From a virus: a stretch of DNA of 64,000 nucleotides. The notes under the pieces are model-generated. The model was not told the origin of the DNA, did not search any database, and worked only from the letters and a program-made list of their open reading frames with translations. Location of the stretch: positions 1 through 64,000 of the IMG/VR virus record IMGVR_UViG_3300032893_000029. One strand, written 5' to 3'. The first letter of the stretch is position 1, and each line of letters begins with the position of its first letter. The position numbers and the translations under genes were made by a program. This document shows, one piece after another, positions 1 through 64,000 of the stretch.

Positions 1-1
1 T

Positions 2-433
2 GTCGCGAAGCCGGAAGCCGTTCGGACCATAGATGCAGTAGGCGTTCGGATCGTCGGGTGCCGACCAATCCGCTGACGACACCGGCACCCAGACCAGAGC
101 GCCGAGATTGGACGGCATCTGCTTTGTCGGTGGCGTCGGCGAGCCCAATCCGGAGACGAAACCCATCAGCACGTCGAACGGGATGACGCCGCCGAGCTCG
201 CCGATCTGGATCGGCGGCCGGTTGTACTGGCAGAACATCATCGGCACCGTGACGTTCGGCAGTGTCAGCGGCTTCAGGTTCGCCTCGAACTGCACCGTTA
301 CGATCGAGCCGGAGATCGCGACAACGGACGCCGGCAGCGCAAGGCCGCGCTTGGCGAAGCCGTCGGCAACCTTCTGCTTGATCCAGCGTTCCATAGACTT
401 CGTGAAGGGTTTCTTCTGACTGTAGTTCGCCAT
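2..433 (-). CDS. Baseplate spike (Gp138/gpV-like N-terminal OB-fold), runs off the left edge
   Basis: ATG at 433, MANYSQKKPFTKSMERW...LPASVVAISGSIVTVQF...LPNVTVP...PIQIGELG; follows the hub gene in a myophage baseplate block. Confidence 0.75.
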   Translation of the reverse strand, partial: MANYSQKKPFTKSMERWIKQKVADGFAKRGLALPASVVAISGSIVTVQFEANLKPLTLPNVTVPMMFCQYNRPPIQIGELGGVIPFDVLMGFVSGLGSPTPPTKQMPSNLGALVWVPVSSADWSAPDDPNAYCIYGPNGFRLRD

Positions 434-434
434 G

Positions 435-1445
435 TCAGCCCGTCGTCGAAACCGGTGTCGTCGCCGCGTCGAACACCGTCACCCAGGCATCGGCCTGGTC
501 CGAACGGAAGTCGCCGACGTGGCGGACATTGATGAGCTCGAAAGTCCCCTTGAATGTCGCATTGGCATTGACCAGCGGCGAAACGGCACCGGCAGACGAT
601 GTCACCAGCGCCGGCGGCATCGTAATGAAGTCCGCGATACTGAGATCCGCCCGCATCGGGCATTTGAATTGCAGGGTCGACGGATCGAGCCAGGTCGGCT
701 GGCCGATGAGCTCCTGGAACAGGATCGGCTTCGGCGTCGTCGACACGGTGCCGTCACTGACGACGATCTGGTTGCCCTTCAGCGAGATATCGACGCCGCG
801 GTAATTCGGGCTGTTGATCAGCGCCGCCGTGGTCTCCTTCAGGTATTCGGCGAACTGCTGAAGATTGTTATAGGCCCAGGGCTGATCTTCGGTCGCGACC
901 AGGTTCGGACTGATGTTGATCACGGGATCGGCGAGACCGGGAAACGCGTTGGTCAGAACGATGGCAAGCACGCCGGCGAGTTGGGTTCCCTTCTGCCAGG
1001 TGCCGGTGATGTTGACCGGATTGCTGTCGCTGCCGAGCGGCGGCACGATGATGAGATCCAGCGTCTGCTCGACATCGATCCAGTTGCCGAACGCCGGAAA
1101 CACCGTGCCTTTCACCAGAAGGCCGGCCTGCTTCGGGTTTTCCAGCGGCAGGCCCGCGGTGAACCCGCCATAGACTTCGATGCCGGCGCCGTTGAGATTG
1201 TTGGCCTGACTGATTTCCGCCAGCGCCGGGCCCTCGAGCTGCACCCAGCCCTGGCCCGCCGGTTCGGCATAGGGCGCGACGGGAATATCGATGTTGATGT
1301 TCATCGCCCCGAGCAGCGGGGTCCCGCTGGAGAGCCCGTTTGACGTGCTGGTGTAGCTCGAGCCGGTGTTCAGTCCGGCGAGTGAGCGCGGCACGATCAA
1401 GGCGCCGGTGTCGGGATTGGTCAGCTTGACGCTGTAATACCTCAC
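435..1445 (-). CDS. Baseplate hub protein
   Basis: 336 aa; LIGQPTW...CPMRADL...GTFELINVRHVGDFR C-terminal pattern typical of gp44/gpD-like hubs; synteny. Confidence 0.7.
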   Translation of the reverse strand: MRYYSVKLTNPDTGALIVPRSLAGLNTGSSYTSTSNGLSSGTPLLGAMNINIDIPVAPYAEPAGQGWVQLEGPALAEISQANNLNGAGIEVYGGFTAGLPLENPKQAGLLVKGTVFPAFGNWIDVEQTLDLIIVPPLGSDSNPVNITGTWQKGTQLAGVLAIVLTNAFPGLADPVINISPNLVATEDQPWAYNNLQQFAEYLKETTAALINSPNYRGVDISLKGNQIVVSDGTVSTTPKPILFQELIGQPTWLDPSTLQFKCPMRADLSIADFITMPPALVTSSAGAVSPLVNANATFKGTFELINVRHVGDFRSDQADAWVTVFDAATTPVSTTG

Positions 1446-1933
1446 GGCGAAATCTCGAATTGCTGCGCGTCTTCGCGGAAGACCAGCGTCGATTCCTCGA
1501 AATATCCGCCGGCGATATTGATGTCGTAGCTCGCCGTCCCGGGTACCGATGTCGGGCCGGGATAAGGGATCAGGTCATAGATGAACGTCGACGGACCGGT
1601 GATGAAACACTCCTGAAGGCCGTTGTAGGCGTCGGGCGTCGCGCCGGAGATCGTCAAATCGACGACATCGCCGATGACATAGCCGTGCGGTTCCGATGTC
1701 GTCGCTTCGGCCTGGTTGCCGGACCAGGTCAGCGTCTCGATCGCGATACCTGTCGGCGAACCGATGAGCGGCAGATAGAAGATCGTCGTGCCGCTCAAGT
1801 CCTCGAGCTCGATGTACCAGCGCTGCCCGGCGCCGAGCCATTTCACCGATGCGGTGTAGACATTGCCGTCGAGCGTCGGCTGAAAGACGAAAGGGCCTGT
1901 GGGCGACGGCGTGAACCGGACGATCGTCGTCAT
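1442..1933 (-). CDS. Baseplate plug/assembly protein with an inserted FCCH-like beta domain
   Basis: MTTIVRFTPS..PFVFQPTLDGNVY..WYIELEDLSG; ATG 1933 overlaps the upstream stop. Confidence 0.65.
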   Translation of the reverse strand: MTTIVRFTPSPTGPFVFQPTLDGNVYTASVKWLGAGQRWYIELEDLSGTTIFYLPLIGSPTGIAIETLTWSGNQAEATTSEPHGYVIGDVVDLTISGATPDAYNGLQECFITGPSTFIYDLIPYPGPTSVPGTASYDINIAGGYFEESTLVFREDAQQFEISP

Positions 1934-2670
1934 AGCGGAGGTCCGGCCGGCGCCGATATCTGCGCCGCACCGGCGCCGCTCGCCGCCGGCACGACGCTCG
2001 ATGTGACGACGCTGCCGGGCTGTCCCTGTGTCGCCGAAAGACCGGACCACGGCAACATGCCGTTCTCGCTGAGCACCTGAGCGCCGGACTGATAGCGTGT
2101 CATCAGGCTGTTCGCCGCCTGGTCTGCCTGCGCCACGGTGAGCAGCGGTTGCCAGAATTCCCAGATGTAGATGTTCTGGACCTGCTTGTCGGCGCCTTCT
2201 GGACCCTGATCCCTGATCTCATTGAGAAGAAGGCTGTCGTAGATCAGCGCCGGCGACGAATAGATGAAGCTGCCGCCCAGGGCGACGTGCTGTTGCAGCG
2301 TCTGCTTCAGCGATGTCATCACGGCCTGCTTCGTCGTATAGCCGCCATTGGTCTTCGCCGGGCAGATCATCTTGACGCTCAGCGTCAACGGATCTGCGAT
2401 CGCTGCATTAGCCGCGACGTTCTGGTTGGCATAGGGGTATTGGCCATACCGGAATTTCAGCAATGTCGAGCCGGGCTCGATCTTGTAGGTCGCGAAGAAG
2501 TCGCTGGCATTCATCGGCGTTGTCGTCGCCGGGCTATAGACGCCGTTGGCGAAGCTGCCGGGCTCCGTCAGAGCGACGATCGGCATCATGCCGCCCTGCA
2601 TGATGTTGGCGACGCCGCCGACAAGCGTGATCGGGCAGATCGTATAGTTGTACTCGAAATCGGTGATCAT
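1930..2670 (-). CDS. Baseplate/tail tube initiator protein
   Basis: 246 aa immediately downstream of the tape measure gene; synteny. Confidence 0.6.
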   Translation of the reverse strand: MITDFEYNYTICPITLVGGVANIMQGGMMPIVALTEPGSFANGVYSPATTTPMNASDFFATYKIEPGSTLLKFRYGQYPYANQNVAANAAIADPLTLSVKMICPAKTNGGYTTKQAVMTSLKQTLQQHVALGGSFIYSSPALIYDSLLLNEIRDQGPEGADKQVQNIYIWEFWQPLLTVAQADQAANSLMTRYQSGAQVLSENGMLPWSGLSATQGQPGSVVTSSVVPAASGAGAAQISAPAGPPL

Positions 2671-4475
2671 CGCGGCAATTGGGTCGCGTTGACGCTGATG
2701 TTGCCGCCGGTCCTGTCATGGATCGTCACGGCGACCGCGGCGTGCTGTTTGGTCTTCATCGCAGCGACGATGCGGCGCGCCAGGCTGGCATCCGGATTCG
2801 CCGGGTTCTCATATTCCCGCTCGATGATGCGGACCTTTTCCGCCAGCGTCGTCGCCCGCCGGAGCTCGTCGCCGACCTTCTTGTAGGGGCCCTTTGTAAG
2901 TTCCCAATTCATGAAGGCGAGTTGCGTCAGTCTTTCGTCATAGGCGCCCTCGATCGTGACGCCGTGTTCCCGCTCGAATTTCTTCAGCGCGGCGAGCCGG
3001 GCGCCGTGCCACTGAAACAGGCCATACGATGTTCCTTTGTCGCCGACCTTGGTTGGATCTTCGCCGCTCTCCCACATCGCGTTGCCCTGGAGCGCCGCGG
3101 CGGTGTCGGCATCCCAGCCCATGCGGCGGATGTCGATGTTGGTTTCGAGACTGCCGAAGCCGCCGCGTCTGCTGAGCCAGGAGCCCGGATCGTACCAACG
3201 AAACGGCCGGTTCGGATCGGCGTCGAAAAGCCGGTTGTAATTGCCCTTCGGATCGGCCGCGTAATCTTCGCGCTGGCCCTTGATGTACCCCGCGGTACCG
3301 AAAGCAACGGCGCCGGCGGGACCGCCGGCGACGAAACCGACAGCGGCGTGAACTGCGGTTTCACGAAAGGTCTGCTTCCCCAGCGTCTTCAACGCATCGC
3401 TGACCGCGATCGACAGGTTCTTCACATCGACGATGAAGCCCTTTATGTCGGTCTTGAAGTCCGGACTGCCGAGATAGGTCGCGAGGGCCTCGAGCTCTTT
3501 CTTCACCTCCGGGCTTTTCAGGAATGCGGTGATCACGCCGGCCGCGGCCGTGCTCAACCGTCCCAGCGTCGGGATCAAAGGATGCAGGCCTTCGATCAGC
3601 GCGGTCTCGATGACGTTTTTTGAGGACTTCAGCGCCTTGTCGAAATCCTGCCAGTGCTCCAGCACGCTATCCTGAAGGCCAAGCGTCTTACGTTCGGTCT
3701 CGTATTGCCGGATCAGATCGTTGAGCTCGCCGGGGCGCTGTTTCAGCCGGCGGAGCTCTTCGACATCGATGCCGAGTTCGCTGAGCCCATAGATCTGTGC
3801 GGCCTGGCCAAGAAATTGCGTCGGCGTCTTCTGCGCGATGTCGGCGGCGTGACGCAGCAACGACACCGCCACGCTTGCGGTGTCGCCGGCGAGCTCCTGT
3901 TGCGACAGCCCGGCGCGGATCAGGTTGGACCGCTTCTGGATGTCGGTCAGCGCGGCGTTGACATTGCCGAGCACGCTGTCGGGATCGACGAAGCGGCTGA
4001 ACTCCAGACCAAAAGCCTGCTGTTCGCCGGCAGAGACGCCGAGCCCCATCGCCGATCGCCGGCGTGCCGATGCCGACTGCGCCAGGGCATCAAGACCAAA
4101 AAGGCCGGCACCCCCCAATCCGAGGATGCCGGCCGCGCCGATGCCGCCCCATTTCAGGAGCCGGCTTCCAATGGTTGTGACGGAGGAGACGATGCCTTTG
4201 AACTCGCTGCCGACCGCGGACCAGTATTCGCGGGAGCGACGGCCCTGTTCGACGATCCGCTCATTCTCTTCGCGGAAGGCCTTTGCCAGATCGACGACAC
4301 CGACCAGGCCGGCACCGAGATTGCCGAAATCGATCTTGTTGGCCGACACCGCGGCGTCATCGAAGGCCGCGGGAACCTGCTTTACATCCTCAAAAAAGCT
4401 CTGCCACTTCTTCAGAAAGTCGCCGAGTTTTCCCTTTGGGTCGATGTCGATGTCGAGGATCGGCTTGATTGTCAT
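2667..4475 (-). CDS. Tape measure protein with C-terminal phage tail lysozyme domain
   Basis: 602 aa, helical and Ala/Gly-rich; AAALQGNAMWESG..GDKGTSYGLFQWHGAR..QLAFMNWEL motif of the phage tail lysozyme family. Confidence 0.85.
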   Translation of the reverse strand: MTIKPILDIDIDPKGKLGDFLKKWQSFFEDVKQVPAAFDDAAVSANKIDFGNLGAGLVGVVDLAKAFREENERIVEQGRRSREYWSAVGSEFKGIVSSVTTIGSRLLKWGGIGAAGILGLGGAGLFGLDALAQSASARRRSAMGLGVSAGEQQAFGLEFSRFVDPDSVLGNVNAALTDIQKRSNLIRAGLSQQELAGDTASVAVSLLRHAADIAQKTPTQFLGQAAQIYGLSELGIDVEELRRLKQRPGELNDLIRQYETERKTLGLQDSVLEHWQDFDKALKSSKNVIETALIEGLHPLIPTLGRLSTAAAGVITAFLKSPEVKKELEALATYLGSPDFKTDIKGFIVDVKNLSIAVSDALKTLGKQTFRETAVHAAVGFVAGGPAGAVAFGTAGYIKGQREDYAADPKGNYNRLFDADPNRPFRWYDPGSWLSRRGGFGSLETNIDIRRMGWDADTAAALQGNAMWESGEDPTKVGDKGTSYGLFQWHGARLAALKKFEREHGVTIEGAYDERLTQLAFMNWELTKGPYKKVGDELRRATTLAEKVRIIEREYENPANPDASLARRIVAAMKTKQHAAVAVTIHDRTGGNISVNATQLPR

Positions 4476-4478
4476 GCC

Positions 4479-4709
4479 TCACCTCTTGTCCAAAGCGGCC
4501 AGCATGTAGCGATTGCGGAACTGGTGGGCGCTTTCATAGTCGAGCTCGTAGTGCTGCGCCAATTCGGCGAAGCCCTCATTCGCAGCCCAATCGAGAAGTC
4601 TTGCGACTAGGCCGCCGGCGTCTTCGCGGAAGAACTGTCTGTCGCGGTCGATATCGGCAATGAACTCTGGAACTCCATAGCCCTCGATGACGTAAGTTGC
4701 CCGTCCCAC
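4479..4709 (-). CDS. Tail assembly chaperone C-terminal part (probable -1 frameshift extension)
   Basis: In the -1 frame relative to 4607-5176; this frame is open from the T8 run at 4775-4782 to the stop at 4479, just before the tape measure gene. Confidence 0.5.
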   Translation of the reverse strand: MGRATYVIEGYGVPEFIADIDRDRQFFREDAGGLVARLLDWAANEGFAELAQHYELDYESAHQFRNRYMLAALDKR

Positions 4710-5176
4710 ACTTTCAAAAGCGGCCTGAATGTCTGTTCCAGCGTCTTCTTCGCCTCGATCGACGAGGCCAAGATAAAAAAAACGATGGCGTTCCGCGTCA
4801 GATCGCCGGCTTCTTCGTCGATGCGGCCCTGTTTCAGGGCGGTGTCCAGCGGCAGCATTTCCCAGCCGTTGTCGCCGGCGACAAAGACATTTGTCAGCCG
4901 GATCATTTCGTTGATCAAGCCGTTCTCGACGCCGTCGGGACCGTCCCAGACATTGTCCTGCTTCGCGATGTCCTCGATGGTCAGCGCGGCGGTGCGCCAG
5001 CCCGCGGTCCAGACATAGCGGAGACCTTCGCCCCAGATCTGCGAATAGGCCTTGGCGATGATCCTGTAGTAGCGGCGGAAGACATCGGCGGAGAGCGGCG
5101 CGGCATGGACAAAGATCTGCCCGTCGCCGCTGTCGACGGAGAATGTGAGATTGAGCTTCTTGTCGATCCGGATCAT
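4607..5176 (-). CDS. Tail assembly chaperone
   Basis: 189 aa between the tail tube and tape measure genes. Confidence 0.7.
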   Translation of the reverse strand: MIRIDKKLNLTFSVDSGDGQIFVHAAPLSADVFRRYYRIIAKAYSQIWGEGLRYVWTAGWRTAALTIEDIAKQDNVWDGPDGVENGLINEMIRLTNVFVAGDNGWEMLPLDTALKQGRIDEEAGDLTRNAIVFFILASSIEAKKTLEQTFRPLLKVWDGQLTSSRAMEFQSSLPISTATDSSSAKTPAA

Positions 5177-5640
5177 GAGCCGGCGCCGTTATAGAGATCG
5201 GAATTGATCGGATAGAAGCCCCTGATGCGGAGCCGGTAGCCGTTGTCGCGGCCGTTGAACGTCAACTGCTCGACGCCGCCGATAGAGCAGTTCCGCAGGA
5301 TGTACGGCGACAGCTTCGACGAATCCGGGCGGACCGTGATGTCGCCGAGATCGGAATTGGTCTCCATCTTCCGCTTGTAGCTGTCGGCGAAGGCCTGCGA
5401 AGTCAGAAGATGGCAGCGGAGCTCCGACATCAGATAGGGCTGCGGCGACTTCGTCGCCCCGGTCGCATTTTCGATGTATTCGACGGAATCGCCGGTGAAG
5501 GCCAATTGCAGCATTTCGCGGCCGAGATAGGGCGCCGTGATGTTGTAGGCCGTGAACAGCGGAATCGTCACGCTGCCGCGGACCCGATTGAGAAGACCCT
5601 GCGGCACATTCGGGTTCACGCCCGGAGAATTACCTGGCAT
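5173..5640 (-). CDS. Tail tube protein
   Basis: 155 aa beta-rich protein directly after the sheath; NPNVPQGLLNRVRGSV N-terminus. Confidence 0.75.
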   Translation of the reverse strand: MPGNSPGVNPNVPQGLLNRVRGSVTIPLFTAYNITAPYLGREMLQLAFTGDSVEYIENATGATKSPQPYLMSELRCHLLTSQAFADSYKRKMETNSDLGDITVRPDSSKLSPYILRNCSIGGVEQLTFNGRDNGYRLRIRGFYPINSDLYNGAGS

Positions 5641-5658
5641 TGAAGCATCTCCTCGAGA

Positions 5659-7053
5659 TTACGGGAATTGGACGGCGTTGAGATTGATGATGACCTGCTC
5701 AAAGCCGAGTTGCGGCGAGAACGCGACCTGGAGACCGCCGTATTTCCGGGCCTGATAGTTCGACGGGTTCAGCAAGACATACGTCGTGAACGGCACGGCG
5801 TTGATGGCGATGTTGCCGGCATAGACGCCGTTGGTGACGTTGTTGGCGAATGTCGTCGGATCGGTTTCGACCAGGATCGGATTTCCGAGCAGGAGACCAT
5901 AACTGACGCCGGTGGCGCAGACGCCCTCCTCGACGCTCTGCAAGGTGTTGATGCCGGCCTGGTCGTAGTACAGCGGCGCCAGCGGATCGTTTGAGCCATT
6001 GATCACGGCGTTGGTCAGCGCCAGATCGGATTGCAGGATCAGCCAGTCGATCGAGTACCAGTAATCGATGGCGTTGACATCCATCGTGGTGCCGTAGGCG
6101 AGCATGGCGTTTGAGATCCCGCCTTCCGCGGCGGATTTCACGATGTTGACGCCCGCGGCCTTGAGCTCAGCCAGGATCGTCGAGTTGCCGGCCTTCGGAT
6201 ACACCGTGACATCGAACTGGAAGTTGTAGCAGAACTGCGTCGCCTTGTTCGTCGCGCTTGGATTGCGGTTCAGCACGTTGAACATCGTGGCGACGACACT
6301 GAACTCCGTCGCCGGCGCCGCCGGCGCCTGGACTTCACCGATCACCGACTTGACGCCGGCAAAACTGGTGTAGTTCCCCGTCGTCATAGTGGTGTCGAAA
6401 TAAGTCATGTCGTTGGTCGCTTCGTATTCTTCGACCAGCGTCACGTATGTCGATTGCGAGGACCATTCCGGCGGGACGCAGTAATGATAGAAATATCCGA
6501 CATCGCCGTCCTCGTATTCGGTGTTCGGATATTTTTCGAGATAGGTCGCCAGCGCCGCGATGGCATTGACGCTCCCCAGCGCGCCGAGCTCGAGCACATA
6601 GACGGCAAGCGTCGAGCCCTGGGCCCACCACTCCGCATTCATGTCCGTGACTTCCGCGACGGACACCGAAACATAGGTGCCGAGCACGGTTTCCGAGCCG
6701 GGATTCCCTGCCAGCGGATAGGTGAAGGCCGACGCGCCGGTGATCGTACAGGGGAAGGTGCCGTTGTAGCCCGACGGTGTGCAGCCCGCGATCGTCAGAT
6801 TGACTATGTCGCCGATCTGGAACGGCAACGGCGCCTCTGTTGTCGCCGATACCGTACCGCCGGACCAGGACAGCGAGGCCAGCGCCGCGGCGGGGGTCAG
6901 GATCGATGCGAGATCGGTTTCCGCGGTGAGAAGCTGGATCGACCCGGCGGTCAGCGTCGTGCCGCCGTGGCTGACGAAGCAGCCGGTGTTCTGCAACGTC
7001 AGCGGTTCGGCGGCGACGCTCTGAGTTGCATTTACGACAGTGATGTCACCCAT
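5659..7053 (-). CDS. Tail sheath protein (DUF3383-like)
   Basis: 464 aa; DYWYSIDW..NAVINGSN..PLYYDQAGINTL sheath C-terminal pattern. Confidence 0.85.
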   Translation of the reverse strand: MGDITVVNATQSVAAEPLTLQNTGCFVSHGGTTLTAGSIQLLTAETDLASILTPAAALASLSWSGGTVSATTEAPLPFQIGDIVNLTIAGCTPSGYNGTFPCTITGASAFTYPLAGNPGSETVLGTYVSVSVAEVTDMNAEWWAQGSTLAVYVLELGALGSVNAIAALATYLEKYPNTEYEDGDVGYFYHYCVPPEWSSQSTYVTLVEEYEATNDMTYFDTTMTTGNYTSFAGVKSVIGEVQAPAAPATEFSVVATMFNVLNRNPSATNKATQFCYNFQFDVTVYPKAGNSTILAELKAAGVNIVKSAAEGGISNAMLAYGTTMDVNAIDYWYSIDWLILQSDLALTNAVINGSNDPLAPLYYDQAGINTLQSVEEGVCATGVSYGLLLGNPILVETDPTTFANNVTNGVYAGNIAINAVPFTTYVLLNPSNYQARKYGGLQVAFSPQLGFEQVIINLNAVQFP

Positions 7054-7079
7054 ACCGGGGTCCCCTCTCTAGAGCGCGC

Positions 7080-7544
7080 TTACTGCTGGAAGCCGTGCGC
7101 GTTGACCGCGGCGTTGGTGTTGCCGGAGCCCAGCGCCGGCAACGTCAAGACGATCGCGGTATCGACGGCCGATGCCGGAAGCGGCTTCGGGAAGTTGACG
7201 ACAAGCGGCGTCAATCCGGTGTTGACGCCGGCAGGCACCGCGATGATGAAGGTCATCGTACCGCCGAGAAGCCCGGTCAGCGTAGCCTCGACGACGCCGG
7301 CGGCAGTTGCGCCGGTACCGGTGATGACGAAGCCATCGATGTAGGTTGTCTTCCCCGCGACTGCGGCCAACGTTGCCACCGCGGCAGCATTGGCGACATT
7401 GCCGCTGGCACCGATGATCTGCGTCTGTTCCGCCGCCGGCGGTTCATCCGAAATGATGAGATAGCCGTTGCCATCGACCTGGACCGGCATCTGCTTACCG
7501 CTCGGGTTCTGCCCGAACATATTTCCCTGGATTCCGTTCTGCAT
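7080..7544 (-). CDS. Hypothetical virion decoration protein
   Basis: ATG 7544 with GAGGAG RBS; Ala/Gly/Thr-rich beta-sandwich-like sequence. Confidence 0.55.
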   Translation of the reverse strand: MQNGIQGNMFGQNPSGKQMPVQVDGNGYLIISDEPPAAEQTQIIGASGNVANAAAVATLAAVAGKTTYIDGFVITGTGATAAGVVEATLTGLLGGTMTFIIAVPAGVNTGLTPLVVNFPKPLPASAVDTAIVLTLPALGSGNTNAAVNAHGFQQ

Positions 7545-7557
7545 CGTCTGGTTCTCC

Positions 7558-8055
7558 TCAAGAAGCGGCGCAGAGCACGCCGACATTCGACAGATTTGCG
7601 GTGGCAACGCCGGTGTTCTGGATCGTCACGGCGAGCGCCTGAAACGGCACCCGATCGACGAAGCCGGTCCATGCCGGCTCATCGGCGAGCATGTTGATCG
7701 TCACAAGACCGCCGACTGGAATCCGCCCGGCCGTGTCGAGGTAGCGCTGTGCCGTCAAGATTCCGGTCAGCGACAACTCTGCGCCGATCGACACCAGCAA
7801 AAACCCTTCGCAGAGAATGAAGCCGCTGTCCCAGGTGTCATCCGCTGCGAGTGTCGACGGCGCCGGCATCGGGATCGTCGGGGTGAACAGCGGCGTCGCC
7901 GTCACCGGCAACGGATTGGAATCCGACACCGGCAGGCCGTTGATTTCGGGAACGGAATGCGGCGTCAGTTGACCGGCATCGTTCCTTTCGGCCTGAAGCG
8001 GGACCTTGTTCTTGAAGGCGTCAAGAACGGTGAGGGAGACAGTCTCGTCCGCCAT
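7558..8055 (-). CDS. Hypothetical virion protein, paralog of 17990-18361
   Basis: TLAADDTWDSG..QRYLDTAG..VTIQNTG aligns with TLAAGATWNSG..QRYGDTAG..VTFENTG. Confidence 0.6.
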   Translation of the reverse strand: MADETVSLTVLDAFKNKVPLQAERNDAGQLTPHSVPEINGLPVSDSNPLPVTATPLFTPTIPMPAPSTLAADDTWDSGFILCEGFLLVSIGAELSLTGILTAQRYLDTAGRIPVGGLVTINMLADEPAWTGFVDRVPFQALAVTIQNTGVATANLSNVGVLCAAS

Positions 8056-9174
8056 CTATACCCCCGCGAAAACGGCGAGATAGCCGCTGTTGTCCGGATC
8101 GGAAAAATCGAGCGACGGCTGTTCCACGATCGGCGGAATCGGGCCGGCGCCTGACGGGAAGAACTCCGGAATGCATTCCTCGATCAGCGCCCGCGCGATC
8201 TGGTTCATCCGCTGCTGGAAGTAATTGATCTCAAAAACGATCTCTTTCTTCTGCACGATGACGCCGAGCTCGGTCTGCACCCGATGCAGGTCCTTGATCA
8301 CGGGCATGTTCATGATGCCGAAGTCGTCGGGATTGTTCTCTGCCCATTGCTGGACGAAGTCGGCGAAATCCAGCGCGGCGTCGTTGTTCAGGCCGAACAG
8401 CGTGATGCGGACGGTTTCCTTGCAGATCTGCCAGCGGTTCATCTGGCTGTCGAAACTCGGGGCCGAAGCCAGGGCTTCCGTCGTTTCCGGCGAGATGAAG
8501 ACCGAACCCCACGGCGGCGTCAGATTGGCCGGAACCAGAAACGCCGGATAAAGCGGGATGTCGTTGCCGAAGGCCTCATAGAACGCCGGCGTGTAATAAT
8601 TCATCTTCAGCCACAACGGCAGGCTGTTCGACACGATCTGCTTGGTCTGAAGATCGCTGAGCTCGTCGACAAGCTGGATCGCGGTGTCGGGATAGACGGC
8701 GTCGCCTTCGTAGTGCCACAGCCCGGCGGCGCGATAGAGCAGGCCGTGCGAACCGAAGGCGAAAGTCAGATCCTTGTAGCGGCCGATCCAAAGCTGGTTC
8801 GGCCCGACCTGGTTGAGCTTTTCGATCGGGCCTTCCGACGTGAAGACCATCCGATTGACGGAGAAGTTCTGGTCTTCCCTCTGGTCGCGCCGCGAGGCGT
8901 AGTGCAGCGAGCCGCGTTGCGTGAAGGTCGACGCCGGCGCCGCCAGGGTCTGCGGCGTGTTCAACGGGACTTCGTTGAAGCCCATCACGTTGAACAAAGT
9001 GCTCTTGCTGACCAGATCGGACTTGACCCAGAAGACATAGCCGTCCAGCGGCAGTGCGACGCGGACGTAAAGCGTGAAGCAGACTTCTTGCTGTTCCGAG
9101 ATCGCCCGCTCGCCCTGCTTCAGGGCGGCGTCCAGCGGCGATGCTACATCGGCGCCTTCGTCAAGCGACGGCAT
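8056..9174 (-). CDS. Neck/tail completion protein
   Basis: 372 aa upstream of the sheath; YVRVALPLDGYVFWV..GIMNMPVI pattern. Confidence 0.6.
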   Translation of the reverse strand: MPSLDEGADVASPLDAALKQGERAISEQQEVCFTLYVRVALPLDGYVFWVKSDLVSKSTLFNVMGFNEVPLNTPQTLAAPASTFTQRGSLHYASRRDQREDQNFSVNRMVFTSEGPIEKLNQVGPNQLWIGRYKDLTFAFGSHGLLYRAAGLWHYEGDAVYPDTAIQLVDELSDLQTKQIVSNSLPLWLKMNYYTPAFYEAFGNDIPLYPAFLVPANLTPPWGSVFISPETTEALASAPSFDSQMNRWQICKETVRITLFGLNNDAALDFADFVQQWAENNPDDFGIMNMPVIKDLHRVQTELGVIVQKKEIVFEINYFQQRMNQIARALIEECIPEFFPSGAGPIPPIVEQPSLDFSDPDNSGYLAVFAGV

Positions 9175-9481
9175 TCAGATACGACCAGCCGTAATGCGCG
9201 AGATAGGACGCCTTGAAGGCCATCCTGATGCCGCCGCTCCGCGCCCAGGCCTTTTCGCGTTCGATCCACATCATGCGGATCGCCGCGCCGCCGGCGCCTC
9301 TGAGCATGTGGATCGAGCGGTCCGGTGTTCCCGTCGGGGGGAGACATGCTGCCTCCCCCGCGATCGGTGCCCCACGGCGTTCGGGTTCGACGCCGTAATC
9401 GACATAGCCGCCGCCGGGACGGAACCAGTGCGTCACCAGGCTCTTGCCGGCGCGTTGTGCGGTCGAGACTTCAATGCTCAA
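9161..9481 (-). CDS. Hypothetical protein
   Basis: 106-aa ORF overlapping both neighbours in the operon. Confidence 0.5.
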   Translation of the reverse strand: MSIEVSTAQRAGKSLVTHWFRPGGGYVDYGVEPERRGAPIAGEAACLPPTGTPDRSIHMLRGAGGAAIRMMWIEREKAWARSGGIRMAFKASYLAHYGWSYLNAVA

Positions 9482-10010
9482 CGATCACCTCCGCTACAGC
9501 GGCATTCTGGAACGTCGCGGTGTCGATCAGCGACGGCCGCGGCGGATTTGTTTTCGCATAGGGATGCCGGAGGCGGTGATTGATGCCGCCCTGCCGGTAC
9601 GGCGTCTTGCCCGATGCGATCGTCGGCAGGCCGCGCAATTCGGCGCCGGGATAGGTCTCGATTTCCGAATTGGCGAGAAACTGTTTGAACATCGTCGTGA
9701 TCCGAGACGACGGACCGCCGAACGGATCGAGTGTCAGCGGCGCCCCCATCATCAAGGCCTCGACGGTGTCGGCCAGCCCGGTCTCGATTTCGGCGACGAT
9801 TTCGGCCTCGTGCATTTCGAAGAAGACGGCGAAGACTTCGTAATTCCGCTCCAGCCATTCAGCGACTTCGCCGGTTGTCACCGGATCGGCCGCTTTCTGC
9901 ACCTTGGCCTTCTTCGATTTCTTCTTCGCCGGCCTTTTCGGCTTCTGACTGTGCGTATACGGCATGTCGATGACACCGAAGCGGAGCTTCAGCTTCACGA
10001 CAGACCCCAC
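9471..10010 (-). CDS. Neck protein (HK97 gp10-like)
   Basis: C-terminal PRPSLIDTATF motif; position after the head-tail adaptor. Confidence 0.65.
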   Translation of the reverse strand: MGSVVKLKLRFGVIDMPYTHSQKPKRPAKKKSKKAKVQKAADPVTTGEVAEWLERNYEVFAVFFEMHEAEIVAEIETGLADTVEALMMGAPLTLDPFGGPSSRITTMFKQFLANSEIETYPGAELRGLPTIASGKTPYRQGGINHRLRHPYAKTNPPRPSLIDTATFQNAAVAEVIVEH

Positions 10011-10465
10011 AGCGAGCCCTGCCGCTGCGCGAATTGCAGATAGACCCGCCCGAAGGGGTCCTTGAGATATTGCAAATCGGCGAGCGTGAGATCCTTCAAT
10101 GCCTGCGGTACTTCAAGACCGGCTGATGTGCCTTGATCGCCGGCGGACTGCACGACGCCGCTGACCGGACCCAGGATGTTGTACTTCTCCCGCATGTACT
10201 CGAAATACGGTTTGCCGTTCTTGTACTGCGGCGCATCCGGCGGGTCCTGTGCGAAGTTCAGAAGGTTCGACCCGGCGAGATTGTAGACCATCAGCACATA
10301 GATATCGCAGGAGACTTGGAGAAAGCGCGGGCTGACGATGTCGACGGCGACATTGAAGGCCCACCCCCAGAACGGTGAGTCCTGGGGGAGGATCGTAAAG
10401 CTGATGCCGTTTGTGTTCGCCCACGCCTGAAAGCCGGCGAGCGTTGCCGGATTAGGAGTTGGCAC
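9995..10465 (-). CDS. Head-tail adaptor (DUF4054-like)
   Basis: YVLMVYNLAG..GVVQSAGDQGTS..DPFGRVYL. Confidence 0.75.
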   Translation of the reverse strand: MPTPNPATLAGFQAWANTNGISFTILPQDSPFWGWAFNVAVDIVSPRFLQVSCDIYVLMVYNLAGSNLLNFAQDPPDAPQYKNGKPYFEYMREKYNILGPVSGVVQSAGDQGTSAGLEVPQALKDLTLADLQYLKDPFGRVYLQFAQRQGSLWGLS

Positions 10466-11039
10466 TTTGCGCCAATTGCTTCTGGCGGCGCTTGCTGATT
10501 TCCGGTTTCAGGCCGGTCTTGCCGCGCAGCGACGCGACTTCTTCGGCCGATCGCGTGCTGTCGACATCATAGCCTTCGGCCAGCATCGGCCCGTCTCGAT
10601 CGACGGTGCCCGTGGTGTCGAGTTGTTCCATCGACACCCTAGTCTCGTCGGCCTGCATGAGATCCTGGGTCGTGATGGCGGCGAGCTCGCGGCGCTTGCG
10701 GCCTTCGGCGGTCTTGAGACCGCTGTTGAACCGCAACGCCTTGTCGATGGCGTTCTTCGGCACCGGGCGGTCATAGCTGAAGACATAATCGGTATAGCGC
10801 ACCATCCGATTGACATCGCTGACATCGATCGCGCCGTAGCGCTTTAGCTGTCTGACGATGGAGTCGGCGACCATCTTATGGGCAAGATCGCCGCCGACTG
10901 GTTCCTGTCTTCCCGGCTTGATTTCGACCATGCGGGGCAGGACGCCCTTCTGGTCGACGGACTCGCCTTGCTTGTCGAAGTCCAGCCGGAAATAGAACTT
11001 CTTCGTCTGGCGAGTCGGGTTTGCGACGTACAGTTTCAT
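10452..11039 (-). CDS. Conserved hypothetical protein after the major capsid gene
   Basis: 195 aa, MKLYVANPTRQ; synteny. Confidence 0.6.
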   Translation of the reverse strand: MKLYVANPTRQTKKFYFRLDFDKQGESVDQKGVLPRMVEIKPGRQEPVGGDLAHKMVADSIVRQLKRYGAIDVSDVNRMVRYTDYVFSYDRPVPKNAIDKALRFNSGLKTAEGRKRRELAAITTQDLMQADETRVSMEQLDTTGTVDRDGPMLAEGYDVDSTRSAEEVASLRGKTGLKPEISKRRQKQLAQSANS

Positions 11040-11084
11040 GTTGAAGTCTCCGTTGCTTCTTGGGGCTAGAAACGCGGGGATCGG

Positions 11085-12110
11085 TTAGTCCGAATAGACC
11101 GCCGACAACAGCGTGATTACGGTGGAGCGGACGCCCCAGCCGGACGTGATGCGCCATTCCTGGAGCATGTCCGTCATGCCGCGAGGCGCCGGCGAGAGGA
11201 TTTCACGCGGTGCGGCCATGTCGGAATACTGGGTGACGCACGTCGGATTGTTGGGGTTGAGCTTCTGGAAGACGTTGGTGTCGATGACGCCCATCGGCTT
11301 CGGGTTCTCGACCTTCGGCATGTCGATGATGATCAGATCGGCGCCGCCCTGGCCCTGACCGATCAGGGTGTCGTCGTAGACCCAGTTCAGCTTGTCCTTA
11401 TTGGTCATAAGGATGTCGTCGATCGTGCCCTTCGTCGAAACCGTACCGGCGCCGGGACGCTGGTACTGCACGAGCTCGACGATGTTGTACTCGAACGGCC
11501 CGAGAGCGCGCTGAGGACCAAGGATCGTGAACTCGCGGCCGATTCCCATCTGGAACGTCCGGGTCTTCATCTGCTGGATCTGCTGCGCGATGAAGAACGC
11601 GAACTGGCCGTTGTCGTAGGTCACCAGCGTATCGTTGCCGAAGCTGTCCGGAGGCAGATTGAGCGAGATCGCGCCGGGGGCGTTGATGATGCCCTCGTTA
11701 AGCTGAGGGTTCATGCCGTAGAGGCAAGCGTCGCGGGCGAGAAGATAATGCGCCTGGCGCCCGCCGAGACGGTAGGCTTCCGGAACCGGGAAGCCCCAAT
11801 TGCTGCCGGCCCTGACGTCGTGGTGATTGTACTGGGCGGCGACCTGAAGCTGATAGGTCGCCGTCGAGATGTAATCGGCCACGATGTCGACGCCGGGCAG
11901 TTCGTTGAACGCGGTCTGTCCCGCCGCGGCCTTCGTTCTGACGTTCAACGTCTTCATGTAGACGTAGAGGTCATCTTCGGCGAGGCGGACCCGCATCGAG
12001 CTTCCCTCGAGCAGATCGATGAAGCCCGACGGCTGACTGATCTGCGTCAGCAACTCGGGTTCGATGAACGAGGGATGCGTGATGACAAAAGACGGTGCTT
12101 GGATGGTCAT
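11085..12110 (-). CDS. Major capsid protein (DUF2184-like)
   Basis: 341 aa after the cement gene; EWRITSGWGVRS..SAVY HK97-fold C-terminus. Confidence 0.85.
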   Translation of the reverse strand: MTIQAPSFVITHPSFIEPELLTQISQPSGFIDLLEGSSMRVRLAEDDLYVYMKTLNVRTKAAAGQTAFNELPGVDIVADYISTATYQLQVAAQYNHHDVRAGSNWGFPVPEAYRLGGRQAHYLLARDACLYGMNPQLNEGIINAPGAISLNLPPDSFGNDTLVTYDNGQFAFFIAQQIQQMKTRTFQMGIGREFTILGPQRALGPFEYNIVELVQYQRPGAGTVSTKGTIDDILMTNKDKLNWVYDDTLIGQGQGGADLIIIDMPKVENPKPMGVIDTNVFQKLNPNNPTCVTQYSDMAAPREILSPAPRGMTDMLQEWRITSGWGVRSTVITLLSAVYSD

Positions 12111-12125
12111 TGGCTCCTGGCCTCC

Positions 12126-12962
12126 TTAGATCTGGATGATGGCGGCCATGCCGTCGTAGTTCCACGTCGCATTGGTACCATCCCAATCGACGACCATGCA
12201 GTTCGTCGTGAGGATATCAAGGACGAGGACGTTCAGCGCGGCATTGCTGACGGTGCCACCAGTGATGGTGAGCGTGAGGCCTGTCGGGCCGGTGAAGTTC
12301 AGGGTTTCCCCCGTGGTGCCGGCGGTTGCGGTCTGTTCGCCGTCGAGTTCGGCGTAAGAATCGGTTCCGGTTACGGCGGAGAGCTCGAAAGTATCGCCGG
12401 GCTCGAGACCATGCGCCGCCGCCGTGGTCAACGAGACGGCGCCGGTTCCGGACGTGTAAGTGCCGGAAGAGACCGTCGTGTTGCTGTACGGCACAAGCTG
12501 CTGGTTGTTGTAGTCCCAGGAGACCTTGCTGTTGATCGGCGAGCCCTTCAGCGCGGCGATGCCCGGTGTTGCCTTGACGGCGATCCGCTGGCCGCTGCCG
12601 AGTTTGTAGAACTCGACCTGGCCATAGGACGGCGCCAGCGGCACCGGACTTTGCGGCGTGATGATCTGTGCATACGACCACACCGAGAAGCCGTTGATCA
12701 AAGCGACGGATGTCGCGCGCCCGACGGCACCGCCAAGAGCGGAGCGCGGGTTGGTGACACCGCCCAGCGGGATGTCGACATAGATGCCGACGCCGGCCCA
12801 CATCGGAAGGGTTTCCGAAGAGGACAGATAGCCGGAGGCCTTCTGGTAGACCTTTGCCGGTTCGGGATAGACCTGGCCTTGGACCAGTCCATACGAATCG
12901 GTGACGAAGGCGCCGCCGGCAACCGTCGTGCCGAGCGGGTTGAAAGGAACGTTCGCAGTCAT
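12126..12962 (-). CDS. Capsid cement/decoration protein with FCCH-like insertion
   Basis: PMWAGVGI..GFSVWS..TPQSPVP..FYKLGSGQRI; lies between scaffold and capsid genes. Confidence 0.75.
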   Translation of the reverse strand: MTANVPFNPLGTTVAGGAFVTDSYGLVQGQVYPEPAKVYQKASGYLSSSETLPMWAGVGIYVDIPLGGVTNPRSALGGAVGRATSVALINGFSVWSYAQIITPQSPVPLAPSYGQVEFYKLGSGQRIAVKATPGIAALKGSPINSKVSWDYNNQQLVPYSNTTVSSGTYTSGTGAVSLTTAAAHGLEPGDTFELSAVTGTDSYAELDGEQTATAGTTGETLNFTGPTGLTLTITGGTVSNAALNVLVLDILTTNCMVVDWDGTNATWNYDGMAAIIQI

Positions 12963-12964
12963 GG

Positions 12965-14938
12965 TTAGTTACCCCCGCGGCCGAGATTTTTGCCCTTCCA
13001 GTCGCCGACGGCACGTTGTCCGACGCCGGCGAATGGATCCATCCAGGCGCGCGTGTCGCCGAAGAACTCGACGACGGTGTGCCCGTTTTCCGTGCTGCGG
13101 ACCTCGCGGAGCCGCCCATCGGGATGCCCGCCGGGACGGCGTGCATGTGCCTTCGCCGCTTCGTAGACTTTCGTCTCGACTGCGGTGAAGGTCGCTTCGT
13201 CAGCGATCGGGAAGTCCGAGACATCGAACAGTTTCGTGTCCTTCCATTCCTCGCTGTACTGCTTCAGACCAGCGGCGAGCGAGCGCCGATAGTTTGCCAG
13301 ATCTTCGCCCGGCATCGGCGCTCTGGCCTGAGATCCATTCGCCAGATAGACGGCGTCGGCCCTGGCCTGCACCTGTGCGAAAGCCGCGCGCTCTTCCGGC
13401 GTCCGCGGTTTTGTCCGGTTGTCGATCGCATCGATGCGTGTCGCCAGACCGGCGATGGAATCATCGCGGGCGGCTTTGGCCGCTGCATCGGCCGCGGCTT
13501 TGGCGGCGTCGTCGCGGGCTTTCTTCGCCGCGTCGTCACGCTCTTTGCTCTCGCACTCTTCGGCGTCCTTGCGGGCGCGTTTGGCGCGATCGGCGGCCTT
13601 TTCCTTCGGTTCGCCTTCCTTCTCGAATTTGGCGGCGAGCTCGCCTTCTTCGGAATCGTGACGCGACTTGTATTTGTCGTCGTCGTCGTCATCGCGACGC
13701 TTCGAGAAATGCTTGGCGTCGTCGCGGGCCTTCGCGGCGTCGTCACGCGCCTTTTCGGCGTCGTCACGGGCCTTGTCTTTCTGCTCGACGGCGTCCATGC
13801 GCGCGTGCAGAGCATCCATGCGGCCAACCACACCGCCGACGGCATCAGCCACTTTGCTAATGGTGTCGGCGACCTTATCGAGCTTTGCGTCTCTTTCGGC
13901 GTCCTTCCGAGCCCGGTCTTCGGCCGCCTTCTTTTCCTCTTCCGTCATGACAGAGTCTCCACGAGTTTCATTCGGAACGCCTTCTGGATCGCCACCTTTG
14001 TCCCAAACGCCTTGCCCGCAGATGGCGATATGATCGAGCAAAACGGCTTTTCCTTCGACAAGCCAGGTACGGCCTTTGTCGTCATGAAAGCGCTGATCCG
14101 GATCGGCCTTGTTGCCGAGCAGCACGCTTGGCGATGTCGACCAGACCTCGTCGGGATCGGCAAGCCTGTTGCCGGCGTCGAGATCATGGATCTTGGCGAT
14201 GCCCCAGACTTCGTCGCCCTTCAGATAGGGCAACATGATGGCGCCGATGACGCGCTTTCGATATTCCTTCGTCGTCAATGTCGCGCCGGGCGGATGTTCC
14301 CAGATCACCGACAGCCCGTTGCAGCGCGCCAGGAACTCATCGTTGAGATAGAGCGTCGGATCGCGCCAGACGAATTCGTTGAACTTCGGACGGAAAGACT
14401 GCCCGGTTCCGGTGATCCGGATCGCGAACAGCCAGATGTTTTTGTAGCGCTGCGGGCTCGTCAGTTCGCCGGCGGCGATGGCCCTGGCGATGCCGAGCTC
14501 GTCCATCGTCATTCTGTCGAGCGCGATCTTGACGCCGGGATGCAGCGGTTCCGGCGGCTGATCCGCCGGCGCCCAGGCAAAGCCGACATGCTCGGCGTTC
14601 AGCTTCGGGACGAAGCCGGCATCCTTTTCGCTGACGACATCGACGAATGTCGTGAAGTCGACGGGATCAGGCGCGACCGGCGGCGGAGCATCGTCGATCG
14701 TCGGCGGGGGCAGCGGTTGCAGGATCGACCGCGCCAGAAACAACAACTGTCCTTTGGGCCGGCGCCCAATTTCCTCTTCGCATTCCCGCGCCGCGCATTC
14801 TTCCGCGGATTCGCCGTGCTCGATGGCGCCACCGGGCAGACACCAGAAGCCCGGGAAGTCGCTGGTCTGCGACCGCTTCAGAAAGAGAACCTTGTTGTCC
14901 GGCGCCAGGAACAGCACGCCGGCGCCGCGGACTGTCAA
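12965..14938 (-). CDS. NUDIX - DUF2213 prohead protease - scaffold fusion
   Basis: Nudix box GGAIEHGESAEECAARECEEEIG; central IWEHP..LDHIAIC..GVWDKG; KARDDA-repeat coiled-coil scaffold. Confidence 0.85.
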   Translation of the reverse strand: MTVRGAGVLFLAPDNKVLFLKRSQTSDFPGFWCLPGGAIEHGESAEECAARECEEEIGRRPKGQLLFLARSILQPLPPPTIDDAPPPVAPDPVDFTTFVDVVSEKDAGFVPKLNAEHVGFAWAPADQPPEPLHPGVKIALDRMTMDELGIARAIAAGELTSPQRYKNIWLFAIRITGTGQSFRPKFNEFVWRDPTLYLNDEFLARCNGLSVIWEHPPGATLTTKEYRKRVIGAIMLPYLKGDEVWGIAKIHDLDAGNRLADPDEVWSTSPSVLLGNKADPDQRFHDDKGRTWLVEGKAVLLDHIAICGQGVWDKGGDPEGVPNETRGDSVMTEEEKKAAEDRARKDAERDAKLDKVADTISKVADAVGGVVGRMDALHARMDAVEQKDKARDDAEKARDDAAKARDDAKHFSKRRDDDDDDKYKSRHDSEEGELAAKFEKEGEPKEKAADRAKRARKDAEECESKERDDAAKKARDDAAKAAADAAAKAARDDSIAGLATRIDAIDNRTKPRTPEERAAFAQVQARADAVYLANGSQARAPMPGEDLANYRRSLAAGLKQYSEEWKDTKLFDVSDFPIADEATFTAVETKVYEAAKAHARRPGGHPDGRLREVRSTENGHTVVEFFGDTRAWMDPFAGVGQRAVGDWKGKNLGRGGN

Positions 14939-15210
14939 CGCCGGATTTCCGTCGTCGTGTTGCCGCGCGCCGGGATCGTTCTGTCGCGGAACCGCCGCAT
15001 GAAATCCGGCCTGACGAACCCTGGTGCCGCCGCAACGGCATTGTTCCCGATCAGCGCCGTGTCTGCGATCAGCGTCTGCGCTTCGCCATAATCCCTGCCG
15101 TGCCTCCAGCCGGCTTCATAGCTGGTCTTCCATGTGATCAGCGCGACGGCGGCGCAGAGACAGAGGCAAGTCAGGATTTCGCGGCGATGCTTCACAATCG
15201 TTTCGGTCAT
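14935..15210 (-). CDS. Hypothetical membrane protein
   Basis: Hydrophobic ILTCLCLCAAVALITW segment. Confidence 0.5.
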   Translation of the reverse strand: MTETIVKHRREILTCLCLCAAVALITWKTSYEAGWRHGRDYGEAQTLIADTALIGNNAVAAAPGFVRPDFMRRFRDRTIPARGNTTTEIRR

Positions 15211-15211
15211 G

Positions 15212-17506
15212 TCAGGAGCCCTTGCAATCGTAGACGCCGGCATCGCTGCCGGTACCGGTCACGGTCGCCGCCGAACCGCTGGTCGGTACCATCTTTACGG
15301 GGTTCAGCGCCGTGGTGTCCTGGGCGAAGCAGCTATAGGTCGTGTTCGACGCGAACGGCAGGCCGGTGACGCTGACCGTCCCGCTGGAAAGCGTGAATGT
15401 CCCCGTGATTTCGTTTTGCACACCCGCCGCGGAACCCTGATGAAAGGTGACGGCCGTCGGGTACATCTTGTTCCACTCGACAACCGCGGCACTGGTCAGC
15501 GACGGACAGTTGATCGCCGCCGGCGTCGTGCTCGGCATCGTTATGACGTTTGCGGAGATCGACAGGCCGGCGCCGGTCTCGCTGCCGCACCGGATGCCGC
15601 CGGTCGTGTTGGACGCCGCCACCGAGGCATCGATGATGTTGCCCTTGATCGCGACGTTCGTGAACGAAGCGGGGCTTCCGACATCGATCGCCTGCCAGAC
15701 ATAGGTCGAGGAATTGTCGTTAAAAATGCTGTTGCCGGCCAACGATACGTTCGTCAGTGCGATCGAGCTCGCCAGGATTGCGGTGGCGTTCTGGTAGGAA
15801 CTGTTGTTGTTGGACTGGTCGACGAAGTTGTTGCCATTCGCCGTGATATCTGTCCCGCCGCTCAGATAGAGTCCGATCCAGCCGCCATAGACTTCATTGC
15901 CGGAGACCGTTACGTGTTCGGCATTCTGGAGGCGAATGTCGTCGAGCGCGTCGGTGATGTTGCCCTGCGGATTGACGAACGTATTTCCGATGATCGACGC
16001 GACGCCGCCGTAGGTGCTGGCATTTGAAAGCCAGAGCGCGGCGAGGATGTTCGTGTTTGTCGAGCGATGGGTATTCGACAGATCGACATCGTCAAAAAGA
16101 TTGCCAGCAACGGTCAGTTGTTGGGCATCGTTCACGAGGTTCAGAACGGAATCGTAGAACTCGTTACCCGTTATAACCGTGACCGCGGTGCCTGTGACCT
16201 TCGTGACTTCTTTGGCGCTTGTCACATACGGGGTGTCATGACCGCTCGATTGGACCAGGTTTCCGGTAACGACGGCGTAGCCACCGCCCGCAATGTCGAA
16301 GCCCCCCATATCGCAGTGATAAAAAACGTTCCCCGCGATGACATATTGAGTGTCATACGACGCCGAGACGGTGTTGAAGCAATACCCGGTCGACGTATCG
16401 ACGATGTTGTTTGAGATCACAGCCCGGGTCGCGCCGGTCGAGGTCGACATCGCGCCGGTCGCAAAGGTGTGGCCGTATTCCGCGACAGTCGGCAGCGTCG
16501 AGCCGGTGAACTGGTAGACCTTGTAGAAGTGGTTTCCCGACTCCTCGAAATCGACCATCGTGCCGTTGCCGCCGGGCCACGAGCCGTTTCCAGCGATGTT
16601 GGTGAAATAATTGTCGGCGACCCTGGCGTAGCTTGCGTTGTCGATTTCGAGCCCATTCACGCTCGAATTCTGAAAAATGTTGTGGTCGACGACGGCGCGG
16701 CCCGTGATGGAATTGATAAAGACCAGATTGCCGTAGGACCAGTTCTGCGACTGCGCCGAGCGGTTCGAGCTATTGCCGCCGAAGACGCCATTCGTGATCC
16801 GGATGTTTCCGGTCAGCGGCGAGCTCGGACCGCTTCCGAACTGAAGCGGAAGATCGACGCGCTCGATGACGGCGGAACCAGCAGCGGTCGGACCGCCTTG
16901 CGCAAAAGATACGCCATATTTGAGCGTCAGCGTGTCGCTGGTGCAGGGCGCGCCAGCGACGGACGTGCCGCACGCCGAAATTATGTCGGGATAGGTGTAA
17001 TCATTGTTGGCATAGCTGGCATCGCGGATGAAGACGTTGTCGCCGACACAGAACAGCGTATGGCCGCCACTGACCAGATTGACCGTCGTATCGCCGGAAT
17101 GGACGATACCGGTCGAACCGGAGGCCGTTGTCGTCGTCGCGACGGAGCCGGTCAACTTCAGTGTGCTTCCCCTGAGATCCAGAAGCGCCGGCAGAACTGT
17201 CGTGCTGCCCGGAATGCCGACACCGCAACCGCCGATCGTGTAGGTCTGGTTTGCCGGGAAAAACACCGCGCCAGCGTTCCCAGCCGCGATGACGGCGTTG
17301 TCGATATTGGTGACGTCCGTCACGCCGCTGCCAGTCGACATCTGGACGTAAACGATATTGGCGTTCCAGACCGGGCCGTTGTAATCGGCCATCATCACTG
17401 AAGCGGCGACGATCGCGGAAGCCAGCACGCCGGCGGAGCGCCAGGCGCCGAGGCCTTTGGTCAGTGCATCGAGCGAGCGACGGCCGAATTCGAGGATCTG
17501 TCTCAC
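15212..17506 (-). CDS. Right-handed beta-helix (pectate-lyase-like) tailspike/depolymerase
   Basis: 764 aa with repeated (V/I)xGNxF/(I)xxN motifs and N-terminal NIDNAVIAAG..VFFPA. Confidence 0.8.
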   Translation of the reverse strand: MRQILEFGRRSLDALTKGLGAWRSAGVLASAIVAASVMMADYNGPVWNANIVYVQMSTGSGVTDVTNIDNAVIAAGNAGAVFFPANQTYTIGGCGVGIPGSTTVLPALLDLRGSTLKLTGSVATTTTASGSTGIVHSGDTTVNLVSGGHTLFCVGDNVFIRDASYANNDYTYPDIISACGTSVAGAPCTSDTLTLKYGVSFAQGGPTAAGSAVIERVDLPLQFGSGPSSPLTGNIRITNGVFGGNSSNRSAQSQNWSYGNLVFINSITGRAVVDHNIFQNSSVNGLEIDNASYARVADNYFTNIAGNGSWPGGNGTMVDFEESGNHFYKVYQFTGSTLPTVAEYGHTFATGAMSTSTGATRAVISNNIVDTSTGYCFNTVSASYDTQYVIAGNVFYHCDMGGFDIAGGGYAVVTGNLVQSSGHDTPYVTSAKEVTKVTGTAVTVITGNEFYDSVLNLVNDAQQLTVAGNLFDDVDLSNTHRSTNTNILAALWLSNASTYGGVASIIGNTFVNPQGNITDALDDIRLQNAEHVTVSGNEVYGGWIGLYLSGGTDITANGNNFVDQSNNNSSYQNATAILASSIALTNVSLAGNSIFNDNSSTYVWQAIDVGSPASFTNVAIKGNIIDASVAASNTTGGIRCGSETGAGLSISANVITMPSTTPAAINCPSLTSAAVVEWNKMYPTAVTFHQGSAAGVQNEITGTFTLSSGTVSVTGLPFASNTTYSCFAQDTTALNPVKMVPTSGSAATVTGTGSDAGVYDCKGS

Positions 17507-17507
17507 G

Positions 17508-17978
17508 TTATTTTGCTCCTACGGCGCCGGGTGTGCTGCTCGAGCTCGCAATCGCGGAGATCGCATCGGACGGGACATAGCTGCCTTCCCAGGACCGGTG
17601 CCAAAGCGGCGGGATCGTGATTTCGCCGGCGGCGCAGGCACTGCCGGTAATGGTCGCCGTTGAGCCGACGGAAATGCAGATCGTCGCCGTCGGACTGTCG
17701 TTGACGATGTCGCAAAAGACCTTGCAGGCCCCGGCCGTGATGATGGTCGAGGCCGTCGTTCCGATCGTCACCGCGGAATAGGCACCCGATGAATTCGTCG
17801 GCAAGAAGGTCCCGCCACCGCCGCTCATATTGACCTTGAGCGAGCCGTCGGAATTGACCGTCGCGGATTTCAGTGTCGACGGGTCCTGGATCTGGACCGG
17901 CGATCCGGCGACCTGCGCATCGGCGAACGAGGGCGCGAGCAGGCACGCCGCAAGTGCGGCGAGAAAAAGTCTTTTCAT
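17508..17978 (-). CDS. Hypothetical protein with signal peptide
   Basis: MKRLFLAALAACLLAPSFADA is a Sec signal-like N-terminus. Confidence 0.6.
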   Translation of the reverse strand: MKRLFLAALAACLLAPSFADAQVAGSPVQIQDPSTLKSATVNSDGSLKVNMSGGGGTFLPTNSSGAYSAVTIGTTASTIITAGACKVFCDIVNDSPTATICISVGSTATITGSACAAGEITIPPLWHRSWEGSYVPSDAISAIASSSSTPGAVGAK

Positions 17979-17989
17979 GTCATGCTCCC

Positions 17990-18361
17990 TCAGTGTGGGC
18001 CGGCGAGAAGGACGCAGTTCGAAATGTTCGCCGCGACCCCTCCGGTATTTTCGAAGGTGACTATGAAGGTCTGGTACGGCGCGCCGTCCGTCACCGACAG
18101 CGATGCCGGCTCATTGGCGACGACGTTCAGCGGAATCGCCGGGCCGACCGGTGCCAGCCCAGCGGTGTCGCCGTAACGCTGGATCGATGCGGTGCCATTC
18201 TGATCGCTCGTGATGCAGAACGTCAGATTCGGGTTCAGCGTGCGATTGCGGAGCAACCCGCTGTTCCAGGTCGCGCCCGCGGCGAGTGTTGTTGGGAACG
18301 GCGTCGGCGGTGTCAGCGGGTACGTGATGTTGCGCACACCGACGGAAGTGTTTTGCGGCAT
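17990..18361 (-). CDS. Hypothetical virion protein, paralog of 7558-8055
   Basis: See 7558-8055. Confidence 0.6.
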   Translation of the reverse strand: MPQNTSVGVRNITYPLTPPTPFPTTLAAGATWNSGLLRNRTLNPNLTFCITSDQNGTASIQRYGDTAGLAPVGPAIPLNVVANEPASLSVTDGAPYQTFIVTFENTGGVAANISNCVLLAGPH

Positions 18362-18364
18362 CGG

Positions 18365-18667
18365 CTATCCCTTCGTTATTTCGAGCATGACCGCATCGAG
18401 GCGACGATGCGCGGAGTCCAGCCTGGCAAAACTATCTTCGCGGTGTTCGGTCTCCCGCTCTTCTTCCGAGAAAAACTTGTCCAGGAGACCCCGAAGCTCC
18501 TTCCAGTCCCCGTCGCTCATGTCGTCGCGCACGGGTTCCGAATCGTCGACACCAGTGATCAGCCCCTTGTTTCTCGATGCATAGAAGACCCGCTCGCCTT
18601 TTTCGGCGCCGTATTTCTTCTGCATCGCGGCCATGATCGTTTCGCCTTTGGCCGTCAGAGGCATCAA
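18365..18667 (-). CDS. Small head-associated hypothetical protein
   Basis: MPLTAKGETIMAAMQKKYGAEKGERVFYAS motif; C-terminal RLD..RRLDA. Confidence 0.65.
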   Translation of the reverse strand: MMPLTAKGETIMAAMQKKYGAEKGERVFYASRNKGLITGVDDSEPVRDDMSDGDWKELRGLLDKFFSEEERETEHREDSFARLDSAHRRLDAVMLEITKG

Positions 18668-19167
18668 ATCGTCTCCATCAATTTCAGCAGCGATTCGACT
18701 TCTGCCTGAATGCCGTCAAGTCGGCTGTCGAGATCGTCCGCCGGCGGCGCGCCGGCGGTGTCTGGCCGGCGGGCAACGAGCTCGCAGAAATCGATCATGT
18801 TGGACTCCAACAGGATCGTAGAACTGTAGTGCTCTTTCCCCGGGTTGCCGGCGTTCGGATCGAACACCTTGGTTGCGCCGGCGCGGCCGTCGAGAAGGAT
18901 CGCGTGTTCGCCGCCCTTGTCGTTCAGCGATATGACGCCGAGCACGTAAAGCCCGGATGTCAGCGGCTCGCCTCTATCGCCAATCCGAAGCCAGATTCCG
19001 CGTTCGGCGAGCCAGGGCCCGAATTGCTCCGGCTCGAAATCCTGCTCGAGATTGATCCCGAGCTCTTCGACAGGAATGCCGAGTGCCATCGCGAAGCATG
19101 TCGCGAGACAGCACCGGTCTGTCGGCTGGCGCTGATGGACGATCGGATCGGCGAGGCGAAGGATCAT
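18664..19167 (-). CDS. C39-like cysteine peptidase
   Basis: Q..CCLATCFAM, HAILLD, VFDPN: Cys/His/Asp motifs in C39 order. Confidence 0.65.
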   Translation of the reverse strand: MILRLADPIVHQRQPTDRCCLATCFAMALGIPVEELGINLEQDFEPEQFGPWLAERGIWLRIGDRGEPLTSGLYVLGVISLNDKGGEHAILLDGRAGATKVFDPNAGNPGKEHYSSTILLESNMIDFCELVARRPDTAGAPPADDLDSRLDGIQAEVESLLKLMETI

Positions 19168-19472
19168 CTTTCGACGCCGTCTTCAAGAAAGCCGTGCCAA
19201 TGATATCTGCCGGTTACCTCGTCTTTCCCGATTCCGATCGATGGCGACAGCGTCGCCTGCGGAAACGGTTTGACGATCTTCCACTCCGGACCGCCGGCGT
19301 CGGCAAGGCCTTCGAACCACATCGCGCTTTGCATCCCGCAGCCGCAGGGACAGGCGTGGCCGATTCCCATCTTGATGTCGGCCTGGTTGCGCATGAACCA
19401 ATAGGCGCGGGGGCGATGAGCGTCGGCGTTGTCCTGGCTCGAGACTTCAAAGGCGACGGCGTTTCGTGGCAT
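19164..19472 (-). CDS. DUF6527-like small Cys/His protein
   Basis: CPCGCG...TLSPSI...WHGFLEDG. Confidence 0.7.
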   Translation of the reverse strand: MPRNAVAFEVSSQDNADAHRPRAYWFMRNQADIKMGIGHACPCGCGMQSAMWFEGLADAGGPEWKIVKPFPQATLSPSIGIGKDEVTGRYHWHGFLEDGVER

Positions 19473-19484
19473 CGGCGTTCCCTT

Positions 19485-19522
19485 AAAAAGGCCATGCCGG
19501 CGTCGTTACCCGCCGGCATGGC
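19485..19522 (-). terminator. Rho-independent terminator
   Basis: GCCATGCCGGCG/CGCCGGCATGGC 12-bp inverted repeat followed by a T-run on the minus strand. Confidence 0.7.
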
Positions 19523-19608
19523 ATCAAGTCGGGGAGTACCCAGCTAAGGGCAACATCGGCCCGGAACTGTCCGGAACCGGCCGATGCATCGGACGCCTCG
19601 CGGCGAAT

Positions 19609-19686
19609 TCAGTGTATGTGCGCCAGCGCGGCACCGATCACAGTCAGGTGCGCCGCCAGCATGTAGATCAGGGCTAGCACCTTCAT
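19609..19686 (-). CDS. 25-aa hydrophobic peptide
   Basis: MKVLALIYMLAAHLTVIGAALAHIH; ATGA overlap with the upstream stop; not in the ORF track. Confidence 0.5.
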   Translation of the reverse strand: MKVLALIYMLAAHLTVIGAALAHIH

Positions 19687-19850
19687 GCCGCGAGCTCCCC
19701 GGATTTTTTCTCGGCCTTCAGCCGATACAGCTTTCCGGCGACTGCATTACGCGATTTTCCGATCGCGCGGCCGATCGTGCTGAAGCTCTTGTCCTCGGCG
19801 TGCAGCGCCTTCAGCACGGTAAGCTGCTCGTCGCTCCATCTCTCATTCAT
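19683..19850 (-). CDS. GcrA-like HTH (N-terminal domain only)
   Basis: WSDEQLTVLKALHAEDKSFSTIGRAIGKSRNAVAGKLYRL matches the GcrA N-terminal signature (W..S.NAV.GK..RL). Confidence 0.75.
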   Translation of the reverse strand: MNERWSDEQLTVLKALHAEDKSFSTIGRAIGKSRNAVAGKLYRLKAEKKSGELAA

Positions 19851-20683
19851 CTCGACAGTTCCTTTCTGACCGCTTCGAGGGATTCGAGTCCCTTCTTTGT
19901 CAGCATGTCCGGCGCCGCGCGGTAAAGCGCCGATACCGTATAGAACCACTGCATCCAGCAGCGGCAGAAAATCTCTTCACCGACCGCGGTGTATTGATCG
20001 TAGAAACCCATCGGACCCGGTTTCACCAGCCCGCGTGCCAGGGCCCAATTCCCGCGGAGCATGAAGATCTGCTCGTCGCGTTCCTTGTGGTCCTCGCGGT
20101 AATTGTAGTGCGGCGTCCGCCAGTTCGAATGCCACATCCCGGCAATGGCGCCGCCGTCTCTGGCGAGGATGTCGGAAATCGCGGCCGTCATCTTGTGCGA
20201 CTGGTCGATGAGCACGCGGCGCTCTTCGAACTTCACCAGCCCAAGCGGTTTGGCGATCTGCGCCCTGGTCTCGGCGCGTTTCGCCACATCGGTTCCGCCG
20301 GCGGGGATCGATGTCGCCCAGCCTTGGAAGCGCTGTAGCGTCTTCGCCATCATCTGGTCGCGGTTCAGTCGGATCAGACCGGCCGATGCCATGATGCGGC
20401 GATCGACTTCGGCCCGAAGTGCCGGGCGGACCCGCTCGATGGTGAAGCGCTCGATTCCGCGATGCATCGCCAGGATGCCGCCGCGATCGATGAGCTTGCG
20501 ATAGGTCTCCTCGAGCACCATTCGAAGCTGCCGCTCGAGCTCGTATTCCGGTGTCAGCGTCCTTTCCGCTGCTTCTTTGATTGCCTTCAGCCAGCGATCG
20601 ACGCGCTCCTGGCTGTCGAAGCCGTGCTCGACAAGATCGTTGATCGCCGCGCGGAGAACATCGGAATAGCTCCGGGCAACCAT
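19847..20683 (-). CDS. Head morphogenesis protein (MuF/SPP1 gp7-like)
   Basis: REDHKERD..GEEIFCRC motif; follows the portal gene. Confidence 0.85.
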   Translation of the reverse strand: MVARSYSDVLRAAINDLVEHGFDSQERVDRWLKAIKEAAERTLTPEYELERQLRMVLEETYRKLIDRGGILAMHRGIERFTIERVRPALRAEVDRRIMASAGLIRLNRDQMMAKTLQRFQGWATSIPAGGTDVAKRAETRAQIAKPLGLVKFEERRVLIDQSHKMTAAISDILARDGGAIAGMWHSNWRTPHYNYREDHKERDEQIFMLRGNWALARGLVKPGPMGFYDQYTAVGEEIFCRCWMQWFYTVSALYRAAPDMLTKKGLESLEAVRKELSR

Positions 20684-22167
20684 CAGGGCCTGGCCGGAAG
20701 CTTCCTGATTTCGGCGACGACGTGCGGCCAGCGATCACTGCTGTCGGCGTGCGAATACGGCGTCGCCTTCGGTTCGCCGGGTTCGGTCATCTGCGTCGGC
20801 GGTTCATAGGTCGCGATGTCCGCGATTTCCAGATGGAGCTCAGCCGGGAAGAATTCCTTCTGCTCGTTGATAACCGACTGGACCCACTCGACGACGGTCG
20901 CTTTGTTCGGCTGATCGCACGCCGGCATGATGACTTCGGCCGCGGCGAGCGTCGACCGCATCAGGAAGTCGTGCTTCTTTGCCTTCTCGCTGTCCGGCTC
21001 CGTCAGGAGATTCGGCCATTTCGTCTTGAAGGAATTCTTCGCCTCATAGAAGAACGTCGTGTAATCGACGCCGCCGTACTGCTCCGGGAACTTCGCCTGA
21101 AGCGACTTATAGAACTGCTTGTTCCAGGCGCGGTGCATGACGATCAGATCGAACCAGGCGAACAGCGATTCCATTTCCTCGCGCTTGTCGTCGATGTAGT
21201 GCGCGACATATTTCGCATCCTCTGACCCCGTCGAGAACGCGTGCGCGAAGGTCTCGTTGTTCAGCATCACCGCCGGCATGTCGTCGCCGGACGCGATGTT
21301 TTCGAGGATGTTGCGGCGCGAATTGCCGAAGGCGCCGTCGAGATTCTGCATGTTCAGCGTCTCGACCTTATCCTTCTCGCCGACTTGCAGAACGTTCTCT
21401 GTCTCCGCTTCCTTCAGGAGATTGCGCTTGATCGAGCCGAACTTCTCCGCGATCCAGTCGACGGCCGATGAGACCGTCTGCATCATGACGACGAGCAGGC
21501 CGGCCTTCTTGACCACCATGTCATCCGTCACCATCGAACTGATGAAGGACTTCAGCGGATAGAGACAGGGCTGGTAGACGCTTCGGCCGGTGAAGCCGTA
21601 AGCCGACGGCGTGTAGCTGATATAGATCGGGTCGCCGTGCATGACGACATGGGCGCGGGAGCGGTGATAGGCCGTCCCGGCGATCGCGATGCCGTCGACC
21701 TTCTGGAAATCGACGGAGTTCGGGTCCTGGTTCAAGACCAGCGAGCCCGCAGTATTCAGCGCGTCGAGGATGTTGAAGCTGATGGCGAGCTCGGCGAGCC
21801 TGTCATAGGGCAGCGGTTCCATCGGATCGATGCCGTTTGCCATCAGGCAGACCGATGAAATGCCGTACACCCGCGACATCGTCTTGACGTTCAGGATGTG
21901 CTTCTTGACCTCGAGCGCCTTCCATTCCTTTTCGAAGGCCTCTTTGAGATCCTGTTCCGGGCCGCCGGTGATCGAGATTTCGCGGGCCTGCGACAGCGCC
22001 AGCTTGATCGGGAAGCGCGCGATCTTCGCACCCAGCGGGTGATATTCGAATATCACCTTGCACATTTCGTAGGACGGTTGCGCTCCGGGCTGGAGCTCGT
22101 CGGTGCAGATGAAACTTTGGAGCGAGGTCCCGAGATTTGCGGGACCGATGACGGACGTTTTCGACAT
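20683..22167 (-). CDS. Portal protein (DUF1073-like)
   Basis: 494 aa after the terminase; SRVYG, YHRSR, GFTGRSVYQ motifs. Confidence 0.85.
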   Translation of the reverse strand: MSKTSVIGPANLGTSLQSFICTDELQPGAQPSYEMCKVIFEYHPLGAKIARFPIKLALSQAREISITGGPEQDLKEAFEKEWKALEVKKHILNVKTMSRVYGISSVCLMANGIDPMEPLPYDRLAELAISFNILDALNTAGSLVLNQDPNSVDFQKVDGIAIAGTAYHRSRAHVVMHGDPIYISYTPSAYGFTGRSVYQPCLYPLKSFISSMVTDDMVVKKAGLLVVMMQTVSSAVDWIAEKFGSIKRNLLKEAETENVLQVGEKDKVETLNMQNLDGAFGNSRRNILENIASGDDMPAVMLNNETFAHAFSTGSEDAKYVAHYIDDKREEMESLFAWFDLIVMHRAWNKQFYKSLQAKFPEQYGGVDYTTFFYEAKNSFKTKWPNLLTEPDSEKAKKHDFLMRSTLAAAEVIMPACDQPNKATVVEWVQSVINEQKEFFPAELHLEIADIATYEPPTQMTEPGEPKATPYSHADSSDRWPHVVAEIRKLPARP

Positions 22168-22430
22168 CAGCCCGGAACGATTCCGGCAAGACCGAAGCCA
22201 GGCGTTTCAGGCCCGACGCGCTCGTGCTCGCACCGCGCATGATAGGCAAGCCAGCGCCCCCACTCGTCGCCACGCCGGTATTGAAAGTTCACCAGCGCAT
22301 CGCGACCACTGAGGCATTTGCGCTTGGTCGGGAAATAGGCGAACTCGATGCTGCACTGATGGACCCGCGGCAGCACGTCCGGAACGCGGCAGTTCGCGAC
22401 CATCACAAGGGCATAGACCCAAATCAGCAT
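22167..22430 (-). CDS. Hypothetical protein
   Basis: 87-aa ORF in the operon. Confidence 0.5.
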   Translation of the reverse strand: MLIWVYALVMVANCRVPDVLPRVHQCSIEFAYFPTKRKCLSGRDALVNFQYRRGDEWGRWLAYHARCEHERVGPETPGFGLAGIVPG

Positions 22431-22573
22431 CGTGTCGCCTTTCTGAGAGACCGAAGCGGGCGATGTTGTGCTCGCCCGCCATTCCAGATCATGCGATCGG
22501 AATTTTCATGCCTCTGGATCTCTGCCGGCACAACCCGGGTTAAAGCTTCGATCCTTCGGCCTCTTGCTCTCAT

Positions 22574-22858
22574 CTATCCGATACCGACCGCGACGTTGTT
22601 CGCGTCGGCTTTGATCTTTTCCCAGACTTCGTTCTCGACGCGGTAGAGATATCGCAAGGCGACTTCGCTGTTCCGCGCGCGGGCCTTTTTGATCAGACGC
22701 CAGCAACGCCGGTACCGCGACCTCAGATGCTTGTTGACCATCCGCCAATGCGGACCGCAGATAATCTCGGTGTTGTTGCCGGCCCATTCCTTCGACGCCG
22801 TCCTTCCGCATCCGATGACGCAGCACGGGATTCGGTCTGGCTTCAGCGGCCGGATCAA
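22574..22858 (-). CDS. Small Cys/His zinc-finger-like protein
   Basis: TTG start overlapping the TerL stop; CCVIGC..ICGPHW. Confidence 0.55.
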   Translation of the reverse strand: MIRPLKPDRIPCCVIGCGRTASKEWAGNNTEIICGPHWRMVNKHLRSRYRRCWRLIKKARARNSEVALRYLYRVENEVWEKIKADANNVAVGIG

Positions 22859-24987
22859 TAGCCCTCCGGATTCCCAAGTGCGAGCACGACGCCGAGCAGG
22901 AAGGCGCAAAGCAAATCGCCGGGCTCCTTGCTGTCCTTCTTTTCGTCGATCCGGAATGTCTCGATGTGGTCGAGCAGGAAATTCCGGGTCTGTCCGCCGA
23001 AATCGATGACCTTGTCGTCGGCCGGCTGCGCGATCTTTATCAGGTCGCGCTCGAGATAGGCCGCAACCGCGGTGGCACGTTCGGCAATACCGATGTTCGC
23101 GATCGCGTCGTTGATCGGCAGGATCGGCAGGCGCCAGCGGGCGCCATGCTGATAGACGACGGCGCCGGTCTCCTTGTTGATGACGAAGATACCGAGCGGC
23201 CTTGTCTGCGCCGGCCTTGCGAGTTCGACGAGTCTGCCGACGGCACGCTTCAGCCATTGTTCCGACAGTGCTGTTCCGACCGGTGCGAGATCCCAATCAA
23301 GGATTGTCAGCGCGTTCCCGCCGACCTTGCGGCGACCGAAATAGACGATGCCGGCGCTATCGTTGTCCCTGCCGGTCTTCACGCCGGAAAACATCACGGC
23401 GAACACACTGTCGAGCAGCCGCGGCGGTGTGACGGGCTGGCCGCGGAAGCGCAGCTTTTCGATGTCGAAGAAGCCGTCCGATGCGCGCGAGCTCAAATAG
23501 TTGAACGCTCCGGCGCCGCCGTCGACTTGGTCATCGTGTCCTTTTGGGAACGCGCAGAGCTCATCGATGAATTCCTCGTTCCAGGCGCCGCGGACCAGGT
23601 AGACATTGCCGGCCTCGCATTGATCGGCGAAGGGTTCGGCCCGGGTGCCTTTGTCGCCGGTTTCCCGATCGGCTCTGACGCGCCAGCCGGCGAGCATCGC
23701 GATGTAGCTCTGTGCCTGTTCCTTGCCGGCCTGGCCGGGGTCCTCGTTCAGATGGATGTGGGTTTCTTTGCCGTCGATCTCGGCCGTCGCTTTGACTTCC
23801 TTTCGGACTTCATGCGCCGACTTCTGAAACCGGTTGACGTTCTCGATGTAGTAGCTGGTGTCGTCGGTCGACATCTTCAGCCCGACGGTGAAATCCGGAT
23901 CGGTGCTGTCCGACGGCGCCGAGGCGGCGAGGTCCCATTTCCGGACACGGCGCGTGATCTTCGCATCCGCGGGAACGCGATCGATGATCTTGCCGTCGAA
24001 CCATTTGCGCTGAAACATCCCGCCTTCGCGGGCCGTCGGGCGCTGCTGATACTGTGCGGCGTAGGCGTGCGGGCCCAAGCCCTTCTTCTGCGCTTCGACC
24101 GCTTCCCGGGGGAAGCGTATCGGTTCCAGAAGCTCGCCTTCCTCCTTGCGCCAATCGGCGCCCCATCTGGTGACGCAGCGGCGCGACTTCTCGAATGTCA
24201 TCGGCAGCATGACAACCACGGTATCCGGCACGACTTCGCGCCAGACCCTGCCGATGTCTCGCGGTCCGGTGCATTGCCAGATACCGACCATTGCCGACTT
24301 CGTCAGGCTGTTCAGTCGGCTCAACGCGCCTTCGCGGAAGAGACGCGTCACTTCGGCAAGCTGGTTCTTGTATTCGACCGTCTTCACCGACAGCGGATCG
24401 TCGATGATGAGACGGTCGCCGCGTTTTCCCATCAGCGAAGCAAACGGTGCGCCGAGGCGCCAGCCCGTTGCAGTGTTCTGGAACGAATAGACGCCGGCGG
24501 TCGTTAATTCGATGAGCGGCCAGCGCTCCTGGTACCAGTCCGACTCGATTAGCGCCTTGCAGCGATCGTTGTCGCGATCGGTCAGGGTCTTTTCGTAGGA
24601 CGTGCAGAGATAGCGATAGGTCGAATAGCCCATCGCCCATTCCCATGCCGGCCAGAACACCGACACGATCAGGCTCTTCATGCAGCCCGGCGGAATCTCG
24701 ATGATCAGTCTCGTGATCTCGCCGCGCGTCACCGCCTCGAGGTGTGCGCAGATCAGTTCGATGTGCGGCGACAGGATGAATTCGGCGCGGGGCTCGAGGA
24801 CATGCCAGGCCTCGCGGATAAACCCGACCAGTGTTTTGCAGCGGTCGCGGCTTTCCTGAAGAAGCTCCTCACGCGTCCTGTTGTGCTGGTCCCTCTTCAG
24901 AGCCTCGCGACGCTGCCTCTCCAGCATCACGCGGGATAGCAAGGCCGATTGAGCGGAGAAGGTCCTGGAGGGTGGCGAACTGTTCAT
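22855..24987 (-). CDS. terL: Terminase large subunit with extra C-terminal nuclease-like domain
   Basis: Walker A PPGCMKS, Walker B LIIDDP, YQQRP, nuclease WDLA..DFT..HDDQVD; about 210 extra aa at the C-terminus. Confidence 0.92.
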   Translation of the reverse strand: MNSSPPSRTFSAQSALLSRVMLERQRREALKRDQHNRTREELLQESRDRCKTLVGFIREAWHVLEPRAEFILSPHIELICAHLEAVTRGEITRLIIEIPPGCMKSLIVSVFWPAWEWAMGYSTYRYLCTSYEKTLTDRDNDRCKALIESDWYQERWPLIELTTAGVYSFQNTATGWRLGAPFASLMGKRGDRLIIDDPLSVKTVEYKNQLAEVTRLFREGALSRLNSLTKSAMVGIWQCTGPRDIGRVWREVVPDTVVVMLPMTFEKSRRCVTRWGADWRKEEGELLEPIRFPREAVEAQKKGLGPHAYAAQYQQRPTAREGGMFQRKWFDGKIIDRVPADAKITRRVRKWDLAASAPSDSTDPDFTVGLKMSTDDTSYYIENVNRFQKSAHEVRKEVKATAEIDGKETHIHLNEDPGQAGKEQAQSYIAMLAGWRVRADRETGDKGTRAEPFADQCEAGNVYLVRGAWNEEFIDELCAFPKGHDDQVDGGAGAFNYLSSRASDGFFDIEKLRFRGQPVTPPRLLDSVFAVMFSGVKTGRDNDSAGIVYFGRRKVGGNALTILDWDLAPVGTALSEQWLKRAVGRLVELARPAQTRPLGIFVINKETGAVVYQHGARWRLPILPINDAIANIGIAERATAVAAYLERDLIKIAQPADDKVIDFGGQTRNFLLDHIETFRIDEKKDSKEPGDLLCAFLLGVVLALGNPEGY

Positions 24988-25456
24988 CCGACAACTTCGT
25001 CAGGTCGAGATTGTCGAACAGGCCCCGTCCATCTGGTCCGGTCAAGGCGAGACGATCGTCCCAAGGGTCTTCGAAGTCCTTGCCGCGGCCGAGCATCCGA
25101 AGTGCGAACTCGATCGCCTTCTGCTCGCCCTTCAGGATGTTGAGATAGAGGGCATCTGCCGCCGACTTCAGAAGCTTGCCCTTCGCCATCCGCAACTGCG
25201 GACCGTAGTGCTTGGCGAGAGTGTCTTCGTCGATGTCGAGGAAGTCCGCGATCACCGATCGCTTGTACTTCAACTGCACATAACGCTCGACGGCAGCGAT
25301 GGTCTCTTCCGTCGGCTGGTGCGGCGGGCGTCCCGTCGTACCCTTTTTGCCTCTGAGCTTCGGCGCTCGTTTCTTGCGATAGGGACCCCGACGTTTCTTC
25401 GGCTCATCAGGGGATCTGGTCCCGCTTTGGCCTTCGCTTGTCGCGTCCTTGCTCAC
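24869..25456 (-). CDS. terS: Terminase small subunit
   Basis: GRPPHQPT, HTH IADFLDIDEDTLAKHY, LTGPDG..DLTKLSDEQ; directly upstream of TerL. Confidence 0.85.
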   Translation of the reverse strand: MSKDATSEGQSGTRSPDEPKKRRGPYRKKRAPKLRGKKGTTGRPPHQPTEETIAAVERYVQLKYKRSVIADFLDIDEDTLAKHYGPQLRMAKGKLLKSAADALYLNILKGEQKAIEFALRMLGRGKDFEDPWDDRLALTGPDGRGLFDNLDLTKLSDEQFATLQDLLRSIGLAIPRDAGEAASRGSEEGPAQQDA

Positions 25457-25516
25457 AATTCACGTCGAACCGAAAAAATCCTCTGACGGAGGCAAAAATC
25501 CGTGATGGCAGAATCG

Positions 25517-26206
25517 CTAAAGCTTTTCTGCGGAATCTGTCAAGCGTCTCGGTTTTGTTCGGCCCTGCTTCTTGCGACCGGCCGAACGCTTTTTCGGTTT
25601 TCCGGCGAGCGCGTCCAGCGCATCACAAACGCGCGCCGTTACGCGGTTTTTGTCGAAGCGAATACGTGCCGCACGTACCGCCTCAACCATCGTGTAACCC
25701 TCACCACAAAATTTTCTGCAAATCGTGTAATCGGCTCGGGAGAGACGCTGTTTGATCCTTCCGATTTCCTGTGCTGATTCGGCTTGCGCCCGCGACCACG
25801 GCGTCTGTTGTCCGCCGCCTCTGACACGCTCGAGATCTGTGCTGTCGCGTCCGCTGCTGTTCAGGCGTTCGCATAAGGTTCGCAGGTGTTCGCCGGCGCA
25901 GAACTGTTCGAAGGTAATCCGGCCCTGGTGATAGGCCAGGGTCAGCGGGTGCTCGCCGGAGTTCACCCAGCGTAGCGATCGGCCAACGGAGTATTCGGCA
26001 AAATCCTCAATGACGGGATCGACGCCGGGACCGCGGGGCGCTTCTGTCAGCGCCTTCAATTCCTGTTCGGTCAGGCCGCGCGCCATGCGGAGGGTGCCGC
26101 GGGGATTGAGCTCCCCTCGCAGTTTCGCGTGATGCGGTTTCGGTAACTCCTCGCGCTCGAGCTCGACACGCGAGATTTTCTTGCCGCCTAACGGCTGCTT
26201 ACCCAT
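25517..26206 (-). CDS. Late regulator/antiterminator Q-like (DUF6456-like)
   Basis: GRITFEQFCAGE..C-terminal HTH ending ALDALA; upstream of the late operon. Confidence 0.6.
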   Translation of the reverse strand: MGKQPLGGKKISRVELEREELPKPHHAKLRGELNPRGTLRMARGLTEQELKALTEAPRGPGVDPVIEDFAEYSVGRSLRWVNSGEHPLTLAYHQGRITFEQFCAGEHLRTLCERLNSSGRDSTDLERVRGGGQQTPWSRAQAESAQEIGRIKQRLSRADYTICRKFCGEGYTMVEAVRAARIRFDKNRVTARVCDALDALAGKPKKRSAGRKKQGRTKPRRLTDSAEKL

Positions 26207-26393
26207 TCGACAAGGGTCCGGACAGTCCCCGATCCGGAATCGCCCGTTGAATCTGACGGGTCAAGGGTTTAGAGCAGTTCTGCGCAGGCTGGCGGGGTTC
26301 GGTTCCCGAAACATCCGTAAATCTCGCCTTCCCCTTCTAACGCTGGTCGACCGTTAGGCGCACGTCGACCGTTGCAGCTTGGGGGAGCATCCT

Positions 26394-26612
26394 GTGAGAG
26401 ACCGAACCGTCTTCATCATGCTCGATGCGCTTGCCGTCGATCTGGCGCGATGCAACACGATCGACCGAGCTCAATTTCTGATCGATGAGGCCAAGGCTGC
26501 GGCGGAGCGCAAGATACCGCCGGCACCGCGGGAACTGCCGAAGCTCGGCAAGCTCGAGCCTACCAATCGGAAGGCGCGGCGGGCTAAGGCGAAACGAGAG
26601 CGGGCGCGTTGA
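26394..26612 (+). CDS. Hypothetical protein with Arg-rich tail
   Basis: GGAG RBS and GTG start; C-terminus NRKARRAKAKRERAR. Confidence 0.5.
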   Translation: MRDRTVFIMLDALAVDLARCNTIDRAQFLIDEAKAAAERKIPPAPRELPKLGKLEPTNRKARRAKAKRERAR

Positions 26613-27046
26613 GCCGGCCGAAGCGGAAACCGGTGCCGATCGCGACGCGTCGGGCGGTGTGTCGCCGACAAAACGGGACCTGTAAGTGCGGCTGCGGGGA
26701 GCCGGTGTTTGTCGAGCGGGGGCGGCGGACGCATTTCGATCACGAGCCCGCGTTGATCCTTCGGGACATCAATGCCGACGGCAGCGATTACGATCCGCCA
26801 CAGCATTCCGTCGACCACCTCGATGCTTATGCACACATTTCTCACGCCAGGCGGAAGACTTCGGGGCTCGGTGCGACGACGGCGGGATCTGATATCGGGA
26901 AGCGGAAAAAGGAGCGACGGCGCGCCAAAGGCCAGAAGCCGAAACAATGGTGGATGTCGAGACCGATGCCGAAACGCAAAACGGTCTGGCCGAAACGGAA
27001 ACTGGCGAAGGGTCGCGGTCTTGCGCGTCGGCCGCATCCGCGGTAG
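26609..27046 (+). CDS. HNH-like endonuclease
   Basis: RQNGTCKCGCG..HFDHEPAL..HARRKT. Confidence 0.65.
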   Translation: MSRPKRKPVPIATRRAVCRRQNGTCKCGCGEPVFVERGRRTHFDHEPALILRDINADGSDYDPPQHSVDHLDAYAHISHARRKTSGLGATTAGSDIGKRKKERRRAKGQKPKQWWMSRPMPKRKTVWPKRKLAKGRGLARRPHPR

Positions 27047-27074
27047 GCCGGACAAACCGATTTGCTTACACCCC

Positions 27075-27378
27075 GGAAGGGCGGGGCCGGCGATAGCGAG
27101 CCAGAGAGATTCCGGAGCTCTGGTGTTGCAGTCCGGTCCCGCCCGTAGCGGGGATCGCAGTGGGAAACGGATGATGTCCGTAGCGACCCACCGAAGGGGC
27201 GGCGCTCTTCCGACTATGCCGGCTCCCGGTACGATTCTCGGAAGCGTTGCAGGCAGACGAAACGGTCGAGTAGGCAGAGGTCGCGGGTGCGGGTCCCGCT
27301 TGGCGCCGGCGGAAGACGCGACGCCAATAGCTCAGAACCCGGGTAAGAGAGAGCGCTGCCGAAAGACCGGCCTTCCCC
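27075..27378 (+). ncRNA. Putative structured ncRNA with circularly permuted tRNA-like (YrlA-like) module
   Basis: Intergenic with multiple long helices; T-arm (27283-27299), acceptor-like stem (27300-27327) and D-arm (27330-27354) closed by GGCAG/CTGCC and CGGTC/GACCG helices. Confidence 0.6.
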
Positions 27379-27444
27379 ACCTCACCAAGAAATGTTAATG
27401 CCGGAACTGCCACGCGTCGCAGCGCGAGCTCAGGAGAACGCCCG

Positions 27445-27669
27445 ATGAAACACATCTTCATCCTCATGCTGATCTTCAACCGGGAACCGATGGTTCGGGT
27501 CGGAAGCTTCGACACCAAAAAGGCGTGCGATGCCGCCGGCTTCCCTCTGACCTACGGCGGAGTGGTGGAGGAAATGAGGAGCAAAGGCTGGATCAGGGAG
27601 GGCCAGTTAGTCAGCATCAGCGGAAGATATGCTGACGATTACACATGCGTTATGGCCAACGGCAGATGA
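27445..27669 (+). CDS. Hypothetical protein
   Basis: AGGAG RBS; FDTKKACDAAG motif. Confidence 0.6.
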   Translation: MKHIFILMLIFNREPMVRVGSFDTKKACDAAGFPLTYGGVVEEMRSKGWIREGQLVSISGRYADDYTCVMANGR

Positions 27670-27884
27670 GGCCCGCCATGCGGATTCGGCCCGACAGCGC
27701 CTTCATGCATTTCCATCGAGAGAACGTAAGCGGCGCCCTTATGCGCCGACTCTTGCGGATCAGATCGGTCTTCCGATCCTACAAACGGCTGATCTATCCC
27801 AACATGCCGTGGATCGGCGATGTGCCACGCGAGAACGTCGCGCTGATCCGGATGCGGGTGCAGGCGGCGAGGAAGCGTCGATGA
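27666..27884 (+). CDS. Hypothetical protein
   Basis: ATGA-coupled ORF. Confidence 0.45.
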   Translation: MRPAMRIRPDSAFMHFHRENVSGALMRRLLRIRSVFRSYKRLIYPNMPWIGDVPRENVALIRMRVQAARKRR

Positions 27885-28153
27885 AACTCGGACTGTTCTA
27901 TGTCGACAACAACCGCCGGTGCCGCGAGGCCAGATATCCGGGATATCGACGTATGCCGATTTCTGGCTATGAGGAATCGGTCAGCTTCCCGACGTGCAAT
28001 GCCGACTTCGAAGTCACGGCGACCGGGATTTTCTTCATCGACGACGCCGGGAATGTCATGCGGTCCGCAGAGCTCGTGCCGACTATCCGAATCCAGAAAT
28101 GCGTCACGCCGGTAATCATCACTGTCTGCAACTATGGGAAGAGGGTCGGGTGA
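27881..28153 (+). CDS. Hypothetical protein
   Basis: ATGA-coupled ORF MKLGLFYVDNN. Confidence 0.5.
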   Translation: MKLGLFYVDNNRRCREARYPGYRRMPISGYEESVSFPTCNADFEVTATGIFFIDDAGNVMRSAELVPTIRIQKCVTPVIITVCNYGKRVG

Positions 28154-28431
28154 TGCCGGGCTATCGCGCGGAATTTCCTGATGGTGTCCAGCGGCGCATC
28201 CGGAGGAGCAAACGGGTCTTCACCCATGCCTGGCGCGTCAAGGGTCTCTTCGGCGCCGAAAAGAAAAACATCGCGGAGTACGGCTTTGCCGGTTCGCGGT
28301 TTCTTGCTGAAGCCGCGGCGCACACCGTCGCCTCACGTTTCGCCAAGTACGGCAACGGCGATTATTCCGACATCGATCCGATATCCGATATCGTTACCGA
28401 GATCGTCACCGTGGTCGAAACCGATGGCTAA
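28153..28431 (+). CDS. Hypothetical protein
   Basis: TGATG-coupled ORF. Confidence 0.55.
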   Translation: MPGYRAEFPDGVQRRIRRSKRVFTHAWRVKGLFGAEKKNIAEYGFAGSRFLAEAAAHTVASRFAKYGNGDYSDIDPISDIVTEIVTVVETDG

Positions 28432-28768
28432 GGTCGATCCCTGTTATTCGGTTCAGTGTCCGGCGTGCGGGGCGCCGAAACATCATCGCTGCAAAAGCGC
28501 GAACGGGAAAAAGACTGCCGATCCGCATATCGATCGCCGGCGCGATTTCCAGAACGGCACAACAACACCGCCGCGGGTTCCGTGGTCGGCACCGGATGTC
28601 GCGACGACGCGCATGAAGTCGCCGCTGCTCGAGCTCATCAAGGATCGTAATCGCGCCATCATCGAAAATCTCGCCAAAGGACTTTCCGTCACGCTGATGT
28701 TCGGCGCCGTCCCGCTGACGACGTTCTATCCCGATGGTCGCGTCGAGCATCACGAGGATATGTTCTGA
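28424..28768 (+). CDS. Zinc-finger protein
   Basis: CPACGA....C..PHIDR motif. Confidence 0.6.
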   Translation: MAKVDPCYSVQCPACGAPKHHRCKSANGKKTADPHIDRRRDFQNGTTTPPRVPWSAPDVATTRMKSPLLELIKDRNRAIIENLAKGLSVTLMFGAVPLTTFYPDGRVEHHEDMF

Positions 28769-28992
28769 TGACGGACAGGAGCATTCATCCGAGGGCGGTG
28801 TCCTGGCAGCGCGACGGCGATACCGGCTATTCGTCGTCGGTCGGTGTTGTCTGGCGCGGGCCGGACAATCGCTGGTACGCGCAACCGGGTTCGAACATGC
28901 TTGAAGAAGACTTCTCGAACTGGCGAGCCGCAGCGCGTGCATGTGAGGAATGGCACGGGCGGCGCAGCAAGGCAACGGAACGTCTCCGCTAG
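28768..28992 (+). CDS. Hypothetical protein
   Basis: Coupled 74-aa ORF. Confidence 0.55.
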   Translation: MTDRSIHPRAVSWQRDGDTGYSSSVGVVWRGPDNRWYAQPGSNMLEEDFSNWRAAARACEEWHGRRSKATERLR

Positions 28993-29018
28993 ACCCGCTA
29001 CGGCCTTATCCCCAGCAA

Positions 29019-29034
29019 TGTTTCACGTGAAACA
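29019..29034. promoter_or_regulatory. parS: parS site (chromosomal ParB consensus)
   Basis: Exact TGTTTCACGTGAAACA palindrome in an intergenic region. Confidence 0.85.
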
Positions 29035-29105
29035 TTCATGCTTGGAGGCCGAAAAGTGATTTATAAACGGTCGCTTACTAGGCCGAAAATCAAGCAAAAA
29101 TAGTG

Positions 29106-29165
29106 CTTTACAGCCCCGGGCTTGGTGCCTGAACCTCTTCCCATCAAGACCGGTCGCAGCCGGTC
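29106..29165 (+). promoter_or_regulatory. Phage promoter motif plus UCGCAG hairpin (copy 1)
   Basis: CTTTACAG-N12-TGCCTGA then ATCAA and GACCGG-TCGCAG-CCGGTC. Confidence 0.65.
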
Positions 29166-29183
29166 GCGCATCAGGAGGACAAA

Positions 29184-29351
29184 ATGCCGGTATCCGAAAA
29201 GACAGTCCGCGTCCCGGTCGGCGGAAACGACACCGACGAGCTCGAGAAGCTGGTCGACGAGATTCTTTCCCGTCCGGAAAACGCGGACTACGAATTGGTC
29301 GACATATCGTCCGACGATGCAGTGACCGAGCTCACGCTTCGGCACATCTGA
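29184..29351 (+). CDS. Small acidic hypothetical protein
   Basis: AGGAGG RBS; MPVSEKTVRV..TLRHI, 55 aa; not in the ORF track. Confidence 0.6.
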   Translation: MPVSEKTVRVPVGGNDTDELEKLVDEILSRPENADYELVDISSDDAVTELTLRHI

Positions 29352-29374
29352 AACGACAAACGGAGGCGGATTCA

Positions 29375-29803
29375 ATGGCTCGGCTCAAATCAAACGGCGA
29401 AGTCGTCGGCACGATCGAAGGGATTCACGGTTCGAAGCGCTATATGTCGAACCGCGTCATCCTGAAGAACACCGGACACGGTTGGAAAAAATACGGCCGG
29501 TTGTCACCCGACATCGATCCGCGCACGGCGTTCGCCGAAGCGGTCGCAAAACAGAACAAGATGCTGGAACAGCGTCCGGCATACGCCGCATTCCGCAACG
29601 CGATTCATCGGGCCTGCGGTCTCTCGAAACGCTGGAGGCTCTATTCGGCAATCCAGTTGATGCCCGACGACGCCGACGGCGTCTGGTCGGAGGCCTGCGA
29701 CGGATACGACGCGGTCCACCTCGATCTGGACGAAGTCGTCGAGCTCTGCCGGCTCTACAAGGCAGCTATGAAAGAGAATTCCGAAGTCGACGCCGCGGCG
29801 TGA
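29375..29803 (+). CDS. Hypothetical early protein
   Basis: GGAGG RBS; 142 aa. Confidence 0.65.
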   Translation: MARLKSNGEVVGTIEGIHGSKRYMSNRVILKNTGHGWKKYGRLSPDIDPRTAFAEAVAKQNKMLEQRPAYAAFRNAIHRACGLSKRWRLYSAIQLMPDDADGVWSEACDGYDAVHLDLDEVVELCRLYKAAMKENSEVDAAA

Positions 29804-29862
29804 CTTTACAGGGGCCCGCTGGGTGCCTGACCATCACGACATCAAGAGCGTTCGCAGCGCTC
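29804..29862 (+). promoter_or_regulatory. Phage promoter motif plus UCGCAG hairpin (copy 2)
   Basis: CTTTACAG-N12-TGCCTGA, ATCAA, GAGCG-TTCGCAG-CGCTC. Confidence 0.65.
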
Positions 29863-29880
29863 GCACTTAGGAGGACAGCA

Positions 29881-30111
29881 ATGCTTAAGATCGAATTCAA
29901 TACCCGCGAATATGAATTCTCGCACGGCCACAAGCCGCGCGGGCGCGGATCATGGGCGTTCTTTCCCAATCGCAAGACGCTCATCGAGCAAGCGATGTGG
30001 ACGCCGTCGATGACCTACGGCGAGGCCAAGCGCTGGATCGCCGCCAAGCTCCGTTCGGCACATTGTCCCGATACGGATCACGACAGCATCGAACTCTTTG
30101 TCGGGAGCTAG
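29881..30111 (+). CDS. Hypothetical early protein
   Basis: AGGAGG RBS; HGHKPRGRGSWAF motif. Confidence 0.65.
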   Translation: MLKIEFNTREYEFSHGHKPRGRGSWAFFPNRKTLIEQAMWTPSMTYGEAKRWIAAKLRSAHCPDTDHDSIELFVGS

Positions 30112-30115
30112 ACCG

Positions 30116-30598
30116 ATGGCCCGCATCAATGAGAGTGCGACCTACGTCGGCACGATCGAGTGGCTCGAGAGCGGCAACCGTGTCGCGCTGTACTTCGGCG
30201 AAAACCGCAACACCGGCGAGGCGATTGTCTGGCAGAGCCTTCTAGGACGTTCCGGCAATCCCGGCGCCGATCGCCGCAGTGGCCCCGGTATCAGTCGACA
30301 CACCGGCCGCAACATCACGAAGCTGCTCGCCGAACTCAATCGGTATCTTAACGGCGGCGAACTCGTGTGGGCCGATCGCAGCGACAAGGTGTTCGACGCG
30401 CTGCTTCGGCGCGTCGATTTCGTCGCCACGAAAGACGAAGCGATCGAGCTGCGCGGCAAGCTTCTCTCGGAACGCGTCGACGCGTTGCGCCAGCTCCGAT
30501 TCGAGGCGTGCAAGCGATCCGGTGTCGGCCTCTACATTGAAAAGCTGGATGCTAGGATCAAGGCGCTCGACGAAGCCATCGCGGAGTTCGGGCCATGA
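30116..30598 (+). CDS. Hypothetical protein
   Basis: GGAG RBS; ORF in operon. Confidence 0.6.
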   Translation: MARINESATYVGTIEWLESGNRVALYFGENRNTGEAIVWQSLLGRSGNPGADRRSGPGISRHTGRNITKLLAELNRYLNGGELVWADRSDKVFDALLRRVDFVATKDEAIELRGKLLSERVDALRQLRFEACKRSGVGLYIEKLDARIKALDEAIAEFGP

Positions 30599-30759
30599 CC
30601 GACGACAGACTCGACCTCAACGATCTGCGCCGCGCCCATGCCCGCGAAAAGCTTCGTGTGCAGAGACAGCGCGAACGCGACAGGCGTGCCCGGGAACAGC
30701 GTGAACACCGCAACCGCAAACAGTACAACCGGTTTCTCCGTCAGCACGGCGAAGCCTGA
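30595..30759 (+). CDS. 54-aa Arg-rich helical protein
   Basis: MTDDRLDLNDLRRAHAREKLRVQRQRERDRRAREQREHRNRKQYNRFLRQHGEA; ATGA coupling; not in the ORF track. Confidence 0.55.
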   Translation: MTDDRLDLNDLRRAHAREKLRVQRQRERDRRAREQREHRNRKQYNRFLRQHGEA

Positions 30760-30770
30760 AAGGAACAGCC

Positions 30771-31094
30771 ATGATCACGAAAACCAATGCCAGCGCCTAC
30801 GTCCGCCCGCTTGAGAACTGGCGAGCGGTTTGGGACAAGGTCCGGCCGTCTTCTGCCGCAGAGCTCGGCAAACATATTCTCGGTGATGTCACCGGGTATC
30901 GATCTCCGACCCATCAAGACGACGACGCCGAACAAGTCGGCCGCGCCGTCATCGCCTACCAACAACCGCTTGTAGATCTGCTCAGCGAGGCGGAAAGCTT
31001 CATCGCCGGATTTGAGGGCGACACGACGCAGAAAGGTGTCGACGATCTGCTCGACCGCCTCCGCAACGCGATCCTGAGGGCGACGGTGTCATGA
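30771..31094 (+). CDS. Hypothetical protein
   Basis: 107-aa ORF with RBS. Confidence 0.6.
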   Translation: MITKTNASAYVRPLENWRAVWDKVRPSSAAELGKHILGDVTGYRSPTHQDDDAEQVGRAVIAYQQPLVDLLSEAESFIAGFEGDTTQKGVDDLLDRLRNAILRATVS

Positions 31095-31660
31095 CCACGA
31101 TCGAATTCGAACGCGTCATCCGCGACTGCAAGGCCAATGACCGCTGCAACGATCCGCGCTTCCTGATCGCCGATTATGATGTCGTCATCGACGGTACGGT
31201 TCGGGCGACGTTTTCCAGGAATGCCGGCTCCAAGGGCTACCGGCTCTATGCGCCGGACGGTTTCCCGATCACGGCGGAACCGATGAAGTGGAACGAGGAC
31301 CCGAACTGGCGAATCGTTTCGGCGGAAACCAAGAGCGAATTCGGCTCCATCCTCGCCGAACTTCTGCTGGCGCAACGCATCCCGACGCCGGCGGATGTCG
31401 AACAGCGGATCGCCGGCGAAGCCCGGGCGCGTGAAATCGCGATCGAGCTCCATGTTGAGGCCGGTCGGGAACGGGTCGTGAAGAAGCACGCGATGGAACT
31501 TTATCGGCACATGATTGATGACCGCCGGGTCAACGGTGCCGCAGCGGTTGCCGTCGGGCCGCTCCTAGCGAAGATCGACGCGGAGCTCGCCGAACACGAA
31601 GCCTGGGTCAGAGAAGCCTGCGAAACCGGCGCGATCAGCATCTGGAGTCTGCCGTCATGA
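31091..31660 (+). CDS. Hypothetical protein
   Basis: 189 aa, coupled. Confidence 0.6.
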   Translation: MTTIEFERVIRDCKANDRCNDPRFLIADYDVVIDGTVRATFSRNAGSKGYRLYAPDGFPITAEPMKWNEDPNWRIVSAETKSEFGSILAELLLAQRIPTPADVEQRIAGEARAREIAIELHVEAGRERVVKKHAMELYRHMIDDRRVNGAAAVAVGPLLAKIDAELAEHEAWVREACETGAISIWSLPS

Positions 31661-32274
31661 AAAATCGATTCCCACGCGAATTCTACATCCCCGCCGGCAG
31701 CGTCAAAGTTGCCGACAAGAACTCGACCGCGGTCGCATATCTGTACGACACGAAGAGCAGCAAGCCCGGCGCGGTCTGTTTCGCCGGGAAGGCTGACAAG
31801 CCGGCGGCGAAGTTCTATTTCAACGGACCGAAACAGCGGGAGCAGTTCGTGAAAAACTTTTTCGAGCGCCAGCGCGCGATCGAGGCCAACCGTGTTGCTG
31901 CTAGGCAGAACCGGAAGGCCTTCGTGCATTCCGTTCAGGTCGGCGACATCTACAGGACGTGCTGGGGCTACGACCAGACCAATGTGGAATTCTTCGAAGT
32001 CGTCGAAGTGAATGGCAAATACGCCCTGCTTCGCGAGATCGCCGCGGAATCGATCAGCAACGGCCACGGCCAAGACACGCTGATGCCGCTATCCGGCGCC
32101 TTCCTGACGCCGCGATATAAGGGCGACGATCGCGGCCTGCCGATCCGGCGGCTGATACAGCCTCACGGGATCAAGATCGATGATGTCCGCACGGCACGGG
32201 CATGGGGCAAGCGCGTCGCCGGCGTCGTCATCGGACAACCGGCAACGGCAACATCTTCGGGATGGGGGCACTGA
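31657..32274 (+). CDS. Conserved hypothetical mobile-element protein
   Basis: VGDIYRTCWGYDQTNVEFFEVV motif. Confidence 0.7.
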   Translation: MKNRFPREFYIPAGSVKVADKNSTAVAYLYDTKSSKPGAVCFAGKADKPAAKFYFNGPKQREQFVKNFFERQRAIEANRVAARQNRKAFVHSVQVGDIYRTCWGYDQTNVEFFEVVEVNGKYALLREIAAESISNGHGQDTLMPLSGAFLTPRYKGDDRGLPIRRLIQPHGIKIDDVRTARAWGKRVAGVVIGQPATATSSGWGH

Positions 32275-32356
32275 TGACCAAGGCGCTGTGGTTGCTGCTT
32301 CTCGGAAGCTGTTCGCTGTGGGCGCTTGTCATCGGCGCCGCCTGGCTGGTGTCGCC

Positions 32357-33208
32357 ATGATATCTGACGCGAAAGGCACCGAACTGATCAAGCGCGCCAG
32401 CATTGACGAGTTGATCGGCCATCGAAACCGTGCGCTCGAGCTCTACAAGACGGCGTTCGACATGATCGTGTCCGGCAACGAGGCGTTTTCCAGGGCGGTG
32501 CCATCGAAGATCGGATACGCCCATATCGGCCGCGAGGAAGTCGACCGTCTTAACTTCATCAGCGAACCCTATGTCGAGCGGACCCGTGACGACTTCGTCG
32601 AGCGGTGCCGCAAGCACATCGATCGGATGTTGTGGGAGCATCTTCTGCTCGCCACCGGGATCGGCGATGTCATGGACGCCGCGCAAAAGGAACAGTTCCG
32701 CAAGCAGGTCAGCGATAACCCGCCGGTCTGTTCCGCGGAAACCTGCGCGGCGACCTGTCTGACGCTCGCCGGCAGGGCGCCGGAGCTCTTCGACCGCTCC
32801 GTTATCACGGTGTTCGAAAGTCTATGCCGCCGGCGCTACAAGTCGCATGATGGCTGGGAAATCGGGCCAAGGATCATCATGACCTATACGGTGTCGTTCT
32901 GGTCCGGTTCGTTTTCCTGGTCCTACAGTTCCTATGCCAACGGCCGCGACAGGGTCCGCGATATGGATCGCATCTTCCACATCCTCGACGGCAAGACACC
33001 GCCGGGACAGGAAGCCGATTGCACCAATCTAGTCGCGCAGGCGATGACGGACCGGAATCAGAAACAGTTCTCGACGCCGTATTTCCGGTTCCGCTGGTTC
33101 GAAAACGGCAACCTTCATGTCTACATTCTCCGCGACGATCTGCGGGAGAAGGCGAACCGCATCGTGGCGCGTCACCACGAAAACACTCTCGCCGATACGA
33201 GGATCTGA
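32357..33208 (+). CDS. DUF4942-like protein
   Basis: YKSHDGW..RIIM..DMDRIFHILDGK..YFRFRWFENGNLH. Confidence 0.75.
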   Translation: MISDAKGTELIKRASIDELIGHRNRALELYKTAFDMIVSGNEAFSRAVPSKIGYAHIGREEVDRLNFISEPYVERTRDDFVERCRKHIDRMLWEHLLLATGIGDVMDAAQKEQFRKQVSDNPPVCSAETCAATCLTLAGRAPELFDRSVITVFESLCRRRYKSHDGWEIGPRIIMTYTVSFWSGSFSWSYSSYANGRDRVRDMDRIFHILDGKTPPGQEADCTNLVAQAMTDRNQKQFSTPYFRFRWFENGNLHVYILRDDLREKANRIVARHHENTLADTRI

Positions 33209-33211
33209 TCG

Positions 33212-33436
33212 ATGACAACCACTGAGGACAAAAAGAACGGAGAATTTGTTATGGAAACTTTTGTCGATGTTGACGGATCGACGCGCTGCAAAGCATGTGC
33301 TCTCCACCCGGATGAATGCACTTGCCGTCCAGATCATCCAATCCGCCGGATTGTGAATACCGCGTTTGAGCGCGAAGCCGCGATGCAGAAGTTCTTACGC
33401 GTCTGCGGTCGAAACGTATTCGTTGGCTCTGACTAG
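33212..33436 (+). CDS. Hypothetical protein
   Basis: CKAC..ECTC. Confidence 0.45.
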   Translation: MTTTEDKKNGEFVMETFVDVDGSTRCKACALHPDECTCRPDHPIRRIVNTAFEREAAMQKFLRVCGRNVFVGSD

Positions 33437-33447
33437 AAAATTAACCG

Positions 33448-33900
33448 ATGACGAAATTCGAAACTCCGGCGTTGCAACGAGCCTACGATGTCGCGGTCAA
33501 AGCGTTCCACGATAAGCAAAGCTATCTCTATGCTGACGGGAAGCCATTGCGCGGATCATCGGACCGTCACTCATTCTGGAATGGATTCAACGGTCATCCG
33601 CCGCGGCACGCGAAAACGTCGATTGCTTACGCGACATGGGCGGCTGGCCGCGACATGCGCGAGCAAGCACGACGCCCGACTGACCAGGACGTGCTCGAGC
33701 TCTTGACGGCCGCGGAAAACGGCCTTGCATCGATGATGACCGAGCTATCCATGATCCTCGAAAGTCACTGCAAGCTTGACCGGAACTACAAGCCGCGACG
33801 CGCCACGCTCGATCCTGGTGTCAAACGGTTTGTCGAGACGCTTGAAGAAAAAATCTCGCAGGCGCGTAAAGCGATCGCGAACTGCAGGAAACCATCTTGA
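33448..33900 (+). CDS. Hypothetical protein
   Basis: 150-aa ORF. Confidence 0.6.
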   Translation: MTKFETPALQRAYDVAVKAFHDKQSYLYADGKPLRGSSDRHSFWNGFNGHPPRHAKTSIAYATWAAGRDMREQARRPTDQDVLELLTAAENGLASMMTELSMILESHCKLDRNYKPRRATLDPGVKRFVETLEEKISQARKAIANCRKPS

Positions 33901-34210
33901 CGCGCCCGCCGGCGATCGTCTCGGTCCTGATGCGCGGGATATTCATCGGCGGGTTTCTCGCGGTGCTGCTATGGGCATTTTGCCTTCTGCCGCCTCGTCG
34001 GATGGGTCTAGGCCGGGCCCCCGGGCGGGACCCTTCGCAGGGGCCCCGCCAGACCTAACCAGGGCGCTTAGGAGACGGTGGGAACCATCAATCCCTAGTC
34101 AGGCCTCCCCTTTCGGGGCCCGGCCCGTATAGCACGAATCAGGGCCCGGAAAAGACCCCGCCGCCGGTCAAAAATGGCGGAATTCCGGGGAAAAAATCGT
34201 CCGGTGGTGG

Positions 34211-34270
34211 CTTTACAGCTCCGGGCTGACTGCCTGAAACTCGAATCATCAAAGGGGATCGCAGTCCCCC
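34211..34270 (+). promoter_or_regulatory. Phage promoter motif plus UCGCAG hairpin (copy 3)
   Basis: CTTTACAG-N12-TGCCTGA, ATCAA, GGGGA-TCGCAG-TCCCC, then AGGAG. Confidence 0.65.
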
Positions 34271-34284
34271 GCTAGGAGTCCGAA

Positions 34285-34905
34285 ATGACCTACGACGAAA
34301 ACCCCTACGGAAACCTTTCCGATGTCGAGCTCGTCGAATTCGTGCTCGGCCCCAAGGCCAAGGAAGGCATCGCGGAAACGCTGGTCCAGTCCTTCGGCAA
34401 TTTTCAGGAAGTTGTCGCGGCGACTCCGGTCCGTCTTTCCGAACACGGGCTTTCCGACCATGCCGTTACGCGGCTGAAGAAATTCCACACCGCGGCGACG
34501 CGGATGCACGCCCTTAAGGTTCTCAATCGGCCAGCGATGTCGAGTTGGGCGGATGTCACCGAATATCTCACGGTGAAGATCGCCAGACTGGAGCACGAGG
34601 AATTTCATGTGCTGTTTGTCGACCGCAAAAACAACCTGATCGCCGACGAAAGGATGAGCCGCGGCACGATCGACCACGCCCCGGTGTATCCGCGCGAAGT
34701 GGTGAAGCGGGCGCTCGAACTCAATGCCGCCAGCATCATCCTCTCGCACAATCACCCCAGCGGCGACCCGACACCCAGCCGCGCCGATATCGACATCACG
34801 CGAAAGATCGTCGACGCCTGCAAGGCCATCGACATCCGGGTGCTCGATCACGTCATTGTTGGCCGCAATGGCACGGCCAGCATGAAGGCCTTAGGGCTGA
34901 TCTGA
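34285..34905 (+). CDS. radC: RadC (JAB/MPN domain) protein
   Basis: EHEEF..GTIDHAPVYPREVVKRAL..HNHPSGDPTPSRAD..VLDHVIVG. Confidence 0.92.
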   Translation: MTYDENPYGNLSDVELVEFVLGPKAKEGIAETLVQSFGNFQEVVAATPVRLSEHGLSDHAVTRLKKFHTAATRMHALKVLNRPAMSSWADVTEYLTVKIARLEHEEFHVLFVDRKNNLIADERMSRGTIDHAPVYPREVVKRALELNAASIILSHNHPSGDPTPSRADIDITRKIVDACKAIDIRVLDHVIVGRNGTASMKALGLI

Positions 34906-34927
34906 AAATCAAAGGAGAGACCGGACC

Positions 34928-35161
34928 ATGCGTTACGGACAAAAAAACGGCGACGGCCCGACAGCCGGCAAAAAGGCAACCGTCTATGAAATCGCCATGC
35001 CGGACGGGTCGATCGTGAAGAAGCGGGTATTCCGAGACGATATGGGCGACACGCTTATAGCCACGGCTCTCCGGCACAACGGCAAAATCTTGGCCGTTGT
35101 CTGGCCGGGAGTTCCGGAATGGGAAGGCGACTTTGGGCAGCTTGTCGCGAGGAAGGTCTGA
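34928..35161 (+). CDS. Hypothetical protein
   Basis: AGGAG RBS. Confidence 0.6.
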   Translation: MRYGQKNGDGPTAGKKATVYEIAMPDGSIVKKRVFRDDMGDTLIATALRHNGKILAVVWPGVPEWEGDFGQLVARKV

Positions 35162-35162
35162 C

Positions 35163-35336
35163 ATGAAAAAGCTCACCAGAGCCCATCAAAAAATCCTGTC
35201 GCAAGCGCTCGACATCGCGGTGTCGATCTGGTCGAGCAACGCGACGTGCCCGACATTTCCGAAGCCGGTCCGGCAGGCCTATCGTCGCCGCGTCGATAAT
35301 GTTGCCGCGCTTCGGAAGAAACTCGACTTTCACTGA
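35163..35336 (+). CDS. Hypothetical protein
   Basis: MKKLTRAHQK, 57 aa. Confidence 0.45.
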   Translation: MKKLTRAHQKILSQALDIAVSIWSSNATCPTFPKPVRQAYRRRVDNVAALRKKLDFH

Positions 35337-35348
35337 AGGAGATATTGT

Positions 35349-35882
35349 ATGGGGACTAAACGCGAAATTATTCCATTCTCGCCGCTTCCCGGCAAAGAGT
35401 GGCGCGCCATCGAGGAATGGATGGGATACGAAGTTAGCAATTTTGGCCGGGTTCGGCGCGTATCTCTGATGGTCGCGCGACCAAATTCAGATGGCTATCC
35501 AATGGTTCATCTCAGTTTCGGCAAACGAGGCAAAGCCAGACTTCGGGCAGTGCATATATTGGTGACGCAGGCGTTTCACGGTCCACGGCCATCGCCACGG
35601 CATACCGCATCGCATGAAGACGGCGTCAGAAGCAATTGTCGTTCAGACAATCTCTTATGGGAAACACACTCGGAAAATCTGGCTCGCCGAAGGGACCACG
35701 GGACACATATTGTCGGTGAGCGCAACGGCACGGCCAAGCTCACCACCAACCAGGTATTGGAAATTCGAGCGAAACGCGCAGCCGGGCCGCGCGGAATAGT
35801 CAAAGCCCTAGCGCTAGAATACGGCATGTCGGAGTCAACAATCAGCCGTATCTGTCTTCGGCAAGGATGGTCTCATGTCTAA
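35349..35882 (+). CDS. NUMOD4-HNH homing endonuclease
   Basis: EWRAI..YEVSNFGRVR; VHILV..AFHG..HEDG..NCRSDNL.W.T.SEN. Confidence 0.85.
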   Translation: MGTKREIIPFSPLPGKEWRAIEEWMGYEVSNFGRVRRVSLMVARPNSDGYPMVHLSFGKRGKARLRAVHILVTQAFHGPRPSPRHTASHEDGVRSNCRSDNLLWETHSENLARRRDHGTHIVGERNGTAKLTTNQVLEIRAKRAAGPRGIVKALALEYGMSESTISRICLRQGWSHV

Positions 35883-36774
35883 AATTCGAGTGGACCGTAT
35901 CAAACCCGATCCGGGCCAGCCTAGAAAACTCTTTGATCTTGCGGACCTTCAAGAGCTCGCCGCGTCGATCAAAGCCAACGGATTGCTGCAGCCGATCCTG
36001 GTCCGGCCGGCAGAGAAAAAAGGCGAGTTCTACATCGTCGCCGGCGAGCGGCGCTGGCGCGCCCAAAAGCTGCTGATCGACGCCGGCGAGAAGGGCTTCA
36101 CCCAAATCGAATGCTCGCTCGCCGGACTGCCGGGCAAGCCGATGAAGGAAGTCACCCTCCGGGTGAAGCAGATCGTCGAGAACGTCGTCCGTGCCGACAT
36201 GACGCCCCTCGAGGAAGCCCACGCCTTCCAGAACCTGCTCGAGCTCGGTCTTGATGAGCAGAAAGCGGCGAGCCACATCGGCATTCCGCTGAGCAAGTTC
36301 CAGCGCAGTGTGTCACTGCTCCGGCTCGAGCCGCAGATTGCGAAGCTGCTCGCGGCGAAACAGATCGATGTCCCGCAGGCCTATCAGCTTGCCAGGCTCC
36401 CCCGCCACGAAGACCAGATGCAGATCCTTCGCCTGCTGAACCGCGGCGAGCTCGGCAAGTGGAAATCCTTCGAAGCCGCGATCGATGCGAAGCTTGAAGG
36501 CGTCACCCAGGAAGATTTCTTCGGACCCGGTGCGCCGGCGGCAACCGAAAAGGAAGTCGCCGAACTCAACGCGATGGAGCAGAAGATCGAGCGGGTTGCC
36601 GGGCTTCTGTCGGCCGGCTGGTCCAAGGGCGCCTGTATCGTCGCCAACAAGGTCTCCCCCGATCGCGCCCGACACATGGCCGACAGGCTCGCCGCGATCC
36701 GGCTTACCGTCCGCACGATGGAAGCAGAATTGCGAGCTATTAACGCTCAAGCGAAAATTGCCCTGGAGACATGA
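35875..36774 (+). CDS. parB: ParB/Spo0J-family protein
   Basis: QPRKLF..GLLQPILVRP..IVAGERRWRA..ENVVRADMTPLEEA plus HTH. Confidence 0.88.
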   Translation: MSKIRVDRIKPDPGQPRKLFDLADLQELAASIKANGLLQPILVRPAEKKGEFYIVAGERRWRAQKLLIDAGEKGFTQIECSLAGLPGKPMKEVTLRVKQIVENVVRADMTPLEEAHAFQNLLELGLDEQKAASHIGIPLSKFQRSVSLLRLEPQIAKLLAAKQIDVPQAYQLARLPRHEDQMQILRLLNRGELGKWKSFEAAIDAKLEGVTQEDFFGPGAPAATEKEVAELNAMEQKIERVAGLLSAGWSKGACIVANKVSPDRARHMADRLAAIRLTVRTMEAELRAINAQAKIALET

Positions 36775-37266
36775 GTGCTCACGAAAGCGGTCGTTAGGAG
36801 GCTTTTCGATTACAACCCTGTCACCGGTTCGCTCACCTGGCGCATCAGCCCCGCCAACAGAGTGAAAGTCGGAGACGAGGCCGGGACGGTTAGTTGTGGA
36901 TACCGAAGAGTCCGGATCAAGAATAAGCCATATCTCGCGCACATCATCATCTGGATCTGGATGAAGGGCAGGCTACCGAAACGAAAAATCGACCATCGCG
37001 ACGGAAATGGTTCGAACAACAAATGGTCGAATCTTCGGATGGCAACATCTACAGAAAACCAGCGGAACACAAAGCTTAGAAAAGATAATTCCTCAGGCGT
37101 CAAAGGTGTTTCATTTCATAAACGATACGGGAAGTGGGCGGCCTACATCACCATCAACAAAAAGACGATCACAATAGGCTTTTTCGACAGCGTCGAAGCA
37201 GCGGCAGAAGCAAGACGCAATGCCGCGCTGAAACACTTTGGCGAGTTCGCTCGCGAAGTGGCATGA
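36775..37266 (+). CDS. HNH endonuclease with AP2 domain
   Basis: IDHRDGNGSNNKWSNLR; NSSGVKGV..KWAAYI..IGFFDSVEAAAEAR. Confidence 0.88.
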   Translation: MLTKAVVRRLFDYNPVTGSLTWRISPANRVKVGDEAGTVSCGYRRVRIKNKPYLAHIIIWIWMKGRLPKRKIDHRDGNGSNNKWSNLRMATSTENQRNTKLRKDNSSGVKGVSFHKRYGKWAAYITINKKTITIGFFDSVEAAAEARRNAALKHFGEFAREVA

Positions 37267-37292
37267 TTCACAATCAGTTATAGGAGAATTAA

Positions 37293-37907
37293 ATGCCAAT
37301 TCCACCGACAAAACACGGTCTACCAGCTATGGCCTGCGTCTCCGCGCTCCAGAAATGCATCCGCCGCGGCCTCGAGCGCGAGGCGATGGAGTTCGCCGTC
37401 GAACTCCATGAAACATCGAAGGGCTTCAATACAATGCTCTGCAATCGCCTAGAAATAATTAGTCATGAGGACATCTGCATTTTTTCGAGCCCGCACATCG
37501 TTCCTTTCGTCAAGGCGTGCTGCGATCAGGCTAGGGAGTGGTACGACCCGAAGATGCTGAAGCCCGGCAAATCCAGGATGGCGATCGGCAACGCGATCCG
37601 CATGATGGCGCGGGCACCGAAGAGCCGGGAAGGCGATCATTTTCACGTCGCCGTCGGGCTGCGCGCCGCGCTCGAACACTACGTCCCGGAAATCCCGGAT
37701 TGGGCGAACGACGGTCACACTCTCGTCGGCAAGCGCATGGGCCGCGGCCTCGACTTCTTCCGGGAAGTCTCGACGCAGCTATATCCGGCGCCGGCCGTCG
37801 CAGACCCTTACGAGGAAGAGTTTTACCGCCTTCTCGCGCTCAAAGCGCGACAGCCTAAGACGGCGACACCGGGAGACTTTCTTGGCGCGGAAGATCAAGA
37901 CGAGTAG
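37293..37907 (+). CDS. Stand-alone RarA/MgsA C-terminal-like domain
   Basis: VSALQKCIRRG..RLEIISHEDI..ARAPKSR..IPDWANDGHT..G; no ATPase domain. Confidence 0.7.
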   Translation: MPIPPTKHGLPAMACVSALQKCIRRGLEREAMEFAVELHETSKGFNTMLCNRLEIISHEDICIFSSPHIVPFVKACCDQAREWYDPKMLKPGKSRMAIGNAIRMMARAPKSREGDHFHVAVGLRAALEHYVPEIPDWANDGHTLVGKRMGRGLDFFREVSTQLYPAPAVADPYEEEFYRLLALKARQPKTATPGDFLGAEDQDE

Positions 37908-38547
37908 CCACGATATCGGCGACAAGCTGTTTGACGTCTAGGCCGTCCTGGTCACAGGTACTTTTCAGGGCCCACGTCAGGAAGTCCTGCATCGCTTCAC
38001 TGCTCTTGCGGAAGAGATCGTGGTGCCAAATCACCGGCACCGCGTTCTCGGCCGCTTTGAAGCGCAGATGTTCCGACATAAAGGTGTGTGCCGCGATCGC
38101 CCGCTGCCGGACACTGTGATGCTCGCCGACGCCGTACCCGCGGTTGTGCAGGGCCCAATAGGCGTGCTCATAGAAAGACCACACCCTGGCACGCGTCGGC
38201 GGGAACGACAGATCTGCCGGCCGCAGGAAGACGAAGCAGCGGAAGTGCCGCATGAAGAGCTCGAGCTTCATCGGCGAGAAGACTTCCTTGGTGAAGGTAA
38301 AGCCTTCCGTCCCCCACGTCTCCTTGATGCAGCGATCGGCCCGGAAATCGCCGGGATCGGCGATTTTGTCGTAGCACTCGACGAGCTCGCAGCCGAAGTG
38401 CTGCACCAGGGCCCGTTCGTGCTTGAAGTTCCGGATTGGATTAAAGAACTCCGGGGCACAGCGACAGCCCTCGATGTTCCTGGCGATCTGCTCGCCGAAC
38501 CAGGTCGACCCGCTGTTCGGCAGGCTCAGCATAAGAAGTGGTTTCAC
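37855..38547 (-). CDS. Sulfotransferase-like P-loop protein
   Basis: N-terminal LLMLSLPNSGSTWF (PAPS-binding loop-like), EFFNP, FVFLRP. Confidence 0.65.
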   Translation of the reverse strand: MKPLLMLSLPNSGSTWFGEQIARNIEGCRCAPEFFNPIRNFKHERALVQHFGCELVECYDKIADPGDFRADRCIKETWGTEGFTFTKEVFSPMKLELFMRHFRCFVFLRPADLSFPPTRARVWSFYEHAYWALHNRGYGVGEHHSVRQRAIAAHTFMSEHLRFKAAENAVPVIWHHDLFRKSSEAMQDFLTWALKSTCDQDGLDVKQLVADIVATRLDLPRQESLPVSPS

Positions 38548-38555
38548 TGGCGCCC

Positions 38556-39320
38556 CTATTTCTGTGCGGTCTTGTTCGTCCTCTTCACCGCGATGCGAAT
38601 CGCGGCGACATCCCGATTTTTAGCAAATGCCGGCGGCTTGAACGAAACGGCGTCGCCCCAGGTGTGCCGCAGAGCTCGCGACGCCTTCTCGAACTGCTCC
38701 GGGGTCACCAGACCGACATTGCCGCCGCGGCCGGAAAAGACGCGGCCACAATCGAAATAGAACCGGATGTCGGCATAGACGCAGCGGTCCTCGAGCAGCG
38801 TTTGCAGCGTCCAGTCGACATCGGCGCGACCGAAGTACTCCGGCCGGTAGTGCCGCCGGCGGGCCCGTCCCATGACGCCGAAGGCGTTGCAGACCGATTG
38901 CGTCGGCACGATCGGGCGGACATCCGGTTTGATGACTGTGGTGTTCGGCGTCCTGGAGAAGCAGAACGTCGTCAGACCGAGGTCTTTCGTGTTGCGGGCG
39001 GAGTTTTCGAGGATGGCGAGGATTTCGTCGGGACTGTGGATGTAGCGCTGAGATCCCGTCGTCACCTTGACGCCGCGGAAATCGTCATCGATTTCGATGA
39101 GAATATCCGCGCTGACGTTATCCATCATCCAGTTGATCACATAGGGCAGGCCTTCCATCGGCGGGTGGAGCAGAAGCTTGTCCTTCGGGACTTCCGACGC
39201 GTAATCCTTGGCCTCGCGCTCGTCGACGCAGATCACAGCGGAGGGAAGCAGATGCCGCAGCAGCGGCATGTTGTGGGCGCGCCGGCGGGACGGGACCACG
39301 ATCCGGTAATCGAGCTTCAT
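38556..39320 (-). CDS. GT-A glycosyltransferase (GREB1/TET-associated type)
   Basis: IVVPSRRR..ILIEIDDDF..ADVDWTLQ..GGN. Confidence 0.8.
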   Translation of the reverse strand: MKLDYRIVVPSRRRAHNMPLLRHLLPSAVICVDEREAKDYASEVPKDKLLLHPPMEGLPYVINWMMDNVSADILIEIDDDFRGVKVTTGSQRYIHSPDEILAILENSARNTKDLGLTTFCFSRTPNTTVIKPDVRPIVPTQSVCNAFGVMGRARRRHYRPEYFGRADVDWTLQTLLEDRCVYADIRFYFDCGRVFSGRGGNVGLVTPEQFEKASRALRHTWGDAVSFKPPAFAKNRDVAAIRIAVKRTNKTAQK

Positions 39321-39474
39321 TTTGCTATCATAACCAAAACATTCGCCATCAGCGTTGTTGCCGCGGTCGCGAGGCAGGTAAGCAACAGTCGGTCGAATCC
39401 GCGCCAACCGAACCCATTAAAAACATCGGACCAGAAGGCGCCGAGCAGGAACAGGCAGATATACGATTCGGCTG

Positions 39475-40146
39475 TCATTTCTTCGGCTCCAGCAGCTTCA
39501 GCAATGTTTCGGCGCGGATCGCGCGCGATGTCCCCATCCGGCCGCGGCGCTTCTCCGGCTTCAAGCCGAACTTGTCGCAGAGCACGTTGAACTCGTGCGT
39601 CGTCGACGCCAGGACAACGAAGAAGTCGTAATGCTCGTGCGGTTGCAGCGCCATTCCAGGGACTTCAACGGACTCTTCGTCTTCTTCGTCTTCCTCTTCC
39701 TTCGCCAGCTTGTGACCGATGTCGGCGAGCAGCCGGCGGATTTCGGCGTTGGTTTCGTCGCGGGCCTTCTCGAGCAGAGCGGCAAGCTTTTCCTTGTTGC
39801 CCTTCGCCATCTGCGAGATCGGATCGTAGGTCAGCAAAATCTTGTCGGCCTCTTCGTCGTTAAGATCGACGATGAGAACCGGAACCTCCTGGTCATCGAG
39901 GATGTCGCTTCTGAGATGCCCGTCGAGCAGTTCGAACCCATCGTCGACTTTGCGGGCGACAACGGCGCCGACGATGCCGATTTCCTTCAGGATTCCGGTC
40001 AACGCGCCTTTCTGGCTTTCCGGATGGACGCGCCAGTTCTTCTTGTTGCGCTTGAGCTCTTTGCCTTTGATGCGGCGGAAATCGACGATGCGGTCACGAA
40101 AGGCCGTGCTGACTTCGGGAGCGGGTTTCGGTTTCGGCTTTGTCAT
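39475..40146 (-). CDS. ParB/Srx N-terminal domain protein (modification-associated type)
   Basis: NWRVHP..EIGIVGAVV..LLDGHLR; acidic linker. Confidence 0.8.
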   Translation of the reverse strand: MTKPKPKPAPEVSTAFRDRIVDFRRIKGKELKRNKKNWRVHPESQKGALTGILKEIGIVGAVVARKVDDGFELLDGHLRSDILDDQEVPVLIVDLNDEEADKILLTYDPISQMAKGNKEKLAALLEKARDETNAEIRRLLADIGHKLAKEEEDEEDEESVEVPGMALQPHEHYDFFVVLASTTHEFNVLCDKFGLKPEKRRGRMGTSRAIRAETLLKLLEPKK

Positions 40147-40157
40147 TGCATGGCCCC

Positions 40158-40712
40158 TCAGATGGAAATCTCGCTTCGAAAACGCTTGTAATCACCGCCG
40201 CATGGCTCGACGAAAGACGCCCACGGCATTCGCTTCATCATCGAGGAATCGTCGACGCGCAGAACGCCGGCGCGCCGCGCGTCTGGTCTGAGCGCAAAAA
40301 CCCATCGATCCTTCGTCGCTTGCTGCTTGCCCTCCGTCCATGAACCGTTGCCGGTTGGGGGGGGGCGGAGACGATGCCATGTCGGCGCCCACGCCCAATT
40401 GCAGGCTCGATAGAGCGCGCCGGTATGGCCTTGCGACGGATCTGAATAGCTGACCACAGTCGTCGCTTCGACGTGAGAGCGCGCCCACTTCGCAAAGCGA
40501 GACCATTGACGCGATCCTGCATTCGGTTCGCCGAGCAGGCACCATCTGACCAGCTCGAGCCAATCACCAGGAAGCTTGCGCGATCGCGGAGACGAAAACA
40601 GCATGACGCCAAATTCGTCTTTCCATCCGAATGTCGCTGTCTTCGTCGGACCGAGATAGTGACGCCCGACCAGGACACGATTGCACTCTTCAACGCTCGC
40701 CAGCACTTGCAT
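40158..40712 (-). CDS. mom: Mom-like GNAT-fold DNA modification protein
   Basis: HYLG..LELVRW..VVSYSD..GHTGALYRACNW. Confidence 0.75.
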   Translation of the reverse strand: MQVLASVEECNRVLVGRHYLGPTKTATFGWKDEFGVMLFSSPRSRKLPGDWLELVRWCLLGEPNAGSRQWSRFAKWARSHVEATTVVSYSDPSQGHTGALYRACNWAWAPTWHRLRPPPTGNGSWTEGKQQATKDRWVFALRPDARRAGVLRVDDSSMMKRMPWASFVEPCGGDYKRFRSEISI

Positions 40713-40726
40713 CCCTCGTCATTCTC

Positions 40727-40762
40727 AAAAAAGAAAAGGACCGGCGGTTATCCCGCCGGTCC
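40727..40762 (-). terminator. Rho-independent terminator upstream of the mom cluster
   Basis: GGACCGGCGG/CCGCCGGTCC hairpin followed by a T-rich tract on the minus strand. Confidence 0.65.
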
Positions 40763-40879
40763 CTCTGGAAGATGCGTTTCGTTCGCGAGAATCGCGATGT
40801 GAGAACCGTGCCTACATGACGTTCTCCTTTCGCTCTAGCTTCTGGGACCGGCGCACCGGTCCTTGGGTGCCTGGAAAGA

Positions 40880-41119
40880 CTAGGCCAGGTGATCGTCGAA
40901 ACCAAGCACGGCATCGACGAGCTCGGCGCCATAGATGTAGATAAGCCGTTTCCTCGACATACCGCCGCGGCGGTAGTGGTTAATCGAGGCGATGTCCTTG
41001 TTGCGGCGTTCCAAGCTGGCATTGAGAAGAAATTCCTCTTCGCGTCGGCGTTCTTCGGCGGACATCGGCTCCGGACGCCGGTGACGGGCGATCTTTGCCG
41101 CGGAAACCTCAGACGCCAT
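40880..41119 (-). CDS. Hypothetical protein
   Basis: ORF in operon. Confidence 0.5.
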   Translation of the reverse strand: MASEVSAAKIARHRRPEPMSAEERRREEEFLLNASLERRNKDIASINHYRRGGMSRKRLIYIYGAELVDAVLGFDDHLA

Positions 41120-41555
41120 CACCTTGCTCGACAGCACTGCCGGCGTTCGGCTCGACTTCTCCTGGCAGGAATTCGCCGGCGGCAGGATCGGCCGCGGCGC
41201 CGTTGACAGCGGCGAGCGGCGGGATCTGCGGGGCATCGACGATGTCTTCCGGTTTTGGTTGCCATTGAGCCAGTGCGGCCTGAAGAGCCGGGTGGCGCCA
41301 GCAGAGATCGTTGGTCTTGTGAACCTGTGGATAGACCGTGCGTAACTGCGTCGACTGCTTGCCGTTCGGCAGCGCGAGCGGAAGCAGCATGACGCGCGGC
41401 GGATCGGCTCGGCAGATCCGATTGGTGAAGTCGACGACGCCGCCGGGTCGTATTCCGGGATTCGACATCGGGCAATTGCCGCAGTTTGCGGCGTAGTGTT
41501 TCTGCGGCGCGCCAGCGGCGGCTTTCTCGGCTTCGACGTTCTGCTCTTCGGTCAT
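41109..41555 (-). CDS. Hypothetical Cys-rich protein
   Basis: CGNC..CRADPP..YPQV..CWRH. Confidence 0.6.
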   Translation of the reverse strand: MTEEQNVEAEKAAAGAPQKHYAANCGNCPMSNPGIRPGGVVDFTNRICRADPPRVMLLPLALPNGKQSTQLRTVYPQVHKTNDLCWRHPALQAALAQWQPKPEDIVDAPQIPPLAAVNGAAADPAAGEFLPGEVEPNAGSAVEQGDGV

Positions 41556-41608
41556 TCGTGCTCTCCTCTTTCTGTCTCTGACGTACTTCGGGACGAAACG
41601 CGGCATGG

Positions 41609-42691
41609 TTATTTTTCCTCCGCAAGCCGGATGACGACATCCTGGCCGTATTCGCGATCGAGCCTGGTCCGGTAATTATTCCGGACCCAACTGGCGCGAA
41701 ACGCTTTGGTGTAGACGAACTCGACGGACTTGCCATCCTCGACGACTTCGCAATCGGCGAACCAACTCAGGATTTCTGCGCTTTCGATTCCGGCGTGAAG
41801 CAGCCGGCCGACGTGATGGCCGATGCGGGCCCGCAGCCGATCGAGCTCGATGTCGATGTCATGCTTCGGCGCCATCTGTTCGAGATAGCCCTTGTAGGCG
41901 CCTTCGCGGAGCCAGGTCCGCGGATGCTGGACGAGAAGCGGGCCCGCCGATGACGGCCGGCGCTCGTTCTCCTCTTCGATCCAGCGGCCGTGCGCGTCGA
42001 TCGCGGCGATCATTTCTGCCGGCGTCGGCGGCGACTTCGAAAGCTGGATCGACTGGTAGGCCTGTTTCGCCGCCTCTTCGGATGAATCCCTCCGGAAGCC
42101 CGGCCAGCGCCGGAAGGCCGCCCAGATCTGGTCCCATGTCGGGACCGGTGGCGATGCTGTCTTTTCCGTCCCGAAAAGCGGCATCTCACTCTCTCCCCCT
42201 AGAGAGTTAAGGGACGGTTCTTCTGACGGTTCTCTATATGCGCTGTCGGATTCTGCACCCTTTCGTGTCGGCATCTGCACCGTTTGGGTCGGACTACGGT
42301 GCAGATTCTGCATCCTTTTTTTCCTTCGTTTCTGGAACCTACAGGCGTCGCAGTCGGGATTTTCCTGCTCGTGCAAACCCTGCAATTCCTGCACCCTTTC
42401 TAAGTCTATGACGTAGTGAACGAATCGGCTCCGGCCACCGAGATTGACCCCCTCCCCGATTGGCATCCCGTCCTCGTCGACCCGGATGATGATGCCGTCT
42501 TCCCGAAGCCGTTTCAGGGCATCCTGGGTCGCCCGAACGGATTGGCGGCACTTCGCAGCGAGATATTCGACACTTGGGAAGATGTTCTCGCCGTTATGGT
42601 CGCCAGCATCGGCGAGTGCGAGAAGGACGAGAAGCTGTCCCCCCTGGTAAAGGCATGTCCTCCAGATATCGGTCATGACCTGGATGCTCAT
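41609..42691 (-). CDS. Replication initiator (winged-HTH, lambda O-like organisation)
   Basis: LLVLLALAD..FPSVEYLAAKC..SVRATQDAL; HPRTWL; internal iteron-like repeats. Confidence 0.8.
   Translation of the reverse strand: MSIQVMTDIWRTCLYQGGQLLVLLALADAGDHNGENIFPSVEYLAAKCRQSVRATQDALKRLREDGIIIRVDEDGMPIGEGVNLGGRSRFVHYVIDLERVQELQGLHEQENPDCDACRFQKRRKKRMQNLHRSPTQTVQMPTRKGAESDSAYREPSEEPSLNSLGGESEMPLFGTEKTASPPVPTWDQIWAAFRRWPGFRRDSSEEAAKQAYQSIQLSKSPPTPAEMIAAIDAHGRWIEEENERRPSSAGPLLVQHPRTWLREGAYKGYLEQMAPKHDIDIELDRLRARIGHHVGRLLHAGIESAEILSWFADCEVVEDGKSVEFVYTKAFRASWVRNNYRTRLDREYGQDVVIRLAEEK
42251..42400. repeat. Iteron-like repeats (putative origin)
   Basis: CTGCACCCTTT-like units at 42251, 42273, 42306 and 42387, plus an inverted copy near 42297. 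Confidence 0.55.
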
Positions 42692-43038
42692 GGGCGATCG
42701 ACCTTCCAGGAAAGTCGATAAGTGTGCGCAGAAAACGGGTGCCAACTGATTCGGCCGCCAATCTTCGTTCTATTCTTTCGAATGACGTAACCGGCTCTGA
42801 CCAGACGATTGATTGAGCGCGCGATAGTGGCGCGATCTACACAGACAGCAGCAGCCATTTTTGTTTGGCTAACCCGGCACCAGTTTTTCTTTCGAGCCAA
42901 CAGGATCAAAAAACAGAGCACCCGCAGATCGTTGCGTTTTAGCGTCGGATCACTGCAAGCACCGAATGGCACCGCGATCTGCGCAGGCGGACGGCCAAAA
43001 AATTTCGGATCGGTTCTGAATTTTGCGGCGCGGGTCAC
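42688..43038 (-). CDS. Winged-HTH protein
   Basis: SQTKMAAAVCVDRATIARSINRLVRAGY. Confidence 0.7.
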   Translation of the reverse strand: MTRAAKFRTDPKFFGRPPAQIAVPFGACSDPTLKRNDLRVLCFLILLARKKNWCRVSQTKMAAAVCVDRATIARSINRLVRAGYVIRKNRTKIGGRISWHPFSAHTYRLSWKVDRP

Positions 43039-43823
43039 AGCATCGACCCCTGGCGTTTCGGGTCCGGTGTGACCGCTTCCGCCGGCATCCACTTAGCCGA
43101 TTTGTCCTTGATCTCGGCATAGACCCGGGGATGCTGCGCGCGGAATCGCGGCATCTGCCGGCCTTCGAAAAGCTTGCCGTCCTCGACGCGAAGCCATTCC
43201 TGCGCGATCCAGCGGCGGACATCGATGTTGAGCGCCTTGAAATCGGCACGGGTCACATGACCTCTGAGCTCGAGGATGACCGCGATCTTCAGTGCGCGGA
43301 CTTTCCAGTCCGTCAATTGCACCGGCGCTTTGCTGCCGGCGATGACATCCGGCACGAAATCCGGAAGTCTGCACCGCCGATACGGCGCCCGCTCGTGCCA
43401 GGCCTCCGACCAGATTCCGGTGTCGTCGATCGCTGGGAGCACGGGATCGAAAGCACCGCTGTAGCGGAATTTCAGATCGCCGTGCCCTTCCGGCCAGCAC
43501 CGCAGAATTGTCAGACCGAGATATTCGCAGATGCGTTCGAGCTTTTGCAGCCCAACATACGCCGGGACCAGAACGGCACGGCAATCCGGACCGTTGCGGT
43601 CGAAATAGCTGTTTCCCAGCGCCTGGTTGATGACATCGAGATTCATCGCCATCTTGGCCTGAATCCCGATCTGGAATCCGTCAACTTTCCTGACCAGAAG
43701 GATGTCCCAGCCGGCGGTTTCGTTGTAGGCGATCCAGGCCTCGCCGATGAGCGATGTGAAGCGGGCGCACAACGCGGCCTCGCTTTCGAACTTCGGCTCT
43801 TCGGTCCTGACCCCCTTTCGCAT
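43035..43823 (-). CDS. PD-(D/E)XK-like hypothetical protein
   Basis: YNETAGWDILL..IGIQAK. Confidence 0.55.
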   Translation of the reverse strand: MRKGVRTEEPKFESEAALCARFTSLIGEAWIAYNETAGWDILLVRKVDGFQIGIQAKMAMNLDVINQALGNSYFDRNGPDCRAVLVPAYVGLQKLERICEYLGLTILRCWPEGHGDLKFRYSGAFDPVLPAIDDTGIWSEAWHERAPYRRCRLPDFVPDVIAGSKAPVQLTDWKVRALKIAVILELRGHVTRADFKALNIDVRRWIAQEWLRVEDGKLFEGRQMPRFRAQHPRVYAEIKDKSAKWMPAEAVTPDPKRQGSML

Positions 43824-43827
43824 CCCG

Positions 43828-44028
43828 TCAGCTCCGATAGATGCGGCGATTGCGTTTCGGTCTCGGCACGCCGGCGTCGTCAAGAATCTTTGCGATGGTC
43901 ATCATGCCGCGCCCCATGCGTGTGGCGATGGTCGACACGGCGAGATCGTGCGGCGGCTTCGCCAGCGCGATGATGCGATCGCGTTCTTTCTCGTCGATCG
44001 GTGGCAATGTCCGATAGGCGCCGCTCAT
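43828..44028 (-). CDS. Small HTH protein
   Basis: STIATRMGRGMMTIAKILDDAGV. Confidence 0.55.
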   Translation of the reverse strand: MSGAYRTLPPIDEKERDRIIALAKPPHDLAVSTIATRMGRGMMTIAKILDDAGVPRPKRNRRIYRS

Positions 44029-44600
44029 CAGACCGCTCCCTGATCGAAGAGCCCGACCTGGTCGCCCCAGTTGTCCCAGCCGGCGCGATCCGTTCTGGTG
44101 AACAGATCGGCGCGATTGACCAAGTTCCAGCAATGGGCGTCGACCATCGCGTAAAATTCTTCGGGCTTGCGGGAATGCTCGCGGGCCAGACCTTCGAATG
44201 TCGACGGAAACGGCTTGTGCTGCGGCGAGCCCGTGGTTGCGAGAAGAATCGGCTCGTGCATCGTCCGGACGCGATAGCCGGTCCCCATTCGGTTCTTGTT
44301 GTTGACGGTCTTTTTGAGCCAGACGATCTCGCTCTTCGGCACAAAGCCCCATGTCCGCACGATGTCCGTCGCGATGCCTTCGGCCATCGCCCAGCCCGTG
44401 GTCCAGAACAGCAGGAGGCAGTCCTTGCTGGCGAGCTCGCCAACCGGAAGGGCCTTGATGTCGGCCAGCGGCATGACCTTGTAATGGGGATCGGCACCCT
44501 TGGCGGTACCGGCGTCGGAATAGTTTTTGAAATCCAGCGGAACATCGGCAACAATCAACTCGTAGCCGAACATCCGCAGTCCGCCGAACTGCCAACTCAT
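44028..44600 (-). CDS. MT-A70-family methyltransferase (motif IV variant DVPL)
   Basis: HYKVM..IKALPV..LFWTT..WGF..W.K..GTGY..E..REHSRKP. Confidence 0.85.
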   Translation of the reverse strand: MSWQFGGLRMFGYELIVADVPLDFKNYSDAGTAKGADPHYKVMPLADIKALPVGELASKDCLLLFWTTGWAMAEGIATDIVRTWGFVPKSEIVWLKKTVNNKNRMGTGYRVRTMHEPILLATTGSPQHKPFPSTFEGLAREHSRKPEEFYAMVDAHCWNLVNRADLFTRTDRAGWDNWGDQVGLFDQGAV

Positions 44601-44772
44601 CGCACACGCTCCTTCGCGAGCGCTGCCATCTGTCCGTGATTCGCCGGACCCACGGCAAGGGGGTCCATCGCGTTTCGTTCCGGAAAAATTTCTAGCTGGC
44701 CTACGCAAAACAAAGGGGCGCCTCCCGGCTGATCCCGGGAAGACACCCCAGCATTACCCCCGACGCTGCTTC

Positions 44773-44976
44773 TTAAGCGGCAGCGATTCGTTCGTATTCG
44801 ACTGGCTTCCGGCGCAGGCCGAGCGGCTCGAGGACGCTGTCCCCGGGCTCGGATTTTTCGTTGAGGACATCGGAAACGTACTGCTTGGAGACGCCGTTCT
44901 TGGTCGCCCAGGCCGTGAGCGATCCTTCCGCTTCGACCGCCCGCCGGAGGATTCTTCGCACTTCCGCAGCTTTCAT
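44773..44976 (-). CDS. Cro-like HTH regulator
   Basis: SLTAWATKNGVSKQYVSDVLNEK.EPG; divergent from 45073. Confidence 0.75.
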   Translation of the reverse strand: MKAAEVRRILRRAVEAEGSLTAWATKNGVSKQYVSDVLNEKSEPGDSVLEPLGLRRKPVEYERIAAA

Positions 44977-45072
44977 CGCCTATCCGTCCGTAACCGTATT
45001 GACATTGGCTAGCCGAAATCGGTACTGAAATCAACAGGGCGATTCCCGCAGAGCAGGAAAAGGGGCGAGCCG

Positions 45073-45312
45073 ATGTCAGACAAGACCGTCCGGCTGGATC
45101 AATTCAGGCAGAAACGCCTGCGGGAAACCACGCGGGCCCGCTTCATCGATGAGGCCATCGAGGAGGTCGACATGCTAAAACGGCACCTCGAGACGATTCG
45201 CTCTGGCAAGACCAAGGAAATCGACCGCCAGATCACGCTGATCCAGGCCAAGCTGTCTGCGGCCTCGATCGAAGGGCTGCTCGATGCCGCCCGCGCGATG
45301 GGCAAGCCTTAA
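45073..45312 (+). CDS. Hypothetical protein
   Basis: First gene after a TTGACA-containing divergent intergenic region. Confidence 0.6.
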   Translation: MSDKTVRLDQFRQKRLRETTRARFIDEAIEEVDMLKRHLETIRSGKTKEIDRQITLIQAKLSAASIEGLLDAARAMGKP

Positions 45313-45680
45313 TGACGACGAGGGGAACCATGCTTGACACCGACGACATCTTCACGGCGCAAAAGGCGCTGTACTACGGCCATATCACGCAAGACGAATT
45401 CTGCGAACTTCTCGATGCCGGCGGTCTCGGCGCCGCTGCGATCGGGGAATATCTCGATGCCGTCAGGCTCGCCATCCGGGACAAATATGCCCTGCGCCGG
45501 CCGGCTCCGACGCGGCAAGGCGACATCGATTACGACCTCGTGCTTGCCGGGTCATGTTCAGATCCGCTCCGGCGGCAGGGAAGCCTCTTCGCCAGATCGG
45601 TCCGGCTTGTCATGGAGGCCGTTGTCATCACCGCGATCGTGCTGGCGGCGCTGGCCTATATCTGCTTCGGCGGGCGCTGA
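45312..45680 (+). CDS. Hypothetical membrane protein
   Basis: C-terminal transmembrane helix. Confidence 0.55.
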   Translation: MTTRGTMLDTDDIFTAQKALYYGHITQDEFCELLDAGGLGAAAIGEYLDAVRLAIRDKYALRRPAPTRQGDIDYDLVLAGSCSDPLRRQGSLFARSVRLVMEAVVITAIVLAALAYICFGGR

Positions 45681-45895
45681 TGGCGGATGTCGATAAAATC
45701 GAAGCCGGCTGGCGCGAATACGCCGAAAACGTTCTGCCGGCAGAGGTCGGCGAAGAACAGAGAATCACGATGAAGATGGCTTACTTCGCCGGAAGCCTGC
45801 GAATGGCCCGGCTGATCAGCGAAGGCTTTACGAAAGAAGAAATCATCGCGTCGCATCTTAAGCATCTTGAAGATTGCCGCACAGGGAAACTCTGA
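45680..45895 (+). CDS. Hypothetical protein
   Basis: TGATG coupling; QRITMKMAYFAG. Confidence 0.6.
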   Translation: MADVDKIEAGWREYAENVLPAEVGEEQRITMKMAYFAGSLRMARLISEGFTKEEIIASHLKHLEDCRTGKL

Positions 45896-46821
45896 TGGCC
45901 GAGAACTCGGATATCTCCTGGTGTGACCACACGTTCAACCCGTGGATCGGCTGCACAAAAGTCGGACCTGGCTGCGATCACTGCTACGCCGAAAAGCTGG
46001 CGACGACGCGTCTCAAGGTCGGATGGGGCAAAGGCGCGCCGCGCCGGCGGACAAAACCGCAGAACTGGTCGAAGCTCCTGAAGTGGGACCGCGAGGCCGA
46101 TGCCTTCTATGCCGCCAACGGCCGCTGGCCGCGGGTCTTCTGCGCCTCGCTGGCCGACATCTTCGACAACGAAATCGATTCCGGCTGGCGATCGGATTTC
46201 TTCGACCACATCCGCAAGACCAGGAACATGGAAATCCTGATCGTCACCAAGCGGATCAGCAACGTCGAACGGATGCTGCCGCGGGATTTCGGGGAACACG
46301 ATGCCGATCGCCGCGTCATCCTGATCATCACCGTTGTCAACCAGCCAGAAGCCGATCGCGATGTTCCGCGGCTCCTCAAGCTGAAGCACAAGTTTCCCTG
46401 GCTTCGCGTCGGGCTCTCGATCGAGCCGATGCTGGGACCGATCCACCTTTATCCGTACTGGCTCGACCGCAATTTTGATGGTCGCCAGCAGCGCGGGCTC
46501 GGACCGACGCCGACAATTGATTGGGTCATCACCGGCGGGGAAAGCAAACAGCTTGACGGCATCCGTCCGCTGGTGGAGCTCGAGACGCAATGGGTCAGGG
46601 ATATCGATAGGGTCTGCGTGCGCTATCGTGTGCCGCACCATTTCAAGCAATGGGGATACACGATTCCGGCCGATCAACTTCTGCACACGACCGCAGCGGA
46701 CGATGCCGTCATCTATCGAGACAAGCGTGGAGCTCCAAGGCTTATCTGGCGCGAGGAATTCGGCAACGCGCTCTACGGCCATGAAGTCCGGCAATTCCCG
46801 GAACAGAGGATAGCAGCATGA
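45895..46821 (+). CDS. DUF5131 (Gp37/Gp68) family protein
   Basis: ISWCDHTFNPWIGCTKVGPGCDHCYA..VFCASLADIF..SIEPMLG..WVITGGES..FKQWG. Confidence 0.92.
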   Translation: MAENSDISWCDHTFNPWIGCTKVGPGCDHCYAEKLATTRLKVGWGKGAPRRRTKPQNWSKLLKWDREADAFYAANGRWPRVFCASLADIFDNEIDSGWRSDFFDHIRKTRNMEILIVTKRISNVERMLPRDFGEHDADRRVILIITVVNQPEADRDVPRLLKLKHKFPWLRVGLSIEPMLGPIHLYPYWLDRNFDGRQQRGLGPTPTIDWVITGGESKQLDGIRPLVELETQWVRDIDRVCVRYRVPHHFKQWGYTIPADQLLHTTAADDAVIYRDKRGAPRLIWREEFGNALYGHEVRQFPEQRIAA

Positions 46822-46994
46822 CCCGCAGAGACCTATTTGAAGAGAAACGCCGCGCCGCGCTGAAAGCCATGTCGTTGCGGGTTTTCACCGCGGTCGTGAT
46901 GCTGATCTGGATCGTCATCGTCGCCGGCGTCATCGAGGTTGTCTGGCATTTCGCCGCGAAATACTGGTAGCGCCGTTATCTCGAGAAAGGAAAG

Positions 46995-47321
46995 ATGGGG
47001 AACATGAGCCACGAAGAGCCTGAGGATTTCACGAAATTGCGGAAGCAGCGGATCGAGGATTTCCGCGAAGTCGCGTCCGATCCGAACCAGGCATTCTGGT
47101 TCTGCGGTGTGCAGATCGAAGGCAGCGATGTCGTGTCGGCAGGCCTGATGGGGACGGCAGCGGCGCGTTATGTCTTCGGCGTCCTCTGCGAAGATGTCAG
47201 CCAGATGCATCGGTTCGGAAGATGCCCGTCTTGCGACCGTGTCGCGATGGCCTTCATCGCGGCGAAGGAAGCATTCGACAAAGTCATGTCCGCCGGACAA
47301 CAACTGGCGCACAAACACTAG
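46995..47321 (+). CDS. Hypothetical protein
   Basis: 108 aa; CPSC. Confidence 0.55.
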   Translation: MGNMSHEEPEDFTKLRKQRIEDFREVASDPNQAFWFCGVQIEGSDVVSAGLMGTAAARYVFGVLCEDVSQMHRFGRCPSCDRVAMAFIAAKEAFDKVMSAGQQLAHKH

Positions 47322-47331
47322 GAGTCCGACG

Positions 47332-47691
47332 ATGCAAATCGACAACGACACACTCAAGGTTGCGCTCGCCAAGGCCGTTCTCGACACGATGACGGCGGAG
47401 AAGCGCGAAGAAATCATCACGAACGCCGTTGCCTCGCTGCTCAATACCAAATCGAGCGACAGATACGATGCGCCGAGCGTGCTTCAACACGAGTTCAACA
47501 CTGCTGTCCGGGATCTCGCCCGCAAGATCGCGACGGAAGAGCTCGAAAGCAACGAAGAAGTAAAGGCCGCGGTCCGGAAGCTCATCACTGACGCCTGGAT
47601 CAAGCTCACCGGGCCGGACAATTATTCGAATATCGTCGGCAAGATCGCCGACGCGATGGCTGCTGGTCTCGCCGGTCGCGATCGTTTTTGA
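47332..47691 (+). CDS. Hypothetical protein
   Basis: AGGAG RBS. Confidence 0.6.
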   Translation: MQIDNDTLKVALAKAVLDTMTAEKREEIITNAVASLLNTKSSDRYDAPSVLQHEFNTAVRDLARKIATEELESNEEVKAAVRKLITDAWIKLTGPDNYSNIVGKIADAMAAGLAGRDRF

Positions 47692-48974
47692 TGTCGGACC
47701 ACCTTCTCCTGATCGACGCCTCCGGGCTGGCCTATCGGGCGCTTTACACCGGCCCGAAGTTCGAGCGCCCGAGTGACGGCGCGGCGATCGGCGGCGTGCT
47801 GGCCTTCATCAAGATCGTCTGGAAGCTGCTCGGTGCCGCCCGTTCCGACATGCCGACACACGCCTGCGCGGTGTTCGATCTTCCAGGCCCGACCTTCCGG
47901 CACAAGCTGTTTCCGGACTACAAAGGCAACCGCGGACCGCGGCCGACGAAGCTGCGCGGCGAGTTCTCGCTGATGATGGAGGCGATCCGGGCCTTTGGCT
48001 TCCATCACGCCGGGATGTCGGGCTACGAAGCCGATGACATCATCGCCACGCTGGCGCATGTCGCCGATCGCGACGGCGCCCGCGTCACCATCGTCTCATC
48101 GGACAAGGACATGATGCAGCTTGTCCGCAAGGGGTGTGTCGAGATCGTCGATCCCCGCCGCAAGGCCCGCATCACCGAAGACGATGTCCTGAAGAAATTT
48201 GGCGTGCTGCCGGAATACGTCGCCGATGTCCAGGCGCTCGCCGGCGATCCCGTCGACAACATCCCCGGGATTCCGGGGCTTGGGCTCACCGGAGCCGGCA
48301 GGATCATCGGACAACACGGCTGTCACGTCGAAGGCCTGATCACATGGGCGAAGACGGCAACCGGCAATGATGCTGCCTTGATCCGCAAACACGTCGATGC
48401 GATCGAGCTCTGCGCCGGCCTGACCAGGCTTAAGACCGATGTCCCGGTGTTCACCGGCTGGGACCAGCTTACCGTCACCCCGACCAGGATCGAAGAAATC
48501 GAAGCGCTGCTCACCCGGCTGGAATGCCCAATGAAGCTCGACGCGCTGTTCAAGATCAATTTCGAGACGGCCCGTGAGGTCTCGGCCGATGTCGACCCGC
48601 TGGAATGGTGGAAGGAAGAAATCGATTTCCCCGGGCAGAAAATCCCGCTGGAGCCGCAATGCGGGTTTTACGAGCGCCGCTATGTCAAGGACGGCCCCTG
48701 GGTGCCGGCGCGCATCTTTGCCGTTCCCGTCCGCGATCCCGTTCAGGCCTCACTCGGCAAGATGACGATGCGGTGCGAAGTCGGGGGAGAACCCAAAGAC
48801 GCCGTTCAGGAATGGGACGCCTTGTGCTCTCATCCGATCAGCCAGGGCCGCTACAACGACATGATGGCGAAGGTCCACCGCCAGGGACGGCGGGGTTTCC
48901 ACAAGCCGGTGGATCTGTTGTCGGCGCCGGCACCGACAAATCCGAGACCGAAACAACGAAAGGCGAAACGATGA
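47691..48974 (+). CDS. 5'-3' exonuclease/flap endonuclease (PolI N-terminal type) with extra C-terminal domain
   Basis: LLIDASGL..YKGNR..EADDIIA..SSDKD..LAGDPVDNIPGIPG.G. Confidence 0.9.
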   Translation: MSDHLLLIDASGLAYRALYTGPKFERPSDGAAIGGVLAFIKIVWKLLGAARSDMPTHACAVFDLPGPTFRHKLFPDYKGNRGPRPTKLRGEFSLMMEAIRAFGFHHAGMSGYEADDIIATLAHVADRDGARVTIVSSDKDMMQLVRKGCVEIVDPRRKARITEDDVLKKFGVLPEYVADVQALAGDPVDNIPGIPGLGLTGAGRIIGQHGCHVEGLITWAKTATGNDAALIRKHVDAIELCAGLTRLKTDVPVFTGWDQLTVTPTRIEEIEALLTRLECPMKLDALFKINFETAREVSADVDPLEWWKEEIDFPGQKIPLEPQCGFYERRYVKDGPWVPARIFAVPVRDPVQASLGKMTMRCEVGGEPKDAVQEWDALCSHPISQGRYNDMMAKVHRQGRRGFHKPVDLLSAPAPTNPRPKQRKAKR

Positions 48975-49174
48975 TCGATGTTCATAAAAAAGCGCTCGAG
49001 GCGGCAAGGCAACTTCTCCCGGATGGCTTTGTCATTGTCCCGAAAGTCCCGACCGAAGCTATGCTCGCCGCGGCGAACAAGGCTTCGCTTTCAAACGCGG
49101 TGCTAATGGACGATACGCGCTTTGCCTGCGAGCGCGCGACATACGAAGCCGCAATCGCGGCTTACACCATCTAA
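48971..49174 (+). CDS. Hypothetical protein
   Basis: VPKVPTEAML motif. Confidence 0.6.
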   Translation: MIDVHKKALEAARQLLPDGFVIVPKVPTEAMLAAANKASLSNAVLMDDTRFACERATYEAAIAAYTI

Positions 49175-49191
49175 CCAAAAAGAGAAAAACG

Positions 49192-50733
49192 ATGACTGAC
49201 GGAACTGTCCTAGAACCCGGCATCGGGCACAACGCACCCCCGGAGCCAATCCGCTATCCCAGCGATGTTGCCATCCTTGAAGATCTGAAGCGGCGATATC
49301 CGGAGCTCGAGACGCGACCGGTCGAATGGGAAGCCGCGCTCGCCACCTTCCCGGAGAGCTTCACGCTTGAAGACGCCGATCGCGCCGCGGCGCTGCAAGA
49401 TCTGCTCGGTCAGATGGACAAGACAAAGAAGGTCTGGAAAGGCACGCTCGATGCCGAGACAGACGAGCTCGATACCAAGATCAAGATCATCCGCAATTTC
49501 TTCAAAAAGGGGATTGAGTGGATCGGCGGCGGTGCCAAGGAAAACGGTGTGCTCAACATCTGGCGCCCGCGCCATCAGGCCTTTCTCGATCTGAAGGCGG
49601 AAGACAACCGCCGCAAGGCCGAAGAGGAAGCGGAGCGCCAGCGGCAAGCTGCTGAGGAAGCCCGGCAGAAAGCCGAACACGACAAGCAACTCGCCTTCTG
49701 GCGCAGCTTCGATGCCGAAATGGCGCGGGCGCGGAAAGAAGCCGCGGAGCAGGCGGCGCGCGATGCCGAAGAAGACAAGATGTGGGCGGAGGCCCGCGCT
49801 GAGCTCGCCGCCTACGATGCCAGACAGGCGGAGAAACAGCGCCGTGAGGACGAGCGCCACGGCCGGGAACAGAATGTCGAGCATATCCGCGCGATGAAAC
49901 AACTGCATCGCGAGGCGAAGACGCTGGCCGACAGCGAGAACCAGATGATCATCGGCGAGCAATACAAAAGCGACGCCCGGCTCGACGCTCTTGTGCTTGA
50001 GGATGGCGAAATCGCGAAGCTCGCCCGCGAACTCCTGCACTCGCCCTATCTCGACGATGACCAGAAACAAACCGTTGAAGGCATCCGCGCCGATCTTGTG
50101 ATCTGGCGCGAACAGCGTCTCGCCCGCTTCGGCGATGCGGAACGTCTCGTGCATGAACGCCGGGCCCGCGAGGCGCGGGAACGCGAACAGCGCGAAGCCG
50201 AACAGGCCAGGATGCGGCGTCTCGGTGTCTGCCTTCTCCAGATCGGCGCCGAAGCGACGCGGCGCGCCAGGATCGAAGCGGAAGAGGCGGCGCAAGCGGC
50301 GAAGCAAATCGTCAAGGACGCCAAGACCGATGTGAAAGACGCCGAGAAGGCGGAGACGCTGGCAAACCGCGATGCCCGCACGGCGACACGCGAGGCCGGT
50401 TATTCCGAACGCGAAGCCGACAAGACGGAAAACCGTGCCGATCGGCTGGAACGCCGTGTCGAGACCGCAACGGATGCCGACTTCGGGCGCCATCGCGGCG
50501 AACTCGGTACCGTTGGCACGCTGACCGGCCACTACGCCGCGGACATCTTCGACTTCGAAGCCCTTCGGAAAACCTGTGGCGAGCTCGGACCCTACTTCAC
50601 CGATGACGCGCTGAACGGCGCCGTTTATCGCTGGATGACGGAGCGCCGCGGCACCTGGACCGAAGAGCGCAAGGAAGGGCTTCTGCCCGGCGTGACATTC
50701 ATGTGGATCGTCGACTCGAGGATCACGACATGA
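49192..50733 (+). CDS. Long coiled-coil protein (recombination region)
   Basis: GIGHNAPP N-terminus, EAEKR-rich helices, LPGV C-terminus; upstream of bet. Confidence 0.7.
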   Translation: MTDGTVLEPGIGHNAPPEPIRYPSDVAILEDLKRRYPELETRPVEWEAALATFPESFTLEDADRAAALQDLLGQMDKTKKVWKGTLDAETDELDTKIKIIRNFFKKGIEWIGGGAKENGVLNIWRPRHQAFLDLKAEDNRRKAEEEAERQRQAAEEARQKAEHDKQLAFWRSFDAEMARARKEAAEQAARDAEEDKMWAEARAELAAYDARQAEKQRREDERHGREQNVEHIRAMKQLHREAKTLADSENQMIIGEQYKSDARLDALVLEDGEIAKLARELLHSPYLDDDQKQTVEGIRADLVIWREQRLARFGDAERLVHERRAREAREREQREAEQARMRRLGVCLLQIGAEATRRARIEAEEAAQAAKQIVKDAKTDVKDAEKAETLANRDARTATREAGYSEREADKTENRADRLERRVETATDADFGRHRGELGTVGTLTGHYAADIFDFEALRKTCGELGPYFTDDALNGAVYRWMTERRGTWTEERKEGLLPGVTFMWIVDSRITT

Positions 50734-51971
50734 CCGAAGTCAAAGAAAAGACAGCCCTTGAAACCGAACTGCCGCCGACCGCCGAAATGAAAGCCGGCCA
50801 GGAACTCGTCGCCGTCGCGAACAAGCTTCCGCTTCGGCTCCCCTATCCCCGCAACGCGCTCGATCTTTTCGGTGTCGATCCCTTCATGTGGAAGGCGATC
50901 ATCGATGTCGTCTATCCGCTGGCGCGATCGGTCGAGTCGATCATGCTGGCGATGTCATACTGCAAGGCCCGCAATCTCGACATCATGAAGCGAGTTGTCC
51001 ACATCGTTCCGATGTGGTCGCGCGCCGCCAATGACGGCAGAGGCGGACTGGTCGACACGCTCTGGCCCGGGATTGCCGAAGTCCGCATCACCGCGGCGCG
51101 GACACTTAACTACGCCGGCAAGGACTCCGAAATCGAAGGCCCGATGATGACAGCCGCGTTTGAACACGGCAAAGAGCGAGTCGAGCTCGAATTCCCGGAA
51201 TGGTGTCAGGTCACGGTCTACAAGATGATCCAGGGCGTCCGCTGCGCCTTTGTTGGACCCAAGGTCTACTGGCTCGAGGCCTATGGCACCGAAGCGCACG
51301 ACAGCGAAATCCCGAACGATATGTGGCGGACCAGGACGCGCGGCCAGCTTGCGAAGTGTGCCGAAGCCGCGGCGTTGCGTGCGGCCTTCCCCGAAGAGCT
51401 CGGCAACGAGTACGTCGCCGAAGAAATGGAAGGCAAGATCATCGAAGGTGTTGCCGTCCGCGTCGGTGAGATCCTGAAGGAACGCGTCGTCAACCCCGAC
51501 GGCACGATGAACCCCCCGAAACAGACCGGCACCGGCTTTGAGCGTCAGGAAACCCCGGCCCGGGCGGAGCCGGAAAGCCGCCAAACCGACGCCCCAGCCG
51601 CGGCCGGAGCCGCCGAATCCGGGTCTGCCGGTACTACCGGGCCCGGCGGGCGGGAAGCCGCCCCTAGCCCCTCAGAATCGCCCCGGGAAGAGCCCAAACC
51701 GGCCGAAAAGCCAGCGGCCGATCAAGCCGCCCTTCCCCTCCAGCCCGCGGCCGAACTGACCCCGGAACAGCGTCGGGAACAGGAATGGCAGGATTACCGA
51801 CAGGACCTTCACCGCCAGATCGTGTCCCTGCAAACCGGCATGGATGTCGATCTGTTCGAGGATCGGCATCTGCCGGAATTCGACGGCAGGCCCGCTGAGG
51901 AGCGCCAGCAATTCAAGGAGGCCTGTGCGCGGCGCTTCAACGAAATCCGTTCGCAGAGAAAGAGCCGCTGA
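50730..51971 (+). CDS. bet: Bet/RecT-family single-strand annealing protein
   Basis: YCKARNLDIMK..HIVPM..GIAEVRITAART..MW..QLAKCAEAAALRAAFPE..Y.AEEM. Confidence 0.88.
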   Translation: MTEVKEKTALETELPPTAEMKAGQELVAVANKLPLRLPYPRNALDLFGVDPFMWKAIIDVVYPLARSVESIMLAMSYCKARNLDIMKRVVHIVPMWSRAANDGRGGLVDTLWPGIAEVRITAARTLNYAGKDSEIEGPMMTAAFEHGKERVELEFPEWCQVTVYKMIQGVRCAFVGPKVYWLEAYGTEAHDSEIPNDMWRTRTRGQLAKCAEAAALRAAFPEELGNEYVAEEMEGKIIEGVAVRVGEILKERVVNPDGTMNPPKQTGTGFERQETPARAEPESRQTDAPAAAGAAESGSAGTTGPGGREAAPSPSESPREEPKPAEKPAADQAALPLQPAAELTPEQRREQEWQDYRQDLHRQIVSLQTGMDVDLFEDRHLPEFDGRPAEERQQFKEACARRFNEIRSQRKSR

Positions 51972-52159
51972 TGCTGCGCAATGCCGTCATCGGGACGATC
52001 GGCTGTTTCGGCGGCTTCGTCGGGATCTGTATCTCGGTCATCATCGCCTCGAGCGTCGATCCTAATGCCAAGCATCTTAATGTTTGGCGCGTCTTGCTGC
52101 CGGCTTCTGTTTTGATCGGTGCGGTAAGCTTCGGCGTCGTCGGCGGATTGCTGCCATGA
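51971..52159 (+). CDS. Small membrane protein
   Basis: Two hydrophobic segments. Confidence 0.5.
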   Translation: MLRNAVIGTIGCFGGFVGICISVIIASSVDPNAKHLNVWRVLLPASVLIGAVSFGVVGGLLP

Positions 52160-52479
52160 CGGAGGGTTTCAAGATCACGTGGCTCGATTCCGGACTGGAG
52201 CCGCGGTGTGCGCCGAATCCAAACTATCCCAACGGTATCGATGTCGATGTCAGTGACGGCGCGTTGAAAACCTGCCGCGTCGAGCTCCCTTATCCGGCGA
52301 AGCGCATCGGTCGTTATCGCGTCGAATGCGAGAAGTGCGGGATCAAGGCCGAATGCACGACAGCCGGCAGGCCGGATGATCCGACGAGCATCACCATCGG
52401 CTGCTACACCCAAAAACTCTTTCCCGGTGTGACCAGGATCACAATCGGGCCAAGCCCCGTAAAGGAGAAAAAGCCGTGA
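52156..52479 (+). CDS. Hypothetical Cys-rich protein
   Basis: PNPNYPNG..CEKCG..TAGRPDDP. Confidence 0.6.
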   Translation: MTEGFKITWLDSGLEPRCAPNPNYPNGIDVDVSDGALKTCRVELPYPAKRIGRYRVECEKCGIKAECTTAGRPDDPTSITIGCYTQKLFPGVTRITIGPSPVKEKKP

Positions 52480-53300
52480 GAACACAAGATGAAATCCTCG
52501 CCGAAGCCCGGCGATCGATTCGTGTCAGAGAAGATCCTTTCGGCACCTATCTCGGCGAACTTATCATGCGCTTGCCCTTCGATGTCGCCAATGAATTCCT
52601 CACGGTCGAAGCGACGGCGGAAAAATTCGGCGATCCAAAACCATGCGATGACGAAACCGTCATCGGCGAGCTCAGGGAGTACATGGCATTCGCCTGGGAC
52701 AAAGCCAACAATTGTCGCGGTCTTTCCGCGGTGCGATCGCTCTATCACATGAAGGCCTGGCTGTGGCTGCTCGGAGAAGATGACGCCGCGACACATCTGT
52801 TCGACGACTATCGTTTCTACGGCAAGCCGCAACTCGCCGCGATTTGCGAGCATTACGCGATCGACTGGAAAGCGCTCGATGACGGCAACTGGACCAACGA
52901 CGAAAGCTGCAACGGACCTGTTGGCTGTCCGGAACCGCTCAAATGGAACCAGCCGGCGCTTTCCGTCGAGACGCCGCCGGCGCCGGACAAGATCACCGCA
53001 GAAGAAATGCGCACGGTGTTCGGCACCGACATGCCGATCGAGGCGGTCAAGCTGCTCTGGGAAACGCCAGACGACTGGACCGTTGGTCAGGTCCGCGCCG
53101 AGCTCCGTCGCATCATGGAAGAGCGCAAGAAGGCAAGAACCATCACGATACATATAAAAGTCCCGCCGGAACCGCGGCTGGAAACCCCGACGACGGCGCT
53201 GCGCTGGAACGGCGGCGTGCTGGAACAGGCCTTCGTGCATCATGTCCCGCCGTCCTACACCGAAGAAATCGAGTGGCGCCGCGTTCCAGACGCCGAATAG
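52476..53300 (+). CDS. Hypothetical protein
   Basis: YMAFAWDKANNCRGLSA..YGKPQL. Confidence 0.65.
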   Translation: MRTQDEILAEARRSIRVREDPFGTYLGELIMRLPFDVANEFLTVEATAEKFGDPKPCDDETVIGELREYMAFAWDKANNCRGLSAVRSLYHMKAWLWLLGEDDAATHLFDDYRFYGKPQLAAICEHYAIDWKALDDGNWTNDESCNGPVGCPEPLKWNQPALSVETPPAPDKITAEEMRTVFGTDMPIEAVKLLWETPDDWTVGQVRAELRRIMEERKKARTITIHIKVPPEPRLETPTTALRWNGGVLEQAFVHHVPPSYTEEIEWRRVPDAE

Positions 53301-53310
53301 AGGGGGAGCC

Positions 53311-53595
53311 ATGACATACAAAATCGTGGCTGGCGCCGTCGTCGTTTTCGGTCTTGTCGTGTCGGTCTTCGCGATAGTTTCGCGCGTGCTGCCGCAACCG
53401 GCGCCAGGGCGCACGGTTGTTTGCGGCAACGATTTCTTCTTGCTGGAAAAGGGGTCGCAGCCCCTTGTCGGCACCGACGGCAATGTGCTGTGGCCGTCGG
53501 ACTGGTCGACAGAACAGGCGCGTCAGTACCGCGACAAGCATCACATCCCCGGCGGCTGGCGCCCGACGGACAGAACAGAAGAGAGAAAGCCGTGA
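53311..53595 (+). CDS. Hypothetical membrane-anchored protein
   Basis: N-terminal transmembrane segment. Confidence 0.5.
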   Translation: MTYKIVAGAVVVFGLVVSVFAIVSRVLPQPAPGRTVVCGNDFFLLEKGSQPLVGTDGNVLWPSDWSTEQARQYRDKHHIPGGWRPTDRTEERKP

Positions 53596-53769
53596 ACACC
53601 GGAGTCGTAACGCTGTCGCTGTACTGCATCTTGTGGGGCATCTAGTCGATCAACCCGCGATTTCCGCCGGCCTGGCAATCCGGCATGTTCCTGCTTGCTA
53701 TTGTATTCGGATTCTTCGCCGGCATTTCCGTATCGACATCACCGTGAAACTCAAAAAGAAAGGCAAACC

Positions 53770-55317
53770 ATGACTGACATCGCTGTTTCGAAACTGAAGT
53801 TCGGCCAGGACTACCCGCCGGGCTGCATCAACATCCGTTCCGTCGATCGCGACGCCGATCTTCCCGAGCTCACCGCGTCGATCAAAGCCGAAGGTCTGCT
53901 TCAGCCGCTGGTCGGTGTCGAGCATAACGGCGATTTCTACATCGCCGACGGCAACCGCCGGCTCGCCGCGCTTAAGAAGCTGAAGCTCGAAACGATTCAC
54001 GAAAGCAATCTCTGGCTGATCGACGGCACATCCGTCGAGGACATCAAGACCAAGGCGCTTGCCGCCAATATCCAGCGGGTGCCAATGCATGAAGTCGACC
54101 GCTACGAAGCCTTCGCCGCGCTGAACCTTCCGCCGGAGAAGATCGCGGAACGCTTCGGTGTCGATATCAAAGTCGTCAAGCGGGCGCTGGCACTCGGCAA
54201 CCTCTGCGATGTCATCCGCAAGGACTGGAAAGCCGGCAAGCTGAGATCGGATGTCGCTAGGGCCTTCACGCTCCAGCCGGATCTGAAGCTTCAGGAACAG
54301 GTCTACAACCGGCTTAAGAAATCGCACCAGATACATTCCGATTGGGTGGTCCGCCGCGAGATCACCGGCAATGTCGATGCGGAGCGTGTCGCCGATCTTC
54401 TGGCCTATGTCGGAGAGCCCGAATATCTCGCCGCCGGCGGCGTCATCGTCCATGACCTTTTTTTCGTCGAGAACGAGACGAGGTCCGTCGTCGGCAATTA
54501 CGAGCTTCTGGTCAAATGCGCGAAGGACAAGGCCGAAGCGTTTATCGCGAAGCTTAAGGAAGAAGGCTGGTCCTGGGTGGCGTTCGATTTCGAGCTCCCA
54601 ATGTACTGGCATCACGACATGCAGATCATCGGCAAAAAAGCCGACAAGGCCAAAACCGGCTGTGTCGTCGCGATCAAGAACGGGAAGCTCGATATCACTG
54701 TCGGCGTGTCGAAGACGAAAGCCAAGGTCGCCGGCGAGAAGCGGACTGAGGCAAAGAGGGCAAATCCGAATAAGATATCGAACGCCCTGATGCGCCGCAT
54801 CGACCGCTGGAACGCGGTGGCGACGAAGAAGGCGCTGACGATGATCGCGACACACAATGCCACCAACAATCCGCTAATGGCGGTCCTTGCGGAAACCGTT
54901 GCGAGGATCATCTTTCCGGATCGTGCCGGTTTCACTCCGGACCCTGTTACGAAGGCCTTGCCGGACATCCGCAATGCCACGCTCGAGATCACGATCGCGT
55001 CGGAACTTGTGAAGGCCTTCGACCGCAAGGACTATTTCTCCAACGCGCCGAAACTGGTTGTGCTGAAGGCGGTAGAGGAGTGCTTCGGCAAGGAAACGGT
55101 GACGAAGCTCGCCGCAAAATCGAAGCCTGACATCTGGAAGTTCGCGCTCGCCAATCTGCCGTCGACCTATCTGCCGCCGGCGATGCGGACGAAACGCTAC
55201 ACCGTTGCGAAAGCGAAGGATGGGACCAGACTGGCGGCTGAAGGCACGCTTGAGAAGGCCAAAGGCAAGAAAGGCCCGGCGAAGAAAAAGGCGCCGGCGC
55301 GGAGGAAGGCGGCATGA
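53770..55317 (+). CDS. ParB-like protein (second full-length copy)
   Basis: LTASIKAEGLLQPL..IADGNRRLAAL..ANIQRVPMHEVDRYEAF plus HTH. Confidence 0.85.
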   Translation: MTDIAVSKLKFGQDYPPGCINIRSVDRDADLPELTASIKAEGLLQPLVGVEHNGDFYIADGNRRLAALKKLKLETIHESNLWLIDGTSVEDIKTKALAANIQRVPMHEVDRYEAFAALNLPPEKIAERFGVDIKVVKRALALGNLCDVIRKDWKAGKLRSDVARAFTLQPDLKLQEQVYNRLKKSHQIHSDWVVRREITGNVDAERVADLLAYVGEPEYLAAGGVIVHDLFFVENETRSVVGNYELLVKCAKDKAEAFIAKLKEEGWSWVAFDFELPMYWHHDMQIIGKKADKAKTGCVVAIKNGKLDITVGVSKTKAKVAGEKRTEAKRANPNKISNALMRRIDRWNAVATKKALTMIATHNATNNPLMAVLAETVARIIFPDRAGFTPDPVTKALPDIRNATLEITIASELVKAFDRKDYFSNAPKLVVLKAVEECFGKETVTKLAAKSKPDIWKFALANLPSTYLPPAMRTKRYTVAKAKDGTRLAAEGTLEKAKGKKGPAKKKAPARRKAA

Positions 55318-56144
55318 AGATCCTTGTCATCGATCTGGAAACCATCGGCGAAGGCCCCGCCGATGGTGGCGTCGTCGAGCTCGGCTGGTGTGAAGTGCTG
55401 CAATTCAAGGTCTACAAATCTCCCCTCAGCACCGGTCCGGAAATAATCGATTACACCATCGGGGAATCCGGCGCGCACTTCATCGATCCCGGGATGCCGA
55501 TCCCGCCGGAATCCTCGATGCATCATCACATCATCGATTCCGATGTCGTCGGTGCCCGGCCGTTCGCGCTCGAGCTCGGCAACCTGCTGAAGGTCCGCGA
55601 GCCGACGGTGCTGGCGGCGCATTCGGCGAAGTTCGAACAGCGCTTCATCACGCCGGACATGACCGGCGGCTTGCCCTGGATCTGCACCTACAAATGCGGC
55701 CTCAGGCTCTACCCCGATGCGCCGTCCCATTCGAACCAGGGGCTACGCTACTACAACAAGCCCCAAGGCCTGATCCGGGAGAAAGGTCTGCCGGCACATC
55801 GCGCCGAACCCGACGCCTATGTGACGGCGTTTCACGTCCGCGACATGCTCTCGCTCGCATCGGTTGAGGATCTGGTAAAATGGAGTTCGGAGCCAGCGTT
55901 GCAGCGGACATGCCATATCGGCAGCTATCGCGGCGAGAAATGGGTCAACATCGAAAGCTCTTTTCTGCGCTGGGTCGCCGATCGGGACTTCGATGAAGAT
56001 GTCCACTACACCGTCAACCGCCTCTTGTTGCAGCGGCAGGGTCTTGACGGCGAAGAACTCGAGGCGGCACTTCACAAAATCCTGCACGGCGAAGAGGATC
56101 AAGACGATGTCGAGTTCGAGGAAATCGTCGACGAAAGCCGGTAG
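55314..56144 (+). CDS. DnaQ/ExoX-like 3'-5' exonuclease
   Basis: IDLET, AAHSAKFE, WICTYK, AHRAEPDA. Confidence 0.88.
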   Translation: MKILVIDLETIGEGPADGGVVELGWCEVLQFKVYKSPLSTGPEIIDYTIGESGAHFIDPGMPIPPESSMHHHIIDSDVVGARPFALELGNLLKVREPTVLAAHSAKFEQRFITPDMTGGLPWICTYKCGLRLYPDAPSHSNQGLRYYNKPQGLIREKGLPAHRAEPDAYVTAFHVRDMLSLASVEDLVKWSSEPALQRTCHIGSYRGEKWVNIESSFLRWVADRDFDEDVHYTVNRLLLQRQGLDGEELEAALHKILHGEEDQDDVEFEEIVDESR

Positions 56145-56369
56145 TGCCAGCGGCACGATTGACGCCGCGAAGGCCGCGGCAGAAGCGCTCAAGGACTTGA
56201 ATATGTTCTATGCGATCATCGCTCTATGCGAGCACAGTCTTTTCAGTGCCGACAGCCATCGCGGCGAGGCGGAAATCATCCGCATCTGCAAACGCCACTC
56301 CGCGGCGTGCCTAGACCGCTACGACAGCGCGATGAAAAAACTTCAGGACAAACAGAAGGAGCAGACATC

Positions 56370-56651
56370 ATGACACCGACAGCAACAGCTTTTGCCATCC
56401 TCACCCAGCTTATGGTGATGCACGGCGCGACGCCGCTCGATGCGCCACACCGTGCGACGGACGCCGTTCTTCAGGTCCGGCTGCGTCCGGTTACAGCCAA
56501 AGGCGTCGCACTTAAGGACGCGCCCTGGACCGATGTCGCCTATTGTGCGCCGAAAGATTGCGCCGGCGCGATGTGGCAGCAATCGAACGCCCGCAAGATC
56601 ACCGATGCCATCGCGGTTCTGGTCCCGCTGGCACTGAGGAGGAAAACATGA
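56370..56651 (+). CDS. Hypothetical protein
   Basis: AGGAG RBS. Confidence 0.5.
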   Translation: MTPTATAFAILTQLMVMHGATPLDAPHRATDAVLQVRLRPVTAKGVALKDAPWTDVAYCAPKDCAGAMWQQSNARKITDAIAVLVPLALRRKT

Positions 56652-57292
56652 CTTATCTCAAACCCGGATTTCCTGAACTGCCGGTGCGGATGCGGAGCCG
56701 GCCGATCGACGATCGCGGTTATCCGGTGCCGTGGTTTGTCGGGAAAACTGACGCCGGCTGGGACTTCCGCGTCATCCGGCCGGATGGGATCGCGCTCGCC
56801 ATCCTGCGCGACACATGCTGGCTCTGTGGCGACCGGCTCGGCCGACACAAGGTTTTCTGCATCGGACCGATGTGCGCCATCACGCGGACAACATCGGAAC
56901 CGCCAAGCCATCTTGATTGTGCCGAGTTCGCGGTCAAAGCCTGCCCATTCCTTTCCAACCCCGACATGCGTCGCAGCCCGCGGCCGATGCCGGAAGGATC
57001 GAGTGATCCAGCGGGCATTCACATTCCCCGCAATCCCGGCGTGACATGCCTTTGGACGACGGAGACCTACAAAACGTTCCCTGTCGCCGGCGGCAGGCTG
57101 ATCAAGCTAGGCGATCCAAGTCATATCGCGTGGTGGGCGCGCGGACGGACGGCGACGCGCGAGGAAGTCGAGGAAAGTGTCAACACCGGACTGCCGCTTC
57201 TCCAGAAGCAGGCGATGGAAGACAGCGCAGAAGCCGTTGTCGACCTCGCCAAAAGGGCGGGCTGGTTTCGCGCAAATCTTCTACCGGCCTGA
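56648..57292 (+). CDS. Conserved hypothetical Cys/His protein
   Basis: RGYPVPWF..CWLCG..EPPSHLDCAEFAVKACPFL. Confidence 0.7.
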   Translation: MTYLKPGFPELPVRMRSRPIDDRGYPVPWFVGKTDAGWDFRVIRPDGIALAILRDTCWLCGDRLGRHKVFCIGPMCAITRTTSEPPSHLDCAEFAVKACPFLSNPDMRRSPRPMPEGSSDPAGIHIPRNPGVTCLWTTETYKTFPVAGGRLIKLGDPSHIAWWARGRTATREEVEESVNTGLPLLQKQAMEDSAEAVVDLAKRAGWFRANLLPA

Positions 57293-57294
57293 CG

Positions 57295-57561
57295 ATGGCG
57301 CTTTCACCCCATGACACCGCCAGGATCGTCGGCACGCTGACTCTGTTCCTCCGACACGAAGTCACTGACGCCGGCGGGACCCCGGAAGACGGCGCCGCCG
57401 TTCTGCGATTGATGTATGTCTCGGCGTTTTGCCTGCTGGCTCAACACGACGGCGTCAAGCGCGATGTCGCCACGGCCGCCCTTTTGAAAACCACCTATGA
57501 CGCTTTCGTGCCGGCGTGGCATATCGCGATCGATATCGCGAATGGAAAGAGACCGCGATGA
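57295..57561 (+). CDS. Hypothetical protein
   Basis: ORF in operon. Confidence 0.5.
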   Translation: MALSPHDTARIVGTLTLFLRHEVTDAGGTPEDGAAVLRLMYVSAFCLLAQHDGVKRDVATAALLKTTYDAFVPAWHIAIDIANGKRPR

Positions 57562-59312
57562 CCAGCTTCCCAATCCCTGACGCCGTTCTAGCCCGTCACA
57601 TCGCGGTGCTGGGACAGACCGAGTCCGGAAAGACCTACGACAGCAAAAGCATTGTCGAGCACCTTGTCGGCGAGGGCTACCGCGTCTGCATCCTCGATAC
57701 CGTCAAGTCGGACTGGTGGGGCCTGACATCTTCCGCCAGCGGCAAGCGGCCCGGTCTGCCATTCAAAATCCTTGGCGGTCCGCGCGGGCATGTGCCGCTG
57801 CACGCCGGTGCCGGCAAGCCGATCGGCGAGCTCGTCGCCCGGGGCAAGTTGCCGCTGTCGATCATCGACATGCAGGATTTCGACATGGGCGAGCCGCAGG
57901 CCTTCTTTGTCGACTTCGCCAAGGCGCTGTTCAGGAACGTCAAGGGTGTAGTCTATCTCGTCATCGAGGAAGCCCATGAACTCGCGCCGAAAGAACGTGT
58001 CGGCGCCGACAAAGAGAACATGGCGGTGTATTGGGCGAAGAAGCTCGCCACGGCGAGCCGGACGAAAGGCATCCGGCTTCTCATCGCGTCGCAGCGGACC
58101 CAGGCCGTCCACAACGCGCTGCTGGGTAGCTGCGGGACGATGATTGCGCACTGTCTGCAACTGCCGGCCGATCAGAAACCGGTGAAAGACTGGCTTAAGG
58201 CCAACGTCGCCGACAAGGAGCTCTATCAGAAGATCGAGGGTGATCTTGCCTTTCTGCAAAGCGGCCACGCCTGGGTGTGTTCAGCAAAGGCCGGTTATTT
58301 TGAGAAGGTCCACTTCCCGAAGATCGCGACGTTTGACAACACCGCAACCCCGGACAAGGACAGCGGTGACTTCGATGTCGCCACGGCGCCGGTCGATGCC
58401 GATGAACTCAGGGCCATCATCGGCGATGCGATCAAGCAAGCCGAAGCCAATGATCCGGTGTTCCTGAAGAAGCGGATTGCCGAGCTCGAGCAAAAGCTGC
58501 GGAATCCGGTCTCGCTGGCGCCGCTGGTTCCGGCGGTCTCGACCGCTGATCTTACGGCCGCGACATGGAAGGGGTTCCGGGAAGGCTTTGAGAAAGGCAA
58601 GATCGCCGGCGATGCGGAGGCGCGTGTCCGCATCTACCGCGAATTGGTGGATCTGTTCGGCAAGAACATGGCGCAATTCGACGGTGCGCTGGCGACCGCG
58701 GCGAGCGATCTTGCCAAAGCGAGCTCCGGCCTCGAGCCAACGCTGAACGCGCCGCCGATGGTAAAGCCGCCGGAATCGGCCGGCAAAGCGCCTGATGCCG
58801 TCATCCGGACCGTTGAACCGCCTAGCGATCTGCCGAAGGCTATGCGCCGCGTGCTCGATGCAATCGCATGGTGGCGCAACATGGGGATCGAGCCTGTCGA
58901 GAAGAAGCGCGCCTGCATTGCCTGCGGTCTGTCGACGAAGGCTTCGACATTCGGCGTCTATCTTTCGAAGCTGAAAGAGCTCGGCTACATCGAAGTCGAA
59001 TCGCCAATGGTGAAGCTGACGCCGGCGGGCTTGGCGCTTGCCAATCCGCCGTTCGCGACGACGAATGAAGGCCTTTATCGCGTCGCCAGGGACATCCTGG
59101 ACAGCCAGCCGCAAAAGGTGTTCGAGCTCGTCTACAGTCGGCATCCGATCGCGGTCGACAAGGCGTGGCTCGCCGAAAGGATGAATCTCAGCCTCACCGC
59201 CAGCACGCTTGGCGTCTACATCAGCAAGGCGGCAAGCGTCGGGCTGCTCGAGACCCACAAGGGCGGCTTGGTATCGGTTCCGGCGTGGCTGTTCCCTGAA
59301 GGTGGCGCATGA
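57558..59312 (+). CDS. HerA/FtsK-like (DUF87) ATPase with C-terminal wHTH
   Basis: HIAVLGQTESGKT, VIEEAHELAP, IASQR. Confidence 0.82.
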   Translation: MTSFPIPDAVLARHIAVLGQTESGKTYDSKSIVEHLVGEGYRVCILDTVKSDWWGLTSSASGKRPGLPFKILGGPRGHVPLHAGAGKPIGELVARGKLPLSIIDMQDFDMGEPQAFFVDFAKALFRNVKGVVYLVIEEAHELAPKERVGADKENMAVYWAKKLATASRTKGIRLLIASQRTQAVHNALLGSCGTMIAHCLQLPADQKPVKDWLKANVADKELYQKIEGDLAFLQSGHAWVCSAKAGYFEKVHFPKIATFDNTATPDKDSGDFDVATAPVDADELRAIIGDAIKQAEANDPVFLKKRIAELEQKLRNPVSLAPLVPAVSTADLTAATWKGFREGFEKGKIAGDAEARVRIYRELVDLFGKNMAQFDGALATAASDLAKASSGLEPTLNAPPMVKPPESAGKAPDAVIRTVEPPSDLPKAMRRVLDAIAWWRNMGIEPVEKKRACIACGLSTKASTFGVYLSKLKELGYIEVESPMVKLTPAGLALANPPFATTNEGLYRVARDILDSQPQKVFELVYSRHPIAVDKAWLAERMNLSLTASTLGVYISKAASVGLLETHKGGLVSVPAWLFPEGGA

Positions 59313-59515
59313 TCTTCCGCCGCGACAACGGCAGGGTGTCCTTCCGCTGCAATCTCACCGGCTGCGAGACGACGATCGACACCGACCAGACCGATATCTG
59401 GCTCGCCGCCGATGTGCCGGAGAAGGCCGGATGGATCTGTATGAAGCGCGGGAAATACTGGACGCATTTCTGCTGTGCAGCGCATAGCGAAGCCCATTAC
59501 GGAGCCATCCTATGA
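59309..59515 (+). CDS. Hypothetical protein
   Basis: CNLTGC..GW..HFC. Confidence 0.55.
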   Translation: MIFRRDNGRVSFRCNLTGCETTIDTDQTDIWLAADVPEKAGWICMKRGKYWTHFCCAAHSEAHYGAIL

Positions 59516-59784
59516 AATGCCAGATCGTCAAGGGACCCGGCGGATCGGCCATGATCATCTGCGGCTCGCGCCGGCAGAACGCGCTGACATGCGCGTTCTG
59601 TTCGGCAAAGGCGACACGGCTCTGCGATTTTGTCGTCGAACCACGCGTCGGGCATGTGCCACCGAAAACCTGTGACAAGCCGCTCTGCACGGCTTGCGCT
59701 GTCAGGTTCGGCACCGACAGCGATTCCTGCCCGGACCATCCGATTCCCGATGGCGCCGGCGAACAGCTTAAACTTGAGATCTGA
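59512..59784 (+). CDS. Cys-rich hypothetical protein
   Basis: C..C..LCD..TCDKPLC..C..CPDH. Confidence 0.65.
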   Translation: MKCQIVKGPGGSAMIICGSRRQNALTCAFCSAKATRLCDFVVEPRVGHVPPKTCDKPLCTACAVRFGTDSDSCPDHPIPDGAGEQLKLEI

Positions 59785-59934
59785 AAGGAGCATCGTGTGA
59801 TTGATAAGTTTGAGCCACAGAGGCCGCAGTACACCGCTCACATCGTCGATTGGATGCTATGGCAATTTCGTTTCCGCGTGCTAGTGCGGCCAGAGAGCCT
59901 CGTAAACCTGAACGTCCTCTAAGGAGAAAAAGCG

Positions 59935-60309
59935 ATGTTTGACGAAAACGATGTCGTCGAGGTCCGCCGCTGCGTCGGCTGCGGCTGCACCGATCGCCGT
60001 GCCTGCCCGGAGGGCTGCTACTGGATCAAGCCGGATCTGTGCAGCACATGCTGGGCCGCGGAAGTCGATCCTCTCATCGAGGCTGCACTGGACTGGTCGA
60101 ACAGCGTGGCGGAGCGCGGCAACAGCCAGTCCGACACGTTTGCCGGCCGGATCGGCGACAGGCCTTGCCGGATAGAGGCCACGCCGAGCGCGATCCGGGT
60201 GTTCGATCACTTGCAGGTTGAAATCTTCTCTGTCGAGGCCGACGGCTGGCGGATGCTGCCGGCGTACCATCCGCGGGAACTGATGCCGCTGTTCGAGACC
60301 GCGCGATGA
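59935..60309 (+). CDS. Hypothetical protein with zinc-ribbon
   Basis: CVGCGCTDRRACPEGCYW..LCSTC; AGGAG RBS. Confidence 0.7.
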   Translation: MFDENDVVEVRRCVGCGCTDRRACPEGCYWIKPDLCSTCWAAEVDPLIEAALDWSNSVAERGNSQSDTFAGRIGDRPCRIEATPSAIRVFDHLQVEIFSVEADGWRMLPAYHPRELMPLFETAR

Positions 60310-60761
60310 ACCCGTTCGAAGCCCTTCTTGTCAGCACCGCCGGCGCAATCGCCGGGGCGATCGTTCTCGAGCTCCAATGGCGGCTCGCATTCCAGAAGGG
60401 GCTTAAGGCCGGCAGCACGATTAAGGTCGCATTCGAAAAGCTGCTGCCGGCGCCGCCATCGGAGCTCTATGTCGATGTCATCGATCCGGAGGGCGCCGTG
60501 CTTGGGACGAAGAAGGCCGGCTTCTACATCGATGACGACGGCAATCTCTGCAACGCCGCCGATGTTGAAATCTTCGTCGGCGCCATTCCGTCGGCCCTTT
60601 TCTTCGTCATCCGGGCGGAATCCGCCCGCTGCATCATGCGGGCCACGCCGGCGACGTTTGACAATAAGGACGTGATCGGCAAAAACACCGTTGTCATACG
60701 GCGCGACGAAATATCGCTTCACATCGTTCCGCCGAAGAAGTCGGAAAGCCGAGTGTCATGA
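60306..60761 (+). CDS. Hypothetical protein
   Basis: Coupled ORF. Confidence 0.55.
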   Translation: MNPFEALLVSTAGAIAGAIVLELQWRLAFQKGLKAGSTIKVAFEKLLPAPPSELYVDVIDPEGAVLGTKKAGFYIDDDGNLCNAADVEIFVGAIPSALFFVIRAESARCIMRATPATFDNKDVIGKNTVVIRRDEISLHIVPPKKSESRVS

Positions 60762-60961
60762 ACGCCTACATCGTGGTTTCCAATCTGCTCGAGATCGCCA
60801 GGCAGCGCGAACATCAGGCGCACGCCCGGCGCTTCGAAGCGCAGGAATCGGCAATGGTGGAGGTCGGCGACATCCGCGGCCGCGCCGCTGTGCTCACCAG
60901 GGCATTGACCGGCGGCTACGCCGCGAGTCTTCCGGCGTCGCTGATCCACCGCGCTGCCTAA
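60758..60961 (+). CDS. Hypothetical protein
   Basis: Last gene before the terminator. Confidence 0.5.
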   Translation: MNAYIVVSNLLEIARQREHQAHARRFEAQESAMVEVGDIRGRAAVLTRALTGGYAASLPASLIHRAA

Positions 60962-60963
60962 AC

Positions 60964-60993
60964 AAAAAGACCCCCGGATTTCTCCGGGGGTCT
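60964..60993. terminator. Terminator hairpin at the convergence point
   Basis: AGACCCCCGGA/TCCGGGGGTCT with T-run on the minus strand. Confidence 0.75.
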
Positions 60994-61145
60994 CTAGAGC
61001 ACCGGCTTTCGCCGTCTGCCTTCACCATAGGATGCCCTACATCAGAACTGCAGGAGCATCAGCTTTCTTCGTCTTTCAGCCACCAGGACCGTTGTCGTGT
61101 TTGTCATGAAAACGACTCCTCTGTTTCGACTCGCACCCTGCCATA

Positions 61146-61179
61146 GAAAAAGGGCCCGGAGCTATGGCGCCCGGGCCCT
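61146..61179 (-). terminator. Terminator after the tmRNA coding piece
   Basis: GGGCCCGG/CCGGGCCC followed by TTTT on the minus strand. Confidence 0.65.
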
Positions 61180-61184
61180 CTCCT

Positions 61185-61500
61185 TCTGTTGCCAGGGCCC
61201 CTTAAGGGGCCCCCGGAGCTCAGGCCGCTACGCGGTCCGCTCCAGCGAACGTATTGTCGTTCGCATCTATGTTGCCCGCGGGTCTCCTGTGAGGCCTTCC
61301 CGCCCGTCGATCCTGTTTCGTCCCCTTATCGCCCACCGGCCAGACTGGTTACTGGGGCAATTCTGCCGCAAGCGGCGCGACCGTCGGTCCCCCGAGCGGA
61401 CTCGCGATGGGCGTTTCGGTGCCAACCGAAACTGGTGGAGACGCCGGGTACCGCCCCCGGGTCCGGCTCGATCCGTCCTCACGATCACTGATTTGCGAGC
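61185..61500 (-). ncRNA. ssrA: Two-piece (circularly permuted) tmRNA; outer ends approximate
   Basis: Acceptor piece ends CCCGGCGTCTCCACCA at 61433; coding piece starts GGGGACGAAACAGGATCGAC at 61325; G3-U70 pair; tag ANDNTFAGADRVAA* at 61264-61220; GGCAACAGAA near the 3' end. Confidence 0.92.
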
Positions 61501-61528
61501 GGCGGGACCATAGCGCCGGCGCGGACAA

Positions 61529-61557
61529 GAAAAAAGCCCCGGCCGGAGCCGGGGCTG
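61529..61557 (-). terminator. Terminator after the lysis genes
   Basis: AGCCCCGGC/GCCGGGGCT followed by a T-run on the minus strand. Confidence 0.75.
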
Positions 61558-61613
61558 AAGTCTGAAGCGTACTCTGATGTCCCGCGAATCGGCGAAGCGA
61601 TTCGAAGCCCGAT

Positions 61614-61919
61614 TTATCGATGACCCCGCAGTTCTGTCAATTGCCGTCGCTGTCGGCCGCGGGCGAGATAGGGTCTCAAAAAGAACATGACACCGACGAC
61701 GAGAACGCAGGCGTGCATTCCGAGGATGCACCATCTGGCGCCCCCGATCGCAATCGGAAATTCTGCAAGATGGCTTACAGCCAGCACGAGCGAGCAATAC
61801 AGCCAGATTGCAACCGTCACTCTCATCCATATCGGATGATCGGCATAATCGCGCAAAAACACTGCAACCACGAAGAATGTACCGATCAAAAGAAGGATGG
61901 CGTCGAGACGCAGGAACAT
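61614..61919 (-). CDS. Membrane protein (3 TM; holin/antiholin-like)
   Basis: Three hydrophobic helices and a basic C-terminal tail. Confidence 0.55.
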   Translation of the reverse strand: MFLRLDAILLLIGTFFVVAVFLRDYADHPIWMRVTVAIWLYCSLVLAVSHLAEFPIAIGGARWCILGMHACVLVVGVMFFLRPYLARGRQRRQLTELRGHR

Positions 61920-62233
61920 TACTGCTCTCCTTTACTGATGCCTCTTAAACGTTTCAGCACACCGATGGGGTCTTGCCTTATAGCGTTCACGCCGGCGATG
62001 GCGCCGCCGCAAAGACCCATGCCGGTCAGCCCGAAGAAAAATCCGAACGCACCGATCCACTCGTTGTCCCAATGCAACCACTGTACCAGCGGCACCGGCA
62101 GAAGGATCGACAGCGCGGAACCGCAGAGCACGATCGACAAACCGCTAAGCCAGGTGATCCTTCCCTGAAACAGGAAGGCAATCGCGACGCCGAACATCCC
62201 CCATTCGGCACCGCCGACAGACATCTTGTCCAT
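61919..62233 (-). CDS. Putative holin
   Basis: Three TM segments; GFFFGLTGMGL..DPIGVLKRLRG. Confidence 0.65.
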   Translation of the reverse strand: MDKMSVGGAEWGMFGVAIAFLFQGRITWLSGLSIVLCGSALSILLPVPLVQWLHWDNEWIGAFGFFFGLTGMGLCGGAIAGVNAIRQDPIGVLKRLRGISKGEQ

Positions 62234-62245
62234 GACGCAAAACCT

Positions 62246-63034
62246 TTATGCCGTGACCGCTGCCAGGTCGGATTGCAGTTGTGCGAGATCGAAGCCGCTT
62301 GGTGCAGTGCCGGATGTCCTGATCCAGTCCGGCGACAACACGGCGTAGGCTTCATCGGCGTATGCGGCGAGCCACGCCCATGTCAGCCGCTTCGGCGCTC
62401 CCCACGTGATGCAGGTCAGCCCGTTGGCATCATAGGCGACGAGCGGCACGGCATGACCGCCCCAGGAGTCCGGTTCCCATTCGCCGGTGAGCGTGAAGCC
62501 CGGCGAAAATCCCGGTGGCACATCCCAGACATCCTGCGACTGCGCCGACAGCGGCAGAGCGACACCGATGTAGGCGGCGCCGAACAACATCAGCGTCGCC
62601 TTAACGTCGGTCTGGTTCGTGAAATCGATCGAGGCGTAGGCGTTGATTTTGTGGCCGGCGATTCCGGTCTGTCGCCAATAGTTCAGAACGTCGAGCTCGA
62701 CGCAGCCGTTGTCGGTTGAGGCGTCACCGGGGACATAGCCGCCAAGAGTTTCGTAGGCGGCGAGGATCTGTGGATCTGGCGCGATGAACTCCGTTCCGGC
62801 ATCCGCGGTCCAGAGCTCGATGCAGTGCCCGACCGCGGCGATCGTGCAATCGCCCAAGCTGTCGTTCAGCATCATCGGCCAGTTGTTCTTGACCGCGGCA
62901 GTGTAATCCACCATCGCCGGCAGCGGCGGCAGCGCTTCCGGCTTCAGATATTTCGCCAGCTTCAGCGTTCGGCTGTCGTGCCGTGGTTTCGCTTTTCCGA
63001 GTCTGCAACGGGCAGGATCGTGAAACATCGTCAT
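62246..63034 (-). CDS. Papain-like cysteine peptidase
   Basis: MLNDSLGDCTIAA, GGHAVPLVAYD, ITWG. Confidence 0.75.
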   Translation of the reverse strand: MTMFHDPARCRLGKAKPRHDSRTLKLAKYLKPEALPPLPAMVDYTAAVKNNWPMMLNDSLGDCTIAAVGHCIELWTADAGTEFIAPDPQILAAYETLGGYVPGDASTDNGCVELDVLNYWRQTGIAGHKINAYASIDFTNQTDVKATLMLFGAAYIGVALPLSAQSQDVWDVPPGFSPGFTLTGEWEPDSWGGHAVPLVAYDANGLTCITWGAPKRLTWAWLAAYADEAYAVLSPDWIRTSGTAPSGFDLAQLQSDLAAVTA

Positions 63035-63056
63035 TCCCCCTTTTTCAGATTTTACA

Positions 63057-63668
63057 TCACGTCGGTTCTAGACACAGAAGAGCGTCGCAATCCGGCGCCG
63101 GGATGAATTGCATCCCGGCAAGCCGTTTCGTTAATCTCGGATTCATTCCGATATTTTTGCTGTAGCCGTACTTCGCATAGTGGCAGCGCTTACAGAGCCC
63201 AAGCGAGTAATGCTTTCGCTCAGGGTGACATTCGGCCGGCAGATGTGCCTCGCGCCTTTTGTTCGGCCTCTCGTCCCAGCGACGGAGACAGTCCTTTATT
63301 TTTTCTGATCTTCGCGCGCCCATATAGGGCAATACCTGCCGCATTATCCGAGCAGCCGCATAGCCGCCAACTTGAGCGCGCAAAAATGGCTTCGTTCCGA
63401 GTCCATTTTTTCTTATCGGCTGACCGCTCACTCGACAATTTTCCATCAGCAGTGCTGCTCGACGGATCACATCTTCGTCTGTCATTTCGATACTAATTGC
63501 GATCGAGATACCGACGCAGTTTCGGTGTGGTCGCCAGACAAAGCTTCCTTCACCTTCAAGCAGGCCGGCGAGCCAAGCTGCTTCCAGATCGGTCAGCGCG
63601 CGTCCTTGATATATGCCTCGATTCCTTGGAGATAGAGTGTCCATCGGTGCCTCGCAAAGACCCCCCAA
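63057..63668 (-). CDS. LAGLIDADG homing endonuclease (start uncertain)
   Basis: AWLAGLLEGEGSF; C-terminal CHP..GLCKRC; lower GC. Confidence 0.8.
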   Translation of the reverse strand: MGGLCEAPMDTLSPRNRGIYQGRALTDLEAAWLAGLLEGEGSFVWRPHRNCVGISIAISIEMTDEDVIRRAALLMENCRVSGQPIRKNGLGTKPFLRAQVGGYAAARIMRQVLPYMGARRSEKIKDCLRRWDERPNKRREAHLPAECHPERKHYSLGLCKRCHYAKYGYSKNIGMNPRLTKRLAGMQFIPAPDCDALLCLEPT

Positions 63669-64000
63669 GAGTCTCCGAGTTCCGGCGCTACATCAAGCGG
63701 AATGAAATCGCGCGGCGGCACATATGGCCAACTCGGCAGTGTCGGCGGCACCATCGTTACCGGATCGTCGCCGTTCTTGTACGACGCGATTGACACCGGG
63801 CCGAGAAGATCAGCGAGCTTCTGAAAGCCGGGGCGAGGCGAACCCATTACGACGACGCGTTGCGGCCGCTTCGATCTTACTTCGTGACGTGCCGCATGAA
63901 GCAGTGCATGCGCCGCACCGAGACTATGACCGCTGATTATGACTTTTGCGCCCAAGGTCGCGTCGACCTGGTCCCAAACGGCGCTGACGCCCTTCAGAAA
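63593..64000 (-). CDS. Lipase class 3 alpha/beta-hydrolase, 5' end outside the window
   Basis: ISGHSLGAA, MGSPRPG, NGDDPVTMVP, final His in RHRW. Confidence 0.85.
   Translation of the reverse strand, partial: FLKGVSAVWDQVDATLGAKVIISGHSLGAAHALLHAARHEVRSKRPQRVVVMGSPRPGFQKLADLLGPVSIASYKNGDDPVTMVPPTLPSWPYVPPRDFIPLDVAPELGDSWGVFARHRWTLYLQGIEAYIKDAR

Follow-up and report, generated by a model that had tools for sequence, protein, structure and literature searches.

A question raised by the stretch of DNA analysed here (64,000 nt, hereafter the window) is why its large terminase (TerL), a 710-aa protein encoded in a single open frame at 22855..24987 on the minus strand, consists of a complete TerL plus an extra C-terminal domain. 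The part of TerL that recognizes the portal has long been disputed, with the models for T4 on one side and those for HK97 and phi29 on the other placing different domains next to the portal. An earlier note, made from the letters of the window, described a complete RNase H-like domain followed by about 210 further residues, and proposed that a foreign TerL had displaced the native one while keeping the catalytically dead nuclease domain of the latter as a portal-docking adaptor.

The translated frame bears out this arrangement. From the N-terminus, the protein comprises an ATPase domain of the phrog_38 type (aa ~31-330; 23998..24897, minus strand) with both Walker A and Walker B, a first nuclease domain of the Terminase_6C type (aa ~335-497; 23497..23985, minus strand) with intact active-site residues, a junction or linker reading LSSRASDGFF (aa 498-507; 23467..23496, minus strand), and a second nuclease-derived domain of the Chronis/PdC23-type TerL lineage (aa 505-710; 22858..23475, minus strand), hereafter the tail. 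The PHROG profile search matched phrog_38 to aa 31-510 (E 1.7e-57), and Pfam assigned Terminase_6C to aa 351-489 (E 3e-16; 60.2 bits against a cut-off of 22.6); the last 210 aa matched no Pfam or PHROG family. Every string quoted by the earlier note was found in the translation, namely WDLA (351-354), DFT (364-366), EDPG (414-417) and HDDQVD (484-489) in the first nuclease, and FFDIEKL (506-512), VFAVMFSGVKTGRDND (528-543), LTILDWD (560-566), IFVINKETG (600-608), GDLLCAF (690-696) and ALGNPEGY (703-710) in the tail. The interval 22855-24000, to which that note had drawn attention, takes in the first nuclease domain as well as the tail (aa ~330-710).

Judged from its sequence, the N-terminal 505 aa is a complete terminase of a lineage other than that of the tail, in line with the foreign TerL of the earlier proposal. 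Its plain relatives are 491-552 aa long and pair with other portals. Among them, the phrog_38-type TerLs of Erythrobacter phages ZS04/R6L, Rhizobium RHph phages and Shewanella S0112 share 35-41% identity with aa ~27-498 of the window protein and carry the same Terminase_6C nuclease; unlike the window protein, they lack a second domain and are accompanied by Mu-type portals. Where the fusion has its junction, the plain relatives instead have a short C-terminal tail of 6-40 aa, which is missing from the fusions. Two further plain TerLs close to the N-terminal part (L013 and L015) occur with other Phage_portal_3 portals and likewise have no extra domain. Both active sites of this motor are present: K104/S105 of Walker A and D196/D197 of Walker B are conserved in 78/78 relatives, and D352, K446, R449, D486 and D489 of the first nuclease, all kept in the window, are conserved in 77-78 of the 78, so that the first nuclease is apparently active. 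The window ATPase also carries N97E, T186M, S206Y, M237W and R239C at sites conserved in 74-77/78 relatives. Because these five substitutions are unusual and lie at conserved sites, this copy of TerL may be impaired; they are absent from the fused relatives L008 and L010.

We next consider the tail itself, which had been taken for a TerL nuclease domain. With tblastn, the 206-aa tail matched terminases in 14 phage records (E 7e-35 to 2e-25, coverage at least 98%), with 31-36% identity to the nuclease (C-terminal) half of TerLs of 424-440 aa, and HMMER phmmer returned 272 proteins at E<=1e-3; homology at these values is not due to chance. The profile of the tail family (189 sequences) aligned with that of the first-nuclease family (78 sequences) over 160 columns (hhalign, 97.9%, E 5.2e-13), pairing D533 with D352, K634-R637 with K446-R449 and D690-D691-D694 with D485-D486-D489, with the middle acidic motif five residues out of register. 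This deep comparison supersedes a shallow one with 14 template sequences, which gave a probability of only 5-9%. Consistently, a tail-domain HMM matched the first nuclease in L046 (E 1e-7) and also that in L091 (E 2e-6), positions 508-702 of the phrog_38 profile matched the active domain of the QDWS TerL (E 1e-13), and the tail of the homologue P0005, used in place of the window tail and compared by features only, had terminase RNase H-like clusters as its ESM feature neighbours. The consensus that the earlier note had given (VFAVID.A.K.G, IEDK..G, DDLLD...LG...G) is that of real relatives. Sequence searches of the PDB with the whole protein and with a profile gave no matches, a word-index protein search with the tail recovered one relative only, and locus scans for close relatives using the window tail found none. 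The sequence and profile matches support homology of the tail to a terminase nuclease domain, for which an RNase H-like fold is predicted by profile homology. A self-duplication of the protein's own first nuclease was considered as a source of the tail and rejected: the tail has no BLASTP similarity to that domain (E 10), and is therefore not a recent copy of it.

Most of the catalytic residues expected in such a domain have gone from the tail. D533, K634 and D694 are invariant in 39/39 normal-length TerLs, E603 is present in 38/39 and D/E604 in all 39; the window has F533, I634, C694, I603 and N604 at these positions, and G690 where D690 is expected. Hence the claimed replacement of the acidic catalytic residues holds (D533F, E603I, D604N, D694C), and of the expected set D533, E603/D604, K634, D690/D691 and D694 the window keeps D691 only. 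Across the family, eight sites conserved at 85% or more in 89 active domains are lost in 23 degenerate ones (D533, D604, G633, K634, D690, D691, D694 and Y698), while another 13 sites at the same threshold stay; among the latter, N669 is found in 23/23. The window tail likewise retains the fold-type residues, including N669. The residues lost or weakened in the degenerate domains include basic ones (K634 and often R637), and the decayed catalytic positions carry different letters in each degenerate lineage. Catalytic death of the tail domain is thus a well-supported prediction.

The lineage of the tail can be recognized from the genes downstream of TerL. These encode a portal protein of the Phage_portal_3/DUF1073 subfamily (20683..22167, minus strand; Pfam and PHROG), which co-occurs with the lineage of the second domain, and a head morphogenesis protein (phrog_324; 19847..20683, minus strand), in the gene order of Chronis-like phages. 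The portal matched exactly the 14 phage records matched by the tail and no others. Moreover, when loci were collected by portal, the nuclease domain lay just upstream in 74/80, and two of the remaining six had it elsewhere in the record. Degenerate domains occurred only in the four fused loci of the 74, and the catalytic Asp and Lys positions of the other 70 are intact where present (in two of these loci the contig ends within the domain, and in one position 604 is G). The tail lineage is therefore the terminase lineage of this portal type, as had been suspected. Its members include the TerLs of Chronis/PdC23 (Certevirus), Yersinia vB_YenM, Klebsiella RothC/D, Shewanella vB_Sb_QDWS and Rac-SA53, proteins of 424-440 aa with a Terminase_6N ATPase and a nuclease whose conserved acidic residues are all present. 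The nuclease half of these TerLs corresponds, in active form, to the window tail, and the phages share the portal subfamily and the order TerL, portal, head morphogenesis. In their ~430-aa layout, however, the nuclease directly follows the Terminase_6N ATPase, whereas the window tail follows a complete ATPase-plus-nuclease TerL, so that a whole other terminase stands where the Chronis/PdC23-type proteins have their ATPase domain. Upstream of TerL, by position, lies a probable small terminase of 195 aa (24869..25456, minus strand). It had no phage match; in L008 and L010/L011, homologues precede the fused TerLs, and its weak phmmer matches elsewhere adjoin all three terminase types, fitting neither partner specifically. 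An Rfam search of 22100-22900 gave no match.

As a metagenomic virus record is the source of the window, the fusion might be an artefact, that is, an assembly chimera, two genes misread as one or a tandem self-duplication of the nuclease domain, and in a second sample (X2) no contig bridges 23484-23723. We regard this explanation as highly improbable. The same TerL fusion is present in four other IMG/VR records (L008, L010, L011 and L012) representing three distinct phages, and in each of them the same portal and head gene come next; L010-L012 encode an identical fused protein. In addition, run X1, which may be the sample behind the window, was assembled independently, and this assembly covers 22700-24300 without any difference at a depth of 42. 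Together, these two observations exclude the chimeric junction that the earlier note had named as fatal to its reading. The 710-aa frame contains no stop, and the lack of BLASTP similarity between the two nucleases speaks against a recent self-duplication. Among the window, L008 and L011, identity is 53-66% for the N-terminal TerL, 45-49% for the tail, 56-75% for the portal and 47-57% for the head morphogenesis protein, which puts the rate of change of the tail above those of the N-terminal TerL and the portal and close to that of the head morphogenesis protein. In trees, the N-terminal parts of the fusions group in one clade (100) nested among 75 plain TerLs, and the portals of the fused phages form one clade (98) among 52 portals accompanying plain TerLs. 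A chimeric origin of the window TerL is thus well supported. Whether a foreign TerL displaced the native one or a left arm and a right arm of two phages were joined, either course would fit the present sequence evidence.

Degenerate tails are also found on other terminases. The tail of P0004 is 49% identical to that of the window and stands behind an unrelated phrog_2 TerL, the BLASTP similarity between the two proteins beginning at F506. Others follow Terminase_6N+6C TerLs and phrog_5989/phrog_2 TerLs; in all, at least four kinds of TerL have such a tail behind them. For six of these fusions (L102, L103, L161, L266, L269 and L270), no portal of the window type lies within about 5 kb; two of them, L266 and L269, are elements with a D5-type primase and the fused terminase but without a portal. 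L026 carries a different second nuclease domain and is accompanied by an SU10-type portal. A quick tree needs seven inactivation changes, at least three of them forced by well-supported branches; forcing the 23 degenerate domains into a single clade improved the tree by 55.7 lnL and was not rejected by the AU test (p 0.87), a result to be read with the caution that long branches may draw the degenerate rows together.

Our literature searches found no description of a tandem-nuclease TerL fusion, and the known systems nearest to it differ from it. The packaging ATPase gp16 of phi29 likewise retains, as part of the motor, a terminase-derived RNase H-like domain whose nuclease activity has been lost (PMC7672431). 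An active nuclease is absent from gp16, where the dead domain is the only C-terminal domain and descended in place; in the window, by contrast, the dead domain is an additional one, derived from another terminase lineage and standing behind a nuclease of active type. The phi29 situation, with a dead nuclease as the sole nuclease-derived domain, is thus not that of the window, where an apparently active Terminase_6C precedes the tail. For D6E, an arm after the last nuclease helix is proposed to mediate assembly on the portal (PMC5727402). This arm of D6E and T4 TerL resembles the window tail in standing at the very C-terminus and in its proposed part in assembly on the portal, and the short C-terminal tails of the plain relatives are elements of this kind; it is ~10-40 residues long, whereas the window has no such arm and a ~206-aa domain in its place. 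Intein-bearing TerLs (612-887 aa) share with the window the length class and the family of the final C-terminal domain, but carry an intein/homing endonuclease inside the ATPase domain, have intact nuclease residues and show no tandem nuclease.

Taken together, we consider it somewhat probable that the window TerL is a hybrid made by recombination, in which the first nuclease cuts and the dead second one serves as a portal-specific docking domain. Recombination between two phages inside the terminase gene would have joined a full phrog_38-type motor (aa 1-~497, an ASCE ATPase and an active Terminase_6C RNase H-like nuclease), which has lost the short C-terminal tail of its plain relatives, in frame to the nuclease of the Chronis/PdC23/QDWS-like TerL lineage, the usual partner of the portal and head module found downstream, the junction lying at the position of the ATPase-nuclease linker of that lineage. 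Cutting would be left to the first nuclease. At the level of sequence, the second has lost its metal-binding and DNA-contacting residues, has kept its fold residues and stays under purifying selection; it may sit in the motor as an additional ring, with the portal on one side and the ring of active nucleases on the other. A portal-specific docking surface on it would allow a motor of another lineage to work on the portal of this phage. Docking is the most likely role, as suggested by co-occurrence, purifying selection and published motor structures. Cryo-EM work on T4 reportedly places the ATPase domain next to the portal, which counts against docking through a nuclease domain. So do the degenerate-tail fusions that lack a nearby window-type portal, and the plain TerLs of L013 and L015, which work with other Phage_portal_3 portals and need no additional domain. 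In favour of docking, the nuclease ring of HK97 lies directly below the portal (PMC10359639). The co-occurrence of tail and portal could itself reflect co-inheritance of one recombination block, because the two are neighbours. We hold only tentatively the broader possibility that the dead nuclease is a portable adaptor, staying with the portal and head module while motors are repeatedly exchanged.

It is less likely that the dead domain was kept for a role other than docking, such as gripping DNA, restraining the active nuclease during translocation, pentamer cohesion or binding the small terminase. The C-terminal domain of phi29, a vestigial nuclease that still binds DNA (PMC7672431), offers a precedent; several degenerate-tail fusions lack a nearby window-type portal, and purifying selection on the tail is compatible with any function. 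However, the loss or weakening of K634 and often R637 argues against a DNA grip at the former site, the small terminase is tied by origin to neither partner, and the tail lineage tracks the portal subfamily. That the tail is a functionless remnant of recombination, persisting since clean removal is rare, seems improbable to us. Such a remnant could account for the lineage-specific letters at the decayed catalytic positions and for the faster evolution of the tail relative to the N-terminal TerL and the portal. Nevertheless, ~206 codons have stayed open at the above identity among three phages, changing about as fast as the head morphogenesis protein, the 13 fold-type positions are conserved, with N669 invariant, and the architecture has recurred with several kinds of partner.

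These findings first call for caution in annotation, as long terminases of ~700 aa comprise two unrelated classes, one with inteins and the other with tandem nucleases. The docking domain proposed here would also be a second, independent example of a nuclease domain that has become a non-catalytic part of the motor. If the adaptor reading is true, the nuclease domain rather than the ATPase would set portal specificity in these phages, and L266 and L269 might load their own DNA into the capsids of helper phages by means of it. Natural hybrids of this kind amount to a ready-made domain-swap experiment, in which the motor of one lineage presumably works on the portal of another; all that remains of the resident TerL is the nuclease domain, stripped of its catalytic site, which points to this domain as the portal-specific part. 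Overall, the fusion offers a route for phage mosaicism across the terminase-portal interface and hints at the exchange of packaging motors.

The terminase large subunit (TerL) gene of the window is a single uninterrupted frame on the minus strand (22855..24987) encoding 710 aa, which was recognized by both Pfam and PHROG. The protein matches large terminase PHROG family 38 over aa 31-510 and contains an RNase H-like nuclease, Terminase_6C, at aa 351-489 (Pfam, E 3e-16); its final 210 aa matched no family in Pfam or PHROG. Every string quoted from this protein in the earlier note was found in the translation, at the place given there. The genes next downstream encode a portal (Pfam Phage_portal_3, 20683..22167) and a head morphogenesis protein (19847..20683). 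The IMG/VR record containing the window is 73,635 bases long and has direct terminal repeats. The TerL-portal gap (22167-22858), which is 3-120 nt in relatives, holds two small minus-strand ORFs and gave no Rfam match. One ORF (22574..22858, 94 aa) has a TTG start overlapping the TerL TGA as well as a CxxC...CxxH pattern, and matches a family of unknown function, phrog_22164 (E 6e-7); the second (22167..22430, 87 aa), whose stop overlaps the portal ATG, matched no family. Within TerL, the L498 codon (23494-23496) is an in-frame TTG with GGAG 11 nt upstream, directly ahead of the C-terminal tail (aa ~505-710); separate translation of the tail from this codon is conceivable, and the arrangement may well be due to chance.

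An assembly chimera at the junction was weighed against other records and samples. The same architecture is present in four other IMG/VR records (L008, L010, L011, and L012), where the frames span 711-713 codons between stops and the same portal and head gene lie downstream; L010-L012 share an identical TerL protein. In run X1, perhaps the source sample, an independent assembly covers 22700-24300 with no difference at a depth of 42. In sample X2, identical contigs lie on either side of the junction and none bridges 23484-23723. The recurrence in four records, together with the X1 assembly, argues against a chimera. Among the window, L008, and L011, identities are 53-66% for the N-terminal part of TerL, 45-49% for the tail, 56-75% for the portal, and 47-57% for the head morphogenesis protein; the tail therefore evolves as a constrained structural gene, not as a pseudogene. 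We conclude that the fusion is real and conserved.

When 50,697 phage records were searched by tblastn with the tail (aa 505-710), 14 matched (31-36% identity, query coverage of at least 98%, E 7e-35 to 2e-25), namely Shewanella phage vB_Sb_QDWS, five Yersinia vB_YenM phages, Klebsiella RothC, RothD, and Chronis, two Pantoea PdC23 records, an Actinobacillus phage, Rac-SA53, and one labelled Hujiaoplasma phage. Searched likewise, the window portal matched this set of 14 alone (34-48% identity), which bears out the earlier proposal that the tail resembles the TerL nuclease of phages with this portal type. Inspection of three of them (PdC23, Yersinia vB_YenM_29.18, and QDWS) showed that the tail corresponds to the C-terminal half of a normal TerL of 424-440 aa, whose gene is followed by those for a DUF1073 portal and the head protein seen in the window; the N-terminal half is a Terminase_6N ATPase in two of the three, and QDWS matched no terminase family. 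The QDWS record (OK094664.1) and that of 'Hujiaoplasma phage zrk29-1' (OP650936.1) are both 47,902 bp long with equal tail scores and equal portal scores, yet are filed under very different hosts.

A recent self-duplication of TerL's own nuclease was ruled out as the source of the tail, because BLASTP found no similarity between the two (E 10). When deep profiles of 189 tail-family and 78 first-nuclease sequences were compared, hhalign aligned 160 columns with 97.9% probability (E 5.2e-13), pairing positions D533 with D352 (WDLA), K634/R637 with K446/R449, and D690/D691/D694 with D485/D486/D489 (HDDQVD); an offset of five residues affects the middle acidic motif. An exhaustive HMMER search found the domain in 272 proteins (E<=1e-3). 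The domain HMM also matches the first nuclease of some phrog_38-type TerLs (locus L046, E 1e-7; locus L091, E 2e-6), and the nuclease part of the phrog_38 profile matches the active domain of the QDWS TerL (E 1e-13). One HMMER-found tail (P0005) has language-model neighbours in terminase RNase H-like clusters (scores 0.95-0.96), and PDB sequence searches gave no match. These comparisons indicate that the tail is, by homology, a terminase nuclease.

Residue tables drew on the 150 matches listed together with the window and P0003, a set in which 115 sequences contain the complete domain. In the 39 normal-length TerLs among the matches listed, D533, K634, and D694 never vary; E603 occurs in 38 and D/E604 in all 39. 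The window tail carries F533, I603, N604, I634, F670, H674, G690, and C694, and retains K537, D543, D564, D566, R637, N669, and D691; with F533, I603, N604, and C694 set against near-invariant D/E, the acidic catalytic residues have indeed been replaced, as the earlier note had held. The positions that reach 85% conservation or more among 89 active domains were then looked up in 23 domains lacking the first aspartate. Eight were lost in the 23 (D533, D604, G633, K634, D690, D691, D694, and Y698) and 13 were kept (P522, A530, D543, L563, D564, W578, G608, R637, A638, A656, N669 in 23/23, H670, and L692). The letters replacing the catalytic residues vary from lineage to lineage, as would be expected of sites freed from constraint. 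The residue patterns thus indicate that the tail's catalytic site is gone, with the fold residues retained.

Residues 1-504 match 1,595 phage records, the best being Erythrobacter phages ZS04 and R6L, Rhizobium RHph phages, and Shewanella S0112 (35-41% identity). In the three records inspected (ZS04, RHph_Y5A, and S0112), the TerLs (491-552 aa) extend no further than the window's first nuclease and accompany Mu-type portals. The N-terminal TerL tree (78 sequences) grouped three fused TerLs into a single clade (support 100) within the 75 plain sequences, which lack the extra domain, and the portals of fused TerLs formed one clade (98) among 52 portals of plain TerLs. Plain relatives have C-terminal tails of 6-40 aa beyond the last helix, which the fusions lack; the median after the match end is 29 residues (n = 71). 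Walker A K104/S105, Walker B D196/D197, and the nuclease residues D352, D486, and D489, which 77-78 of 78 relatives share, are all present in the window. Five ATPase substitutions (N97E, T186M, S206Y, M237W, and R239C; 24270-24700, aa 97-239), the 'MQR' motif included, fall at sites where 74-77 of 78 relatives share one residue, and the fused L008 and L010 keep the consensus at all five; the window's copy may have reduced function or contain compensating changes. Sister to the fused clade, locus L026 (3564-8403) has a 707-codon TerL frame between stops with two Terminase_6C stretches, followed by an SU10-type portal (PF23899). Its second stretch scores 24.8 bits (cut-off 22.6) and, in a weak alignment, apparently lacks the K/R and last Asp equivalents. 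L026 is an independent tandem-nuclease TerL with another portal family.

Among the matches listed, 24 have at least 400 residues ahead of the domain, and these long forms are of two unrelated kinds, insertion-bearing TerLs and tandem-nuclease fusions. Fifteen of the 24 retain the catalytic residues; of ten scanned, nine have an intein, Hint or LAGLIDADG inside the ATPase domain (intein/LAGLIDADG homing endonuclease carriers P0010, P0011, P0017, P0036, P0042, P0049, P0051, P0052, and P0061) and one has an N-terminal extension. The nine without the first aspartate are a complete TerL followed by a degenerate domain. Scanning seven of these nine and three mid-length degenerate forms, Pfam placed Terminase_6C immediately ahead of the tail in P0005, P0027, P0034, P0145, and P0053, found Terminase_6N in P0136 and P0145, and gave no match in P0004, P0064, P0110, and P0139. 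PHROG assigned P0004 and P0139 to phrog_2 and P0110 to phrog_5989, and assigned no family to P0064. Several short 'fragments' are truncated fusions, because they start inside the end of Terminase_6C. The P0004 tail is 49% identical to the window's, the alignment starting at F506, and its first 499 residues are a phrog_2 TerL with no similarity to the window's N-terminal part. The dead domain thus appears constant and the motor variable. With P0027, P0034, and P0005 added, the fused state has to change three times on the N-terminal tree. The dead tails may have arisen once or repeatedly: a quick tree implied seven changes, at least three of them forced by well-supported branches, but an AU test did not reject a single clade of the 23 degenerate domains (p 0.87), and the tree so constrained was better by 55.7 log-likelihood units, with the caveat of long branches.

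A search starting from the portal (alignment A4) retrieved 80 IMG/VR loci whose portals are 44-58% identical to the window's. A domain-bearing gene lies immediately upstream of the portal in 74/80; the upstream DNA is too short for judgement in two, the domain is in a TerL elsewhere in the record in two (L190 and L238), and it was not found in the 32-kb record of L197, rated 60% complete. L239 shares the ORF layout of L238, the record search for the domain having covered L190, L238, and L197. Degenerate residues occur in only 4/74, the fused ones (same records as L008 and L010-L012). In the remaining 70, the catalytic Asp and Lys positions are intact wherever their columns exist; a contig end truncates two of these loci, and one carries G at 604. 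In L238 (1037-4438), and also in L239, a 1134-codon open frame lies directly upstream of the window-type portal; the L238 frame has no Pfam or PHROG match, and the TerL of that record is located at G003:C1:32086-32823.

Several observations count against the dead domain serving the motor as a portal-docking surface. No window-type portal lies within the loci of the P0110-type fusions (L102, L103, and L161) or the Terminase_6N/6C-type fusions (L266, L269, and L270); the plain relatives L013 and L015 accompany other Phage_portal_3 portals without an extra domain; and the five ATPase substitutions of the window weigh in the same direction. The co-occurrence of tail and portal could also be due to adjacency alone. 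L266 (13-7046) and L269 (252-6874), Terminase_6N/6C TerLs of 750-777 codons with a degenerate tail, have a D5-type (D5_N/DUF5906) primase-helicase upstream of TerL and no portal detected in the locus, and may belong to satellite-like elements.

A full-text literature search did not find a TerL with an additional inactivated nuclease domain described, the closest known case being the vestigial nuclease of phi29 (PMC7672431). Published work makes the docking mechanism plausible: in HK97, the ring of nuclease domains lies immediately beneath the portal (PMC10359639); for D6E, the arm that follows the final nuclease helix has been proposed to act in assembly on the portal (PMC5727402); and the retained phi29 nuclease still binds DNA (PMC7672431). 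Overall, these results show, at the level of sequence, a hybrid TerL whose second nuclease-derived domain lacks an active site, is under constraint, and has a lineage tracking the portal subfamily. We infer that it arose by recombination within the TerL gene, in which one phage's left arm would have been joined to another's right arm at the ATPase-nuclease linker, and the retained domain would then supply the incoming motor with a surface fitting the resident portal.

Follow-up and report, generated by a model that had tools for sequence, protein, structure and literature searches.

To our knowledge, tRNA mimics with a permuted layout are so far understood solely as components of Y RNAs that Ro60 binds. 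The locus described here raises the question of what such a mimic is in a phage genome that carries no Ro60 gene, and whether the RNA that bears it is a Y RNA. The original prediction placed a structured RNA of ~300 nt at 27075-27378, with a circularly permuted tRNA mimic of the YrlA type and no Ro gene in its surroundings. The window, that is, the whole 64-kb stretch of DNA that was analyzed, is the first part of an IMG/VR virus record of 73,635 nt that has direct terminal repeats and a G+C content of 60.7%. As predicted, the window contains no Ro/TROVE gene, and neither does the whole 73.6 kb record. The RNA locus lies in a rightward gene block that begins near 26379, beyond the leftward structural genes, and it is flanked by ORFs on the same strand.

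20683-22167, leftward: portal gene, in the leftward structural block
22855-24987, leftward: large terminase gene, with the portal gene at the end of the leftward structural block
26609-27046, plus strand: 145-aa ORF without a family, flanking the RNA locus
27445-27669, plus strand: 74-aa ORF, flanking the RNA locus

A protein-coding function of the stretch, through either of two long ORFs that overlap the RNA (26772-27398 on the plus strand or 27066-27518 on the minus strand), is almost certainly the wrong explanation. Both ORFs are open, but GC3 is flat over 27050-27380 (~0.65-0.70 in all three frames, no frame-specific signal), unlike in the neighbouring genes, where one frame stands at GC3 0.75-0.82 and gives a clear frame signal. 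Moreover, neither ORF has a match in Pfam, and the relatives described below show indels that are not multiples of three as well as paired substitutions. Judged from its sequence, the element at 27186-27378 is non-coding, conserved, structured and phage-borne.

At gathering scores, the only Rfam match in the window is a permuted tmRNA gene located elsewhere in the same phage (gene at 61129-61525, match at 61220-61481). ARAGORN called no tRNA at the RNA locus, and no tRNA gene lies near it in the window. Neither a promoter-like nor a terminator-like sequence was detected near the window copy of the RNA, so that co-transcription with the flanking ORFs is possible. A search of sequencing runs returned no RNA run that contains the stretch. 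Contigs of two sequencing runs are identical to the window sequence where they overlap it; positions 27175-27732 lie outside this overlap.

The window RNA is composed of a leader, a scaffold and a tRNA-like head, preceded by a hairpin-rich upstream stretch.

27079-27191 (27079-27144 and 27160-27191), plus strand: window-specific upstream hairpins, recognized by inverted repeats and stability
27186-27378, plus strand: conserved RNA unit (leader, scaffold and tRNA-like head), with boundaries taken from conservation and not from transcript ends
27207-27244, plus strand: P1 hairpin, CTTCCGA (27207-27213) pairing with TCGGAAG (27238-27244) around a 24-nt loop with GATTC at its end
27252-27254, plus strand: 5' strand of Px, GGC, whose partner is GCC at 27370-27372
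27255-27262, plus strand: 8-nt bulge AGACGAAA on the 5' strand between Px and P2, with nothing opposite
27263-27267, plus strand: 5' strand of P2, CGGTC
27268-27272, plus strand: 5' strand of the internal loop, GAGTA
27273-27277, plus strand: 5' strand of P3, GGCAG, the analogue of an anticodon stem
27278-27355, plus strand: circularly permuted tRNA-like head (variable loop, T arm, acceptor hairpin, TA, D arm, G26)
27278-27282, plus strand: variable loop, AGGTC
27283-27299, plus strand: T arm, GCGGG-TGCGGGT-CCCGC
27300-27327, plus strand: closed acceptor-like hairpin, TTGGCG...CGCCAA, with a 14-nt structured loop
27328-27329, plus strand: TA linker
27330-27354, plus strand: D arm, GCTC...GAGC, with a D loop of 17 nt
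27355, plus strand: G26
27356-27360, plus strand: 3' strand of P3, CTGCC
27361-27364, plus strand: 3' strand of the internal loop, GAAA
27365-27369, plus strand: 3' strand of P2, GACCG
27370-27373, plus strand: 3' strand of Px, GCC, followed by T

All core motifs that the original prediction had named are present at their predicted positions between 27263 and 27369. A search of the 64 kb window with the permuted pattern (T arm, 10-40 nt, TAGCTCA, 5-25 nt, GAGC) gave a single hit, and none of 100 dinucleotide-preserving shuffles contains it. Since the strands GGCAG/CTGCC and TTGGCG/CGCCAA pair within one module, the head represents a permuted tRNA body and not two adjacent tRNAs. It possesses neither an anticodon loop, as P3 runs on into the internal loop and P2, nor a free acceptor end, and thus would serve neither decoding nor charging. 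The T loop had been described as non-canonical, which applies to the window sequence but not to the relatives, where it reads TTCGAGC, TTCGATC or TTCAAGT. In the window, CGGGT of the T loop (27290-27294) is complementary to ACCCG of the D loop (27337-27341), as noted by eye with no significance test; this pairing would keep the elbow contact of a tRNA.

Px, P2, P3 and both the T and the acceptor arm appear in the minimum free energy fold of the window sequence, together with an AGGC/GCCU pairing. The fold energy of the core (27186-27378) is not more stable than that of shuffles (z = +0.36), and the support for the core therefore comes from the compensatory changes described below rather than from stability.

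The upstream helices were found as predicted. Positions 27079-27090 and 27133-27144 are 92% complementary over 12 nt, GTGGG (27160-27164) pairs with CCCAC (27187-27191), and an inner helix is formed by ACGGA (27167-27171) and TCCGT (27177-27181). The folding of 27060-27190 has a z of -3.54, with none of 200 shuffles as good. At its start, this upstream stretch holds a second version of the leader with 75% identity (direct repeat 27068-27087/27186-27205), and the segment 27075-27185 is common to none of the nine other distinct family sequences. A closing helix between the GGAAGG and CCTTCC ends of the predicted RNA was upheld as far as complementarity goes, GGAAGGGCGG (27075-27084) and CCGGCCTTCC (27367-27376) being 90% complementary over 10 nt, but GAAGG in the nearer repeat copy (27193-27197) competes with it and the register is not conserved across members; this pairing of the 5' flank with the 3' tail was dropped. 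Conservation in the relatives extends from ~20 nt upstream of P1 to a few nucleotides past Px. By this comparison, the conserved unit is ~190 nt long (about 27186-27378) and not ~300 nt as first proposed for a single RNA.

The relatives come from viral, metagenome and GenBank phage collections. The family contains 10 distinct sequences (the window and nine others) in 13 records from approximately five lineages, including three cultured phages: Pseudanabaena phage Pam5, Rhizobium phage RHph_N3_2 and Microcystis phage Mvi-Yong1342-1. A motif scan of viral contigs yielded 118 stretches, mostly tandem tRNAs or canonical YrlA-like RNAs, of which two, L089 and L104, match the flanks of the window module. 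With a stricter pattern, 4 of 24 metagenome stretches and all four viral stretches proved to be family loci, while the 12 stretches obtained from 185,579 species genomes included no family member. Eight of these 12 are one enterobacterial sequence (Leclercia, Silvania, Pseudenterobacter) that lacks a T arm; the remaining four are further YrlA-like sequences or sequences adjacent to tRNAs. Two scaffold-based scans of viral sequences gave 14 and 9 stretches, with 3 and 4 of them in the family, and added locus L263. The early searches required tRNA-like motifs, therefore the share of members that carry the head (7 of 10) is biased.

The window sequence 27202-27378 and a hand-drawn structure served to build a covariance model (R1). 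It scores 60.9-68.2 bits on nine relative loci (62 bits on Pam5), and its next best matches are canonical YrlA-like RNAs at 38 bits or less, aligned in the tRNA-like core or head only. The window RNA itself has no blastn match among 50,697 GenBank phage records; the relatives in cultured phages were reached by blastn with group A, group B and Mvi-Yong1342-1 queries only. No copy was detected in 80 loci around related large terminases (best R1 match 13.8 bits, E 0.68), and searches with the flanking proteins gave weak matches only for the 145-aa ORF and no matches for the 74-aa ORF. No Rfam family covers the scaffold. In the literature, keyword searches, which do not prove absence, retrieved no work on YrlA-like RNAs of phages without Ro, and none on this scaffold.

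Covariation, named as a check in the original prediction, was measured on the collected homologs. In a model-fitted alignment of six members with 32 pairs, 98.9% of the cells are paired and 18 of the 32 pairs have changed on both sides; none of 500 shuffles reaches any of the five measures used, controls with slid partners are 32-46% paired, and RNAalifold returns the same 32 pairs. This alignment leans towards the model (P1 of L207 and L219 is mis-placed and L204 has no P1 columns). MAFFT alone mis-aligns P1 and the D arm. Because of the leaning of the fitted alignment, all ten sequences were also parsed by hand.

In the hand parse, P1 occurs as five helix sequences in the 10 members, all of them fully paired (CTTCCGA/TCGGAAG, TTCCGA/TCGGAG, GTTGCC/GGCAAC, CAGCGA/TCGCTG and CTGCGA/TCGCAG). 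Px is GGC/GCC in six members, GGG/CCC in three and GGGG/CCCC in RHph_N3_2, with one mismatch in L219. P2 has six versions, all paired (CGGTC/GACCG, CCGGT/ACCGG, CGGGT/ACCCG, GTGG/CCAC, GTGG/CTAC and CGGGT/GCCCG), and P3 covaries as GGCAG/CTGCC, GGCAA/TTGCC and GGCAC/GTGCT. Within the head, the T stem is GCGGG/CCCGC, with GCTAG/CTAGC in Pam5; the acceptor stem differs in sequence between groups with 6/7 pairs kept (4/7 in Pam5), and the inner pairs of the acceptor arm covary as well. The D stem is invariant and therefore carries no covariation information. Thus, compensatory changes preserve the helices in the different lineages. Together with the flat GC3 and the absence of the permuted pattern from all 100 shuffles, this supports the claim of a structured non-coding RNA that bears a permuted tRNA-like module of YrlA topology.

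The bulge follows the consensus A(G/C/U)(A/G)CG..A, with A1, C4, G5 and the last A kept in 9 of 10 members; the exception is L219, which has a 9-nt bulge in a shifted register. The predicted loop-E-like signature GAGUA/GAAA under the anticodon-like stem is present in the window as a sequence signature. AGUA opposite GAA between two helices is what we take to be the mark of a loop-E or bulged-G motif (sarcin-ricin type). It is shared by group A and Pam5 (CAGUA/GAAU) and by L263 (AAGUA/GAAA), and is absent from group B and Mvi-Yong1342-1, which have AUUA opposite GAAAA, GAAAG or AAAAG, and from RHph_N3_2 (CAGUA/AAAU). A pseudoknot between the leader and the P1 loop was considered for group A (CCGCGU/GCGCGG), Pam5 (CCAUGG/CCAUGG), RHph_N3_2 (GAUGGU/GCCAUC) and group B (GGGU/GCCC) and was not supported, the complementarity being no better than that of shuffles (p 0.10-0.81 for the individual sequences; Fisher p = 0.18 across 5 lineages).

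The tRNA mimic does not form the core of this family. In Mvi-Yong1342-1, L263 and RHph_N3_2, P1, Px, the bulge and P2 are retained, and a short plain hairpin (inserts of 6, 23 or 28 nt) caps the stem in place of the head. As these three members retain the scaffold with a short insert, the head is an optional module on P3.

The genomic contexts of the family are diverse. Group A and Pam5 are found in P22-like or small-terminase contexts, whereas in group B the RNA adjoins the C-terminus of the gene for an N4-like virion RNA polymerase. The adjoining genes are unrelated and no neighbouring protein is common to the members, hence the contexts give no hint to a partner. In Pam5, a promoter-like site (TTGACG-17 nt-CATAAT) upstream and a terminator-like hairpin (CCCCAGCC...GGCTGGGG followed by T5) downstream bracket the RNA alone; both were recognized by eye and are unscored. 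Several members are associated with tRNA sequences: a tRNA-Gly begins 5 nt after the RNA in L263, the 3' end of a tRNA lies just upstream of it in L249, a tRNA-Tyr-like sequence was noted by eye ~75 nt upstream in RHph_N3_2 (no ARAGORN call), and the 5' half of a tRNA is fused upstream in L104, which shows that deletions occur at this locus. A reading of L104 as a tRNA intron was rejected, as its upstream acceptor strand fails to pair with the acceptor strand of the module; it is also contradicted by the intact tRNA upstream in L249.

Among known RNAs, YrlA (RF02553) is the closest in design. Both share the order of an anticodon-like stem, a variable loop, a T arm, a sealed acceptor, UA, a D arm and the closing strand of the stem, with tRNA-like D-arm and T-arm sequences; in the window, the T arm, the closed acceptor and the D arm are set in this permuted order on the anticodon-like stem at 27273-27360. 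Both also have a stem with an asymmetric internal loop before the head and a CGAA-containing motif on its 5' strand, and YrlA is likewise found in phages. However, the window RNA has an extra hairpin, P1, outside the stem, so that the stem is not made by the two ends of the RNA; no nucleotides face its large 5'-strand loop; the anticodon-like stem stands on an AGUA/GAA loop; it has a long acceptor arm; and the head is dispensable in 3 of the 10 members.

In a permissive scan of 26900-27550, YrlA was the best match and the only family touching the element, but it reached 20.8 bits (E 0.088) against a gathering score of 69 and aligned over model positions 23-85 only, i.e. the tRNA-like core, leaving the handle (1-22 and 86-114) unaligned. 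The relatives score 25.3-31.5 bits on this model, and the canonical Ro-linked viral copies that were scored are also below 69 (31-50 bits). By these alignments, the window RNA is not a demonstrable member of YrlA. Y RNAs in general are described as 80-130 nt long, with a long stem formed by their paired 5' and 3' ends (PMC4201824). The present unit, as bounded by conservation, is ~190 nt, and a 5' hairpin domain precedes its Px-P2-P3 stem, which by these bounds is not closed by the termini. Salmonella YrlB and Deinococcus Yrn1, from the same source (PMC4201824), have a modular handle-plus-loop design and no tRNA-like domain; they resemble the family by design alone, and the headless Mvi-Yong1342-1, L263 and RHph_N3_2 would correspond to Y RNAs of this type.

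Other classes of RNA are more distant. Permuted tRNA genes occur in algae, and permuted tRNAs and two-piece tmRNAs resemble the head in the order of their tRNA-like body, whose 3' half comes before the 5' half. In contrast to them, the phage RNA has no anticodon loop, CCA, free acceptor end or tag reading frame, its acceptor arm being a closed, structured hairpin, and the Rfam tRNA and tmRNA models have no match in 26900-27550 at E <= 10. The comparison with GOLLD and ROOL that had been suggested gave no match in the same interval at E <= 10. GOLLD and ROOL are often found next to tRNA genes and are phage-borne structured RNAs as well, whereas this family is far smaller (~115-260 nt).

The link to Ro60 was analyzed through both the handle and the protein. 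Contact with Rsr has been proposed to involve a 5'-strand motif, GNCGAAN0-1G (Chen et al. 2014, PMC4201824). The window has GACGAA, two nucleotides and G, which is one spacing nucleotide too many; across the 10 members, the strict motif occurs in one, GNCGAA in two, and CGAA within the bulge in seven. TROVE (PF05731) was found in none of the nine family records searched, among them three complete GenBank phage genomes and one 92%-complete record; three metagenome records of the family lie outside this set. As a control, TROVE was found within ~2 kb of the RNA in all five canonical viral YrlA-like records, which were chosen from the higher YrlA scorers (40-50 bits). The phage YrlAs of Chen et al. 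2014 (PMC4201824) were themselves found by a search beside TROVE genes.

From this evidence we propose, at somewhat less than an even chance, that 27186-27378 (plus strand) is a trans-acting phage small RNA of Y-RNA-like build, with a protein-binding handle and a swappable head. The handle would consist of P1, Px, the 8-nt A..CG..A bulge, P2, the AGUA/GAA-type loop and P3, and the head would in the window phage be the permuted, sealed, anticodon-less tRNA body. The scaffold may bind a host factor, while the tRNA-shaped head may recruit or sequester a protein that recognizes tRNAs by their elbow or body; with both roles combined, the RNA could act as an adaptor or sponge during infection. The decoy roles put forward in the original prediction (for Ro/PNPase, anticodon nucleases or tRNA-sensing defences) are conjectural, and as the head has no anticodon loop, anticodon nucleases are an unlikely target. 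For the partner of the handle, host Ro60/Rsr would be the most specific candidate by the resemblance of the bulge to the Rsr motif, although it is not an established one. A bolder version of this proposal, which we put forward tentatively and consider rather unlikely, is that the family forms an undescribed modular class of phage RNAs with interchangeable heads, a Ro-independent counterpart of Y RNAs that would tether or sequester a tRNA-recognising host enzyme or defence protein. So defined, the class would have an S-turn-like loop between P2 and P3 of its scaffold, and would serve phages of Rhizobiales, phages of cyanobacterial cultures and phages of the N4-like type, none with its own Ro60 gene.

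The main alternative, in our view unlikely, is that the element is a true but divergent Y RNA that uses a Ro60/Rsr encoded by the host, the phage supplying only the RNA that re-programmes or blocks the Rsr/PNPase decay machine. Its YrlA topology, the status of YrlA as the sole Rfam match, and the asymmetric 5'-strand loop, which contains GACGAA in the window, has CGAA in 7 of 10 members and is similar to GNCGAAN0-1G (PMC4201824), all point in this direction, as does the resemblance of the loop to the motif region in the Rhizobium etli YrlA row of the supplement of Chen et al. (PMC4201824). Headless members would parallel the Y RNAs that lack a tRNA-like domain. Ro60 genes are also known, from that supplement (PMC4201824), in Rhizobiales and cyanobacteria, to which the hosts of the cultured members belong, and tblastn detected TROVE on Rhizobium, Bosea and Picosynechococcus plasmids in 7 of 72,556 records (E <= 1e-10). 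Against a host Ro partner stand the patchy occurrence of Ro60 among bacteria, the presence of the strict Rsr motif in a single member that is not the window RNA, the unaligned YrlA handle (1-22, 86-114), and the contrast between TROVE in 5 of 5 canonical viral records and in 0 of 9 family records.

Two further explanations do without a function in trans. The neighbouring tRNA genes or sequences in L263, L249, L104 and RHph_N3_2, and the window copy with same-strand ORFs on either side and no recognizable promoter or terminator, would fit an element that acts in cis within a tRNA or early-gene transcript or serves its processing, such as a structured spacer that guides cleavage by RNase P or RNase Z or makes the transcript more stable. 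We regard this as improbable, given that the promoter-like and terminator-like sites of Pam5 bracket the RNA alone, that the scaffold is conserved among phages with unrelated neighbouring genes, and that the window copy has no tRNA gene nearby. Finally, it is highly improbable that the element is a decaying, functionless relic of a tRNA, for instance a pair of tRNAs after rearrangement, or a permuted tRNA or tmRNA that has been broken. Compensatory changes maintain the helices across lineages, and the anticodon-like and acceptor-like strands pair within one module, unlike those of a tandem tRNA pair. The departure of the window T loop (TGCGGGT) and 17-nt D loop from the tRNA consensus could indicate decay, but the complementarity of the two loops would preserve their contact; the deletions at L104 and the permuted tmRNA gene elsewhere in the same phage are the other observations in favour of a relic.

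In terms of the proposed handle-and-head small RNA, the element is a predicted Y-RNA-type tRNA mimic on a new handle. The new feature is that the same tRNA-like head is set on a different conserved handle, in phages without a Ro60 gene. The exchange of the head for a hairpin separates two questions that are fused in YrlA, namely which protein is the partner of the handle and what purpose the tRNA shape serves. If the partner were host Ro60, this would be a first example of a phage that takes over the Ro system of its host by RNA alone; if it were another protein, the family would represent a new RNA-protein system.

Since three members reside in cultured, sequenced phages, direct tests of expression, partners and phenotype are feasible. 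Nothing RNA-like is annotated under the matches in the GenBank records of Pam5 and RHph_N3_2, and the match in Mvi-Yong1342-1 has only a hypothetical protein annotated under part of it. The part of the Pam5 paper available to us (PMC9382816) mentions no RNA gene for this phage. In Mvi-Yong1342-1, an extended -10-like sequence, TGgTATAAA, was recognized by eye ~7 nt before the conserved 5' end of the RNA.

An extra hairpin was found between the P1 hairpin and the Px helix in several members of the scaffold RNA family, with conserved ends:

L204 (group A), 1441-1483; L250 (Pseudanabaena phage Pam5), 3040-3076; L275 (Rhizobium phage RHph_N3_2), 2542-2592: extra hairpin in the P1-Px interval

The ends of this hairpin, GGCAGAGUGG ... 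CUAGAUGCC, are kept across group A, Pam5 and RHph_N3_2. The window RNA, group B, Microcystis phage Mvi-Yong1342-1 and the related locus L263 lack the hairpin, so the scaffold seems to have a second optional module here.

Repeats lie in or beside the RNA both in the window and in group A:

window 27068-27087 and 27186-27205: 20-nt direct repeat, 75% identity between copies
L204 1385-1400 and 1601-1625, and the corresponding region of L219: repeated motif flanking the RNA in group A

The window repeat represents a second copy of the leader of the conserved RNA, located 118 nt upstream of the first, at the start of a stable hairpin region that is specific to the window (27079-27144); the stretch holding this region (27060-27190) has a folding z of -3.54 relative to shuffled sequences. 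The group A motif reads AGTTTCCGCG on the upstream side of the RNA and AGTTTC(C/T)GCGA on the downstream side. On the downstream side, L204 and L219 also share a conserved stretch of approximately 35 nt, which L207 does not have. Group A may have either a longer RNA at this place or a repeated regulatory site.

Sequences of tRNA origin or tRNA-like character lie upstream of the following family members:

L249 21-60: 3' end of a tRNA gene, preceding the RNA
L104 270-330: tRNA 5' half with the anticodon loop at its end, joined directly to the RNA leader
L275 2334-2421 (RHph_N3_2, MN988526.1): unannotated tRNA-like sequence of ~88 nt, read by eye

The 5' half in L104 appears to belong to the same tRNA as in the related L249. 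Compared with L249, the L104 arrangement suggests a deletion of the tRNA 3' half together with a small hairpin. In RHph_N3_2, the tRNA-like sequence ends in CCACCA and has, by eye, a GUA (Tyr-type) anticodon loop; ARAGORN called no tRNA at this site. The scaffold RNA lies ~75 nt downstream, and the 690-nt intergenic region may contain more RNA elements further downstream.

Three further features concern the window phage and the group B neighborhoods:

window 61129-61525, minus strand: circularly permuted tmRNA gene of the alphaproteobacterial type (ARAGORN and Rfam)
L217 3-1025, L223 2-808, L248 1390-1809: N4-like virion RNA polymerase gene beside group B copies (phrog_2206, E down to 3e-126)
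window 12965-14938, minus strand: 657-aa protein in the structural-gene block with an N-terminal NUDIX domain (PF00293, 9e-19)

The tmRNA gene scores 65.5 bits with alpha_tmRNA and 64.9 bits with tmRNA_permuted, and its tag peptide is ANDNTFAGADRVAA according to ARAGORN. Such a gene in a phage record may point to a host among the Alphaproteobacteria or to captured host DNA. The group B RNA copies are located directly beyond the C-terminus of the polymerase gene, in convergent orientation.

Follow-up and report, generated by a model that had tools for sequence, protein, structure and literature searches.

What kind of signal is a small hairpin that recurs along a phage genome with the same TCGCAG loop and a different stem at each site? 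A first-pass annotation had proposed that such hairpins are boxB/nut-like binding sites of a phage antiterminator, or else of a translational regulator. We analysed a window of 64,000 nt (positions 1 to 64,000 of IMG/VR record IMGVR_UViG_3300032893_000029) and, for the genome-wide counts, the whole contig of 73,635 nt, the phage genome being complete and circular, with a size of about 73.5 kb. No cultured phage has a portal protein more than 48% identical to the one encoded here. The genome carries an alpha-type permuted tmRNA, which suggests an alphaproteobacterial host; apart from this tmRNA, an Rfam search of the whole window returned no family at gathering score.

Six hairpins with one loop

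All six hairpins listed in the annotation were found on the plus strand, and all lie within plus-strand gene blocks. The first of them, CGCG-TCGCAG-CGCG (27413-27426), is weak (4 bp, -6.4 kcal/mol) and has no promoter motif; AGGAG (27432-27436) follows 5 nt downstream, and then the ATG (27445) of the first plus-strand ORF. GACCGG-TCGCAG-CCGGTC (29148-29165; 6 bp, -10.7 kcal/mol) is present in the MFE structure and stands 7 nt from an AGGAG. For GAGCG-TTCGCAG-CGCTC (29846-29862; 5 bp, 7-nt loop, -7.5 kcal/mol), which stands 6 nt from an AGGAG, the MFE structure of the 58-nt context is a different fold. GGGGA-TCGCAG-TCCCC (34254-34269; 5 bp, -8.3 kcal/mol) is separated from its AGGAG by 4 nt. 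The remaining two are orphans outside the cassettes described below, and the membership of each in the set is uncertain. One, GGCGGGACCC-TTCGCAG-GGGCCCCGCC (34024-34050; -18.6 kcal/mol), is GC-rich with 9 of 10 positions paired and one A.C mismatch. It is sited in the 385-nt gap preceding the third cassette and lacks a T-run, and the MFE structure of 34000-34075 places the apex elsewhere. The other, AAGGGG-TCGCAG-CCCCTT (53449-53466; 6 bp, -10.6 kcal/mol), lies within the ORF 53311-53595 and has no AGGAG downstream.

The reported arrangement with the ribosome-binding site was borne out: an AGGAG, of which the plus strand of the 73,635-nt contig has only 39, follows after 4-7 nt in four of the six hairpins and within 19 nt in five, and in those four an ATG stands 6-8 nt beyond it. 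Likewise, the ATCAA described in front of three hairpins is there, as part of a CATCAA that directly precedes them. The hairpins differ from intrinsic terminators in lacking the arrangement of a GC stem plus T-run; a simple scan flagged none of the five within 26-38 kb, and on inspection of the sequences no T-run was seen after any of the six. Hairpins with one mismatch in the loop were also observed at 35215 (plus strand) and 2767 (minus strand), and both were taken as chance-level.

The TCGCAG loop is invariant in all six hairpins, and the stems differ through changes on both sides. At pair positions 1-3, counted from the loop, Watson-Crick pairs are found in every one of the six, with two to three pair types at each position. 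These pairs were counted by script; a MAFFT alignment of the six hairpins misaligned the extra loop T and was not used for the counts. The covariation rests on paralogous copies in one genome, namely three cassettes and three other copies.

Varying stems around a single loop had been taken to indicate selection on structure. The covarying stems agree with this, but recurrence by itself comes near chance. The TCGCAG hexamer is not enriched (50 matches versus 64.8 ± 8.1 in shuffles). Compared genome-wide with shuffled sequence, as the annotation had suggested, stem-flanked TCGCAG is found above expectation, with 4 occurrences versus a mean of 0.36 for stems of at least 4 bp and 3 versus 0.12 for stems of at least 5 bp (300 shuffles, whole contig), for a hexamer that was chosen after looking. 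Other hexaloops with stems of at least 4 bp also recur (AAGCCG 4, CGACGA 3 and CGCGGC 3 copies). Because of this post hoc choice and these other families, the recurrence alone is weak evidence: after correction for all hexamers it is about what chance gives for a hexaloop family of three to four members. Once the minimum stem is raised to 5 bp, no loop of 6-8 nt in the genome other than TCGCAG occurs with at least three different stems.

A further copy had been placed at 27150 inside a structured RNA and proposed as a possible sponge. GGGGATCGCAGT is indeed found at both 27150 and 34254, but at 27150 it is not a hairpin, having no complementary flanks and pairing otherwise in the fold. As 1,282 distinct 12-mers recur on the plus strand, a 12-mer match at this place is meaningless. 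The stretch 27050-27445 folds no better than shuffles (z -0.38) and has a weak YrlA match (20.8 bits versus a gathering score of 69). With no hairpin, an ordinary 12-mer match and an ordinary fold, the sponge is not supported. The complementary CUGCGA was found in no exposed loop, and the sequence around its two copies at 45.4 kb has a fold that resembles those of shuffles (z -0.61).

A predicted promoter-plus-leader cassette

Nearly all of the statistical weight is carried by the membership of three hairpins in a longer cassette, which has the order CTTTACAG, TGCCTGA, CATCAA, hairpin, AGGAG, ATG and is present in three plus-strand copies and nowhere else in the complete genome. Cassette P1 (29106-29186) consists of a -35-like TTTACAG (29107-29113), a 13-nt spacer, a -10-like GCCTGAAC (29127-29134), CATCAA (29142-29147), the hairpin, AGGAG (29173-29177) and ATG (29184). 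Cassette P2 (29804-29883) begins one base past the stop codon of a 142-aa gene and has its AGGAG at 29869-29873 and its ATG at 29881; cassette P3 (34211-34287), with AGGAG at 34274-34278 and ATG at 34285, precedes a RadC-like gene. The -10-like boxes of the three are GCCTGAAC, GCCTGACC and GCCTGAAA, respectively. CATCAA lies 7 nt downstream of the box, the hairpin begins 0-1 nt after CATCAA, and A/T-rich stretches are found upstream of the -35 in P1 and P3.

A 19-base promoter-like pattern was matched three times versus 0.00 in 100 shuffles, and with up to 4 mismatches it still retrieved just P1-P3 in the whole contig. The distance from CTTTACAG to TCGCAG is exactly 48 nt in all three cassettes, and 34 of the 54 columns of their alignment are invariant. 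Within this fixed register the stems covary: the six bases preceding the loop differ (GACCGG, GAGCGT, AGGGGA), yet in each cassette they form at least 5 bp with the bases that follow it (P about 1.8e-9). RNAalifold was applied to a MAFFT alignment of P1-P3 but put the 3' arms in the wrong place, and its output was left out.

Promoter function is predicted from the boxes, which resemble the Caulobacter RpoD consensus as given in PMC8144410, although the -10-like box deviates from it at two of the specified positions. A scan for E. coli-type promoters gave 4 sites versus 3.6 expected and none at P1-P3. The ATCAA in front of three hairpins is accounted for by the cassette, being part of its likely transcript start region.

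With moderate confidence, we propose that the TCGCAG hairpin is a leader-RNA element of this phage-specific promoter-plus-leader cassette and is read by a putative common factor. The three cassettes would head gene blocks in the plus-strand early region, transcription would start in CATCAA, and the hairpin would occupy about +6 to +23 of the message, 18-20 nt before the start codon. The stem would need only to pair, and the combination of a fixed loop with a freely varying stem leads us to infer a single trans-acting partner, common to the copies, that recognises the loop. Since the hairpin adjoins the ribosome-binding site, it may set the translation and/or the stability of these messages jointly. 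A point on the other side is that a start in CATCAA would leave about 5 unpaired bases 5' of the hairpin, which, going by work on 5'-end-dependent decay, is long for a pure 5'-end protector. The copy at 27413 would be the same tag, placed at the same AGGAG distance before the first ORF of the block with no promoter of its own.

Message-stabilising 5' hairpins are well known, and a purely structural element, which stabilises the 5' end or insulates the ribosome-binding site and has no specific reader, would likewise suit a hairpin close to the likely message start and immediately in front of the ribosome-binding site. The loops would then be alike through common descent of the cassettes or sequence exchange between them. 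A search for a reader in 80 ORFs, which gave none (no N, Q, sigma, RNA polymerase or RNA-binding family), is also in keeping with such an element. We nevertheless consider it unlikely. The loop, which would be expected to be the least constrained part, is invariant in six of six hairpins while the stems and spacers of the same cassettes have fully diverged, and three copies (27413, 34024, 53449) lie outside the cassettes. The ViennaRNA stabilities of the isolated hairpins are ordinary, those of the five short ones lying between -6.4 and -10.7 kcal/mol.

It is extremely improbable, in our view, that the motif is a DNA-level site (an operator, or a cruciform at about +6 to +23) or that the copies outside the cassettes are due to chance. 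The motif does lie in the promoter-proximal region, and every cassette also has a GC-rich palindrome within its promoter spacer; however, a sequence-specific dimer requires conserved half-sites, whereas the present arms are entirely different and conservation is confined to the centre, and each of the six copies is on the strand that is transcribed. Chance would supply 0.36-0.86 stem-flanked TCGCAG per genome, a number that bears on the extra copies, and other hexaloops attain 3-4 copies. Chance would hardly be expected to give six perfect pairs at 53449, 9 of 10 at 34024 and, at 27413, a repetition of the hairpin-AGGAG-ATG spacing.

Comparison with nut sites and other leader elements

The hairpins are real, their stems covary around a fixed loop and four of them adjoin a ribosome-binding site, and the best reading of these findings is an RNA-level control site. 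To this extent the proposed antiterminator or translational regulator site holds up; nut/boxB specifically does not, as searches gave no boxA upstream of a hairpin, no canonical terminator to override in 27.4-38 kb and no N-like family among the 80 ORFs scanned, and the analogy is only formal. In processive antitermination of the N/boxB type, the nascent hairpin would load a phage arginine-rich protein on RNA polymerase, and downstream terminators would be read through. Fixed-loop hairpins directly after the three predicted promoters, and one before the first ORF of the block, form a layout that recalls nutL before N, the nut site consisting of boxA, a spacer and the boxB hairpin read by N, as outlined in PMC2724277. 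As with lambda nut, these are small hairpins that would be placed in the nascent early transcript near early promoters, with the loop as the part presumably recognised and a copy before the first early ORF; in form, all six TCGCAG hairpins correspond to boxB in having the same loop at each site. The block also contains two small, very basic ORFs, 27678-27884 (68 aa, pI 12.0) and 30595-30759 (54 aa, pI 11.5, 18 R+K), neither of which, however, matches any family.

Despite this likeness, we regard antitermination as decidedly unlikely. The boxA forms taken from PMC2724277 (CGCUCUUA and the rrn type, with at most 1 mismatch) gave 33 and 6 matches versus 40.3 and 15.4 expected, none of them on the plus strand upstream of a hairpin. 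The simple scan, which covers terminators of the canonical intrinsic type, found no such site on the plus strand in 27.4-38 kb, and the one plus-strand terminator-like site in 26-38 kb, at 26689, is upstream of the block. There are six copies, one of them intragenic, rather than two, and the loop of 6-7 nt differs in sequence as well as in length from the 5-nt lambda boxB loop described in PMC2724277. Unlike in lambda nut, the stems differ between copies and the spacing to the ribosome-binding site is tight; even the copy without the promoter keeps the constant 4-7 nt to AGGAG, which suggests a link with the ribosome-binding site and not with polymerase.

In the translational operators of E. 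coli thrS, T4 gene 43 and the RNA-phage coat-protein genes, a short hairpin with a sequence-specific loop stands within about 20-35 nt of the start codon on its 5' side, where protein binding would be in competition with the ribosome. The TCGCAG hairpin may be likened to these operators in both respects. They are single-copy and mostly autoregulatory, whereas here one tag is common to four unrelated genes and the candidate reader is only putative.

Repeated intergenic cassettes of about 80-100 bp before small genes have also been described as PeSLs in the T4-type phages RB49 and phi1, where PMC2839356 gives their composition as an A/T-rich stretch, promoter, stem-loop, Shine-Dalgarno and start. 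P1-P3 have such parts in the right order, the promoter being a predicted one that the E. coli-type scan did not flag; they stand before small ORFs with no assigned function, and at the same gene borders relatives show repeated intergenic hairpin modules of their own. They might be mobile regulatory cassettes, whose stem-loop attenuates upstream read-through and whose repeats of about 80 bp are recombination sites that shuffle small genes. We find this highly improbable, as there are 3 copies versus the approximately 50 per genome that PMC2839356 gives for RB49/phi1, the phage is unrelated, and the hairpin is downstream of the -10-like box and the likely start, whereas the PeSL stem-loop is described as within or before the promoter. 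The hairpin here has 5-6 bp only and no T-run. PeSL stems, according to PMC2839356, are relatively conserved (GGGG...CCCC); in P1-P3 it is the loop that stays fixed and the stems that vary, and variable stems would lower, not aid, homologous exchange.

The SAS and extended SAS elements of Cluster K mycobacteriophages resemble the present elements in being phage-specific repeats at the translation starts of some non-structural genes, in one orientation and, for the extended form, with inverted repeats just upstream, as reported in PMC3203893. In the extended SAS of that report the 17-bp arms are conserved and the spacer is variable, the reverse of the varying arms and conserved centre found here; of the 13-bp SAS only AGGAG corresponds, and there are 11-19 SAS copies per genome versus 4-6 here.

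Candidate readers and relatives of the phage

Going beyond the leader-RNA tag in this genome, we tentatively raise the possibility, which we regard as rather doubtful, that phages in general, by a strategy so far undescribed, tag their early-message leaders with a variable-stem hairpin whose loop is a phage-specific address for a phage-encoded protein. Here, the arginine-rich ORFs 27678-27884 and 30595-30759 would be the candidate readers, and the outcome would be a private post-transcriptional or antitermination regulon, N-boxB-like in logic and unrelated in parts, that is coupled with a promoter type private to the phage. Should the loop serve as an address for one factor, four unrelated early genes would be co-regulated via an RNA tag of 16-18 nt, which would be small, portable and possibly of use as a synthetic-biology part. 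Taken alone, the tag is a small observation from one genome, known from sequence.

Compared by blastn with 50,697 phage records, the region 27001-35000 matched none of them. The promoter pattern had 0 matches in IMG/VR and 6 in GTDB genomes, in six unrelated lineages, versus about 4 expected by chance on a rough estimate; the sole alphaproteobacterial match among them has neither CATCAA nor a hairpin downstream. The leader pattern CATCAA-N6-TCGCAG-N9-13-AGGAG was matched 11 times in IMG/VR, in no case with pairing flanks. Judged by the IMG/VR and metagenome loci examined, the motif is absent from relatives: in the 1.23 Mb of 89 IMG/VR loci that surround homologues of the 142-aa gene and of the RadC-like gene there were 3 stem-flanked TCGCAG, none at the homologous place, 80 metagenome loci (424 kb) contained 1, and the upstream regions of 10 RadC homologues had no such cassette.

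Three wetland DNA runs contain the identical sequence, with the hairpins showing no differences and hence no natural variants, and among the sequencing runs listed as containing the sequence there is no RNA run. Self-matches aside, the best homologue of the 142-aa protein shares 62% identity with it, and in several relatives a sigma-70-type promoter, as read from the sequences, stands upstream of the homologous gene.

A repeated, putative promoter-plus-leader cassette

Three of the hairpins described here belong to a repeated plus-strand cassette, found at P1 (29106..29186), P2 (29804..29883) and P3 (34211..34287), in which the opening motif CTTTACAG is followed by TGCCTGA, CATCAA, the hairpin, AGGAG and ATG. 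The composite motif CTTTACAG-N3-C-N2-GCT-N3-TGCCTGA was found only at 29106, 29804 and 34211 (3 sites when up to 3 mismatches were allowed, versus 0.00 in 100 shuffles), and a tolerance of up to 4 mismatches over the whole contig still returned the same three sites only. From CTTTACAG through the end of the loop the cassettes align without gaps, with 34 of 54 columns invariant and the loop starting exactly 48 nt after CTTTACAG in all three. The six bases preceding the loop are wholly different between cassettes, yet in every case at least 5 bp are formed with the bases that follow it, an outcome with a probability of ~1.8e-9 (Watson-Crick chance of 0.261 per position). Because it is the cassette, not the analyst's choice, that fixes the loop, this value needs no look-elsewhere correction. 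Downstream, AGGAG follows the hairpin after 4–7 nt and ATG follows AGGAG after 6–7 nt.

It is this register and pairing, rather than recurrence, that carries the statistical weight. The first-pass annotation had proposed counting stem-flanked TCGCAG against shuffled sequence; the bare hexamer showed no enrichment (50 matches versus 64.8 ± 8.1 in shuffles), and the stem-flanked hexamer was more frequent than after dinucleotide shuffling (300 shuffles, each of the entire contig; 4 observed versus a mean of 0.36 for stems of at least 4 bp; 3 versus 0.12 for at least 5 bp) but looked nearly ordinary once other hexaloops were tallied. That unbiased tally of all loops, made because TCGCAG had been picked after inspection, counted 206 hairpins with a six-base loop at a minimum stem of 5 bp; at a minimum of 4 bp, hexaloops other than TCGCAG likewise reached 3–4 copies (AAGCCG 4, CGACGA 3, CGCGGC 3). 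With equally frequent hexaloops and a hexamer chosen post hoc, recurrence by itself is thus unconvincing. Among the 6–8-nt loops of the genome, TCGCAG alone had at least three different stems at the 5-bp minimum; as a rough control, 182 loci of other phages (1.73 Mb), which are shorter than this genome, were examined, and 2 of them showed such a loop family.

The cassette can be read as a promoter: a -35-like TTTACAG is separated by a 13-nt spacer from a -10-like box (GCCTGAAC, GCCTGACC or GCCTGAAA). These putative boxes resemble those of Caulobacter RpoD, TTGaCgS and GCtANAWC, as given in PMC8144410; in both boxes, one upper-case and one lower-case position of the consensus are not matched. 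CATCAA lies 7 nt downstream of the -10-like box, at the expected distance, and we infer that transcription would start there. A/T-rich stretches lie upstream of the -35 in P1 and P3, and P2 begins immediately behind the stop codon of the 142-aa gene that precedes it. Several relatives have plain sigma-70-type promoters (sequences read by eye) upstream of the homologue of this gene. That a consensus scan of the E. coli type passed over P1–P3 counts against the promoter reading.

The -35/-10 spacers contain a GC-rich near-palindrome (CAGCCCCGGGCT, CAGGGGCCCGCT, CAGCTCCGGGCT; windows 29111-29122, 29809-29820 and 34216-34227) framed by conserved CAG...GCT, whose inner bases vary while self-complementarity is kept.

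Hairpins around an invariant loop

All six hairpins of the first-pass annotation were recovered at their positions on the plus strand, at 27413, 29148 (P1), 29846 (P2), 34024, 34254/34255 (P3) and 53449. The loop hexamer TCGCAG is invariant in 6/6 and is preceded by one additional T in the 29846 and 34024 copies. Counting outward from the loop, positions 1–3 are Watson-Crick paired in every hairpin, with 2–3 pair types per position, and position 4 is formed in 5/6. The stems therefore differ by two-sided changes, which bears out the earlier description of freely varying stems, with both arms changed between copies. Folded in isolation, the five short hairpins reached -6.4 to -10.7 kcal/mol and the 34024 copy -18.6; in longer context the minimum-energy fold retains the hairpin at 29148, 34255, 53449 and 27413, and gives another structure for 29846 and 34024.

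Outside the cassettes, the hairpin at 27413 has only 4 bp and stands without the promoter motif; it is followed by 5 nt, AGGAG, 8 nt and the ATG of the first ORF of the early block. As this reproduces the hairpin-AGGAG-ATG layout and AGGAG occurs only 39 times on the plus strand, the 27413 copy likely belongs with the cassette hairpins. The copy at 53449 forms six perfect pairs within an ORF (53311-53595), with no AGGAG behind it. The one at 34024 lies in the 385-nt gap ahead of P3, where it may form the apex of a long GC-rich hairpin that also has an alternative fold. With the loop set by the cassettes, 0.36–0.86 extra stem-flanked copies are expected by chance, so that one of these three could be accidental.

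Two copies carry the 7-nt loop TTCGCAG (29846-29862 and 34034-34040), and the first of them, with its 5-bp stem, matches the anticodon arm of a tRNA in size, which may be coincidence. A hairpin one base off in the loop (TCGACA-TCGCGG-TGTCGA, 6 bp) lies within a small ORF at 35209-35226 on the plus strand; the number of such one-off variants was judged to be at chance level.

A further copy at 27150, where GGGGATCGCAGT repeats 34254-34265, had been proposed as a sponge within a structured RNA, a proposal that found no support here. This copy has no complementary 3' flank, is absent from the list of stem-flanked TCGCAG and is paired otherwise in the fold; 1,282 distinct 12-mers recur on the plus strand; and the fold of 27050-27445 is no more stable than that of shuffled sequence (z -0.38). 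Within this stretch, 27075-27378 has no convincing ORF; an HNH-like ORF lies on one side of it and the first early gene on the other. A weak Rfam match to the YrlA (Y RNA-like) tRNA-like module at 27275-27358 (20.8 bits versus a gathering score of 69) aligns helices like a T arm and a D arm.

Proposed reading of the hairpin as a leader-RNA tag

With arms that vary around a conserved centre, an ordinary site for a DNA-binding dimer is ruled out, and a single strand that folds is indicated instead. Every copy is on the transcribed strand, and four of them, one promoter-less, stand at a fixed distance from the ribosome-binding site, which argues for action on the message rather than on polymerase or DNA. 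An invariant loop amid diverged surroundings would in turn indicate a sequence-specific reader. We therefore favour, at roughly even confidence, a leader-RNA tag: the hairpin would form in the leader of the message, its fixed loop would be recognised by a putative sequence-specific protein, and the bound tag would adjust translation and/or stability at the neighbouring ribosome-binding site. A purely structural 5' hairpin is unlikely, as it fits poorly with the fixed loop.

The first-pass annotation had taken the hairpins for boxB/nut-like sites of an antiterminator or translational regulator. A regulator site remains favoured in the form of an RNA-level tag near the ribosome-binding site, but its nut/boxB part fared worse: no boxA lies upstream of any hairpin, terminator-like sites are nearly absent from the plus strand of the block, and none of 80 scanned ORFs matched an N or Q family. 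Two small, very basic ORFs in the early block, 27678-27884 (68 aa, pI 12.0) and 30595-30759 (54 aa, pI 11.5, 18 R+K), speak for N/boxB-type antitermination, which on balance we hold to be distinctly unlikely. Neither ORF matched a family, and both are no more than candidates for an RNA-binding reader.

In cassette build the nearest known system is PeSL, whose composition as described in PMC2839356 corresponds to that of the present cassette with its putative promoter; PeSL stem-loops are often located between -35 and -10, the position of the near-palindromes here. Against a PeSL-like attenuator or recombination cassette, which we consider very improbable, stand the three copies only, the variable stems, the lack of a T-run and the position of the hairpin, which follows the -10-like box. 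In hairpin logic boxB and translational operators come nearest, and the SAS and extended SAS of Cluster K mycobacteriophages are likewise tied to start sites (PMC3203893). The hairpin cassette lacks defining features of each of the lambda-type nut, PeSL and SAS/extended SAS families. The motif matched no Rfam family, and no description of it, whether as a hairpin with this loop or as conserved-loop stem-loops at phage early promoters, was found in the titles and abstract openings covered. The leader tag is moderately interesting alone and would be more so if the invariant-loop pattern holds across phages.

Relatives and genome setting

The cassette and its tag were absent from all collections searched (phage records, IMG/VR, GTDB genomes, homologue loci and metagenome loci); the sequence was identical in three metagenome runs. 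Relatives at 41–62% protein identity have their own repeated intergenic hairpin modules bordering the homologous gene (loci L096/L105, L097/L100/L102 and L104), with loops and flanks that differ from the TCGCAG cassette. These modules sit before ribosome-binding sites, on either side of the homologue of the 142-aa gene: ATCGAAG then three hairpins in L096 and L105, a long AGCCCGC...GCGGGCT hairpin then GGCGGTACTACCAACCA in L097, L100 and L102, and CGGCCGGC-GCAA-GCCGGCC after CTAATCA in L104.

The viral contig to which the window belongs measures 73,635 nt. Positions 63975-73538 and 1-467 of a 73,538-nt metagenome contig both map to 26500-36500 of the window; the contig thus wraps around, and the phage genome is complete, circular or circularly permuted, at ~73.5 kb. 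An alpha-type permuted tmRNA with the tag ANDNTFAGADRVAA (61129-61525) lies within this circular assembly and is therefore phage-borne, not host flank; it hints at an alphaproteobacterial host. Portal identity to the nearest cultured phages is at most 48%.

Portal (20683-22167) and terminase (22855-24633) lie on the minus strand. The plus-strand block of small genes (27445 to ~37900) includes a RadC-like gene (34285-34905), a ParB-like gene (35875-36774) and two HNH endonuclease genes, and a second plus-strand block at 45-62 kb carries 5'-3' exonuclease, RecT and ParB-like genes. The HNH genes flank the ParB-like gene on either side (35349-37266), with NUMOD4 in one and an AP2 domain in the other, and Mom-like and MT-A70 methyltransferases are encoded in a minus-strand block (37855-44708). 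Three ParB-like genes are present in the phage, and a parS-like palindrome around TGTTTCACGTGAAACA lies at 29017-29036, ~70 nt upstream of P1.
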